Shown here one piece after another: positions 1 through 64,000 of a DNA stretch of 64,000 bases (position 1 is the first letter of the stretch; each line of letters begins with the position of its first letter). A model generated the notes under the pieces. It was not told the DNA's origin and did no database searches. It saw nothing but the letters and a program-made list of their open reading frames with translations. The translations under genes and the position numbers were made by a program. This DNA comes from Stegostoma tigrinum (lineage: Eukaryota): assembly GCF_030684315.1 (NCBI RefSeq), contig NC_081369.1:10826035-10890034 (forward strand). The letters run 5' to 3'.

Positions 1-2259
1 ATACAATTGACAGCATACAAAATATTACAGCTAAGCCAATAACAGCAATTTAATTCCAGCAGTACATAATATGAGACTGGCCTCAGAGGGGCTTGGCGAT
101 TGTAGCTGACTGGGTCATTTCCGTGAGAATTGGGGGCTGTTTTCAAGAGCAAGGACTGGCTCCTGAACATGAGAGTTAGCAAGGGATGAAGGGCGAGATC
201 TTGCTCAGGCTGTGTGGAGCTGATGAGGGATAGAAATCATGTAGCTGCTACTGAGAATTATTGCATATTTTTCAGCTCTATAATGAATATGCTGAAGTTT
301 ATCTCCACCTCGTCCTATGACAATGAGCAGCGCCATCTTTGTTTCAGGCAGTTCTCATTCCATCACTTTGCAGTGTTGCAGCACACCATTTGCACATGTG
401 CACTCTGAGCAACGGCACTGACAAGAAATGCAGTCTATAAATTAATGCGGCATCACCAAGCTAACCAGATAAAGAATGCTGTAATTCAGACATTATTCAC
501 TTATTAGTGATATTTTCCAAACTTAAAAACCTTCCAACATGATCATGTATGGTACAATGAAACATAGATTGGGTGAACCAAAGGAACTTGAAATATGGTT
601 CTCAGTACCCATTCTAGACAACAGGGTATTTGTATTATTAAATTGAGATGTTTGGGAACAAACAAACTTCAATCAAATTTAAAACTAAAGGAACTCAGAA
701 AAAAGCTCGATGTGATGGTGATGCTACCATTTGTATGTTAACATGCCAATATCTACTTTTTGTCTTATTAGAAAAACTTTGCTGTGCAAATTGCAAAATG
801 ATATTTTGTACGTGTTTTAGGGACTTTAGGATTAAACTTATGTCCACTATGCTTCTCATTGAGAAAGATGCAGACCATCTTCGGTTAACCACTTGGTCCT
901 TTGTAAGCATTAGGCCCAATGTCCAACTGTCCCATTAAATAAAGCCTCTGCAAATTTTCTCTCCACTTCTCCCCATCTTAAACTTATCCAAACTGTCTCA
1001 CTACAGGAAAAATAAAGGTCAGCCATCTAAGCTCAGCGCAGCTGGATCCACGGTAGGGTTTCAGGAATCCAGCTCCCAGATAGACTCCTCCTGTGCCTTG
1101 AGTAACACCTCTACTGAAAGGGTCCATGAGAATATTTTAATTACAGGCAGTTCCCCTGGGCACACTCCCAGTCTCATTACTGGTTACTGCTTCTAGCCTC
1201 CATTTTTATTTTCAACTTCTTTAGCCTCTCCTCGATGCAACTGGTAATTGCATGGCCAAAAGTCACCTGTAAAGCTGCAATGGACTAACCAAATAACTGT
1301 GTCACTTTCACCAATCACAGGCCTTCTCTTCACCCTGCCTTGTTGCTCCTCCAGAAACTGGCCTATGACTAGAGGGGCTGCCAGAGCAGAATGGAGTGAA
1401 TCTACGATTCGAGCAACTGAAGTTGCAAGCATGGGAGAGACTGCATCAGAGCCTGGAAGAGCAGTGCCTCAGATTCTGTCTCATATATGCTTGCTGCTCT
1501 CCGATTGAAGCATGCATTGTTTTCCTTGCTCTTAATGAATAAGGAAATATGTCAGGGGAGACCTTTCTTGAAACGTTTTGATTTTTGCAGGTTACTCAAG
1601 GCATTGAGCGAATTCACCCATTGCTGTGTATTTTTAATGCTGTGTCTGATCTTGTACATATTTGCACCATTTCCTGTTTTTGCTTCCATTAAGCAGCGCT
1701 TAAGACACGACAGCTTTTTAAAAAATTTCCAAACAGAATTCAACCAGTCTTAAAATAATACATAAGAAAATGGCGTCCATTTACTCCTTTCTATACAACT
1801 CTCACCACAGATTCCAGTTGAACATCCCTGATATTTTTGACTCTTTTAGTTAGCAGTGTCCGTTCATAAATGGCCTAGTTTAGCCCTATTTAGGAGCTGG
1901 GTTAAATAATCATATAATGATACACTGGATAAAATGTTAAACCAAAAGCAGATGCTAAACAGAGTCCCATGGTTCTCTACTATCAGTATCGTGACCAACA
2001 TTCTTCCTTTAGCTTCTTAATGATTGTCATTCATCTTTTGGCTCTTTACAGTATACTGTATATTGAGCGTAATATCACTCCATTTCAACAGGTTATTCGT
2101 GGCTTCAAATAGCATGACTGGAAAAATATTACATAAATGGAAGTTTGCTATAAACCTGGTTTTAAAAGTGTGAAATAATTTGCTGACTGAACTTCCAATC
2201 TCTCACACTCTCTCTCTGAAAGTTACATTTAATTGATCTGTAGAATGGTTGTTTGGCCC

Positions 2260-3330
2260 AGAGTAGAATAATACAGTTTTATAGTACAAAAGGCCATTCA
2301 ACCCATCATTTCTGTCCTGGTCCCAAAAGAGCTACCCCACCATTTCTACTTTCCAGCCCTATCTCTGTCGCCCTCCAACTTCATTGTTTTCAAATACATA
2401 TCCAGCTCTCTGTTGAAACCTCCTACGAAATGTGTCTCCATCACTCTCCCAAGCAGCACATTTCAAATCCTAAGAACTGACTCAAGAAGTTTCTCCTTGT
2501 TTCATTCCTAGCTGACAATCTTGAAACTGTGACCCACCCCCATTTGCCAATGTATCAAATGGTGGAAACAGAACATCCTTCCTTACCCTGTCAAACTTGT
2601 TCATAATTTTGAACACCTCAATAAGGTCACCTCTTAATATTCTCTACTAATAGAACAATAAGCCCAGTTAGAGTCACACAGCATGGAAACAGATGATTTG
2701 GTGCAATTCGTTCATGCCAACCAAGTGTCCCAAACCAAACTGGTTCTTTCCTTGTATCTAAAATCCTTCATTCCTGGTATCATTCTAGTAAATCTGCGTT
2801 GCACTGTGTTCAGGGCTTTAATGTCATTCCTTAAATAAGGTGCCCAGAACTGAACACAACGCTCCAAACTGTGGTCTGAGCAATGATTTGGAGGTGGTGT
2901 GGCATCACTTCCTTGGTTTTATACTTTACGTCTCTTATTTATAACCTAAGGATCCTATAAGCCTTAACAATTGTTCCAACTTGCCTGGTTGCCTTCAGAG
3001 AATCATGCTCCTGAACCCCAAGGTCCCTCTGATCCTGTACTACCCTCAAACTTGAATCACTGAGCCTGCATTGTCTGTGTTGCTTCTACAAAAATGCATT
3101 TCCTTATTTTTGTGCATTGAAATTTACCAGGTGACTGGCAAGTTGTCCAAATGTCCCTCTGAAGTTGCTCAGCATCATGCTCACAATTCAATTAGTATCA
3201 TCTGCAAATTTAGAGATTTTGCCTTCAACACTAATCTGTAAATCGTTTACACAAATCAAAAAGAAACCAACAGTCACAAGACTAATTCCTGAGGGACACC
3301 ACTTTCAACTCGTCTCCAATCTGTGAAATT
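2260..3330 (-). mobile_element. Degenerate CR1 LINE 3' fragment with a small nested CR1 tail (~2668-2745)
   Basis: Reverse-strand RT C-terminal remnants (VQFWAP/ADDT-like) and CR1 3' tail. Confidence 0.7.
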
Positions 3331-3784
3331 CCCAAGTATACCTATGCACCAACTCTCTCAAGGAACAATGCCACATCTATTTCGTTCCCGCAAATGTTCC
3401 TTCTTGGGGTGTTATCCATTGCCCTTTGAAAGCCCAACTGTATCAGCCTCCACCACACAGACCATGAGACATCCTGAAGATACGGAGTCAGTCATTGTGG
3501 TTCTTTTGCCAACCACCTTAAATCAGTGAACTCTGTCATCAACCCTGCCAATTCCCTACATCAACTCTGTCAGACTCTTCTTTATTTTGAATACCTTTAT
3601 CAAAGTCTCAATCATCTTTCTCCAATCTACCTCTGTAATTGGGAACCTACATCCCTGGAACTATTCTTGTATGTATTTTCTGATACCCTTGCTAAAAGAC
3701 CTTTGCGCTCCCTTCCGAAAGCAGTGCCCAAAACCGGATATATCCCAGATGAGGCCAAAATAGAAAAACAAAAATCAGCATAGC

Positions 3785-4076
3785 TTCCAGGGCAGAAATG
3801 GCTAGCACGAGGGGTCATAGTTTTAAGTTGGTTGGTGGAAAGTATAGAGGGGATGTCAGAGGCAGGTTCTTTACGCAGAGAGTTGTGAGAGCATGGAATG
3901 CGTTGCCAGCAGCAGTTGTGGAAGCAAGGTCATTGGGGTCATTTAAGAGACTGCTGGACATGTATATGGTCACAGAAATTTGAGGGTGCATACATGAGGA
4001 TCAATGGTCAGCACAACATTGTGGGCTGAAGGGCCTGTTCTGTGCTGTACTGTTCTATGTTCTATGTTCTATGTTC
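3785..4076 (+). mobile_element. Young 5'-truncated CR1 (HER1-like) 3' end
   Basis: TRGHSFKL...FFTQRVVRAWNALP ORF2 end, followed by a (TTCTATG)n tail. Confidence 0.9.
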
Positions 4077-5520
4077 CTTGATTTTGTATTCTGTGCTTCA
4101 ATTTAGGACGGGACTTTCTCAACCTACCCTGCCACTTTCAAAAGATTTGCATACACACATCCGAAGGTGTCTTTGAACCTGTACCACCTTTAGAATTTTA
4201 GCCTTCGGTTTATATTGCTTTGCCCTGCTCCTCCTCAAAATATATCACTTGACAGTACTATACTTTAAATTGTATGCAAGGTGTCAATCTAAAATAACAC
4301 CTTCAGATTGGTTTGACAGGTCGGCGCAACATCAAGGGTCAAAGGGCCTGTACTGTGCTGTAATGTTCTAGGTCTATTGCCTCTTGAAGTCTACCACTGT
4401 CCTCTTCACAGTTCACAATATTTCTAAGTTTTGCCCTCTGCAAGTTTGAAGTTGACTAATGCATATCTGAGTCTGAGTCGTGTACATTTATGTAGGTATC
4501 AAGAAATGTAGTGGTTCTGGTATCAATCCCTCGTAGGAAACACTTTCTTCCAGTCTAAAATACAAACAACCAATCACCAATACTGTTATACATCATTTAG
4601 ATAACTTCACATCCATTCTACCAGTTTTTATTTTATTCCACAGGATCCAGGTTTGAACAAGTCTAAATGTTGCACTTCATCAGAAATCCTTCGGAAATCA
4701 GTGACACATATGAAGCTCAACCACATCCACAATCATATCAGACAAGTTTCAGTGTCATTAACATGAACTACCTTGAACAAATTCTTGCTTGCTTTCTCTA
4801 ATTTTTTCATATATACCAAATTGGCTTTTGCCTTGGGTAATCATTTCTAAAAGCTTTTTGACTATCAAGGTTAAACGGACTGCCCATAGATGCTGAAGGG
4901 GCCCTTGCAAGGTTGTAACATTTTCCACTGGCCTGGCACCACCCTGCATCTGTAAACTGCATGGCCATGGCCAAAACATCCACAAAAGCCTCCCTCACTA
5001 TCATGAAGTGCATCTAATCCAATACTAGTAGCTTAAAGTCCAAAAGCTTCCTCCCACGTGTAGACTCCTTTTTGCATGCATAAACTGCCCCAACCCCTCC
5101 CTCCCTCACTGCTGCTTTACTATTTAAGTTCTTACAGTCCCCATTCATACTGCTGTTGCCTCTGATTTCTTTTTAAAATTCTGAGTTTTCTTCAATACAG
5201 TCTGAATGTACTTACATCATCAATGAGATCTGTCATAAAACCCCCATTTTCTGCTTCAACTTACTCTCAGCTTGTCATCCAAGGAGCTCTGGCTTTGGTT
5301 GCTCTGCATTTTGCCCTTGTGCAAATGTATTTCAATTATACCCACTTTAAAACAATCCGATGTTCCAATATTATCTTTTGTTTCTATTTTACCTAGATCA
5401 CATCCATTCTTACCCCACTGAAAGTGGCCTTCCGATTTCAATGTTTTACTTCACATTGCCCCTTGTCCCTTGTCACTTTCCCTGAGCTAGCTTAAACCTT
5501 TGATACTCATGATCATTATC

Positions 5521-6160
5521 AACATAGCGATACAGCACAGAAACAGACCCTTTGGTCCATCCAGTCCACGCCAAACATAATCCCAAATTAAACTAGTCCC
5601 ATAATCATCCTGTTGAGATGTGTCACAAACTTTAAAGAATTAGGTACCTGCATCCCTCGGTCCCTTTGTTCTATAACACTACGCAAAGCCCTATTAATCA
5701 TAAAAGCCCTACCCTTGTTTGTTGTACCAAAATCAATACCTCACATTTACTCAGACTGAACTCCCTCTGCCATTTTTGCATTGCTCATTGCATTGAGTAT
5801 AGGAGTTGGGACGTTATGTTGAGGTTGTACAGGACATTGGTGAGGCCTCTTCTGGAATACTGTGTCCAGTTCTGGTTGCACAGCTATAGGACGGAGATTA
5901 TTAAGCTGGAGAGGGTTCAGGAAAGATTTACAACGATGTGGCTAGGTATGGAAGGTTTGGGTTATAAGGAAAGGCTGGATAGGCTAGGACTTTGTTCACT
6001 GGGAGCATGGGAGGTTGAGAGGTGACCCAATAGAAGTTCATAAAAAGTGGCAGGTATAGATAGAGTTGATGGGGGTTGTCTTTTCCCTAAGATGGAGTTT
6101 TTCAAGACTAGGGGGCACATTTTTAAGGGGAGAGGACAGAAATTTTAAAAAGACATGAGA
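5521..6160. mobile_element. Rearranged CR1 fragments (minus 5521-5775, plus 5778-6160)
   Basis: LYRTLVRPLLEYCVQFW on the plus strand; upstream RT part and 3' tail on the minus strand. Confidence 0.8.
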
Positions 6161-8905
6161 CGCATGACAATAATTGACTTCTCATAACTATTCCCTTTTT
6201 TACACAATAAAATAGCATTACATTTGGTTGCTTTAAATGAAATGGTGCCTTCAGTTTCTAAACAATTTGACAATGATTCCAAAACTTCATACAAAAGAAT
6301 GCAACATTTGACTCAGCTAGCTTATCCTTAAAACAGACATTCATGTGCCAGCAGTGGAACACTGACATGATGAGAATTTTTAACCTTCACTAGTGCTTCT
6401 TGACTTTAGACCAGAAATTACTTTTTCCTAGTTTGCTCCATTCCTTATCAACTAACTTGCATTCTATGTTACTCTTTTTACTCACCCACTAAAAAATGCT
6501 GGCCAGTAATCTAATATAAAGGCATGAAAGTTTTTTTCCCGAATTTTTCTTTGCAAGAATCTCTTAATATTTGGGATCAATCTCAAGTTCATTTAATTTA
6601 TATTGCTTTTGGCCCAACTAATTTATTGCTTCATGAGGCAAAGCTGAGATTCAGACTCACTGATCAAGTAATATTGCGCAGGGTTCTGCTTGTCTGTTCT
6701 TTGCTATTCTACATGTGGCGTATTGAATCTACTATTACTGTCAGATCTCCCAAACTTTTATTTTCTTCCAGAGTAGAATACATGCCACTTTGGACAAACT
6801 GCATATGACAAAATGGACCCATGCCCACATAATTTGAGATTTGTTTACCAGGTGGTCACAGTGAAGACACAGCTGGCTTTGGTTCACCACCTCGCCTTGA
6901 AAGCAGGGTTGAGACGTGAAGAAAGTCATGCTCTATCCTGGCTCTTTTGAGAACAATTAGAGTACAAAACACCTTCAGTACAGGAAAAAAAAAGTTCATG
7001 GTGCTTCAGAGAAAGTACAAGGAAGAACAAAGCAATAGGATAAATTAATCAATATTTCTGAAAACTAAAGTCAGATTTTAAGAATTGTCAAAGGAGAAGA
7101 AACTTAGATACCGGCAGGTTGAGGAACAGAATTCCAGGGTATAAAAGTCTAGACAGCTGAAAGCATGATCAATATTGGTGAGAAACTGGTGCATCTGAGG
7201 CCAAAATTAGATGATGAATGTGTCAGGGACAGAAAAGAGGGAAAGTAAAGCTAGAGAAGTTCAGAAATAACAAGGTGTTAAGGGATGAAGAGCCAACGTA
7301 AGTCAGGATCAACATTTGCTACAGGTTAAGGTGGGAGGACGAAAACAGTTCTGTTTTATGGGGAATGGAGTGCCAGGCAATGAGGAGTGGAGCACTAAGT
7401 CAGTCATGACTAAGGCGTAATTAGGTGTACATAATTTTTTTTGAGGTGTAAGTCAATAGTCTTTGGGAGCAACAATAAAGAATCTGCTCGTCAGCTCGTG
7501 ACAAATCTGGAAATCAAAGTTGCACTGGAAATGTTATGGAGTTAGAGGGGAGGACACAGTACTTTTGTTGAAAGCCTGAGGTGGTATTTTAGGTTTCCCA
7601 AGTGTTTAACTGGAAAACACCAACTAGACTGGATGAGAAAGCAACACAACACATTGCGGGAAAAGCTCAGCTGCAGTCTTAGTGCATGGAACTTCATTCT
7701 ATGTTTTTTTTTGTTATCTGCTTAACAGTAATTGCTCTTTACATTTTACAAGATTTTCTCAATTTTCTTTCCCATCACCCATCCCACCATTTACTAAGAG
7801 TCTTGATTCCCTTCTCTCGTCAAAGCATTTTAAACAAGTCCTCAGTCAAATATTCAATTTTCAAATATTCTCACTTTAGTTTTGGCAACTTTCAGTAAGA
7901 ACATTATATTAAAATATTTATGGATCCTCAGTAGTTATTTGCACAGTCGAGAAACTCTATGTATCTACCAATACAAATCAATTCTGAAGTTGCTATGTCA
8001 AGTTAATATCTGTATATCACAACATAAATTGATGCCAGAGAATTTGGATGAGAAACTATTTTGCATACACACAGTTACTGGGCCAAGGTGCATCATGTTC
8101 CAAAGGCACATAAATAGTAGCGAAGGCTATTGAGAACCAAGCTGAGCTTCATTGAAATTGGATGCAACCTTTTGACCACCTAAGAATCACCAATCTCTGA
8201 TTCACCTCTGGAAATGTGTCTGGGTCTTGGGCTTAAAGCATGGGTGAAACAAATCTCAACAATAAACTCCTCACTAGACATCCCCAAACACTGGATACTT
8301 TTGGATTGTACCACTAGACCGCATTCAACCCTCATTCGAACGAGCGTTTTAACCGAGCCTTTAACTGTCAACATTATGGCAAGTGAAACCATGACAAGAA
8401 CAGTCTATTTCAGTAAACGTTCAACACTAAAAGCAAACCTTCAACACAAAAAAACTGTTAATGGGAAATAAATGTTATCAGGCATTGGTGACTTGTTTTT
8501 TTGCTATGTATAGCAGATACCTATCACCAGAAAGTAATCATTCGCCATGTTAAACCTCCAAACACACTATCTTTCAGAAACACACTCAGTTGTTTCGACT
8601 TACAGAACATGGAGGGTACAGCTTTTCAAAGTTAGGATGTGTCATATTTACTGCAGGCCAAGTATTTAGGCAGAAATTAACAAGACGACAAATATAAAAC
8701 ATCTTAATAGGACTCCTGTGGCTCAGCCTCCCCACCTCTGAACCAGAAGACCCATGTTGAAATTCTACCTACTCCAGAGGTGTATCATAGTACAATTGAA
8801 CAGGTTTATAAAAACATTAAAAACACTTTAACCACCTAGGCACATGCAAGCTTTCTGCTGCTTATCACATTATTAGCTCCTATGTTAAATAGACACCATG
8901 AAAAG

Positions 8906-9106
8906 ATGGAGAGATAACAAGGTGTACGGCTGAATGAACACAGATTGCCAAGCAGAGGAGCAGGAAAGCTGATGTCTTCAGAAAAGGGTCAAGGCCCAAA
9001 ACATCAGCTTTCCTGCTCCTCTGATGTTGCTTGACCTGCTGTGTTCATCCAGCTCTACACCTTGTTATCTCAGATTCTTCAGCATCTGCAGTTCCTGCCA
9101 TCTCTA
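8906..9106. mobile_element. Palindromic Penelope-derived short element with 11-bp TSD
   Basis: Inverted arms GAGATAACAAGGTGTA.../...TACACCTTGTTATCTC; TSD ACCATGAAAAG at 8895-8905 and 9107-9117. Confidence 0.75.
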
Positions 9107-9725
9107 ACCATGAAAAGGTTCTTAGTCCCAGTGACAGATCTAATCTCCAATACCTCAATGAACTAAATTAGCAGTAAAACAGGCAACAATATTAAGTTTA
9201 CCATTTAGGAAAATTTCATGAAATGAAATAGTCTTCCAAATTTCTCAGACAAGAGTTTGAAACCTAAATAGTGAACTTTTAGGCTCAGGATATGACTTAA
9301 AGTCATTAGCAACTGAACTAATTTTCATTTCCACACCATTAATGACTGCAAAAGCTAGTGCTGATTGATACGGACTTTGAGGTGGGGCAGGTTATTGACA
9401 CAGGACTGGAAAAAAAATCATACCATGACAGAACATGTTTTCACAGCATTTCTTGGGTAATTAACAATTAGACGTATTAGGTATAACCAAGTCAATTACA
9501 GTCCATTTTTATACGAATTAGACGTTTCCATATTCTATACACGCCTTTAAACATCCGCCAGACATATACACAAGGTTTCCACACATCAAGACTTTACTAT
9601 TTTTCTGGTATATACATTTTCATTAATCCACGCAACAAGCATCTATATATTCCCGCCTACAGGCAGATGTCTATGCATTCAAGTCATATTTTAACCTCAC
9701 TGCTACAACATACTGTGTTTCTTAC

Positions 9726-9829
9726 CCCCATTCAGGAACGTGTGACTCGTAATCCCAGTACTCGCGGGGTTTCAGGCTGTTTACTTCGGCATACACGCGG
9801 GCCCTGCTCCCGGTAGCCGGACCCGGCAT
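9726..9829 (-). CDS. CSNK2A2: Casein kinase II subunit alpha' first coding exon ([35 protein letters not shown]); gene continues left of the window
   Basis: Translation closely matches the vertebrate CK2alpha' N-terminus ([15 protein letters not shown]). ATG in GCCATG context at 9829, 104-nt exon ending at a GG|GTAAG donor, inside a CpG island, head-to-head with CCDC113 as in human. Confidence 0.95.
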
Positions 9830-10430
9830 GGCAGAGCCAGGGCTCAGCTCTGGGATAAGGGGACGAAATCCCCAAGAGGGGGCAGCGGGGGGGACACAGA
9901 AGCCGCACCGCCACGGGGCAGACTGACAGTCGGGAGCCAGGCCCGGCCTCAACCCACGCAGCACCACCCGGGATAACTTCAGTAGCAGGGTTCGTGGAGC
10001 CAGCGGGAACTCCCCCGGGGCGCGGGGGGTCGATTAGAAAGGCCCAGTGCGGATCCCGAAAAAGATGGGTACGGTCGGGGCAACAGCAACGAGCTTATGA
10101 GAAACCTTACGGAGGATCAAACAGCAGAGCAGAACAGACCGAAGTCAACAAAACCGAACCGGACTTCCCTGAGGGAGGCCCGCAGCGGAAGAAAATATTC
10201 CGCCGGGTGCGGACCCAACCCTGAGAAACCGGTCACAAGCTCGCTCTATCAGCGAGAAGACACCGAGGGCCACAGGATGACGAGCGCCGGCAGCAGCGGC
10301 TCCTAGCGGCACCCAGCTGAAGCTGAGCGATGCCGGCTGCACACTCCAGCGGCAGCGACCCCTCGCGGCACCCCACTGAAGCTGAGCGACGCCGGCTGTC
10401 CGCTCCAGCGACTGCGGCACCTGGCGCTGT
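9740..10430 (-). promoter_or_regulatory. CpG island / promoter and 5'UTR of CSNK2A2
   Basis: GC- and CpG-rich stretch in an AT-rich background, surrounding and upstream of the start codon. Confidence 0.8.
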
Positions 10431-10852
10431 TTAATGAGACATGACCCACACGCTTACCACAGGCTCTAATGCCTTACAGAATAATACACGGGTAGCGGCA
10501 CAAAGGGATTAAGGAATTAAGACAGAAAAATCCCCACAAACTGTAACACCCGCCAATATTAGGTTTTCATAGATTATATGGAGACGTTGCTGAAACTTGT
10601 GTGAATCATTGGTACCGATAGAAATAAAACTGGAGTCACGTTCCTTCTGCATTTCTTCTTTTGTGATAATAATGTTCAAGTTGTAATACTGTGCCATGCA
10701 TATGCGGTGCTGCGTATTCCTAGATGAAATAACTTGCAAGTTAAATTAACAATTATAAACTAAATATATATCATATATACAGTAAGTTGCATTCCCTCTG
10801 ACTTTTTCCGTCTGCTGTGTGGACCTGTAAAGTCTACGCAAGGCATCAGCTT

Positions 10853-10950
10853 CCTGAACAGAAGGGTCTAGGCCCGAAACATCAGCTTTCCTGCTCCTCT
10901 GATGCTGCTTGGCCTACTGTGTTTATCCAACTCTACATCTTGTTGTCTCG
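10853..10950 (+). mobile_element. Penelope pseudo-LTR fragment with decayed hammerhead core
   Basis: GAAGGGTCTAGGCCCGAAACATCAGCTTTCCTGCTCCTCTGATGCTGC, same family as 8906-9106. Confidence 0.7.
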
Positions 10951-11424
10951 CATTTACCCACCAACTGGCATTTCACCCTATAAGCGGTTTCATGTTTTGA
11001 CATTAGGGACGTTGACTGTAGGTGCATAAAGACCATGAGGCATTTTAAAATATTAAGTTGAAATGGTGCATATTCTTAAGTGCCTACCTACGCAAATAAA
11101 ATAACCTTAAAGCAACATACATTTTGACAGCAGAAAAATCCAGTTTAAGTACGACTCTTCTGATGCTGCCTAGCCTGACTCTAGCTCCACACTGGGCTGT
11201 CTCCGACTCCCGGCATCTGCAGTTCTTGCTCTCTCTACTATAGCACTACCTTCACCTGAGGAAGTTTCTATTGGCCAAGCTCCATCTAGTGGCATAGACT
11301 TGTCAATGCAATTGGAACGAGCCGTACTTAACAACTTCTGCTGCTATGGTAGAGCCCACGACTTCAGCATAAGTTCACAGTAGGAGCTAAACAGCAAGGG
11401 GAGACACATCACCTCACATTTACC

Positions 11425-12140
11425 AGAGCTAACTAAACTCCTTCTGCTTTCGATCTGTCCATCTGACCAATCCATTAAATTTTCCTATAACCCAAAATCG
11501 TTCTTCACAGACAACCATCCGGCCAATCTCTGCATCAAACTTACCTATCATTCCCTCCACATTCTCATCTACATCATTTATATAAATCATGACCAATAAG
11601 CGCCACAGCATTCATTCCTATGGTGCCCGACTGGACACCAACCTCCAATCACATAAACTTTTGACAACAACCTCTCCTACTACTAAACCAAATTTGTATC
11701 CAAGTTGCCAATCTACCCTGAATTCCATGTGGTTTTATCTTTGTATTATTCTGCTGTTAACATGTGTTTCTCCCATGGGGGATCTTTGCTGAAATCCAGA
11801 CAAACTATATCAATTCTACTGCACACATCTGCACACTTCATCACCTCAAAAAATTCAACCAGATTTGTTAGAATCCCTCTGACAACACTTTGCAGTCTAA
11901 CCCTGATGAATCCTTGCAACTCTAAATGGAGATTGATTCTCTCCTTCACGACCTTCTGCAATAGTTTCCAGGCCACTGATTTGAGACTCGCTGGTCTATA
12001 ATTTCCTGATTTATCCTTTCCACTTGTAAAGTGGAACCACATTAGCTGTCCTTCAGTCCTCTCGCACCCCTCCTTTGGCTAGAGAAGAATTAAAAATTTG
12101 GGTTAGGGTCTATGATTTCCTCCCTTGTCTCCCAAGGCAG
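11425..12140 (-). mobile_element. Degenerate CR1 reverse transcriptase fragment
   Basis: Minus-strand ORFs GNYRPASLKSV..., LDFSK, IYIND..KFD. Confidence 0.85.
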
Positions 12141-14591
12141 CCTCATATCGCTGTTCCTTTACTGTCATTGGGTCAAAATCCTGGAAGTCCCTCCCTACAG
12201 TAATGGACTGCAGCAGTTTGAGAATGCAGCTCACCGCCACATTCTCAAGGGCAACTAGGGACAGGTAATAAATGCTGGTCAAACAGCAATGCCCATGTGC
12301 AATGAATGAGAAAAGAATCCTACTAAAGAGTTTCTAATACTTTTAATGCTGCAATGTCTTACTTAGCCGAATCTTTCCAGTTGTGATTGATAAGGGACTT
12401 ATTTCTAGCTCTATTAGCATAAACCACTTCTCAATTCCGATAGCGTGAAAAATTCCACACAACTCTAAGTTTGAAAACTTCACAAACTGAAATATCGCTG
12501 CTGGTTTGAAACTGCCCTACTGAACTGAAACCTGATTGTGAACTGAATTCAAAAAAAGCTAACGGTCCTGTACTGTTTCCTCTGTATGTGATAAAAATTC
12601 CACTTGGGAAGCATTCAATAAATTAACACCCTGGCTACCCTGACAGGCACTTACTAAGTCATCTGCTTTCTTATAAATCATGTATTTACTTCAATGTCAC
12701 AAATTATTTTCTGATCTCTTTCAAAAAATTACCTTCACAGCACTGAAACCAAAATCTATATTACCTCTAATTTAAAAAGAAAAATTTCCAAAATACAAAA
12801 ATATATTGTACACATTATCAGAAAACAATTGTTGAAATTTATTCAAGTAAACACCTATCAAATTATTTGTTAAAATACAGATTCAAAGATTTAAAGTAAG
12901 TGAGGATGAATGTCACAAATGAAGATGAAATTGATATCAGTGTCTACTATGAAGCAGGCCTGGCTTGCTTGAAGATTCTCTTTCTGACCTGAAGGGTTTG
13001 AAAACTTGGGTGCAATGTAGTCAAACAGCTGCCACAGTAAACTAAGCAGAAGTGTTTTGGAAGTGAGCGCAGGCTCCTTACTTTCATTTTTACAGCAGTA
13101 CCTGTTCTGACTATCGGTAGTCTGGTTCAGTGCAGCAAATCTGGAAACTTTCTTCTGTCTCCTGCTTGAAAAGCAGTTACTGCTTTAAAACGTTTCTCAC
13201 ATTTTTAAAACAAACATTTTGTGGAACAAAGCCAGCATTTTCTGCCCATCTCTAATTGCCCTTGAACTGAATGAATTGGGAGGCTCACTTCAGTGGGCAG
13301 TTAAGAGACAACCACATTGCTGTAGCTGAGGAGACATATTTAGAGCCAGCTTTCCCAAAAGACAAGTGAACCAACTGTGCTTCTGCAACATCATTGAAAC
13401 TGGTTTCAATTCCATTATAAATTGAATTTAAATTCCACCACTTGCTGAGGTGGGATTCAAACCCCTGACCAAAGATCAGTAACCTGGGTCTTTAATAACT
13501 AGTGTAGAAATGTTAACCCCTTCTCCTCTTCTGCATGAAATGGTTGTTCACAATCAGACTTCTATACAGTTCAAAACTTAAAATAGCTGCTATCCCAAAA
13601 CTGTTGAATTTTGTCTCTGTATTGAATTATCTTAGGCACAAACCCATTCATTATATTTTAGTTAGGTATTTTTTCTTAACTGCTTTAGCCATTTGCTTGG
13701 ATGGTTCTTATTCTGTAGTCTTTTGGAGAGATAAGCACAGCTATTCACAACTTCAGGGAAACCACTGCCAAAGACTTTCTAGTTACTGTTGGAAATATCT
13801 GCTGGGCTTCAAAATGTCTGGTCAATTTCTTCTTGACATAAGTACTGTATAGTATGGTCTGGTCTCAACACCACTGAGTTCACAAAGGCGGTCACGTCAC
13901 TTCTGAGAACCATCTTGTAAGATTCTTTGCATGTATTTTAAAGTTCGATTAATTTTCTTTGTAAAATATGTAACATTGTAACAACACAAATATTACAAAC
14001 CTTTTTAAAATTTTTATTGGCATACTGGGTCAGACTGATTTTGAAGCGGCAAATGGTGGGTCAGAGTGGAACAGATCTTGAGAAGCATTTCTTTACAATA
14101 CATAAAGCACACATTTTAATTTCATGTAAATATTAAGGTGTGAGCCCTGGTGCAGTGGTCACACTTCCGACCGACTCACAAGTTTATGGATTCAAATCCT
14201 GCTTCTGGAATCAGAGCCTTCAGCACCTCTCAGGTGACTGTAAAAGTGCCATGGCATTATTCAAAGAAATAAAACGCAGAGTTCTCTCAGTCCTGGCAAA
14301 CCCTGAACCATCAAGTAACAGCCAGAACAGATGATCTGGTCATTTCGTTGCTCCATAAAAAAATGACTCCCACTTTTCATAATTACATCATTGACCACAT
14401 AAATGTGTTTCCTTGCCTGTAAATTACTCAATGTCTAGAGTCTGTGAAAGATGTTACATTAATGCAAGTTTTACTTAATTTATTTTAATTCCCACTTATT
14501 TTGTTCAAAAATCACTGCAATGAGTTTTTCAATTAAATTTGTCATCCTTCTTAACTGAGTTACATTTTGTCCTTTAGTTGGTTCCATTAAT

Positions 14592-14791
14592 GTTTTGGCA
14601 AACATCTGTAGCTTGGGTTGTAGATGAGGTTGTTGACTTGCTCACTGAGCTGGTTTGTTCTCTTTCATACGTTTTGTCACCATGCTAGGTGACATCATAG
14701 TGGAGCACTGATACACTGATGATGTCGCCTAGCATGGTGACAAAACGTCTGAACGAGAACAAGTCAGCTCGGCGAGCAAGTCAACAATTTT
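14592..14791. mobile_element. Second-family palindromic Penelope-type element with hammerhead-like cores
   Basis: Inverted arms 14630-14787; CTGATGA-T-GTCGCC-TAGCAT-GGTGAC-AAAAC-GTC at 14716-14749; imperfect 11-bp TSD GTTC(C/T)ATTAAT. Confidence 0.7.
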
Positions 14792-15492
14792 GTTCTATTA
14801 ATTTATTTCTATTCCTATATCTAAAATTTATTGTTAGACTAAAACATTCTCTACTGTAAGGTATAATCTTCTCATAAAGTAGCATATCATGTATTAAAAT
14901 GAAACAATTATGGAATTCAAGTGCTAAAACTTTCACGAAGATATCCACAATACATCAAGATAAAAAGTCTGACTTATTCAACTATCATAAAGAAATGGTG
15001 CTCATGTTAAACTAAATACCAAATCCCATAAGATATTATCTGACTCACCCTAAGCAGCGCCAAAGCTGATCATCCAGTAAATATAAAAATCTTGCATTTA
15101 ATGTGCATCCATCAGTCTTCAGGTAATCAACTTCAATGTGGCAAATGCATTGAAAAAAAGAAAGAAAATGAATAATTTAGTACCTTCTCCTTCTGTCCTT
15201 TGGGATCAATTAGGGATTATGCCTCACTGTCAATCTACAAAAAAAAATCACCTCCAGTAAGATTTTGGCCTCTAATTGGCTTCAGGATTTGCCTATTTAC
15301 ACCTCCTAGAGTCTCTAGGCCACAGTCACATCAGCACACTACTCCAACTCAGCAGCAGAATAATTCATTACGAAATATATCCTAAAATGTTTCTGTCCTT
15401 AAAAGAACCATGAATTCTAAAATTTACTATAAAGATTAAAATAAAGAAAAACAGAAAATAGAGCGATGTTGTCCAGATTTGATGATATCCAA

Positions 15493-16034
15493 TGTGATGT
15501 TACTATGGCTTTAAGAAGTGTATTTTGTCTGTGAAGAGATTGAGACAGAGATGCTGAGTGGTCTGCTTCTAGTCAATAAAGTAAACAGCTTGTGAGGTCT
15601 TGGGATTTTTTTTAAAAGGTTGGAACAATAGAAGCGACCTGTGGGCTCCCACAGAACCAGGAACTTTAGTATCATTTTTAATAGCTGTTGATGTTGTGAA
15701 AGCTGCTATATCTCTCTCTCTACAGCTAAAAGCTTCCTGCTGCTGGAATTGCATGTGTGACAAGGGTGTGCTAATGGGATGTCACTATATCAGAAAAATT
15801 AATCAGTAGTTTATTATTTTGTTAAGTATTTTGATAGAGTTACAATTAAACCAATTCTTTTAATTTTAGTTTGTCTATATTTTAACTGTAGTGCATGAAT
15901 AAAGTTTTGCTTCAAACCTGATAGCTTGACCAATCAAATTGCATCCAGAATGCAATGCCTGCCACTTGCCTTTAAAATTAGAAAAAGATATGGTTTTTGA
16001 CATGTTTTGAGAGAATTTGTTGTGATCCATAACA
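15493..16034 (+). mobile_element. Solo LTR
   Basis: TG...CA termini (TGTGATG...CATAACA), internal AATAAA near 15898, near-TSD CCAA/CCAG. Confidence 0.6.
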
Positions 16035-16089
16035 CCAGAGATTGTTGATTCAGGGAATCAGGGAAGCTCAAATTTTCCACAGATCACTT

Positions 16090-16770
16090 CTAAACCACTT
16101 ACCCCTCACATTAAACGTAAGCCCTCTGGTCTTAGTCATGTGTGCCATGAGGAAAAGATTCTCACAATCTACTCTATGTGTCTCATAATTTTGCATACCT
16201 ACTCAGATCCACCCTCAGTGTCCTCTGATCGAGGGAAGACAAAGAATATCTCTGTATCCAGCCTCTGGTCATAACTGACACTTTCCATCTCAGGAAACAT
16301 TGGTGAAACTCCTCTGCACACTCTCCAGTGTAATCACATCTTTCTGATAGCACAGTGAACAGAACTTCCCAATATTCCATCTGTGGCCTAACCAATGTTC
16401 TATAAAGTCGTAACACAATTTCCATGATCCTATATTCTACCCTGGCTAATGAAGGAATCCTCTATGCCTTCTTCACCAACCCATCTGTCTCTGCTGACAT
16501 CTTCAGGGAATTAGGGTGTTGACCACCAAAGTCACGTTGTTCTTCAGTGTTCCCTAGGGACTTACCATTCATTGTGTATACCTTCCCTTATTAGACCTCC
16601 TAAAATGTATCAGGTCACACTTATTGAGATTAAATTCGATTTGCCATTGCTGCACCCAATCTACCAGCTGATCAATATCAGACTGTAGTCTGAGACGATC
16701 TTCCTCACTATCAACAACACTGCCAATTTTCATTTCACCTGTAAACTTAATAATTGTGCCTTCTGTTCCT
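16090..16770 (-). mobile_element. CR1 LINE fragment
   Basis: LYRTLVRPQMEY and LQSDIDQL..W...WQIEFN..KC on the minus strand. Confidence 0.85.
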
Positions 16771-17028
16771 ATACTTGCATTTTGTAATCCCAGAATTGGA
16801 ACCACACCAACCATAGACAAGATAGGCCAAAATTTGCTCTCTCGAAGTGATTGCTAATACTGTTGTTGATATTACTTGTTCAGGCCATCCTTGTCACTTC
16901 AAAGGCACTTAATCTGAAATGAACCTGGTCTCCATGTTACTATGAAGTTATACATGGCATTAGCTCGGATGTCAATGGAGGCTCAGTTAGCTGGATAACT
17001 GGTTTGTAACGTAGGGTAACGCTAACAT

Positions 17029-17159
17029 TTGTGATGAAGTGTCTAGGCCCGAACTTAGGCTTTTATGTTCCTAAAACGCTGCTTGGCCTGCTGTGTTCAT
17101 CCAGCTCCACACTTTGTCATCTCGACTTCTCCAGCATCTGCAGTTCCTACTTTCTCTGC
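17029..17159 (+). mobile_element. Penelope pseudo-LTR fragment inserted into a tRNA-derived SINE
   Basis: Family tail CCTGCTGTGTTCATCCAGC...CAGCATCTGCAGTTCCT; flanking AAC(G/A)CTAACA duplication. Confidence 0.65.
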
Positions 17160-17569
17160 AACACTAACAGCATGGGTTTATTTCCCACACCAGCAGTGGT
17201 TGTCATAAAGGCCTTTCCTTTTCAACCTCTACCCTTGCCTGAGATGTGGTGACTCTCGGGTTATAAACCATCACCAGTGACCCTGACTATACGTGTTGAA
17301 TATGTCCCCTCGTTTTAACAAAAAAGAGGCATCTGAAGAACCAATTGATAATTTCTTTCGATAATTTAGTGCGGCGATGGGTAGCTCCAAATCGCTAAAT
17401 CACTGCGGGGGCACTTGCGATTTCTGGGGTTGTTTCCTTTTTTATAAAGTTGATTTTGGATCTGCAGCAGCCGCGGAGCTGCGTTTGCTCGCTCACGTTC
17501 ACCGAGGCATCATCGCTGGGCGCTGGGGAGGAGACCGCACCATCTGCGCCTGCGCGGCTCTCCGGGCCG

Positions 17570-17594
17570 GTTTCCACGGAGACGGCTGTAAACA
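17570..17594 (+). promoter_or_regulatory. RFX X-box (GTTTCCACGGAGAC, 17570-17583) next to forkhead motif (TGTAAACA, 17587-17594)
   Basis: Matches the RFX and FOX consensus motifs 30-55 nt upstream of the ATG of a motile-cilia gene. Confidence 0.65.
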
Positions 17595-17624
17595 TTCGGC
17601 GGCGGGAGGGCGATCCCGGGAAAG

Positions 17625-17734
17625 ATGGCGGCCACTTTAGGTGTCGACCAAAGTTTCGATTTCGACGTCCACCTGGACGAACGCATCCATGAACTGACAC
17701 ATGAGCAACTCCAGGAATTAGTGGAAAAGATCGG
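17625..17734 (+). CDS. CCDC113: CCDC113 exon 1 (MAATLGVDQSFDFDVHLDERIHELTHEQLQELVEKI)
   Basis: AAGATGG Kozak context, GG|GTAAGG donor, phase 2 matching exon 2. Confidence 0.85.
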
Positions 17735-18587
17735 GTAAGGGTACTAGCCCCTTTTTAAAAAGAAGTGTGCCGCCACAGAGTAAGGAGCTACCGGCTGCGG
17801 CCCGTGGAAGGGAGTCGTGCTCAGTGTCTCCAGGGCTTTCCTTTTCAGGTTTAACTCCGGATCTCCAGAACACACCAGCCTGTTTCTTTTGGAAATCCGG
17901 CCTGATAATGGTAAAGAAACGACGCGGTTATTCGCGCTGAGCCACAATGAAGCCGGCATTGTACTGGCGCCGTCCTCAGTGGCATCCATCCAGCATCGCC
18001 GGCCGCTCCCGTACGAGTGCCTTGCACGTTTGGGAAGCGTTTTCTATTCTTTGAGGGGGCGAAGTAGTTAACAGAAAAACTATCACATTTTGTTTCTCTC
18101 GGCGATCCCAGGTGAAGAGTTAAGGCTTACAGTGCAGGGTCCTACCAAAGATGAAGAAGAGAACGGGAGGCAGTTCTCTTTGGCAGCTTCTTGCTTTTTC
18201 GCACCTTGCTTTGGTGGGTCAGTTCTGTGTTGAGCGTCTTGCTTGGCTCTCAAAAGCCCACTCTGGTATGTCAGATTTTGGCACATTTGCTATATGCCAA
18301 AGTCCCACCAATTAAGAATTAAGGAGGAAACAGTTACTTATTATTATTACATACAGCACTTCAGTACAGACTTCAAAAGTTGTGAAGGGTTTTGGGACGT
18401 CTGGTGAGAATGAAAAGCACTACCAAAATGCTAATTTCTTATTGAGTCTGTCAAGATAACTCTCCAATATAATGCACTGTCTTAACATGCAGTGACTGTA
18501 ATTAACTGGATAGTTACAAAAATTCAACTGCACTGAAAGGAGTGTTTGGTTAATTCATTTTTGGTGAAGTGAGTAGTGTTGACCAGA

Positions 18588-18711
18588 AGACTGAAACACA
18601 GACAAACTGATGAGGGAGAACCTGGTCTTCTCTTTTGACACAAGTAGTAGACTGAAACACAGACAAACTGATGAGGGAGAACCTGGTCTTCTCTTTTGAC
18701 ACAAGTAGTAG
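18588..18711. repeat. Perfect 61-bp tandem duplication
   Basis: AGACTGAAACACAGACAAACTGATGAGGG...CACAAGTAGT occurs twice with period 61. Confidence 0.95.
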
Positions 18712-19658
18712 GACTAATCTGGAACCTTTTTTTCCCTAAAAAGCCAAAGATGCTTTGAAACAGAAGCTTTCAAGGCTGATCTCAAAAGTAACGGAAGAAA
18801 ATGGATAGACAAAACAAACTGAATGCACGCCAGGCATAAACAAACATTATGGCTGTCTCTGTTTTGAATATTCTTTGGGGAGATTATGGAATGGAATAGA
18901 ATGGAAAGTAGGCCCACCTTACTTTGTAATACGCATTCACATCATTACAATGGGATTGGGTGTTACACCTTGCCGGCACTTCTTGTTTTTTTACTTCTTT
19001 AGTTTAGCAGCCACTGCATCTTCCTAAAGACTCTTTGTAATGTAGTTGATTTTAAAAACAATACATAATGAAGCAGAAAATCTCTCCTAATACTCCCTGA
19101 TTTCTGGTTGTTACTTTGACAATTAGAAATTGTAATCTTTGTAATTTGTAATAGCTGTCAGACATAAGAATTCTGGAAGGGAGAGGTAATGTTCTTTTCC
19201 AATTTAATTTGTTTTTAAACAGCAGAATTTTGAAAGCTGTAATCATTACATTTTTCTTAATAGCTAGGATGTATACTGTGCCTTGTGTCTGTGTATGACA
19301 GAAAAGACAAATGTGTTAACGAACCATGCGCAAAACAGCCAAGTTCAGAGTTTACAGAGGAACCTTACAAAGTCAGAAAACAGTGCTTTAAGTCATGAGA
19401 TAAACAGATACTACTCCACCCTCACCACAATCAATGTTCTGCAGTCTTATTATGCTTTGCATGATATAGCAACTTCTAAAAAGGTAAAAAAATTAAATAT
19501 GGGTAAAAGGATTAATGTATCTTTAAAAAAACCTCTTTATAGTTTCCATGGAAAAATGGACAAGGTTGTCAAATACAACATCAAAGCACCAGTATAAATC
19601 TCAAAATGTAACTTTAGTCAGGTTAGATATTTGACCATGTTCAATTTTATATTCATAT

Positions 19659-20260
19659 TGTTATGATCCCCATCAAGACAATAAAAGAAATATGAATGAT
19701 ACAGCTACTGACCAAAAGTTGCACAAGATTTAATGCTTTTGTAACAAACTAACTTAAACTTACATAGACTAAAAATTACTTAAAGGTAACTTATATATCA
19801 GGCTAATTCCATCAGCATTTATGTAGCATTGGAGCCTAAGTCCCACACTCTGGCTGGCTCAGCAGTGTTTCTTCTTGTTGCTACACCAGCCTGAGTCTTC
19901 CAGTATCACTTGAAAGCAGTTTCCCTCAATCCCCTGAGAATCTCTAAACTGACATCCAGAATCAAGGCCCAGAAAGAAAACGCCTTGGTCCTTATATGTC
20001 CACATGTTCTACTGCTTTAAACAGAAAGCAAGTATTCCTTCATATCCTACTTATTAACACAAAACCATCTTTTCCCCTGCTTTTCACAGCAGTAGCTGTG
20101 TTTGGTACTCCTCTCTGGGACTCTGTGTCTGAGAATCTGTGTCCAAAAAGAATGGGTACCCCTCTTTTCTGTGAGAACTGCACAAATTGGCACTTGATTT
20201 TTAATAGGTTTTCACTTGGGCCAGAGTTTTGTATGATTTCATTACCCGCATTCTATGACA
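19659..20260 (-). mobile_element. Probable solo LTR
   Basis: TGTTATG...ATGACA termini, ~600 bp. No clear TSD. Confidence 0.4.
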
Positions 20261-21092
20261 TTCTGTGTTATTTTACATAAAGGACACAGCTTAAAACAAA
20301 TAAATGTTTCATAAGATCCCACTTTATAAAAATATCAATGATGCTGCTTGGTTGCATGATTCTGAATCACCATGTATTGGCAATTTTAGAAGATGTCTGA
20401 CACTTTTATACATTTCTTGTCAATCTATTCAATTTTAAATATTAACATTTAAAATGGAAACTGACTTTGTAAACTAATCCTTGCTGTGATTACACTCTCC
20501 TGCCATTGGATTGCCACTGGCTGGAGGGTGTAATGACAACTCCACAAGAGATTGACTAGCTTGATTTTTTAATTAATATTAGTAGTTTTTGAAATTGTGA
20601 AGAAAAATCTCAACCTCTTTAAGTTTACAAAGCATCCTTGAACTTTACTTTCTCAACTATTTTGAATACCTACCCGAGCAAGCAGTAATCAGCAGATCTA
20701 CTGTTAAGCTTGCCTATGCTGAATAAATCCAACTGACTTTACAAAATTAGATAGGGACCAGGCACATTATGACTTGGAAAGGCTGTAATTTTGATTACAG
20801 TCAAATTAAAGTTGATTTTCTTTTAAGGTTTTCAATCAGTGATGTAAATCCCGACCAATCACCTAAAGTTTAATAAACTTATTGCTAATGTGATATATTA
20901 AATTATGACATGGTGAAGTTGCTGATATTGTAATATTTAAGAGGGATTGAAATATTGTGGTGAACTAGAAGTAACTAAATGTTCCATTTTATACACTCTG
21001 AGCAGCTCACGAGCTCTTACGTAAACCATACTTTCTTTTATAAGCCCCTGACAAAATGTGTATATCAGTGATTTGTTTATTTCCATATGTAG

Positions 21093-21216
21093 TATTTCCA
21101 ATGAAGCCTTGAAGATTGAGTCTGATATGCTTGATAAGTACTATGAACGTGTGGTGCCCAAGGAATTGGTTCTTCAAGCCCAGGTTCAAGCACAGGAACT
21201 AGCCCAGTTGGCACAG
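21093..21216 (+). CDS. CCDC113: CCDC113 exon 2 (ISNEALKIESDMLDKYYERVVPKELVLQAQVQAQELAQLAQ)
   Basis: TGTAG acceptor, CAG|GTAGTA donor, N.ALK.E..M..KYY motif. Confidence 0.88.
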
Positions 21217-22154
21217 GTAGTACCTACAAAGCAGCATTTCTCAATAGTTTATAATGTTTATAATCTGAAAGAAAGGGACCCACAATATCTGTAGCAAAAT
21301 TTTGACACACAAAAAATGTTATGTAGAGACATCATGCTACCTGACTGCCTAAATTTTGTTGGAGTATTACTTTTGGGTGAGTGAGAAAACAGGAACTCTG
21401 GGTTTACACTATAGTATACAGTATAGTGCTTGGATTGGGTGTTGGCTCAAGTTAGTGGTATAATGAAAGAGTGTGAATCTGAGATTGAGCTCAACAGGGA
21501 TTAGTTAAATTTTGCAGCATTTCTCTTTTAAACGTTATGAATATTTTAAATTATTCCATGAAAGGCAGGATAGCTATTTGATAGCATGATGGCAACAAGA
21601 AATCTTGCTCACTTCCTGAACATATGGAAAAAATGGTGTACTTGTCTGTCAGCTAATTATAACCAGGATGTGCCTAGGAAATCACACCATCCCTTTTCCT
21701 TATATACTTCCATAATGTGAGTTTTGCAGTCAGGGTCTTTGTCAGATAGCGCATAAATCACATAAATAAATTTGAATGTGACTTAATTTGCAAAGTTGAC
21801 TTCACCTGCCCACTGTGTGTGGCGTATTGGTGTCACTTTTCTAGGACCAGCATGCCTGTAGTTCTATTGACACTCTGTCACAGTCCTGAGAGTATCCATC
21901 AGAAATGCAGGAAATAATGAGCCAAGCCAAGCAATAGCTCTACCAGTTGGAGACAGGTAGCATCAAGAATGCGCTACACCAAGAAACCCATATAATATCT
22001 TAGCCGTGTGGCTAAATAAAGCAAGGAGAAGTTAGCTTGCAGCTTAGTAAGCCAACAAGATGTAGGAGAGAAAAAGTTGAGAAACAATAATGATCACATC
22101 AGTTTGATTATAAAATGTGAAGTTCAGAACCTAAAATATTGGTAAATCTTGCAG

Positions 22155-22319
22155 GGGAGGTCAAGACATCGATCCCGGACTCGTCCTGTGGCAGTAGAGC
22201 GTCTTTTGATGTTAACAGCAGAGCAGAAGTGCAACATTGCTTATAGAGAACTCGAGGAAACAAAAGAGATATTATCAAAGCTGAAGCAGGAGTCAGAGCA
22301 CACAATTCGGAATTTACAG
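22155..22319 (+). CDS. CCDC113: CCDC113 exon 3 (GRSRHRSRTRP...LTAEQKCNIAYRELEETK...IRNLQ)
   Basis: TTGCAG acceptor, CAG|GTAAGG donor, 55 codons. Confidence 0.92.
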
Positions 22320-22855
22320 GTAAGGGTTGATCACAAGCCGTTCTGTGCAGTTAGTGACTTGACTCCAACCACATACTGTGGAGATAGCCAGTACTAAATT
22401 TCAAATATTTATAAGTGCCAATTGCATCTCAAGTTAAATTGGAGGTCTATCAGTGCTAAATTATTATATTTAAGACTGCACAGAAAAGAATGGATAGAAT
22501 TATGGAATAAAAATCCCTAATTGATTAAAAAAATCTACAATTCATGATATAATTAACAGAATATTACAGTGCTGGGGACAGAGGATGTCATTTGAGGAGT
22601 TAAGTACATAATTTATTTAATTAGAGATAAGAAAAAAATGGAGTTACAATTATACAACTGGGTGTACGTTGTCAATCACCAGGGAAATTCTGTAAAGATG
22701 TGTCAGCTATAAAATAGCAATAATAAGGCACTGCTGCAATTATCCTAATATAGACTGGGATAGTAATTGTGTAAAAATTACTGAGGAGGAAAAGTTTCTG
22801 AAGCAGCAGCATTTTCTTAATGAATACGTTTCTAGTCCAGTCAGGATGGAAGCTT

Positions 22856-23045
22856 CAGAGATAGCAGGAACTGCAGATGCTGGAGAATCTGAGATAACAA
22901 GGTGTAGAGCTGGATGAACACAGCAGGCCAAGCAGCATCAGAGAAGCAGGAAAGCTGACGTTTCGGGCCTAAGAAATGTCAGCCTTCCTGCTCCTCTGAT
23001 GCTGCTTGGCCTGCTGTGTTCTTCCAGCTCTACACCTTGTTATTT
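22856..23045. mobile_element. Palindromic Penelope-derived element with 13-bp TSD in CCDC113 intron 3
   Basis: Near-perfect arms 22893-23043; TSD AGGA(T/A)GGAAGCTT at 22843-22855 and 23046-23058. Confidence 0.8.
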
Positions 23046-23149
23046 AGGAAGGAAGCTTTGCTGGTTCTGATTCTGAGGAATGGTGTTGTTCAGGTGAATG
23101 AATTATCATAAGGGGAAAGTTTAGAGAACAGTAATCATAGAATCATAGG

Positions 23150-24150
23150 GTTTAGGAAAGCACCAGCAAATTTCAAGGAGGAATCTACAATAAAAATATT
23201 AATTTGAATGAGGGGTAATTTCAGTGAAATGAGAATTGATCTGGCCCAGTTAAATTGGAATCACTTTTGGCAGGCAAGGCTAGAATTGAGCTTAGTTTAA
23301 GGAGGAAAAGATTTAGGTATAGTCTTGGCACATTCCCACTGGAAGAAAAATAGGACAACCAATATCAAAGCTCCTTTGATCAAGAAAGAGATAAAAAGTA
23401 AGAATGATGCAGAACGGGGCATGTGGCAGACATTGAGAATACAAACGAGTGGGCTGGTTAAAGAAAATACAGAGGAGAAGTAAAAATAGAAATGAGAGGC
23501 AAAGAGAGAGGATGAGAATCGAGTGGCAGCCAACATGAAATGAGAATGCAAACGTCTTGTATAGGCAGATAAATAGTAAATGGGTAGTAGGAGGAAGTGG
23601 GACTGATAGCGGACCAAAAGGGAAACCTACAAATGGAGGCATCGAGCATGGGTGAGGTACTAAATGAATATATAATTTAGAATCCCTACACTGTGGAAGC
23701 ATTGAGTACACACCAATCCTCCAAAGAGCATCCTAACCAACCCCTTACCCTACCCCAATAACCCTGCATTTCTCATGGCTAATCCAGCTTGCCTGCACAT
23801 CACTGGACACTACAGGCAATTTAGCATGGCCAATTTACCTAGTGCATATAATGCATGTGTGTTTTTTTAAGCAAAAGAAGCATGTGCCACCAAAACTTCA
23901 GTGAAAGGGGAGATGGTTAAAACATTGAATGGGCTGAAAATTTTTAAAGAAATACAGGAAAGGTGTTCCTAAAGTAGCTTGGCCACAAGGTATGGAGGGA
24001 ATCTGCCTCCTTCGTTGCAGAGAGAAATAAGAGTGGAAAATGTGAGACACTAATTATAATTTTCCAATCCACCTTAGATGTGGGGAGGTGTTGCCCGACT
24101 GAAGAACTGCAAACATCACATACACCTTTGTTCAAAAAAGTTATAAGAAA
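23150..24150 (+). mobile_element. Degenerate CR1 ORF2 segment with an inserted HE1-SINE fragment (~23675-23840)
   Basis: CR1-like linker sequence; SINE text TTAGAATCCCTACACTGTGG...GGCAATTTAGCATGGCCAAT. Confidence 0.6.
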
Positions 24151-25175
24151 GGATATCAAAGGGAGTAATATAGACATGGATGGGATTTCAGAAGTTGAAG
24201 AACTTAGACGAAGAGAACAGCTAGGCGATATGCTACTGGAAATATGCAGAATTTGTGATGACATTAATGTATAATTGAAAGCTCAGCTTCAAGGCAAATA
24301 TGCCAATAAGGATGCATCAAACTCTTTGCAACCTCAGGCGGAGATGGAATTCATGACAAAGTAGCAGACTTGGTAGGGCAGGGAGCTGAAATAATAAGCA
24401 AGGTTTTTACCATGGGTGTGAGAAGCATGAGTTGGATAGTCTCCTGTCTGAGCAGATCTGCCTCCGTGGAAATGAGCCCCATATGACTGAGACAAGTCGA
24501 GTGCAGCCACAGAAACAAACAGTGTGATGGCTCATTTGAAGATTCGACTGGTTTTCTGAGACTTCCATTCAGATTTATAAAGGGTTGTCATCCTTTGTTC
24601 ATCTATACACCATCATGCTCCTTTCTGTACCTTACCACTATCCCCTTGCCATTTCCATGTCACTTTATTCACCACTCCCAACCCTGTGCCACATCCAGAG
24701 CCACTCATCCAGTATCAATTATGAGCGAACTTCAGAAGCCACGTTGACATGAAAAGCAATCTAAGAGTGATGTCACTCATGTACAGTTGTTGGGTCAAAA
24801 TGACTCTCATTAGTGAATCCCTTTCAAAGATTTTAAATTCCTTCAAGTAGTTAATCTGTTATAAAATTAAACTTATTTTTAGTAACCACTTCAAAGACAG
24901 CTAATCCTTTAATACTTCCTTTAAACTGCAAATTGAAATATGAACTTGGCACTGCCACTACTCTCCTCACTATACCAAGCTAGAACAATGATTAAATATC
25001 TGTTCTTATTAGGTCCCCTGATTTAGAAATTTACTTTGAATTGCTTGTGATCTGTTGCCATGACTAAGTTTCTGCCACACTTCCAGTGAAAATACAGTAG
25101 GTCTAAAGAAATTTCTGTCTTTGTGACTGTTCAAAGTACACAGATCTCTAACTCAATATGTTTGTTTTCCTCTAG

Positions 25176-25331
25176 GCTACTCTTGAGGAAGCCGAATTTG
25201 CCTTGGCTGAGATTAAAAAAGCAGTCAATGAGTTTGAACGAGATATTGGGTCCTTCACTCAAGGCAAGAAGGGGAGCACAATTGTAACAGAGACTCTCTT
25301 TAAATATTTTGAGGACAAAATCCATGCCAAA
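25176..25331 (+). CDS. CCDC113: CCDC113 exon 4 (ATLEEAEFALAEIKKAVNEFERDI...KYFEDKIHAK)
   Basis: Pyrimidine tract plus TAG acceptor, AAA|GTGAGT donor, 52 codons. Confidence 0.92.
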
Positions 25332-26704
25332 GTGAGTCCTACATTAAGTTATTTTACTTAATCCTTAAGTAGCAACTGTGAATATTAGGTAAATCTGGAA
25401 TTAACAGCAAGTTACCAAATGAAACAGTGGAATGATTTTCTGAATAGATGCTGTCTTTGGGAAAACTGACTGCTGGCTAAACAGGTTAGCCAGGAAATTG
25501 CAAACTGACTTCCTCTTCTTACAGTCAGAGCTGTATAGCACAGAAACAGACTCTTCGGTCCAACTCGTCCATGCCGGCAAGTTAAGTTAATCTAGTCCCA
25601 TTTGCCAGCATTTGGGTAATATCCCTTTAAACCCTTCCTATTCACATACTATCATTCATTCAAACACAGCAGTAGCCTTCACCTCCTGATAAGTAAAAGG
25701 TGAAGTGGATAACAGAAAACAGCAGATCACAGACAGGTTGCTGAAATTGGCAGATGACATTTGGCACAGAGAAATATGAAATAATGCATCTCGAAAAGAA
25801 TTGCACAAGTCAGTATAAATTAAATTTTAAAACAGATACAGGAACAGAGAGACCTGAATTTCATCTAACACCAATTTTTAAAACTGGCAGGACTAGTCCA
25901 TTAATCAGTTTGAAAAAGCAAATGGTTTGCTTGGTTTTATACAAGTGGAAGAGAATACAGCAGTCAGTCATTCAAGTTAATCTGTTAACACTGATAAGAC
26001 CTTGACTAGAGTAGTGTGTCCAACCTGGGCATCATTTTCTTTTCATTCATTAATTCACAGTATGTGGATGGCACTAGCTAAAGACTGGAAATCATTGGCC
26101 ATCCTACTAAAGCTGAGTGGCTTGCTACTCTATTTATGCTAATTGGGCTGAATTTAGAATCACATATATTCCACACTGTTAAGGATGGAAGCTTTCCTTC
26201 CCTACAGAAAGTTAGTGGACCAAGTAGCTATTCAACCCAGTAAACACCATCGTCATCACTGATTGCCACTAACTTCTAATTCCAGACTTATTACATTAAC
26301 TGAACTTAAATTCTCCAGCTGATGTGTGCTGTAGCAGTGCAGTGATAATGCCCCTTCCTCTGAGCTAGGATGCCTAGGTTCAGTTCTGACCTGCACCAGA
26401 GCTGTGTAATAAAATCTCTGAACAGGTGGTTAGAAATATCTTCTCCAACTGCTGACTTGGGGTTTGAACTCATTTCACCATTAGTCCAGCCCTTTGGATT
26501 ACTAGTCCAGTGGCCATGGCCACTGGATAACCATACTCCCTCATGTCAAGGCCTGTAAAGGATGCAGAGGGCGTTTACTAGCATGTCACTGAGAAGTAGA
26601 CGTTTCAGCTATCTGGAGAAACTAGATAGGCTGGAATTGCTCTCCTTGGAACAGAGATTGTTAAGGAAATATTTAATAGAGTTTGTATGATTTTTTTGTA
26701 TACA

Positions 26705-29700
26705 CTGAACATTAGTATTCTTAGCAAGACCAACATTTATCACCCTGACAAATTGGTGAGTTGCCTTCTTGAACCACTGTACGTTCTCCTATAACGCCAT
26801 AGCTACATTCTTCCATGTCCTCACGCTTTAGAAAATTATGCTATAGAAAACCAGCATAGAAAATCGCCTTATCAGGAAATTGCTATACCTCTACAGCAGA
26901 AAGTTTGCATTATCCAAACAGCATCCACTATTCATCAATTGCGTTAAAGCCAATTCATGTTAATGAAACACATGTTACAGCAGAACTATCTGTAGTCCAT
27001 ATGGTAAAAAGTCTCCTGCAATGGTGTTCGTAGAGAATTCCTGATTCTGATCCAGCAACAGTGAAGAAACTGCAATATATTTTCCAGTCAGAAAGACTTG
27101 GAAAGATACTTGTGTTAAGTATCCTGCTGCAGCTAGGAAGTAAAGGCTGTGGCCTTTAGGAGGTGATTATGATGAAGAAGCCTTAGTGAGTTGATACAGT
27201 ACATCTTACAGATGGTACACACTGCTATCTCTGTGCACTGGTGATGTAGGGAGTCGGCGTTCAAGGCGTTATATGGGGTTCCATTCAAGAATTTTTTTTA
27301 TCGTGGATGCCATTGGGCTTCTTGGGTATTGCTGAAGCAATACTCAGCCTAGTAAGTGGAATTTCCTAACATGTTCCTGACTTTAGCTCAGTAGATGGTG
27401 GAAAAGCTTTGGGGGAACATGTAGTGATTTACTCATTACAGAATTTCCAGCCACTGACTTGCCCTCTTTCATGGTTGGAGATTCAGCAATGATAATGCTA
27501 TTAAATGTAAAGGGGAATTAATTAGACTTTTTCTAGTAGAGATGGCATTTTTGTGCTGAGGTTGTTACTTACCATCTATCAGCCCAAGCCTGAAAAGCTG
27601 TTCAGGTCTTGTTACACGCAAAGTCAGAGTGAAATACATGTGAAACTGACCATTTAATTCATTTGTGAATGTTTCCACTTCTGACAGAAAGAGGGCCATT
27701 GATGAAGCAGCTTAAAGATGGTTAAGGCTCAGAGAAATTAGGGCTGTTGTGCTGATGTGGTATTGTATCAACCTCTGGACTAGGAGGCCTGGATTCAAGT
27801 CTTATCTGCTCTCAAATTTACTTTCCCAGAGAAATTCCTGCAGTATGTCTTCGGATGACATGTTTGATCTTCAATAACAATAACTATTTCCCTTTGTGAC
27901 GCCAATTCCAATCATTGAGGAGTTCTCCCCTCTGTTCCAATTGATTCAATTTTGCTCGAACTTCTTGATGTCACATTTGGCCGCATACTACTTTAATATC
28001 AAGGGCACGCTCACTTCAATTCTAGAATTCAGTTTTTAAAACGAAAATCACTGATGGGATATGGGCATGGCTGTACAAGCCAGCATTTATTGTCTATCCC
28101 CAGTTGCCCTTGAGAAGGTGGTGGTGAGCTATCTTCTTGAACAGCTGCAGTCCGTGTGTAGCAGGCAGACCTATGATGCCATTTGGGAGGGAATTCCAGG
28201 ATTTTTGACCTAGTGAAACTGAAGAAACAATGATATACTTTCAAGTCAGGACGGATAGTGGCTAGAGAACTTGCATTTGGTGGTATTACCATGTATCTGC
28301 TGTCCCAGTCCTTCAAGATGGAAGTAGGCGTGGATTTAAAAGGTGCTGCCTAAGAAAACTTGTTGGATTTCTGCGAAGCATTTTGTAGATAGTAGCAGCA
28401 GGGTGCACTGTCAGTTGGTGGAGGGAGTGGATATCATGCCAGTTAAATGGGTTGCTTTGTCCTGGATGGTGTCAAGCTTCATTAGTGTTGAGGTTGCACT
28501 CATCCAGGCAAGTGGAGAGTATTCCATCACATCCCTGACTCATGCCTTGAAGATGGTGGACAGGCTTCGTGGAGTCAGGAGGTGAATTACCCACTAGAGA
28601 ATTATTAGTGTCTGACCTGCTTTTGTAGCCATTGTGTTTATATGGTTAGTCTGTTTCAGTTTCTGGCCAATGATAACCACCAGTACATTTATAATGAGGA
28701 ATTCAGTGATGGTAATGCCATTGAGTGTCAAGGGACAACAGTTAGATTCTCTCTTGTGAGATGGTCATTCCTTGGCATTTGTGTGGTGTGAATGTCACTT
28801 GCCACTTTTCAGTCCAAGTCAGGATACTGTCTGGATTTTCCTGCATTTGGACATGGACTGCCTCAGTATCTGAGGAGTTGCAAATGGTTCTAAACATTGT
28901 GCAATCATCAACAATGGGCCCACTGCTGACATTATAATGGAGTGAAGTAGCTCAAGGGCACAACCTGAGGATCTCCTGCAGAGATATCCTGGAGCTGAGA
29001 TGAAGAACTTATATTAGCTACAATCATTTTCCTTTATGCTCAGTATAATGTCGACCAGTGGAGAGTTTCCCCCCTGTTTACCATTGATTCCTGTTTGGAA
29101 AGGGCTCCTTGATGCCACACTTGGTCAAAGGTAGCTCAATTTCAGAGGCAGTTACTCTCACCTCATCTTTGGAATTCAGCTCTTTTGTCCATGAATGAAT
29201 CAAAGCTATAATGAGGTTAGGAGTTGAGTGGCCTTGGCGGAATCCAAATTAGGTGTCACTGAACAGGTTATTGCTAAGCAGGTGCTGCTTGATCGTGTCA
29301 CGAAGAGGGGGTAAGGTTGAACCCCTCTGATAATTAACCCGAAACACCAGCCTCAATCTGTTATGGTGGGAGTAGAGGTTCCCTTCTACTAACTAAACCC
29401 AAGGCCCCCAGAGAAGTTTCGCCCAGCTCCTCATAATCTGTTAAAAGAGTAGTTAAATGAAAGGAATCCCTGATACTCATTTTATAAGCAACAAGTTTCA
29501 ATTTATATATTTAACCCTAACAGTGAACAAATCAACAGAACTATTAACAAACTGAACAATTTCCCTCTATCTACTATTTCCTAAATAAACAAGATTCTAA
29601 TAGTATGCTGCTCCAATAAACACAGGTCCCATTTATTTAAATCCAAATAATAAGAAAACAATAGAATGTGACTTCTGGAATGTTTCGTCTTCTCCACTGT

Positions 29701-30900
29701 CTCTCCAATCATAAATGCCTTTCTTCCGCTGATCCTGCTGAAGTTTGTTGGAAATGCTTCCTCCTTGTCTTTTGCACTGACTTGATGGGTTCTCCCATTG
29801 TTGAAATTGAGGTTATTTGTGAAGCTTTCTCCTCCAAAGAGTTGTTTATTGATTGTCCATCATCATTCTAGGCAGGACTGCAGAGCTTAGATCTGATCTG
29901 TTGGTTATGGAATGCTGAGCTCAATCACTTGCTGCTTATGCCGTTTGGCATACAAGTAGTCTTGTGTTGAAGCTTTACCAGCTTACACCATATTTTAGGT
30001 ATGCGTGGTGCTGCTCATGTATGTTTCATTGAACCAGAACCCTGGTAGAGTGGGAGAGGTACTGGGCCATGAGGTTGTTTCTTGTGTTGGATTATGATTC
30101 TGCTGTTGCTGCTGGTGAAGGTCCGTGATGCCTCACAGATGCTCAGTCTTAGTCTAAACCATTTAGCATAGTGATAGTGGCACACAACATCCTCAATGTG
30201 AAGGCTGGACTTTGTCCCCACAGGGACGGTGTGGTTGTCACTGTTACTGATACTGTCTTGGACAGATGCATTGGTGAGGGTGAGGTCAAGAATGTTGTTA
30301 TCTCGTTGGTTCCTGCACCAGCTGCCACAGACCCAATCCTTTAGGACTTCATCAGCTTTGTCAGGAGTGCTGGTTCCCAAACCATTTCTGATAGTGGACA
30401 CTGAAGTCTGCCACCCAGACTATGTTCTGCAATCTTGCTACATTCTGTGCTTCTTCCAAGTGATGTTCAACATGGAGGAGTACTGATTCATGAGCTGCAG
30501 ATAAGCAGTACATTGTAATTGGTGGTTCCTTTGCCCATGTTTGAACATGCGATGAGACTTCATGGGGTCAATATAGTCAGTGTTGAGGACTCCTAGAGCA
30601 GCACCCTCCCCATGTACCACTGTGCCTGTCACCTCTGTAGGGTCTGTTTCACCAGAGGAACAGGGCAGACCCAGGAATGGTGATGACTAGGATATTGTCT
30701 ATAAAGTATGATCCCATGAGTATGATTACGTCAAGCTGTTACTTGACTTGTCTGTGAGACAGCTGTCCCAATCTTGACACTAGCCCCTAGGTGTCAGTAA
30801 GGAGAACTTTACAGGGTGAACTGGGCTGTCGTTGGCATCATTTTTTCCAATGTCTTAGTCAATGCCAGGTGGTCCATCTGGTTTCATTCCTTTTTGAAAT
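26705..30900 (-). mobile_element. Two or more degenerate CR1-clade LINE copies, interrupted by an LTR-like insert (~29296-29780)
   Basis: Repeated 3' tails (CCAGCATTTATTG..CCTTGAGAAGGTGGTGG); RT and endonuclease remnants (NILDLTLTN, SDNHTV). Confidence 0.75.
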
Positions 30901-31379
30901 GAGACTTTCTGGTGATAGAAACTGACTTCTGGTAGAACTGACTTGGTAGACCATTTCAAAGGTACAAAAATTGATCGTGGTTGATTAGCATAGAAATTCT
31001 CAAATACACAGCTTCGAAAAGGGAAAAGCAGGTTAACGTTTTGAGACAAAGATCTACTTTGAAAGCATTAACTTGCAATTTGTTATTTACTAGAATTAAT
31101 TAAACTGCTTTGTCTTCTAAACCTTTTCTGTTTTTGTTTCAATTTTCCAATATTTATCATTTTATCTGTAGGATTGAGAGGTAAAGATTTATACCTTCAC
31201 CAATCTCATTAGCCATTGGAGCTCCTGCATCAGCTCTGAACATGTGTTCACAAATGAAGATACCAAGTCATCTAATAGTTAATATTCTCAGTAAATGTTT
31301 TGTGTAATGACCAGTGCTAGCTGAGGACTATTTTATACATTGACCTCTTAAGAGTCTGATTATATTCCTTTCTCCTCAG

Positions 31380-31460
31380 GAAATGCTGATTGATAAGCTG
31401 CAACTGAAGAATCATGCTTGGAAGATGCTCAAGGCGAAACTGCACCAACAGCTCCGATTG
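31380..31460 (+). CDS. CCDC113: CCDC113 exon 5 (EMLIDKLQLKNHAWKMLKAKLHQQLRL)
   Basis: TTTCTCCTCAG acceptor, weak TTG|GTTTGT donor, 27 codons, KL.LKN motif. Confidence 0.88.
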
Positions 31461-34342
31461 GTTTGTAAACCGATAGTGGCAGGCAGGAGCACAGCTATCA
31501 CTACATTAACTCTGAACAACTCTCCCCTGTGAATCAATTTTCTCATCATCCTTTCTTACAAATGCAATAGTGAGGCAGAGAATTGCCTCTTCAGTTTACA
31601 ACAAAAATCATTGAAATTCTTTATCACAAAGAGAGCACTTTGGGAGGTTTGGTGGTTTTGAAAGGCACCAGATAAATGCATGTTTTTTTTCAGTGAAGAA
31701 AAATTGTCTATTTGACACCTCACCATATCTTTCAAAATACTACACATACACTTGAGTTACTTGAAAACAAAGTAACTCTTGTTATGTAAGCAAATATGGT
31801 GCAATTTTGTGCACAGCAATATTCCATGCGCATCGATAACCATTTGAACATGGAAAATGTAAGGAAATAGTTGGTAGAAAGTAGATGCAGTATAACATCA
31901 ACTTTTATGTGACATCTTTAATTTAGTAAAGCATCCTGAAACACTTCACGGGATCATTACCAGGTAAAATTTAGCACAGACGCACAGCTAGAGCTGTTAG
32001 AACAAATGAGAACCAAACAGCTGGTCAAAAAAGTTGGTTTTATAGATCATTGCAAAGGAGGAGAGGGAGGCTGAGAGGCAGATAGTTTCAGGAAGGGAGT
32101 TCCAAGGCTTGGATAGCTGAGGTTTCAGTCACCAATGGTGAGATGGTGAAGTTGGGAATGCTCAAGAGGCCAGAATCGGAAAAACACAGAAATCTGAGAG
32201 GTGTAGGCTGAGGGAATTGACAAATAAAATGAGGGGTAAGAGCATGGAAAAATATGAGCACTAAGATTTGTATTTCAGATTCTGTCCTCAGATTAAGAGC
32301 CAATATGTCAACACCACAGCAGAGAAACTTAAATATGCAAGACTAGAGCTAACAAAAGCATTGTAGCAAGAGGTGGGCTGAGGCAGAGGTGAAGACTGGG
32401 AATAATATAACAGCTAAAACAGCTGTTACAGTGTAGATATGAGGTTGGAATTTCAGATCAGGGTAAAATTGTATGGAAATAGTGCAAACATTCTGGTTTA
32501 GTATCACACAGTAGCCAGGGAGAGTTGATGAATACGGAATGTCATTTGTGATGGACTCCAAACACAATGGCTTCAGGCTTCCCAATATTTGCATAGTTCA
32601 ATGATCGATTTTCCTCTGCTTTTGATTGTGTTGGTTGAGAGAAAAATGTTGGTCAGGATTCTCCATTCTTTGAACACTGTTATGAATTCTTTAGTCTTTA
32701 CTTGAACAACCAGACCAGTCAGACAGTCTTGATTTAATGCTGTTAAGTATAGACTTCTACTTGAAGTCAGTGCCTTTTGAAAACAGCCAGTGAGTTGTTG
32801 TTGGCACCTGACAGGTGTTTTGCCACATCTCATAATCCTTGGGAGAATAGTTGGGTCCTATGGTGAGCTGGTCAGCAGGTTCAATCAGGGATTTTGTGCA
32901 TGCTTGCATGCTTGTGTGAATTTACTAACTGTGCCTCCGAAATTCTCATCCAAAACCTTTATATAAATGGCAAAAAATAGTGGAGTACAGTATGCAGCAT
33001 GAAAAGTGACATTAAAGTACAGAGGAAGAAAATGATAGAAACTCAAAAGCCTTGTTGATAAATTTCAGAGATGTGAAGCAAACAAACATCAAAGGAAGTT
33101 ATGCCATGCCATTGGGTTGTTATATACAGGTTTTGAACTACTATTTTTCACTATTAGATTCCATCTTGAGTAGAGAACAAGAACTTATTCGTCACTTTAA
33201 TGTAGCTTGCCTTTGAATTAAGAGGGTTGCGTTCTACTTGTGTCTCAGATCTTGATTACATATTCAATGTAATATACCTTGGTGTTGAACTGAGGCAGTG
33301 ATGCATCATCAGACATGCAATTCTTTGGATGAAACAGTGAATTCTTTTCTGTTCAAGTGGTTATTAATAGTTGAGTAAGGGCAGAGAACTCTTGAGAATT
33401 TACAGTGTAGAAACCAATCCAATTGTCCAAAATGTAATGAGCCACCCATTAGACTCGTATATACCCCGTTCTGTAAGATTTTCAGACTATGTTCTTATTT
33501 GTGAAAAGTCCAACCACTACAGCATATTCCACAGGATCTAGGATGTGTGCAAACAGGGGATGCAACTGTGAACTACTTAACTAATTAGATTTAAGAATTA
33601 TTATTTAGCAGCAGTGAGTCTGAATCAGGAAATTTAAGTTAGAATAGTGAATTCAATGTCAACAAGAACAGAAAACAAAATAAAGAGCCGAAAAAGGAAG
33701 CAGGAAAGTAATAGACAGAAAGAAAAAAAAGATTTTAAATCTCTTGCAGTAATTAAAACTTGAAGAAATTATTCCAAATTTACAAAAAAACTTATAATAT
33801 CAGAGAAGATATATTGCAGTAGCTAAGATTAAACATGCCATTAAAAATTACTCAGATAGAAATGGACAATCCCCTCAGTGTGTTTACTCCATATCTGCAA
33901 CATCAGACCAGGATCTTCCTGCTATTCAATGCATTTAAATGGGTAGCCTGATGGTGATATGCCATTTTCTCTCTGCTTGTGGGTGTTGTATCTCACACAG
34001 TAATTTCCAGATTTTCACAAGTAGCTGCTTGCTAGAAGATCTTGTTTCATTTGTGCATTAATAACTATCGTTGCCATTAGTTTCTCCAATACTCTCATAG
34101 TGCTGTTCAGCCAAATATGTGCTACACAACGTAAATTTCTACTTTTTTAACCATTGTTTCTCCACCTGCTGCTAGCTTTAAAGACTGGCCGTAGAGTAGC
34201 ATTGTCAGAGCTTGGAATGAAGATTTTCCATCCCTTGTGTCTATCGTGGTATGATATGTGGTGTGGAAGAAGGGGTAAAAACTATAGTACTAACCAGAAA
34301 AAAACCCCATAATATTCTTTGAGCATTTGTCTCTTTCTGTAG

Positions 34343-34498
34343 AAAGAGGAAGCTGGGGAAGTGCTCCGGGAGGTTGACTTTCATCAGCTTAAGATTGAAA
34401 ACAGCCAGTATTTGAAGCAAATTGAACAATACAATCAGGACCTCTTGCAGCTCAAAGTCATGACCGGGAAAACACAGCTGGTTCTCAATTCTTATAAA
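34343..34498 (+). CDS. CCDC113: CCDC113 exon 6 (KEEAGEVLREVDFHQLKIEN...QLVLNSYK)
   Basis: CTTTCTGTAG acceptor, AAA|GTAAGT donor, conserved CCDC113/CCDC96-type motif. Confidence 0.94.
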
Positions 34499-34734
34499 GT
34501 AAGTTTTAATTACCATAGTTCAGTATATGCTCAGATGTTGTTTTACTGAAATAACTTGATGTCAGTTCACTAGGTTGAACTGGAAAGACAAAGGACTGGA
34601 TAGAGCAGTGAATTCAACTTTCAGATTTGAGATATGACTTTGTTGGTTAAAGCTACTTCTTTCCTGCTTCGAGTCCAAAGTGAAAAAGTGTGCTGAACCC
34701 AATTTCTATCCAGTTCCTACCGTTTGACTGTGGG

Positions 34735-36470
34735 GCCACAAGATATTGGAAGAGAAATAGGCCATTTGGCCCATCGAGCTTGCTTTGTTATTCAATCATG
34801 GCTTATATGTTTCTCAACCCCATTCTCTTCTCCCTGTAACCTTTGTTCCCCCTTCTAGTGAAGAACCTATTATTTCTTAACATACTCAATGACTGGCTTC
34901 TATACCCTTCTCTGGTAATGAGTTCCACAGATTTGCCAAACTCTGGCTGAAGAAATACCCCTTATCTCAGTTCTAAAGGGTTGTCCCTTCACTCTGAGGC
35001 CATGCCCTCAGATCCTAGTCTTTCCTAGTAGTGAAAACATCTTCTCCACGTTCATTCTATCCAGGCCTGTCAGTATTCTAAGTTCCAATGTGACACCCCT
35101 CATCCTTCTAAACCCCTTCCCTCATCCTTCTAAACCCCTTCCCTCTAAACTCAAACAGACCCGGAGTCCTTAACCGTTCCTCAAATGACAAGTCCTTCAT
35201 TTCATGGGATTATTCTTGTGAACTCCTCAGGATCCTCTCTAGCACCAGCACATTCTTCCTTAGAAAGGGGACCCAAAACTGCTCTCGGTATTCCAAATGC
35301 AGTCTGATCACAGCATTATACAACCTCAGCAGTATATTCTCTGCTCTTGTACTCGAGCTCCCTCAGACCAAACACTAACGTTGCACTTGCTTCCCTAACT
35401 GCAACTGAACCTACATGTTAACGTTAAGAAAATCCTGAACTATGTCTCTTTGTGCTTTAGATTTCTGAAACCATTCCACATTTAGAAGAATGTCTGTGAC
35501 TATTCTTCCTACCAGAGTGCCCAATCTCACACTTCGTCACATTATATTAAACTGCCACTTCTTTGCCCACTCTCCTAGTCTGTCTGTCTTTCTGCAGCCT
35601 CTGTGCCTCAACAATACCCACTCCTCCACCTACCTTTATGTCGTCTGCAAACTTAGCAACAATTCCCTCAGTTCTTTCATCCAGACCGTTAATGTACAAC
35701 GTGAATAGTTGTGGTCCCAACATTGATCCCTGCAGAACTCTACTAGTCACCAGCTGCACACTGAAAAAAAACCCTTTAAGTCCGTGCTCTGCATTCTGTC
35801 AGTCATCCAATTCTCTATCCATGTCAGTGCCTTGCCAACAACACCACAGGCTTGTATGTTATTTAGCAGTCTCCTGTGCAGTACCTTGTCAAAGGTCTTC
35901 TGGAAATCTAAATCACTTCCACTGGCTCTCCTTTTTCTAACCTTCTTGTTATCTCCTCAAAGAATTTGAACAGCTATGTCAGGCATGACCTCCCCTTGAC
36001 AAAGCTGTGCTGATTCAGTACTATTTTACCATGCCTTTCAAGTAATCCATAATCTGATCTTGAATAATGACATCTGAAGTCTTGCCAATGAAGAAGGACA
36101 GGCTAACTGTCTTACAGTTTTCATCTTCTGCCTTTCTCCCTCTTAAGCAAAAGTGCTACATTAACCATTTCTCTGTCCTTTGGGACCCTCCCTGACTTTG
36201 ATTGCTGAAAGATCACCACCAATGCCTCCACAATCTCCTCAGTTATCTCCTTCAGAACCCTAGGGTATAGTCCATCTGGTCTGGGTGATTTATCAACTTC
36301 AGACCTTTCAGTGTCCCCAGCACCTTTTCATTAGTGATGGCCTAGTCACTAACCTCTGCCCCATGACTCTCAAGTTCTATTTGTGTCTTCAAAGTACCTA
36401 TTCAGTTCCTTCACCAGTTCTTTGTTCCCATTACTACTTCTCCAGCCTAATTTTCCACCAGTCCAATGTC
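34735..36470 (-). mobile_element. CR1 LINE, 5'-truncated
   Basis: QGSMLGPQLFTLYINGLD...KFADD on the minus strand; 3' tail at ~34735. Confidence 0.9.
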
Positions 36471-37097
36471 CATTATGACAGGCCCACAGTGCTAAATTAT
36501 GCAGAAAAGTGTCAGCTTCACTCTACAACGGCCAAAATGGTACAGAAGGTGGCAACTTTCTGAGATGTTAGGCCTTGTTCATTTTTGAACAAGTGAGGAG
36601 TGAGATCCCCCTTGATTTTCAAATGCTTGATCCTGATATATGAGGATTCAAATTATGGAAGGTTTAGAATGTAATGGGAATGGATGGTTGAGTGAGGTGA
36701 ATATACTGATTGTAATTATAGCAAATGGGATAGTTACTAGGTGGTCCCTATCTCTGGGCCAGGAGGCCTGGTTTTTAGTCCCACCTGCTCCAGGGGTGTG
36801 TAATAGCAACACCAGATAGGTTGATTAGAAAATATCTAGCTACCAGGTACTTTGGTAGCTTGAGAAGTATTGGAAGACCATGGGACATGATGAGTGATGT
36901 TCAAGACTGGTAAGATTGAGTGGAGAGATATTATGGCTGGAAGCAGGGATTCAGATATGAATGTGTTATGGTTGAGTGTAACAATAAACGTTGAATGTGT
37001 TTATTGGGGAATTGAAACGCATTCAGTCCAATTAAAACAAATTGTATTGCTAAAATCTATTCTGCTCTCAAATCCCTTGGTCACTTTCCTCTTCCAG

Positions 37098-37205
37098 AGG
37101 CAGTTGAATAGAATGTCATCAGAGACTAAGCAACTCATCAGTGAAATAAAATCCAGACAGGAGCTGCTTAAGAAGATTGAATTTGAGACTACAGAAGTGG
37201 AAGAA
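37098..37205 (+). CDS. CCDC113: CCDC113 exon 7 (RQLNRMSSETKQLISEIKSRQELLKKIEFETTEVEE)
   Basis: CTTCCAG acceptor, GAA|GTAAGT donor, 36 codons. Confidence 0.92.
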
Positions 37206-38384
37206 GTAAGTGGTAAAGAATCTTTTCTCTACAAATTACTGACCATGATTTTTAATTTTAAAAATTGCTGTGAAATAATTAGAGAGAAACCTTGAATGGC
37301 TGTCGCAAGATTCATGGATTTATGATGGTCATGGAGTTCAACAATTAATTATTTCCACAGAATTAAAGGTGAACTTGCCAACAAACATAAAACAGTCTAT
37401 ATAAATGCAATAACTGAAAATGCAATCAATAATTTGCCTCTTCTCCCTTATCCACCTCATCCCCAAAGAATGGCACAACTCGCTAGGGTGCAGTGTTTTG
37501 GGTTTCTGACTGCTTCATTAAAGGTGTATGGGGTAATTGCAGTGTAGACGAAAAATTCCATGCCTGGAGGGAATGAGGAAGCTTTCTTGATATTGTTGAG
37601 CTCCTTGATTCCCATAGTAGTTTGGCATTCATATCGTCAGGCCCGGGGGATTAATGTACTTGTTTCCCCGCTGAAACATCTATTTCTCATCCTTACTAAT
37701 CTTAATCTTAACCTCATCATCCCAACTGATCCCAGACAGTAATGTCTTTCTCCTCTGAACTGTAATGCCTGAAGTCAGCTAACAGTATAAATTAGGAATT
37801 AATCTACCACATTCACCAAGACAGCAGACAATGCCTCAGCTTAACATTGTGAGAAGTGCATTCTTCTAGATACAATATGTTATTCACTCAATACTCTATT
37901 GAAATGTCAACCAAGATTATGTGCTTGCGTCTAGAATGGGGTTCGACCCAAATCTTTCTGCATGCTATCCAAACAGTTTTTATTGAGTGACCAGGAAGAG
38001 TAACATAGCTTACAATCCAACATAAATTGTAGAACTCCATAGTTTAGTTGATCTTACACATTCTCTTTACCATCAGTTTTCTTCAATACCCCGCACTCCT
38101 CTTTTTCGTCTTGCAGCCATTTGGTCTTTGGTAGTGTACGCCTCCTTGGGTGATAGGTGTCTTGATACCTTGTGTAAATGGCCATACTTTTAGATTTAAG
38201 GCTAGACAGAAAAGTGAAAGCTGACTATTCCACCTCTGGGGAATCGTTACCTGACTTAATTGAGTCCTCATGCATTATCTGCCCCTGGGCATTAGTAGCA
38301 TCATATGCTGGATAGCAGTCAGACATGTACAGATGACCTCTTTTGAAATAGCCAGAAATATCGCCATAATCCATGTCACTCAAA

Positions 38385-38510
38385 CTGAAGGGTCCCGACC
38401 CGAAACGTCAAGCTTTCCTGCTCCTCTGATGATGCTTGGCCTGCTGTGTTCATCCAGCCTCACACCGTGTTATCTCTGACTCTCCAGCATCGGCAGTTCC
38501 TACTATCTCT
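38385..38510 (+). mobile_element. Penelope pseudo-LTR fragment with hammerhead remnant
   Basis: CTGAAGGGTCCCGACCCGAAACGTC followed by the family tail. Confidence 0.75.
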
Positions 38511-38749
38511 GTAACAACCTTTAAAATACTGTCCCAGTTTTTAAAGAATCAGAGTAAAAGCTCATGACCTATATTTCTCCTAATAAGCCACTGCCCACCA
38601 GGTCAACCTTGCATGTTCAGAACTCAAACTGATCACTCTCCCACTCCTGTTACATGCATGCTTTTTTCTCTAGGACTTTCTCATGGAGATCATTTCACTG
38701 CCAAAACTGTTTTGTCCAAGGACATTACTCCTATCTGAAATATGAAAGC

Positions 38750-39320
38750 AAAATAGGGATTTAGGAACAAGACTAGGCCATTCTGCCTCTTGAGCCTGTT
38801 CGTTCATTCAGTAGGATCATGGCTGATCTGTGGCCTAACTCCATATACTTTGCTGTGGCTCATATCCCTTAAAGCTTTACTTAACAAAAAATTATCAATC
38901 TCAAATATAAAATTAATAACTGATGCAGGATCCATTGTCATTTATGGAAGAGAGTTCCAAACATCCGCAAGCATTTGTGTGTAGAAGTGCTTCCTAACAT
39001 CGGCCCTGAATAGTCTGACCTGAATTGTCAGATTTATGTCCCCTGGTTCTAGAATCACTAACCAGTGGAAGCAGTTTATCTGTATCTACACTGTCTTTTC
39101 CTGTATATTTTGAAGATTTCAATCAGATTACACTTCTAAAGAGAGAACAGGCCTGGTTTGTATAATCTCTCTTCATAACTTAACCCCTGAAGTCCAGGTA
39201 TCATTCTTGTAAGCCTGTATTCTACTCCCTCCAAGGCCAATATATTCTTACTAAGGTGTGGTGCCAAGATATATTCATAGTACTCCAAGTGGCGTCTAAC
39301 CAGGGATTTTTTTAATAACT
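38750..39320 (-). mobile_element. CR1 3' fragment
   Basis: LVRRHLEY...LEGVEYRLTRMIPGLQGLSYEERL. Confidence 0.85.
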
Positions 39321-39384
39321 GCAATACTCGAAAGTTCAGGTGCGTTTTCATTATTTAAATTGATTCTATGTTTTTCATCTACAG

Positions 39385-39540
39385 GATAAAGCCAGAGGAG
39401 AGGAGCTAAACAGGAAGTTTCGTGAAGACATTTCTAATTACAGAGTTCCAGATGTCCTTGAATATGTGCGTGAGACATGGAACCGCTTTGACCTAGAGAA
39501 GAAAGTGAAAACCTGGGAACGTAAGGTGGATATTGCAGAG
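39385..39540 (+). CDS. CCDC113: CCDC113 exon 8 (DKARGEELNRKFREDISNYRVPDVLEYV...WERKVDIAE)
   Basis: CTACAG acceptor, GAG|GTGGGT donor, 52 codons. Confidence 0.94.
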
Positions 39541-39689
39541 GTGGGTGTCACTGTGTCTGGGTTTGCAAATTACTGAGAGGCAATGCTGTTGTCAAAAGCT
39601 ATGCATTTGTATGCAAAGGGTGATTGGTGTTGGGACGTCAGCGTCTGAAGAGTTATTTCTGCAAGTAACAGGAACAAGTCACCAGAACC

Positions 39690-40865
39690 AGATGGTTTTC
39701 AATTTAGGACCCTTCAATGCTTCACAGAGAGGGAGAAACATGGGTTCTGGAACAGTCTGAAAGGCTTTCGAGGAAGTGGGCACATTTTACTCCTGCACTG
39801 TTTGCAAATTTGCAGCTTTTATACGGTCCACATAACTTGTCACACGTATCCAGACTTGATATGTCACTGGACCTGACCTCGACATGCCTCTTACCCATGC
39901 AGGTCTATTACTATAGTTCCTGCACCAGACTTCGTCCCCTAAAGTAAACTGTCTCTCTCGTTTAATGGAATCTTGTGTCCAGCATTCGCATTCCTGATGC
40001 CATTTCACTGTCCTCTATAGATCCAGGAAGATCAGATTTGACCTGGTGCAGAGTCTTCTCCCCATTAGAAACTCTGCTGGAGTTATCCCAGTAGTTGCAT
40101 GAGAGATGGCCCCATAATCCAATGGTCTGGCAGAAAGACCAGTCCAAACTTTGAAGATAGGCTTAAAGAAACTACATACAGCTTCACTACATACCAAACT
40201 GTCCCAGTTCCTGTTTGATCTTAGGACCACCCCTCATGCAATTACAGGGATAGCTCCAATATTGGATACAAGACTCTGTTAAGTGAGACAGACAGTTTAA
40301 TTCAGGGCATGATGTTTGGTGTAGAAGCCAAGGGAATTGCCCTGCGTGGTAAGAGGCATGGTTAACATGAGCTCAGGTCCAGTGTCACATTAAGTTTGGG
40401 TAGGTGTGACAGTCTTGAACAAGCACATGGGCCATGTAAAAGCTGCAAACTTGCAAACAGTGCAGGAGCAAAATGCGCTTATCACCTGCCTTTCTGATTG
40501 TTCTGAAACCCATGGGTTCTCCCTCACCATCATGAGTTGAAGAAACCACAGACTCTGAGGTGGACACGGTGGATTTCACCGCCTCAATGCCTTTGCCACC
40601 TAATGAGAAATAATTTTTTTCTGAGATGCTCCAGATGCAAGAGGTAAGGTACTGTGTAATACACACCACCCATATCAGAGGAAGAGTTAAAGGAACCCAA
40701 CTGGGGCTAAAATGCCCCAGAAGGAGGTACAAAAAAAAAGGACTATGTCCTCGGGCTCAGATGGGGAGGGACATAGTGATTGTAATGTGGTTAGCCAGGT
40801 GGACCTCATAGTTCCCTGATTGAGGCTATTAATCTGGTCCAATCAGGGAGCCCTGGCAGATAACA
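39690..40865. mobile_element. Gypsy integrase C-terminal remnants in inverted arrangement, plus PPT and partial 3' LTR
   Basis: SNGLAERPVQTLK on plus; HATTGITPAEFLMGR on minus; PPT GGGGAGGGA at ~40763; LTR text shared with 59261. Confidence 0.8.
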
Positions 40866-41924
40866 AGATTATTGATGCCCTAATGTTAAACTGCAGACTC
40901 TCCTTACTTTAAGACACAATTTATTTTGTTTGTGATATTGGAGTCCATAAAATTAAATTGCTGACATATGCCATCACATGAGAAAACCTACTAAATTACT
41001 TCGAATCCACAAATTTTGCAGGTAATAAGATGGGTAACAATGAGCAAATACCCTTCGGAAAGTCTGACGCAGAAGGACCAGTAAAGTCATGTAAAGGTGT
41101 AGAAAAAGTTCAAGATAAAAATGGGTTTTAAAAGTTTAGGAAGACTGTTAAGAGCTGGTAGAGTTATTACTGATGCCAGTCCTACTCAGTATTTCTAACC
41201 GTTTGTGTTTTTATTACTGATTTCCAGCAGCCGATGTATTTTGCTTTTATGATAGCGACATTGCAATTTGCTAAATCGTCCGTCTACAAATTTGGTGCTG
41301 TATGTGTCCACATAATAAGTTACTGTGCTTGAAACTAATTCACTGTTTCTGAGGCTCATGAAAGCACTTCTGAGCAAGTTGTTTTCTGAGATGTATATTA
41401 AAGTGCTCTGGCCTTTCGAAGAAATAACGTCGATAAATTAGTTAAAGCAATACCGATAACATACACTCAGCGGTTGGAAAGCAAAGAGGATAGAAAAGAC
41501 AAAAAGAAAGAGAAATTGCCGGAAAAAGTGAGAAATAGTTGAGGACAGAATGTTATGGAGCTGAGAAATATTGTAGTTGGGCCATCTTAATAGAGAGGCC
41601 ACACACCAGCCTGCACACTTCAGTGGTGAGAAAACTTCATACAATTTAATTGGAGGTGGGTACAGACCCTTGGAAAAAATTTGCTTATCTGTGGTGAGTT
41701 GTTGATTTGACTCATTATTGATAGCACTTAATCTCATTAAACTCATCCTTTGAAATGTTGTGGTTTCCCATCAATTCTGTAACTCGTGAGCTGAACCCAT
41801 ACCAAGTGGATTAAATTATGCCCATGGGTTTTAATCTTTATTGTTGTGTGGAAAATGATCTTTAATTATCTGGCTACCCATTTTACAATTCCTGAATTCC
41901 ATTTACTGTTTGCAGAATAAATTA

Positions 41925-42605
41925 GAAAAGCATCTAGGTTACAAAATGGACATTTGGCTGCTTGAACCCGCTCCATCATTTAATAAGATCACGGTTAATC
42001 TGTTTGTGTTTCAAATCCCGCTTTCCTATGTACTCTCAATATGATGCTATTGCCTAACAAAAATCTATCTGCTGTTGCCGTAAAAATATTCAATGACACT
42101 GCCTCCACTGACATCTGAGGCAGAGAGTTCCAAAGTTGCACAACACTCTGAGAAAAATCTCATCTTTGTTCTAAATTTGTGATCCCTAAAGTTAAAACAG
42201 CATCCCTAGTTCTGGATTCGCTCACAAGAAGAAACATCATTTCCAAATCTACCTTGTCAAGACTGTATTTATATTCTTTAATCAAGTTAGCCCTCACTGT
42301 TCTAAACTCCAGAGAAAATGAGTCGAGTTTATGCAGACTTAAAAGACAAGTTGCTCATTCACGTATCAATTTCCAATGTATTTACATCCTTTCTTAAATA
42401 AGGACACCAAAACTGCACACGTGTGTTTGAGATGAGATCTTAACAAACCCATATAACTGAAGTACAGCATCTTTACCTTTCTAATTCTTCAAATAATAAA
42501 GGATAGCATTCTACTAATTTTCTTAATTACTTGATATACCTGCATTTTACCATCTTGTGATTCATGTATTAGAAAACCAAAACAGCTCTGCACCTTGGAA
42601 TTCTG
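41925..42605 (-). mobile_element. CR1 3' fragment
   Basis: Typical reverse-strand CR1 3' text (AGAGTTCCAAAG, CCAAAACTGCAC). Confidence 0.7.
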
Positions 42606-43070
42606 CAGTCTGGGGATCGGCTGTGCACCAATATCCATAAGAAGCCTACCAACATCCACAGTTACCTCAGCTATACCTCCTACCACCTTGCTTCCTGCAA
42701 GGCTTTCACTCCATTTCCCAATTTCTCCATCTCCGAAGCATCTGTTCTGACGATGCCACCTTCCGCTGGGCTGCTTTCTTAACTAATGATTCCTCCCTTG
42801 TTGATAGGACCTTCAGCCACGTCCAAACCATCTTGTGCACTTCTGCGCTTATCCCTTCCCTTTCTTCCCAGAACAATGATAGGGTTCCCTTTGTCCTTAC
42901 TTTCTACCCCATTTAGTCTTTGTATTCTAAGGATCATTCCAGGCATTTCCACCACCAAACACATCATCCCCTCCTAACACTGTCAGCATTCCACAGGGAC
43001 CATTCCCTCCATGACATACTGCTCTATTTGTCCATTATTCCTGACTCTCCTTGTGCTTCCCTATTGAATG
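42605..43070 (+). mobile_element. Penelope-like element RT-thumb/linker remnant
   Basis: Translates to TNIHKKPTNIHSYLSYTSYH.ASCK...QFLHLRSICSD, resembling the PLE motif YKPTD.HSYL.Y.SSHP...QFLRLRRICS. Confidence 0.75.
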
Positions 43071-43762
43071 GCTTCCTGGACCATGGTATCGTGGTTGGTT
43101 AGTTCATTCACCTTGCAGCCGCACTTTCAGTCAACACCCGGCTCAATTGTAATCACACTCATCTGTCACTGACCGTTGGCCAAATCAGATGACCCTATTC
43201 AAAAGAGTATGGCTAGTCCCTAGAATAAAGTGTCCAGATAACTTTCTCCTTTCCTGACATGGCTCACATCTACAGATTAGCCTTAGGTCATCTGAGTATG
43301 AACCAGAGCTCTTGTAGCTGCAGATGTATTTACCCTGGATCACACTGGCATCCAGATGACCCACATCCCACAGTCACAGCACATCACTGCCCTGCGTTTT
43401 TATTACGCGTTAATCATTAATGACAACTCATTTTCTGTCCACCAATAAAACTAAAAACGATATTGAATTTTGTTTCAAACACAATATTGTACATTTCTGA
43501 AATAGCATTTTGTTTACAGCATTTATTTAATAAAATCTCCTGTCATGAGAAGTTGTGTGAAGTTATTTTAAAAAACAGTGAAAACCCACCCCACAGATGT
43601 CACAGATAAAACAAGGGAAAGGAAGACTTCTGTGTAAGTCAGAAAAACAATGTGTTGCACAAAGATTATGCAGAAACAGAACAGATAGTTGCAGGAGAAG
43701 TGGTACAGTATTTTGAGCTTCAAGTAATCAATTAACACATTTCTTTCAATATCTTTTTCCAG

Positions 43763-43861
43763 CTTGCACACAAAACCTATAGTAAAACCTGGGAGAGCAT
43801 AAAAATGTACAATGATCAGGATCAGGACTTAAATAAAACCAACACGGTCACCAGGATATGA
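43763..43861 (+). CDS. CCDC113: CCDC113 exon 9, terminal (LAHKTYSKTWESIKMYNDQDQDLNKTNTVTRI*)
   Basis: TTTTTCCAG acceptor, phase 0, TGA at 43859-43861; resembles the family C-terminus (K...K.W..K). Confidence 0.85.
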   Translation, partial: LAHKTYSKTWESIKMYNDQDQDLNKTNTVTRI

Positions 43862-44010
43862 AGAAATTCTGGAACTAGAACTTAACACAAACTCAACTAA
43901 GTGTCATTCACATGAATAGAAAGGGGTTTCCTTAGAATGCAAAATTAGTTTAATCTAGCTGCAAAAGAAGTCATGTTTTATGCTGACAGACTGATTAAAT
44001 TGCTATTTCA

Positions 44011-44050
44011 AATAAATAAAACCAGGCTTTGATTCTTTGTTTTGTTGCCT
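44011..44050 (+). terminator. Candidate poly(A) signal of CCDC113
   Basis: Overlapping AATAAATAAA at 44011-44020 followed by a T/GT-rich element, ~150 nt after the stop codon. Confidence 0.55.
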
Positions 44051-44375
44051 TATTCATGTTGTCAATTAACAGTGGAAACTATTAACCTGTGAATATGTCA
44101 AAATGTTGTAATGTGCTGGTCTTTTCATGAGTTGCTCCTCAATAAACATTCCAATATTATGTAAGAATAGGGAATTACTTCCAAGCAAAGCTGCATCACT
44201 ATACTGTAGGAATACCTAATAAGTGAGGATAATGAATATATTCCCAGCAATGTCAAGTCGCTGTGCAATAAAAATTAGCATTTCTTTGTCAGGTTAAAAA
44301 TGTTTGCGTTCGAAATTGCTTAAATGAAACAAACATAAAAAAAATTCAGGTCAAAGCCAAATAAATACTCATAGG

Positions 44376-44527
44376 GATAGCAAGAACTGCAAATGCTGGA
44401 GTCAGAGATAACACATTATGGATCCCATAACACAAATGGGATTTCTAAAGAAGGGTCCTGACCTGAAGCATCAACTTCCCTGCTCCTCTGATGCTGCCTG
44501 GCCTGCTGTGCTTCTCCAGCTCCATAC
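44376..44527. mobile_element. Two-orientation Penelope-derived insert with 14-bp TSD
   Basis: TSD TAAATA(C/T)TCATAGG at 44362-44375 and 44528-44541. Confidence 0.7.
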
Positions 44528-44675
44528 TAAATATTCATAGGCATGGTCTCACCCACTCTCATAAAGAAAAGGTTGTATGTGGAGTAACCTTTATAGTGGA
44601 AGGGACAGATGTCTTGAAAAGACAATATAACTTATAAACCTGCCTTCAGGCTGAAAATAGGTATGTAAGAATTAA

Positions 44676-44817
44676 GAGATAACAAGGTGTAGAGCTGGAT
44701 GAACACAGCAGGCCAAGCAGCATCAGAGGAGCAGGAAAGCTGACGTTTCGGGGTCTTCAGACATTTTGAAGAATTTCTGAAGAGGGGTCTAGGCCCAAAA
44801 TATCAGGTCCTACTATT
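44676..44817. mobile_element. Two-orientation Penelope-derived insert with perfect 14-bp TSD
   Basis: TSD TATGTAAGAATTAA at 44662-44675 and 44818-44831; hammerhead remnants on both strands. Confidence 0.8.
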
Positions 44818-46859
44818 TATGTAAGAATTAACCTGGCTTTCTTCTTCTCAAGCTTTAGTCATCTTAGAAATTAATGAAAATGTAAACATTTAAAAATGTT
44901 CATATCAAGAAAATGATGGTTCATGACACCAAGTTCTAAAGGAGATCTGACTGATTTGATTGCTCTTTTTCAAAGCTTATTAGTATATTCAGAAACATTT
45001 TCATTTGTGAAGACCACTCTAGTTAGATTTTAAGATTTTAAAACTGAAAGGCAAGTTCATACTTCTACAGAGGAGATCAACTTGTTGTTCCTGTATTTGA
45101 TGATTAAAAAAAGACAACAAATCAATACCTTAATATCTGGACAAGTGACTAATTTACTCCTTTTGGACCATATCTGCCTTTTGTACAGTTGCATCATGCT
45201 GGCTAGCCATTGTGGATAACTGTTATACGTGTTGCTGAAGATCCTGTGTTTGTTTCTGGATTGGTCTTAATTGCAGTACAATTATGGTCAGTTGTACTAT
45301 ACTAATATTAATGCACATTACACTATTCATAACTTATATAGACTCTGTCTTAAAATGAAAGCTATGTGCTAGACTGGGACAGAAGTTAAACTTTAATAGC
45401 ACTTATCACTGGTTCAAGAACCATTACACTTTCTCACCTGTGTGCAGTGATGCCACATCCATCCTACCAAGAGGACTGCTTGCAAGACTACTGTTATCCC
45501 ATAATCCAGACTGACACTACTGTTTGGCAGTATGTCCTGCAATATCAGATGTGACATCCTTTAGATGAGATGTTAAACCAAGGTGTCTGCTAATTCTGGA
45601 GGCTCTTCAAGACATTTCAAAGCAGTAAGGATGAAAGTGATGCCCTATCGAGGATGACTAAAACAGGTTTAACCAGCAAATTTGAATTTGCTTTTAGTGG
45701 GCCCTTGTGTGCAAACTATGTGTTATATACATCACTAATTGTACATGCAGTGCTTGAAGAGGTCACACGATGAAACATAAATTAAACATTTCTTTTAATA
45801 AGGAAAACTAGTTAACATTTGATGGAGTCAAGCCCAACTTATCACTTAAAACATGGTGGATAATCTTATTTTTGAGACCAGAGGGAATTTAAGTAGCAAT
45901 CTTTTGCGAGATGACCGAAGCCAGTAGGTATGACTTTCACAACTAATAAAACTTGGGAAGAACTGGAAGGGATGTGAGCAAAGGACCTCAGAATACCAAT
46001 TTCCTGCAGTATTCAGATTGCGTTGGCAGAATATTGCAATGCCAATGATGGAATTGACTGCTGGAATCTGAAAGTGAAGAATATTTACAGTTTCATAGGA
46101 AAAGCCTTGTGCATAATGGGAAAAATGAGACTTGACTGCTGAGCTGACTGAATCCATCAATGCAGCTTTTCCAACAAATAGCATGTCTCCTTTTTCCACA
46201 GTGCCCAAACATTACCATTGTTCCTGGTGGGATTTACTAGAATAATCAGACCAATTCTCAGAAGATCTAATTGCAAATTAAAAACATGGGTAGAAGATAA
46301 AGCATTGCATTTTCTTCAGAGGTTATCAAGACTTTACGCTTTGATCAAAGTGCAGGATGAAAGCATTTACTTGCATACTTTGCTGAAAACTGGCCATGTG
46401 AAAGTTGTGTAAAGAATGGCCATCTGCAGGGACGGCTTGTGACATCAGTGACCATTAAGGTCTCGATGTTCACTATTGCCCTTCAGGGAAGGAAATATGC
46501 AACCTTTAACAGGTCGGATTTACATGTGGCTCGATGAGCTGACGTGTTTGACTCTTCTGGGCAATAAATACTGGCCACGCCTGCGACAGCCACATCCCAG
46601 GAATGAAATTTTTAAAAAGTTGAAAGAATTTACAAGTTGATATTAAACCTCTTTTGCCCCACTGTGGCTGCACTTTCATTGTCGTCAAATCTGGGGTTTG
46701 GGAGGCCTGAACCCAGAGGCAGGGATGTGACCCACTGCGCCATAGGACCTCCATTCCCGAGGGGATTATTCAAGCGATGTAGGCGTCGTATTTTGTTAAA
46801 CAAAATCGATTCCAGTGAAACAGGCGCTGCACTGACATGGAAATAATTAAACGTTTAAA

Positions 46860-47470
46860 AACACACGCCTCTGTTTCGGAGTCTTCCGTGTTAAAATCAC
46901 GTATTTCTTTTTACCTCTGTGTTTCCTCCAGTTCCGGAAGGATGAAATGAACATTGAGGGGACTGTAGCGACTGAGGAGCTGCCGCCTCGCGGTGAGCGG
47001 TGACAAAGTAACCAGGGTATCCAGGCAACGCTAGGCGCTACCAGGTTGCTTGGTAACTGTTGCGCGCGCTCTCCCAGAACAGGGAGAGGGTGACCGCGGG
47101 ACTGAGCCGTGTAGCCTTTCCCACACCCTGATGCAGAACGATGTGGCCAAAGGTGACAGAGGGAAACAGCGCAGAGAATCCTGCAAGACCCGGTCCATCG
47201 GGGAATTAGTCCTGCCCGGGGGCTCCGTGCGTGAGGTGAGGCAAGTCAAGCAAGCGTCGAAGATAAACCCGGTCAAACACAAGAGGCAAGAAGGGCTGAA
47301 GCGGACCAGCGTGGCTGTGCTGAAGTATAACCCAGGCTTAGCTAAATCCCGCCAAACCGACAAACGCAAGGGCTCCTCCAAGAAAAGCTCCAAAGACACT
47401 GGCGAGTCACCGCTGTGGAGCAGCGTACACGGTGGAACAGGTAGGCAACATTCAGTGGCAGGAATGTGGT
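46860..47470 (+). promoter_or_regulatory. CpG island of an unidentified gene with two RFX X-boxes (47017-47029 GTATCCAGGCAAC; 47045-47057 GTTGCTTGGTAAC)
   Basis: Unique CpG-rich sequence, X-box consensus matches, ETS-like CCGGAAG near 46934. Confidence 0.65.
47131..47440 (+). CDS. Putative first coding exon of an unidentified gene (basic, K/R/S-rich, 103 codons)
   Basis: Open frame from ATG 47131 to a CAG|GTAGGC donor at 47440/47441, downstream of the X-boxes. No homologue recognised. Confidence 0.45.
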
Positions 47471-47859
47471 GTAGCCCACACTGGATGGAGGCTTGGGTGG
47501 GGAGAGAGGAACAAAAGAGGTGCTGATTGTTGAATATTTCGCAGGGAAAACCCTCCATGTATGTGTGTGTGTGAGAGAAAGAGGGAGATGGGAATGAGAA
47601 CAGCTCTGTACAACACAAACCCGAGGAGAGGCAGTGAGAAACAAGTCACACAATCACGAGGAGCGTAACCCATAGGAAACAGAGTTCGCTGTTAAATAAA
47701 TTAGAAGAAAAGAACACGTAACGTCCTCACTAACCGATATGCAGTCAATCAATCACTCTGATGTGTATCAACAGACAGCTAATTTGTACCTAGGAAAACT
47801 TTGGTACGATATTGATTAGATGACTGTGATTTCTTGGTTGAGAGAGTTAAAAACTATAA

Positions 47860-49270
47860 AACCATAAAATGGTCGCAACACAAGAAGTCGTTTTACCCGT
47901 TGAGGCCATTTGTCTGCACAAGAGTAATTCGGCTAACCCCAGTCCCGTTCTCCGAGCCCTGATTTATTTTGTTGTTTATACACCTGTCTTCACGACTCTT
48001 TAATTGTGAGTGGTAACTATGTCTTTCCTCACTTTGTCTTCACTTGTCATTCACTTTAAACCTGTGTCTTCTGGACACTTTCACCAATTGAAATAGATTC
48101 CCTGTAATTATTTTCTGAAGATGAATCCTCACCCGGAACGTCAGCTTTCCCGTTCAGGCGCTGCCTGGCCTGCTGTGTTCCTTCAGCTCCACGCTTTGTT
48201 TACTCTCAATTTACCATGCGTTCATGATTTTTAATAGCTCTATCAAATCTCATCTCACAACCTTCAAGAATAGCCCAGGCATCAACAACTGAAGCTTCTC
48301 ACCCCCAAATCCATTCTTGTAAATGTTTTCTGCACTGATGGTCTTTACATCCTTCCCTAAATTTGGTCCCCAGAACGTTATTAAAGTTGAATCACTGTTT
48401 TCACTGAATTGTTTTCATGCAGGTTAAGGTCAGTCAGCCCATCCCGTTCGGACTGGCTGCCTGACCAGTTTAATTTGAGCCACTCTACTGTCTTTTCACA
48501 GTTACCCTGCACATTATTTCTATTTAAATAATTACTAATGCCCTCTTGAATGCCCCAGTTAAAACTGCCTCCACCACACTGCAAGGCAGTGCATTCTAGC
48601 CTTCAGTCATTCAGTGTGAAAAGTTTCTCAGTTTTGCAACTTTTCAACTTTCACTCTCTACCTGTCCTACCACTTTTCATGAAACATCTACATGAAAATT
48701 GTGCCCTTTGGTTAGTATCATTTCTCCATGTTCTTTATACCAAGTTATCTGCATTGAACTTCATCTGCCCCCTATGCACACACTCTGCCAAGTTCTGCAC
48801 TGTACTCCTTGCAGTTTACAATTGCCCCAAATTTTGAATTGTCTGTAAACTTTCAAAGTTCCCTGCATTCCAAAATGTAAGTGATTTATATATCTGGAAA
48901 CACTAGGGGTCCCAAGACCCCTATCTGGGACAGTGGGCTACGAGCCCTCTTTGTGCCTGAAAAATAAGCATTAACCATTCATTTGCGTTTCCTATTCCTC
49001 AGCTAGTATATTGCTACTGTCCCTTTTATTCTATGATCTGTAACTCTCCTCCAAGTCTGTTGTGTAGAACTGCATTAAACACCTCTTGACAGTTCATGTA
49101 CCCCGCATCAACATCCTCGTCTTCATCTATCCCTGTTACCGCTTCAAAAAAAAACTCCAGCGAGTTAGATGCAATTTTTTTTTAAACAAATCCGTGCCGA
49201 CTTTTCCAAATTGGCCCACAACTTTCCATGTGATTATTTATTCTATCCTGAATAATTGTTTCTAGAATTG
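47860..49270 (-). mobile_element. Degenerate CR1 fragments with a nested Penelope tail (~48113-48205)
   Basis: Reverse-strand CR1 text; TCTGAAGATGAATCCTCACCCGGAACGTCAGC. Confidence 0.6.
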
Positions 49271-52074
49271 GTGCTGCTGGCCTGGGAACATAAAACTTTA
49301 GTGCTTGCACAATCTCTTGAGTAACGCATTTTTCTTAGTCCCATTTTTACAGTTATCAAGCACTATACTGGGATCAATCCATTTGAAATCCTTTAATTCT
49401 GTTAATTCCTTTCCTGTTTGCTCAACTGTTCCGCTGAACCTCATTCTTTTGTCTACCAATGTCATTGGTATTGATATAAACTGAATGGAGAGTGAGATGC
49501 TTTTAGCATTCTTGAACTTCATACCCAATTCACTTTACTCTCTGCCTATACATTTCTGTAGTATGGGGTGACCACATCCCCAAACATGCCATCGATATGG
49601 TTGTGAACCTCACAGATATACCAAAATTGTTACTGATGCTACTCAAGCCTCAGGTCTCCTCTAAGCGATTGTACTTCCTACACATATAGTTGCTCAGGCC
49701 ATAGCTGTATCCTGGAGTTCCTGTTGGGCACAACCTGTATATTTTATAGGGCCGAGGTGCTCTGCCATGCCTTTTGCAAGTCTGCCAATTAAGTTAATCA
49801 GAAATAACCCTAACAAATATTAAAAGTAGTTGAGATTTAAAATGGGAGGGATGATTAGTGATATTGTCACTTAGCTAGTTATCTAGAGGCCCAAACTAAT
49901 ATTCTGGTGACTCAAGCCCCACCATGCAGCTATTGGAAGTTAGATTTTTAAAAAATTGAAAACTAACCTCAGTAATTGCAACTGTTTAACTGTCACTGAT
50001 TCTCATAAAATGTATCTAGTTCATTAACATCCCTTAAGGAAGGAAGCTTGTTATTCCCATTTGGTCTGGTCAACATGTGGCTCCAGAACTACAACAATGT
50101 GGTTGACACTTGACCGTTATTGAACTAAATTAGGGATGCGCACCAAATGCTCACTTTGCCCGGAAAGCTCACGTTTCATTCCACAGGCAAATAAAAAGCA
50201 ATTAGCACCTCACACTTTTTAAACCAGCTCTAATAATTCTGGTTGCTTTGTACTTTTACCTCAATACTTGTACATTGGCCGCAATCTCAGTTGCCTCAAA
50301 TTGATTGCTCCCTCTTTCAAACTGTCAGCTGGGACAACAGACAGAACTCCATGGAATTACTAACGAGATCAAACAAAGGCCTCAGTTGACATTCTATCTG
50401 TAAATATGGCAGTTATAGAATCAGAGTGATTTCCTGCAAAGTAGCACGTCTGCTGTATTGCACTGGAGACTGATCCCAAACGAGGGCTTGAAACTACAAC
50501 ATTCTGCCAAGAATGCCTTTCCATCAAGTCATAAATTGTGACAGAAACATTTTTTAAAAAAGTTTCAGTATAAAAATCATAACTTGCCAATGTGTTGAAA
50601 AATGGGACAATATACATTACAAGTCATTCATAATCTCTAAATATTCTTCAAACGTAAGTTACATCACTACATGTGAAAATACTCTACAAAAAGACTTTTT
50701 AACCAGCTGTTAATCGGGTGGAATCATTGTTGCACCTGGAGTCCAATGTCAAGTCTCTCTTGAGAGGGAATTGAGCAAGCAGCTAAAAGACAGGAGGCAG
50801 AGCGTGGTCCTCTCAGCTGCTGGATGCCAGGCGGGAAGATAAAAGGGTTCATCACCATATTAATACATTTTCATATGTTAGACTGTTTGTGAGATCTCAG
50901 TATTATCTCTCATGCTTAAATGAATTTTGCTGTGCAATGTACATTATTGTGAATATGTATTGCAAATGGCAGTCACATTGGTAACTCTGTAATACCTATG
51001 TAAACCACTTTATTTAGATTGTAAGTAATTGATTTTACATGTTGTTCATTGATTTATGATATGTTTGTCTATAAGTTATTGATCAGTGTATTTTCTGTCT
51101 GTTTGCCATTTGCAAATGTCATATTTTGTTCCTTTAACGTCTAAGCAATGTCCTCCGTGTTTTATCTTTATGTTTTCTTTCCAATATGTTTTGGCTATTT
51201 TCCTTAGCAACCCGTTGAAATTGGCCCCTGGTGAGGTAGATTTATCATTGATTAATCTCTCTTCTTTGCAGTTCTAACATCAGTCATGATAAGGTCCTAC
51301 TCGTTGGGTCTCTGCTGCTAGAGCAAACTGTTGAATTCTGATTCCTTTTAGAGTTCTGGCTGTAATTCTATGTGTGCGTAGTGAATCAATTGGGCCCATA
51401 ACTTCTGGTTCTCAGAGTCTGAATCTTTTCCAGAAGATATGCACCAGAACTCCTTGGAAATCTCAACACATTGACCATGAGAGTAGCGCCTGGGAAGTTT
51501 AAACTTTTGATGGGAAATATCCTTGTGTCCAGGACTGTCTGAAAATGTCTGCAACAGACAGTTAGAGACTTTGGAGTCACAGACTGTTAGAAAATAGATG
51601 ACAGGTTAGACAGAGGATCTTGATCGGCGCAGGCTTGGAGGGCCGAAGGGCCTGTTCCTGTGCTGTAGGTTTCTTTGTTTGTTTCTTTGTTGGTGGGTTC
51701 TGACTGAATTGCTGACATCTTGACTTTGGAACTGGAGTAATGCGGCATGGAAAAGGCCCACCGTGTCTATGCCCACCAATAAACACCAGACTACACTAAT
51801 CCCATTTGTCTGCACTTCATCCATTGCCTACTGTGCCCTAGTATTTTAAATGCTCATCCAGACAGGCCTTAAATGTTGGAAGAGCACTAGCTTGCACTAC
51901 CCTGTCAGGCAACATTTTCCATATAGCTACCACCTCTGGGTAAAAGGTTTTCCTCTGATCTCCTCTAGATCACTCACTCCTTAACCTTAAACTAATGTTA
52001 GAAGGATTTAACTGTTATAATACCCCTCATCTCCAATTCCCCTGAACACCTGAATACACCTCATTTTTTAAAAA

Positions 52075-54340
52075 TAAAATCACTTGTTGGATGTGGCTCA
52101 CCAGCAACTATTGCATGTCTGTAGTTGCCCTTGAGACCCTTTTTGAACAGCTGCAGTCCACCTGCTGTGGGTTGACCCACAATGCCAGGAGGGAGGGAAT
52201 TCCAGGATTTTGACCCAGTGACAGTGAATGAGCACTGATATATTTCCAAGTGTACCTTGCAGATAGTACACATTGCTGCTACTGACCATGGGTGGATGAG
52301 GGAGTGGATGCTTGTGGATGTAGTGCTACTCAAGCAAGCTGCTTTGTCTTGGATGGTGTTAGGCTTCTTGCATATTGTTGGAGATGCCCCCATCCAGGCA
52401 AGTGTGGAATATTCCATCACATTCCTGTCTTGTGCCTTGTAGATGATGGTCTGGCTTTGGGGCGTCAGAAGGTGAGTTACTCGCTGCAGTATCAGCCTCT
52501 GATCAGCTCTTGTCGACACTATATTTATGTGGTGAGTCCAGTTGAGTTTCTGGCTAGTTGGGTAAGCCCTATGATGTTGATAGTGTAGGTTTCAGGATGA
52601 TAATGCCATTGAACCTCAAGGGGCGGTGGTTAGATCGCACCTTCTTGGTGATGGCCATAGCCTGGTATCTGCCCGACATAAATGTTACTTGCCACTTGTC
52701 AGCCCAAGCCTGGAATTTGTCCATATCTTGTTACATTTAAACACGGACTACTCCAGAATCTGAGGAGTCACGAATGATCCTTAACATTGTGCAATAATCA
52801 GCGAACATCCTTATTTCTGACCTTACAATGGAAGGAAGGTCATTGATGAAGTAGCTGAAGATGGTTGGGCCTGCAACACTACCCTGAGGAACTCCTGCAG
52901 AGGTGCCCTGGAGCTGAGATAACAGATCTCCAACAACGTTCCTTGTGTCAGATATGACTCCAACCAGGTCAGAGTTTGCCCCCTGATACTCATTGATTCC
53001 AGTTTTGCTAGGGCTTATTGATGCCACACTTGGTCAAATATAGCCTTGATGTCCAGGTTGTCAGTCTCACCTCACCTCTGGAATTCAGCTTTGTTGTTTA
53101 TATTTGAACCAAGGCTGTAGTGCGGACAGGAGCTGAGTGGTCCTATGGAAACCCAAATTGGGCGTCACTGAGCAGGTTATTAATGAACAGATGCTGCTTG
53201 ATAGCACTATTGATGACATGCCGTCTGCAACTGGATCTTCAGCTTTCTGAACCACAGGCTACAATCAATGAAGACAGGTAACTGCACCTCCTCCACAATG
53301 ACATGTACTACTGAAGCCTCCCAAGGACGCGTGCTGAGCCCTGTACTGTACTCCTTGTACACCCATGACTGTGTTGCCAGATTCCGAACGAACATCATCT
53401 ATAAGTTCGCTGACGACACCACCGCAGTGGGATGTATATCTAACAATGATGAGTCAAACTACGGGAGGGAGATAGAGGGCTTGGCGATGCAGTGCAATGA
53501 AAACAATCTGTCTCTCAATGTTGGTAAAACTAAAGAATCGATCATTGACTTCAGGAAGAAAGGAGGAGACCACACCCCATTGACATCAATGGACCTGATG
53601 TTGAGAAGGTGAAGAACATCAAGTTTTTCAGTGATGATAACCGACAACCTGCCCTGGATCTCACACATAGATGCAACAGTCAAGAAGGTACAACAACGCC
53701 TGTACTTCGTTAGGCAGCTCAGGAAATTTGGCATGTTCGTAAGGTCCCTCACAACATCTACAGATACACCGTTGAAAGCGTACTATCCAGGTAGGTGACG
53801 GCCTGGTATGGCAACCCTCTGCCCAAGACCATAAGAGACTACAGACCATGGTGCGCACAGCTCAGACCATCGCGGAAGCCAACCTTCCATCCATGGACTC
53901 CATTTGCATGGCTCGCTGCTGCAGAAAGGCTGCCAATATCATCAAAGACCCATCACACTCCAGTAATGATCTCCTATAACCTCTTCCGTTAGGCAGAAAA
54001 AACAGAAGCCTGAACAAACACACCAGCAGGTTCAGGAACAGCTTCTTCCTGGCCATTATCAGACTGATGAATGGGCTGTCTCGCCTGAAATAATGTTTAT
54101 CTTGCTAATGTTCATCTTGTATACCGTACGCTCTGTGCAATGTAACCTGTATGTCTCTGTCTATGTCTTTTTGATCTGTACTGTGATTTACTTGTACTGC
54201 TCACAAACAAATTTTCCACTGTGTTTTGGTACATAAATAAATCAATCAATTAATTCTATCACTTCACTGATGACCAAGAGCAGTCTGAATGACTCGTTTG
54301 ATATGTCCTGCTATTTACTTACGTGACACACCTGGGCAAT
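52075..54340 (-). mobile_element. CR1-clade LINE interrupted by a Rex1/Babar insertion
   Basis: GVPQGSVAGPTIFSYFINDLP...MFAD on the minus strand; host sequence resumes at ~54254. Confidence 0.85.
53220..54252 (+). mobile_element. Rex1/Babar-type LINE 3' part
   Basis: QGRVLSPVLYSLYTHDC...KFADDTT...LNVGKTKE.IIDFRK; AAATAAATCAATCAAT tail. Confidence 0.85.
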
Positions 54341-54520
54341 AGTCCCCTGACACCACTACCACCACCAGCTCCCACTTCCGTCTCCAGTCCGACCCAACTA
54401 AACACTAACCTGACTACAGTTGATCTGGCCTCACCATACCTCTTCAAGTAACAACTTGCCACCCTACCTCTTACTCAGTTCCTTCCTGACCTCCTCATCA
54501 CCCATCCACCAACTTACGTA

Positions 54521-55372
54521 TTAGAACATAGAACATTAAACAATAGAGTGCAGAACATGCCCTTCGGCCCTCGATGTTGCGCTGACCTGTGAACTAATCT
54601 AAGCTCATCCCCCTACACTATCCCATCATCATCCATAAGCTTATCCAAGGACTGTTTAAATGCCCCTAATGTGGCTGAGTTAACTACTACAGATGCAAGG
54701 CTCACAGGTCTATAATTACCTGGGTCATCGCTACTGCCCTTCTTGAACAAGGGCACAACATTCGCAATCCTCCAGTCCTCTGGTACTAAACCTGTAGACA
54801 ATGAGGACTCAAAGATCAAGGCCAAAGGCTCCACCATCTCCTCCCTAGCTTCCCAGAGAATCCTCGGAAAAATCCCATTCAGCCCAGGGAATTTCACACC
54901 TTCTAGAATTGATAACACCTCCTCCTTACTAACCTCAATCCTTTCAATTCTAGTAGCCCTTAACTCAGTCTTCTCCTCTACAATATTCTCCTTTTCCTGA
55001 GTGAAAACAGATGGGCATTATTCGTCTAGCACCTCTCCGATCTCCACAGGGCCCACACACAAATTCCCACTTCTGTCTTTGACTGGCCCCATTCCTCCCC
55101 TAGTCATCCTCTTATTTCTCACATACCTATAGAAAGCTTTAGGGTTCTCTTTATTCTACCTGCTAATGTCTGCTCATGTCTCCTCCTTGCTCTTCTTAAC
55201 TCTCTCTTTAAATCCTTCCTAGCTAATCTGTAACTCTCCATCGCCTCATCTGAACCCTCTTGTCTCATAAGCCTCCCTCTTCCACTTAACAAGAGATACA
55301 ATTTCTTTAGTAAACCACGGTTCCCTTACCTTATCACTTCCTCCCTGCCTGACAGGGACATACCTATCAAGG
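54521..55372 (-). mobile_element. CR1 copy with a large internal RT deletion
   Basis: PEDWRIANVVPLFKKG..PGNYRPVSLASVV fused directly to the C-terminal ATLGAFKQSLDKLM; (TTCTATG) tail. Confidence 0.85.
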
Positions 55373-56074
55373 ATTATCACCAGCTGTCCCACCTCCTATT
55401 CAGCCTGCCACCTTTCTCACTCACAAAAGCACCTGCCTACTTATTCCTTCATCAACGTGTCACACCAATCCCTCAACCAAGCACCTGCTACCCCTCACCC
55501 ACCTGCAATCCTGTACTAAAGATCCTTGGGATTCCTGGCTGTGTAGCCCCAAACCCTGGGATCCCAACTGTCACTTACACAGCCATGATATTGACTGCGG
55601 TTTTCCTTTTGTGAGAAAATTGCGACTTTTTCAGGTTGTGGAGCATCGTAAAACTTCAGGAAAATGTTAAATTAATTCGAATATCAGGCTGGATTTTTAA
55701 AAAAAATGTTCATGGGAACTTTCTGGTGACCTATTCTTGTAGCCATCGTATGTATATAGCTGTCCAGTTTAGTTTTTGACTAATGGTAACCCCCAGGATA
55801 CTGATTTTAGGAGATTCAGTGATGGTAATGCCATTAAATGACATGGTCATGATTGTTCGATGTTCTCTTGTTGGATATGGTCATTGCCCGGCACTTGTGT
55901 GGTGTGAATGTTACCTGACATATACGATCTGATTGAGGTGCAGAAAATGTTAGAGGGATTCTTTGGGATGTATTTATTTTCCCCTGTTGTGGTAATCAAG
56001 GTAAGTGGGACAGTCTTAAAAATAGGTCAACTAGGCCATTTAGGAAAGAAATCATTAAGACATTTTTTATTAAG

Positions 56075-56393
56075 ATCATAGAATCCTATGATTCATAGAA
56101 TGCCTACAGTTTGGAAACAGGCCCTTCGGCCCAACATGTCCACACTAATCCTCAAAGCATGCCCCAGTAATCCACCTCATCTGCACATCCCTGAACACTA
56201 TGGGCAATTTAGCACGGCTAATCCAGCTAACCTGAACATCTTTGGACTGTGGGAGGAAACCGGAGCACTCAGAAGAAGCCCGTGCAGACACGGGGAGAAG
56301 GTGCAAACTCCACACAGACAGTTGCCCGGGCTGGAATCGAACTCAGGTCCCTGGTGCTGTGAGGCAGCAGTGCTAAACACTGAGCCCCCGTGC
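56075..56393 (-). mobile_element. HE1-like V-SINE
   Basis: tRNA-like head with A and B boxes (GGCTCAGTG; GAGTTCGATTCC), V-domain text and CR1-derived tail. Confidence 0.88.
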
Positions 56394-56866
56394 TGAAGTA
56401 AAGAGTACAGAAATTTGCCATTGCCTCCCTAAAATTTGTGAATGCTGAGACAGAGCTCTTCAAACTCAGCTTTGACTTTGGCTGACCAAAAGACAGCAGC
56501 TAAAGGGAAGTGTGGACTGTTTCAGAGTAAAGGCAAATGCCTCTGTAGCATACGGAACAAGCTGCTTGAGGAAGCAGGAGAGGCAGGTACACTTACAACA
56601 TTGAAATGACATTTGGACAGGTACATGGATTGGAAAGGTTTAGAGACTGAAGGGTCTGTTTTCATGCTGTATGACTCTAAGAAGCTGTCTGTGGGACAAA
56701 AGGAGCAGAACAGCTTCCCCATGATCGTTCCAAGTTCACTTGCTTTCTTGGCATTGCATTTTCTTTGCCCATCAGTCAGCCCTAAACCATGCACAGGCCA
56801 GCAACTGCTGGTTGGGAAATGGATCCCTCCTTGTGATCAGAGATCGGACACTTAAGCCAAGCTCCC

Positions 56867-57174
56867 ATTAGATTCCCTACAATGCGGAAACAGGCCCTTC
56901 GGCCCAACAAGTTCACACTGCCCCTTGAAGCATCCCACCCAGACTCATTCCCCTGTAACCCACACACCCCCGAACACTGTGGGAAATTCAGCATGGCCGA
57001 TCCACCTAGCCTGCACATCTTTGGACTGTGGGAGGAAACCAGAGGACCTAGAGGAAACCCAAGCAGACACGGGGAGACTGTGCAAACTGCGCACAGACAG
57101 TTACCCGAGGCTGGAATTGAACCCGGGTCCCTGGTGCAGCGAGGTTGCAGTGCTAACCACTGAGCCACCGTGCC
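56867..57174 (-). mobile_element. HE1-like V-SINE, full length
   Basis: GGCACGGTGGCTCAGTGGTTAGCACTGC...GGGTTCAATTCCAG head; tail GGGCCGAAGGGCCTGTTTCC. Confidence 0.9.
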
Positions 57175-57454
57175 ACAGCTGCGGACTCCTTGTCCTTGGT
57201 TTCAGCCTCCTCCCCACCCAATGTTGATAAGGCTGACTTCTAGATGGGGACCACATCAGGAAAAAGTGGTGCTGCCTATCACCAGCTTAGAAAGTATCAG
57301 GGTCATAATCAGTTTCATCACGTAGAATTTTCAGCAACCAATCTGTGGACAACATTCGCTCACAAACAGCAATATTATAATGACCAAGTGATCTGTTTTT
57401 TTGAGATATTAGTTGACGTTTAAGTATTGACTGGGACACCAGAAAAAAACTAGA

Positions 57455-57582
57455 AAGATAGTAGGAACTGCCGATGCTGAAGAATCTGAGATAACAAGGT
57501 GTAGAGCTGGATGAATACAGCAGGCCAAGCAGCATCAGAGAAGCAGGAAAGCTGACGTTTCCGGCCTGGGCCCTTCTTCAGG
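57455..57582 (-). mobile_element. Penelope pseudo-LTR with hammerhead core
   Basis: Minus strand CTGAAGAAGGGCCCAGGCCGGAAACGTC (57581 to 57554) plus the full family tail. Confidence 0.8.
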
Positions 57583-58636
57583 TCTAGTTTATGGAAAACT
57601 GCCAAGGAATACATTTAAGTGGAAGGCAGGAAAATTATGATTCAAAATTTACCATAACTTGGATTTTTAGACTACTTGCTGCAAGACCTCACATAAGGCA
57701 ATTAATAGCTGAGTTTAGAAAACATTAAACAAATGTGGTGGGATATATGCAAATAGAAACATTTCACTTTCAAAGTGGATACCATTGTCATTTATAATGT
57801 GTGACTAGTGAACCCCTTATGGCATTGCTCAGAGTGAGCCACAGGGTGGTATGATGGACATTTGTTCAAAATGAACAGATAAAGCAATGGTTCGTTGACT
57901 CAGATTTCCATCAAGCCAAGCAGGATCAATAGATAAAAGCAAATGATGTTTTACTGACATGAATTTTCCAGCCAGTCATCAATCAATATTTTCTACATGT
58001 GTATACTTAATATATCACTTTCAGCATGCACAGGACGTTGAATGTAATATTGGTCAATCTTCTAGAAGATTGTTGGTGGAAACTGAAGAAATATGCTCAA
58101 TAATATATGAGGATTAGATGGTATAATGGGAATGTCTAATGTTACAGCAAACTAATAATGTTGCTCAAATAAATCTAAACAGTTGAAAATTGAGATATAA
58201 ATTTATATTGTATTGTTTTATTTAATTGTAAACTGTAAATTATTAAAAGATACAAAGTTATATACCAAATGTACAAAAAACTAAATATTTATACGTGTGA
58301 ACATCTAAATGTCTATATGTATGTAAAATATTAAGCAAAATTTTGCATGTAGCATCTTGTCAGCAGATCATACAATAAAAAGTAGTTCTAAGAATTTTAT
58401 TTTGTGTGAGTGTCAGTTTGTTTGGTTAAAATAAATTCTGTAGTTGAAACATCAGCCAGAACAGATAGCATAATGCTTCAATGTTGAAGAGGTATGATAT
58501 GTCTGAGAAGGAAGGAGGAATGAATAAATTGGACCGAGCTTGATGACAATTAGTGCAGAAAGCTGGTGTAGCAGCTGAAGGGTAAATTTGAATGGCAGGA
58601 TGTGCTGCAAGCTTCGAGAATATGTGAATAAATTTG

Positions 58637-59000
58637 AGACAAAAACAGAAATTGCTGTAAAAGCTCAGTAGGTCTGGCAGCATCTATGCTAAGAACTCAG
58701 AGTTAACTCTGATTCCTCTCCATATTAGATTAGATTACCTGCAGTGTGGAAACAGGCCCTTCAGCCCAACAAGTCCACACTGCCTCTTGAAGCATCCCAC
58801 CCAGACACATTGCTCTATAACCCACACACCCTGAACACTATGGGCAATTTAGCATGGCCGATCCACCTAGCCTGCACATCTTTAAACTGTGGAAGGAAAC
58901 CGGAGCACCCGGAGGAAACCCAAGCAGACACAGGAGAATGTGCAAACACAGATGCTGCCAGACTTGCTGAGCTTTTACAGCAATTTCTATTTTTGTGCCT
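58637..59000. mobile_element. Palindromic Penelope-derived element split by a truncated HE1 SINE (58724-58947, minus)
   Basis: Arms CAAAAACAGAAATTGCTGTAAAAGCTCAG...GCAGCATCT and AGATGCTGCCAGAC..GCTGAGCTTTTACAGCAATTTCT. Confidence 0.78.
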
Positions 59001-59067
59001 TACATTTACATTCAGTTCTTTTCCTAGTAAAAGACAGTATTCCATTAATCTTAATAATCTGCATGCT

Positions 59068-59097
59068 GATGTTTCGGGTCCACTGACCCTTCTTCAG
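59068..59097 (-). ncRNA. Candidate minimal type I hammerhead ribozyme
   Basis: CUGAAGA-A-GGGUC(AGUG)GACCC-GAAAC-AUC: catalytic boxes intact, perfect 5-bp stem II. Confidence 0.5.
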
Positions 59098-59260
59098 AAT
59101 TAGCAACTGGCTCAGGCCGAGGTTCTTGGCAGTGACTACAGGCTCTCTGACCTGCCTACCAATGCAACAGACATCCTCGTGCTATCTGCATTTTCATCAA
59201 TGTTTGCCTGTATACGAACCCATTGAAGTTCCCATCTGAACCTTCTGTGTCTGTGGCTTC

Positions 59261-59480
59261 TGTAGTTATTGTAATGAGGTAAGCCAGGTGGACATCATAG
59301 AATATGAGTTCTCTGTTTGGGGTTGATAATCTGGTCCAATCAGGGAGCCCTGACTGACAGATAAAAATAGAGTGTAAGACATCCTGACACTCTGAGGGTG
59401 CTGGATCAGTGTCAAGGACTTTCCATGTGTAAATAGAGGATGACTTGGTGACAGGAATTCGCCTTGGTGGAGTTACTTCA
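59261..59480 (+). mobile_element. 5' LTR of Gypsy element; PBS-like TGGCAACAAG at 59482
   Basis: TG...CA termini, 220 bp; the same sequence follows the PPT at ~40772. Confidence 0.8.
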
Positions 59481-59562
59481 GTGGCAACAAGAGCAAAGCA
59501 CACCTCTGAAGAAATTTGCTCACAACAGTCATCTATGAGTTGGGGTAAGCACCTGTGGCATC

Positions 59563-61730
59563 ATGCCGTTATTTAGACAGCTTGACTCGATCAATCCTAT
59601 CATCGAAGATTGGATTCAGAATGTGGAAATAATGCATTATTTTTTCCTAGCAAATGACATTGGGTCAGATGAAAAGCAATGATTAATTCTCCTGACAGCA
59701 TGTGGACCCACAGCTTTTTCAGTTATTAGGAGCCTACCATTTCCCGAGGCAGCAGATATTAAAACCTTTTAAGAGTTGATGGATTTAGTGAAGGAATTTT
59801 ACAACCCCAAACTTCCTCTAATTCTGAGACACTATTGGTTTTACTAGGCAATTCAAGAACCAGGGGACTTCATATTGGGATTTTTGACTAGGTTAAGATG
59901 ACTGGCAGAGGCGGTCCTTAATGATTTGCTTAGAGACCATTTGGTATGTGGGCTTAATGATGTAAGCATGCAAAAGTGCCTATTAGTTGAAACCCAGCTG
60001 GACTTCAAACAGGCTCTACAACTGGCTTTATCATGGGAAACTGCAGTAAGTGGACCAAATGAGTTACAGGGTATTCCAATGGAAGTGAATACCCTCACCA
60101 TTTCACCTGAGCTTGGGGAACACCACTTGAGTGAAGGCAATTGACTAGCCACACTCAGGACATATCCTGAACACAGAGACACTAGATCGGCCCACAACAA
60201 AACCCCAAAATAAAGCCAAGCCTTGGCTAAATGGTTAAAATTTTCTTCAGGATTCAGGCCTGTAAGACATTGTATTTGCTGCTGTTATGTGGACTTGAGA
60301 CAGCGGAAGAGTCCCACTGGACCTTAATTTAGTTAGAGACCTTATAGGCTGGCATCCAAGAGAGTACACGCCCTGGAAAGCTCACCTGCATCTAGTTTGG
60401 AACAGTTAAATTGCTTTGCAACATCCAAATCAGAACCAGTTAAAATAAGCACCTGATTAAATGGTCACCCAGTTCTAATGGAGATTGATACCAGTGTAGC
60501 CATTACAAGTGATCGTAGAACCAGTCTTTAACAAAATTCACTCTGGACTCCAACCCTTAAGTTTGTGCAAGACCTCAGCTAGATTGAGAACTTATACTTG
60601 AGAACCTTTACAGCTTAAGGGTGCAACTTCATTTCCAGTCTCTTATGAGATACAACTTGTTTGGTTACCAAAGATTATAGCAAGACTTGGGCCCAAGCTT
60701 AGTGGGATAAAATTGGATGTAGAAAGATCTGGTCCTGGCAAAACTGGGGAAACCAAAGGGGCATCACAACCAGAACTGAAACCTTGTTGGACCTGGAGAG
60801 ACCTGATCACTATAGAGATGGCATATTATTATGAGGAGCAAGTGTGATTGTTCCAAGCAAAGGTTGCTACCAGCTACTGGCTGAACTCCAGCAGTGTCAT
60901 CCAGGGGTTTCCAAAACAAAGATGTTGGAAAGAAATTATGTCTGGTAGCCAGGATTGGATGCAGACATAGCTGTGTTGATGGGGCAGTGCCCAGAGTGCT
61001 AGCAAAGACAGAATTACAGCCAGCAGTTACCCTCACAGTTTTAATGGCCTGGTAGATCCTGAACTAGAGTACTTGTTGACTATACAGATCCCTTCATGGG
61101 TTCAAAGTTGTTAATTATGGCGGACACCCACTGACCAGTTAGATGTGCACAGAGTTCATTCATCAAACACGGGGTGATTGTAGAAAAGCTGCGTGCATCT
61201 TTTGCAATATACGGACTCCCAAAAGTGTTGGTCACAGACAACGGGCCATCATTTACCAGCAGGGAATTTGAGTATTTTCTAAAGTTGAATGGCTTTTGAC
61301 ATATAAGAACAGCTCCATACTATCCATCATCCAATGGCCTGGCAGAAAGTGCAGCTTAAATAAGCAGCCTGCAGCTTCACTGGATAATAACTGTCCTGGT
61401 TCCTGTTTGATTATAGGATCAGACCTCATGCAATGACAGAGATCGTTCCAGCAGAATTGCTAATGGGGACAAGACTCCACACCAGTTTCATCTGATCTAC
61501 CTGGACCTGGGGGGAGGGTGAAACAGCATCAGAAATGCTAAAGTTGGACACAAGACTCATCTAAGCGAGAGACAGTTTACTTCAGCAGATGAAATTTTGT
61601 GCAGGAACAACGGGAATGGCCCTGCATGGGTAAGAGGCATGTTCAACATGAGGTCAGGTCCAGTGATGTATAACGTTAAGGTAGGTGCGATGGTCTTGAA
61701 CAAGCATGTGGACCATATAAAAGCTGCAAG
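59563..61730 (+). pseudogene. Degenerate Mag-clade Gypsy gag-protease-integrase, without RT/RNase H
   Basis: gag MPLFRQLD..EDW..FLANDI..LLTACG, LRDHLVCGLND; protease MEIDTS; integrase HPG..VW.PGLD..C..C, VTDNGPSFTS, APYYPSSNGLAE; many stops and frameshifts. Confidence 0.85.
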
Positions 61731-62269
61731 TGATGGCTTTAGGTACTGGATCAACTCAGGCTCCTTCCTCATTAACCTGATCTTGCTTAAGCCCTTCAGG
61801 GCGGAACTGCCTTGTCTCGCCAGGTGACAGCTCTGATGGATCCAAATCAGATTGTGACACACGAAGAAAGGGAATGGTATGTGGGAAAGGGGCTTGGGTG
61901 GAAAGCAAGAGGCCCGTAGCAACACCATCTTCAAGTTATACACTGTGGCTTCAGTTTACAGGGCGATTTGAGGAGCTACATAAGACACATTTAACATCAT
62001 TCTGGTTGTTTTTTGGCAACACAAGTTGCGCTGCTGTCCAATTATACAGTCTCCATCAATGGGCAGAGGCATTTTAGGCACGCCTCATTCCTGCTGGTTT
62101 TTGGTTCCCTTCTGTTATGCGAGAGCTCATTCCACAAAAGAGAGGCACGAGTGTCAGTGAGGGCTTTTCACAATGTGTTAGTGATATTCCTGTGGTAGCC
62201 AAATGGATGGAAATATGTGGAGGGTGCAAGATGTGGGAATGAGGCCTGCAGTGATGGTAACATCTTCAG

Positions 62270-62850
62270 AGGGTCAGTGCAAACTTGGCCTCATTCTGCA
62301 CTGTCAGTTTTCTATGATTCTATGAACTCCATTCTCGTGCCTTCTCCCCATGGCCCTTGATTCCACTATTAATCATGAATCTAACACCCTCTGTCTTAAA
62401 TACACTCAATAACTTAGCCTGAACAGTTTTCTGCAGCAATGAGTTCCACAGATTCACCACTCTCTGGCTGAAGAAATCTTTCCTCATCTCAGTTCTGCAG
62501 GGTTGCCCCTTCACTCTGAGTCTGTACCCTCACATCCTTTCTAGTACTGGAAACATCTTCTCCATATCCACTCTATCCAGGCCTCTCAGTATTCTGTAAG
62601 TTTGAATGAGATTCCCCCATCATCTTTCTGAACACCATCAAGTATAGACGCAGAGTCTGCAACTGCTCCTCATATGACAAGCCTTTCATACCTAGAATCA
62701 ATCTTGTGAACCTTGTCTGGACCCCCTTCGAGGCCTGCATACCCTTCCTTAGATATGGGGCCCAAAATTGCTCTCAGTAGTGCAAATGCAGTCTGACCAG
62801 AGTGTTATAATGCCTCAGCGGTACATCTCTATTCTTGTATTTTAACCCTC
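62270..62850 (-). mobile_element. CR1 3' fragment
   Basis: FFSQRVVNLWNSL on the minus strand. Confidence 0.85.
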
Positions 62851-63029
62851 TTATTGATTTTGCTCTCAGTAGGGCAGACCCTTTTTCTCACCTAACATTT
62901 ACACCTATTTTACATCTCAGTCGTTCTTTACCACCATTAGCACTCTCTTTGTCTTTTGCTCTGGAAACCTTCACAATCTGTTATAGTCACTCCCCCTTCC
63001 CCTCTGATAATTGTATTAAAATTTAGAGT

Positions 63030-63920
63030 AAGGAAGCAAATGCGCAGATGACACAAAAATAGGAGATAGAAAGATAAGTTGCGAGAGGGATACAAATAGT
63101 TTACAGAGAGGTAATGATAGGCTAATTAGGTGGTGAACAAAATTTTGGCAGATGGAGTATAATGTGGCAAAATTTGAATTTATTCATTCTGGAAGGTGAA
63201 ACAAAAGAACGCTATTATTTAAATAGAGAAAAAAACTGCAACACGAGGGGACTTGGGGGCTATTTGTGCATGAAACACATAGCGTGAGCTTATAGGGACA
63301 GTAGGTAATGAGGAAGGCTAATGGAACGTTGGCCCTTATTTCAATGGGGTTAGAGTTTTAAAGATAGGGAAGTCTTACTGAAACTGAGCAAGGTGTTGGT
63401 GAGACCCAATCTGGAGCACTGTGAGCATTTTTGGTCCCCTTATTTAAGGAAAGACTCTGTTTCATTGCAAGCAGTTCAGAAAAGGTTCGTTTGGAAAGAT
63501 TTTCTTGTGAACAAAGGCCAAACATGTTGGGATTCTATTTGTTGGAATTCGGAAAAATGGGAGATGACCTCATTGCTACATCTTGGATTCTAAAAGGGCT
63601 CGACAGGGTAAATGCTGAGAGAATGTTTCCCTCTCATGGAAGAGCCTAGGACCAAGAACATAGTCTCAGAATAAAGGGGCACCAGTTTACAACTGAGAAG
63701 AGGAAAAATTTGTTCCCTCAGAGGGTTGTGAGTTTTTGGAACTCTTTGCTACAGTGACCAGTGGTGGCAGAGTCAGTGTGTATATTTAAGATTGAGTAGA
63801 CAGGTTCTTGATCAGTCGGGGAATCAAAGGTTGCACGGAAAATACAGGAAAGTGGATATCGGGAATGTCAGATCCACCATGATCCTACTGAATGGTGGCC
63901 TACTTCAGTTCTTATTTTGT
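63030..63920 (+). mobile_element. CR1 3' fragment
   Basis: ADDTK, LVRPNLEHCEHFWSPYL, QRVVSFWNSL on the plus strand. Confidence 0.85.
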
Positions 63921-64000
63921 GACCTGATGGTGTTATAATCACCATTTTCCTGCCCCTTTCAGTTCTGAAGAAGTTGTAACAGCTTCAGAATATTGACCCC

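Follow-up and report, generated by a model that had tools for sequence, protein, structure and literature searches.

Twelve insertions were present in the window, a stretch of 64,000 nucleotides from the genome of Stegostoma tigrinum (contig NC_081369.1). The original prediction had claimed about a dozen short copies, and every copy in its list was recovered. Five of the 12 insertions were inverted pairs and seven were single arms. Two families were mixed in that list: family A, with most copies, and family B (58630-59018 and 59067-59101). Positions within arms are numbered with C3 of the hammerhead core as +1. The features are given in order along the window.

8895..9117, both strands: family A inverted pair; minus arm with its short 3' end (+94) at 8911, plus arm from +4 to +127 (8982-9105); 11-bp TSD at 8895-8905/9107-9117, 11/11 match
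10851..10950, plus strand: family A single arm from about -2 to the short end, with a 3-nt insertion in the core
11155..11237, plus strand: decayed family A tail piece from +39 to +127, without the core
17018..17169, plus strand: family A single arm from -2 to +127 (17028-17158); possible weaker 10-bp TSD at 17018-27/17160-69, 9/10 match
22843..23058, both strands: family A inverted pair; minus arm from +127 to +13 (22857-22972), plus arm from +15 to the short end (22971-23043); 13-bp TSD at 22843-55/23046-58, 12/13 match
38385..38511, plus strand: single arm of an older family A subfamily, from the core to +127, with a 3-nt deletion in the core
42609..43026, plus strand: decayed remnant of Penelope-like coding sequence from the RT thumb/linker region, most similar to family B
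44362..44541, both strands: family A inverted pair; minus arm a tail piece only (about 44374-44420), plus arm from about -3 to +86 (44442-44527); 14-bp TSD at 44362-75/44528-41, 13/14 match
44662..44831, both strands: family A inverted pair; minus arm from +95 to 0 (44675-44761) with stem II deleted, plus arm (44772-44817) from about -4 to +30, then skipping to the final ~12 nt of the long end; 14-bp TSD at 44662-75/44818-31, 14/14 match
48112..48205, plus strand: decayed family A single arm from -2 to the short end
57455..57581, minus strand: family A single arm from +1 to +127
58630..59018, both strands: family B inverted pair; the minus arm runs from the short end over 58630-58708, and the plus arm is in two pieces (58709-58720, 58947-59018)
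59067..59101, minus strand: family B-type hammerhead core alone, from -3 to +31, without tail

All four TSDs that had been claimed, those of the four family A pairs, were confirmed in place. No TSD was found at 10851..10950, 38385..38511 or 58630..59018, or adjoining 57455..57581. The junction of 22843..23058 falls within the near-palindromic stem II. In 58630..59018 the join falls on the palindrome surrounding the cleavage site, and the pair is split by a SINE-like repeat at about 58721-58946. The best-preserved core in the window was that of 57455..57581, with the first stem II pair broken, and a strict intact-core pattern had no match among the window copies. Pfam found nothing but a LINE RT piece on seven window ORFs. 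The family had been described as self-complementary, which held for the five inverted pairs but not for a single arm, for which folding was not better than in shuffled sequences (z -0.94 to +0.47, all four sequences).

The short copies correspond to the 3'-terminal ~95 or ~128 nt of a very abundant Penelope-like element (PLE) with RT and a GIY-YIG endonuclease, and the predicted PLE origin was supported. Upstream-extended copies run into RT plus a GIY-YIG endonuclease at the C terminus, with a 657-aa open frame. The RVT_1 match of this frame (E 9.5e-6) is below the Pfam cut-off, the endonuclease assignment was read off the translation, with no Pfam match, and a search of solved structures with the ORF gave no match. 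A CX4CxxC linker is present in families A and B. According to the available text of PMC8557442, a CX2-5CxxC linker precedes the endonuclease and is absent in Penelope/Poseidon; by its linker, the parent fits an EN+ PLE, probably of Neptune/Nematis type. The coding remnant in the window is 66% identical over 331 nt to a long family B copy, with no tail 3' of it. It had been reported as the only coding PLE remnant seen (42605-43070); the remnant is real, but outside the window the genome has abundant coding copies.

Pair and arm counts were taken from a genome sample of 1.51 Mb in fixed-coordinate stretches, nine planned stretches being non-existent. Of 356 segments, 18 lay close to locus ends and were left out, giving 338 arms. 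Subfamily statistics refer to 239 typed arms out of these 338, and pair detection misses the partners of arms longer than ~835 nt. The density was ~170 insertions per Mb, with ORF-less units of 100-250 bp. Sampled copies had pseudo-LTRs, an inverted 5' copy, a tail on one side and a TSD. The 3' ends were bimodal, at ~+94 (short) and ~+128 (long), a ~34-nt tail apart. One long and one short end were combined in 72 of 78 inverted pairs under the family A model (p 3e-16) and in 23 of 26 family B pairs. Inverted 5' ends with TSDs had also been expected, and a TSD of 9-18 bp was found in 54 of the 78 pairs, compared with 0-4 in five flank shuffles. Identical geometry was observed from 150 bp up to near-full-length, kilobase-long coding copies. 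An ordinary MITE of a DNA transposon would share the hairpin shape, the missing ORF and the flanking direct repeats. It is virtually excluded: neither equal terminal inverted repeats nor TSDs of fixed length were found, the arms being unequal by the tail and the TSDs variable, single arms made up more than half of the window insertions, and the sequence is continuous with an RT/endonuclease coding element.

The two arms of a pair were coupled. Both arms passed the 5' edge in 11 pairs, only one did in 2 and 2, and neither did in 63 (p 7e-10), suggesting that the stop is a feature of the template rather than of each pass. Subfamily variants were common to both arms in 47 cases against a null mean of 19, and in 19 against 5, while rare variants were hardly ever common to the arms of one pair (2 and 0). 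Subfamilies were mixed in none of 46 fully typed Y/O pairs, and arms of one pair were more alike than arms of separate pairs. This likeness would also be expected if one cDNA folded back, or an antisense RNA primed itself (PMC3846280, available parts), and an endonuclease resolved the hairpin and left the tail on one side; some junctions lie on palindromes or carry CCC/GGG microhomology, as such a fold-back would predict. We consider this route highly improbable. The short arm reached further upstream in 29 of 78 pairs and the long arm in 25 of 78, so that neither is a subset or a copy of the other. Furthermore, many junctions carry fillers, and both 3' ends match the in vitro RT start sites of a related element (PMC11167929, as far as its text was available).

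The 5' ends were concentrated at one place. Among the 338 arms away from locus ends, 165 started within -9..+10 of the hammerhead core, ~20-fold above background. The original prediction had named purely random truncation lengths as a refuting result; the ends were not random. In typed subfamilies 119 of 221 at-risk arms started in this zone against 6.2 expected, and arms without an inverted partner did so in 35 of 108 cases against 3.0 expected. In family B, 59 of 84 arms started in -9..0. Simulated random truncations gave no pile-up, with 0 of 440 called in the start zone. Identity to the element falls to background past -3/-4, which places the edge at about -3/-4; it looks like -3 in subfamily O. 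A second 5' peak near -300 was an artefact and was gone once split alignments were chained.

In Y, O and B a TATA-like box begins at -34, -35 and -33, respectively, and the edge follows 29-32 nt downstream. Family B has an initiator-like motif with its A at -4; an A at -4 was not enriched at the subfamily O edge (0.18-0.29), which we counted against a start site. These calls follow the usual TATA and initiator consensus and spacing. A cap might leave an untemplated G at the edge, and base counts of families A and B gave no excess of G there. Contigs of four RNA runs from a related organism have loose ends at the matching 5' edge and at the short 3' end, although such contig ends cannot show transcription start or expression. 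A bacterial promoter scan, not applicable here, found nothing.

The core CUGANGA...GAAA...NUH with stems I and II is a predicted minimal type-I hammerhead. Stem II was 94.6% paired, its fourth pair being U-A, U-G or C-G among subfamilies, and the second stem I pair covaried as U-A, C-G or U-G, in a set of 26 hand-picked rows of related sequences. The original prediction had named covariation of stem II as a criterion; covariation was seen in both stems, and self-cleavage itself is predicted. An Rfam scan at E<=5 matched no hammerhead family; its matches were to miRNAs, driven by the hairpin and under their cut-offs. One proposed check was whether ends recur at fixed positions relative to the GUC cleavage site. 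They were fixed, at the 5' ribozyme edge and two 3' sites, but not at GUC: +26..+31 held 11 of 315 starts, a rate like that of its neighbours. Both arms began no earlier than +24 in 8 of 78 pairs (p 7e-5, post hoc), and +29, the first base after the cleavage site, was an arm start in four of 78 pairs and one single arm. The +29 start also coincides with a 4-nt palindrome, and palindrome-centred joins or later central deletions explain these starts as well as cleavage does.

We conclude that the copies are dead-end, extreme 5'-truncated PLE insertions, probably made when both nicks primed on one RNA and synthesis ran off at its likely transcription start. Extreme 5' truncation was one option in the original prediction and is the right one, the same layout being present in kilobase coding copies. 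Reverse transcription would be primed by both nicked target strands, at two internal positions in what we infer to be a single element RNA. Both cDNAs would extend to its 5' terminus and run off there, 3-4 nt ahead of the hammerhead core; this edge is likely the transcription start. Stubs would arise from priming in the 5' pseudo-LTR and long copies from priming in the 3' pseudo-LTR, and end-joining, with fillers or microhomology, would unite the two cDNA ends. Poseidon of Anolis carolinensis (PAc) provides an in vitro parallel in the available text of PMC11167929: RT starts at two internal sites, both strands are cut and extended, and uncleaved RNA serves as template. Both strands used both start sites alike in vitro, which does not account for the long and short pairing. 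Some results count against the preferred reading. A TSD was found for only 13 of 65 single edge-starting arms. Six of 30 copies carrying the element's 5' body reach -20 or beyond, so read-through RNA or template jumps would also be needed. The D. virilis Penelope promoter is described as TATA-less and internal, with its start ~120 nt before the end of an intron that abuts the ribozyme (PMC2377424; PMC4209133; available parts).

An RT block, or 5' exonuclease trimming to a protein-bound ribozyme, could have made the edge of double-primed truncated insertions instead, which we regard as unlikely. In its favour, the stop falls on the 5' strand of stem I (4 bp in family B), family A carries a C-run immediately upstream, and the cap signature is absent. 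However, a block acting at each pass predicts independent arms, C-runs further upstream stop at background rates, and family B has no C-run at its edge. Trimming does not predict a TATA-like box 29-32 nt upstream in three subfamilies of differing sequence.

Tentatively, the stubs may be the Penelope counterpart of the strong-stop DNA of LTR-retroelements: a protein dimer would prime both nicks at the two 5' pseudo-LTR sites of one capped RNA beginning at stem I, and the run-off cDNA would integrate or jump to the 3' pseudo-LTR. If so, the jump would rebuild the upstream promoter and explain the origin of pseudo-LTRs and of retrozyme-like tandems.

The layout of the copies is already published. 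EN+ PLEs, including Adineta Pen2a, have an inverted 5'-truncated pseudo-LTR, a 30-40 bp tail at one end, a TSD of about 8-10 bp or more and a hammerhead near the 3' end (PMC8557442; PMC3846280), and a TATA and an initiator-like motif were noted in the Pen2a pseudo-LTR (PMC3846280). Unlike in these elements, about half of the shark arms end at a single edge. The literature searched yielded no description of this fixed 5' edge; nor were the edge, the long and short rule or the arm coupling found in the available parts of PMC8557442 and PMC3846280. PAc resembles the shark element in having two RT starts that bracket the tail, ~120 nt past the core, both strands cut and extended, and hammerhead cleavage that is dispensable. 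By eye, a TATA-like run stands in its template 31 nt upstream of an initiator-like motif, itself 14 nt ahead of the core. It differs in belonging to another clade and in having an ORF that starts in stem II, and the available text of PMC11167929 does not discuss the 5' ends of genomic PAc copies. The stub copies, estimated in hundreds of thousands, are a natural record of how PLEs form inverted ends, tails and pseudo-LTRs, with three rules that can be measured: the pairing of a long with a short 3' end, coupled arm lengths, and an edge ~30 nt past a TATA-like box.

The other option had been a non-autonomous, retrozyme-like hairpin unit, transcribed, self-cleaving and mobilised in trans. Near-fixed size and ends, own TSDs and very high copy number fit such a unit, short tandem dimers occur elsewhere in this genome, and solo copies keeping the promoter could supply RNA in trans. 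Pseudo-LTR-related retrozymes have been reported from vertebrates, and non-LTR retrozymes are likewise derived from pseudo-LTRs, ORF-less and equipped with a type-I hammerhead (bioRxiv 10.64898/2026.07.22.740005, available parts). They are head-to-tail tandems with an intact ribozyme per unit, whereas copies in the window stand alone or head-to-head and their cores have decayed; tandem intact units were not seen among them, and the ends of the sampled arms were not set by ribozyme cleavage. In neither subfamily did any of 62 positions distinguish short copies from long ones at p<0.02, and 48 short hairpins had 34 different centre lengths and no common junction. Of the copies scored, the core was intact in 59 of 106 (Y), 2 of 14 (O), 1 of 5 (O2) and 1 of 15 (B). 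Together with the absent peak at the cleavage site, this leaves the retrozyme-like reading largely refuted and with very little probability.

Metazoan PLE minimal type-I hammerheads share the extra base before stem II, G10.1-C11.1, the absent loop 3 and the palindromic 15.2-16.2 with the shark motif, which differs in a stem I of only 2-4 bp (PMC4209133, available parts). They are mostly single, 'probably related to truncated PLEs', and some lie close on opposite strands (PMC4209133), an arrangement like that of the shark copies. Under the run-off reading, the hammerhead would be a passenger that decays once inserted, and most minimal-hammerhead matches in such genomes would be decayed passengers rather than a retrozyme family.

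All of the copies named in the original prediction were present in the window by motif scan, repeat search and BLAST, and its four TSDs were confirmed at 8895/9107, 22843/23046, 44362/44528 and 44662/44818. Families A and B together made 12 insertions, 5 of which were inverted pairs. A profile of the element 3' part found 13 family A segments, and a second profile placed family B pieces at 58630-59101. Eight of the 30 listed loci matching the best window copy ran on upstream into a pyrimidine-rich 3' UTR, beyond which the extended family A copies carried a GIY-YIG endonuclease and RT. In one family A copy an open frame of 657 aa matched RVT_1, at a level under the Pfam cut-off, and carried a CX4CxxC linker; a passage of PMC8557442 describes this type of linker as marking Neptune and Nematis and not occurring in Penelope or Poseidon. 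Family B was a second element of the same RT and GIY-YIG kind. The near-full-length copies L244, L245 and L247, from elsewhere in the genome, were laid out like the stubs, with the long end on the inverted arm and the short end on the direct arm.

The genome sample comprised 151 stretches, each 10 kb long, whose coordinates were fixed and round and which lay mostly on large contigs; it gave 356 tail segments, 338 of them clear of stretch edges. With each of 78 pairs counted singly, the sample held about 260 insertions, or about 170 per Mb, which extrapolates to about 5 x 10^5 insertions in the 3.2-Gb genome.

Positions were numbered from hammerhead core C3 as +1, with the predicted family A cleavage after +28. 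In the sample, 165 of the 338 arms started within -9..+10. Arms of the typed subfamilies Y and O stopped in this zone in 119 of 221 cases at risk, where the upstream rate predicts 6.2; for those without an inverted partner the count was 35 of 108 (3.0 expected). In family B, 59 of 84 starts were in -9..0, a figure that old B-like copies diverging upstream may inflate. Random truncations placed on real flanks did not pile up: 53 were called in the zone where 51 truly lay, and none of 440 simulated truncations was mis-called into the edge zone. Identity to the element fell to background past about -3 in Y and O and -4 in B. Arm ends at the predicted cleavage site, proposed earlier as the reference for testing whether ends are fixed, showed no peak (11/315 in +26..+31). 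Two window arms, 44772-44817 and 59067-59101, broke at +30/+31, beside the cleavage site, and resumed, or appeared to, in the tail at a common CAG; such breaks were rare, with 0 of 169 sampled cores running into unrelated sequence.

The 3' ends of the 338 arms clustered either near +94 or at +127/128. PLEs carry a 30-40 bp tail, according to part of PMC8557442, and the family A offset is this already known tail. As excerpted, PMC11167929 relates the tail to a pair of internal sites at which RT started in vitro, and reports that both target strands were cut and extended and that ribozyme cleavage was dispensable. With the family A profile, a long and a short end were combined in 72 of the 78 sampled pairs (p 3e-16 for 72/77 classed pairs); family B gave 23/26. 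A TSD of 9-18 bp was found at 54/78 pairs (0-4 in shuffles) and a TSD at 13/65 edge-starting single arms (0-1 in shuffles). In the family A tail, each of the two 3' ends, at +88..+95 and +121..+128, closes on a TATCT motif of similar form; this motif may mark both sites for RT initiation.

Arm lengths within a pair were coupled: both arms passed -12 in 11 pairs, a single arm in 2 and 2, and neither in 63 (p 7e-10). The further-reaching arm was the long one in 25 pairs and the short one in 29. Arms of a pair had more subfamily variants in common than arms of shuffled pairs, and few rare ones in common. The coupling and variant sharing fit a model in which one RNA carries both primers; its 5' end would lie close by when they sit in the 5' pseudo-LTR and far off when they sit in the 3' pseudo-LTR.

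A TATA-like box in long copies began at -34 in Y (45 copies) and -35 in O (14 copies); in family B it began at -33, with an initiator-like motif having A at -4. The distance from box to edge was 29-32 nt in Y, O and B. The yardstick was the generally known TATA and initiator consensus and spacing. Judging from genomic sequence, the edge is probably a transcription start at which RT runs off. A rotifer pseudo-LTR carries TATA and initiator according to PMC3846280, and the Anolis template in PMC11167929, judged by eye, shows a matching spacing of 31 nt before its own core. Against a transcription start, base counts in A and B showed no cap-like extra G at the edge, and A at -4 was not enriched in O. 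Among 30 body-carrying copies, 13 started in -12..+12, but 6 went to -20 or beyond. The D. virilis promoter, as given in an extract of PMC2377424, is TATA-less and starts further upstream.

The short copies had also been suggested to be a separate non-autonomous unit. When 57 edge-starting Y copies were compared with 66 long ones, and 48 edge-starting O copies with 18 long ones, 0 of 62 positions differed at p<0.02 and divergence was alike (Y 0.059/0.048; O 0.092/0.086). In addition, 48 short hairpins had 34 different centre lengths. These results speak against a separate family. The retrozyme preprint (bioRxiv 10.64898/2026.07.22.740005), in the portion available, deals with tandem units, unlike these stubs. 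Among L154-L183, copies found elsewhere in the genome with a query that favoured such forms, 27 of 30 carrying the body start were short dimers in head-to-tail order, in which a core-tail unit and ~90-800 nt of body are followed by another core-tail, often from the -4 edge. They resemble retrozyme dimers and may be traces of template jumps.

The predicted hammerhead shows features given for minimal PLE hammerheads in a section of PMC4209133. Stem II covariation, on which the original prediction had hung, was present across subfamilies, as was that of stem I, so the fold was maintained in the active elements. Intact cores were found in 59/106 Y, 2/14 O, 1/5 O2 and 1/15 B copies and in none of the window copies; the predicted hammerhead thus decays once inserted. 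Some templates may have been cleaved, of which a few junctions at +29 give a weak and ambiguous sign.

The inverted-pair and tail architecture is already published. No account of the fixed 5' edge or the long-plus-short pairing rule was found in the literature searched, most subscription papers and Repbase notes lying outside its scope. Both give a testable clue to the PLE mechanism.

Other features of the window were as follows.
14630-14787: inverted pair of a third hammerhead-bearing family, 69-nt arms, 90% complementary (repeat search)
56094-56328, 56867-57107 and 58721-58968: SINE-like repeat copies
9750-10420: GC-rich island-like stretch
53217-53612: LINE-type RT fragment (RVT_1, E 1e-8)

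The stretch at 9750-10420 is possibly a promoter or first exon, and one SINE-like copy splits the family B pair. The family at 14630-14787, absent from the original list, has a longer stem II and looks Poseidon-like when judged against the Anolis motif. Its forward arm likewise starts a few bases ahead of the core at 14716.
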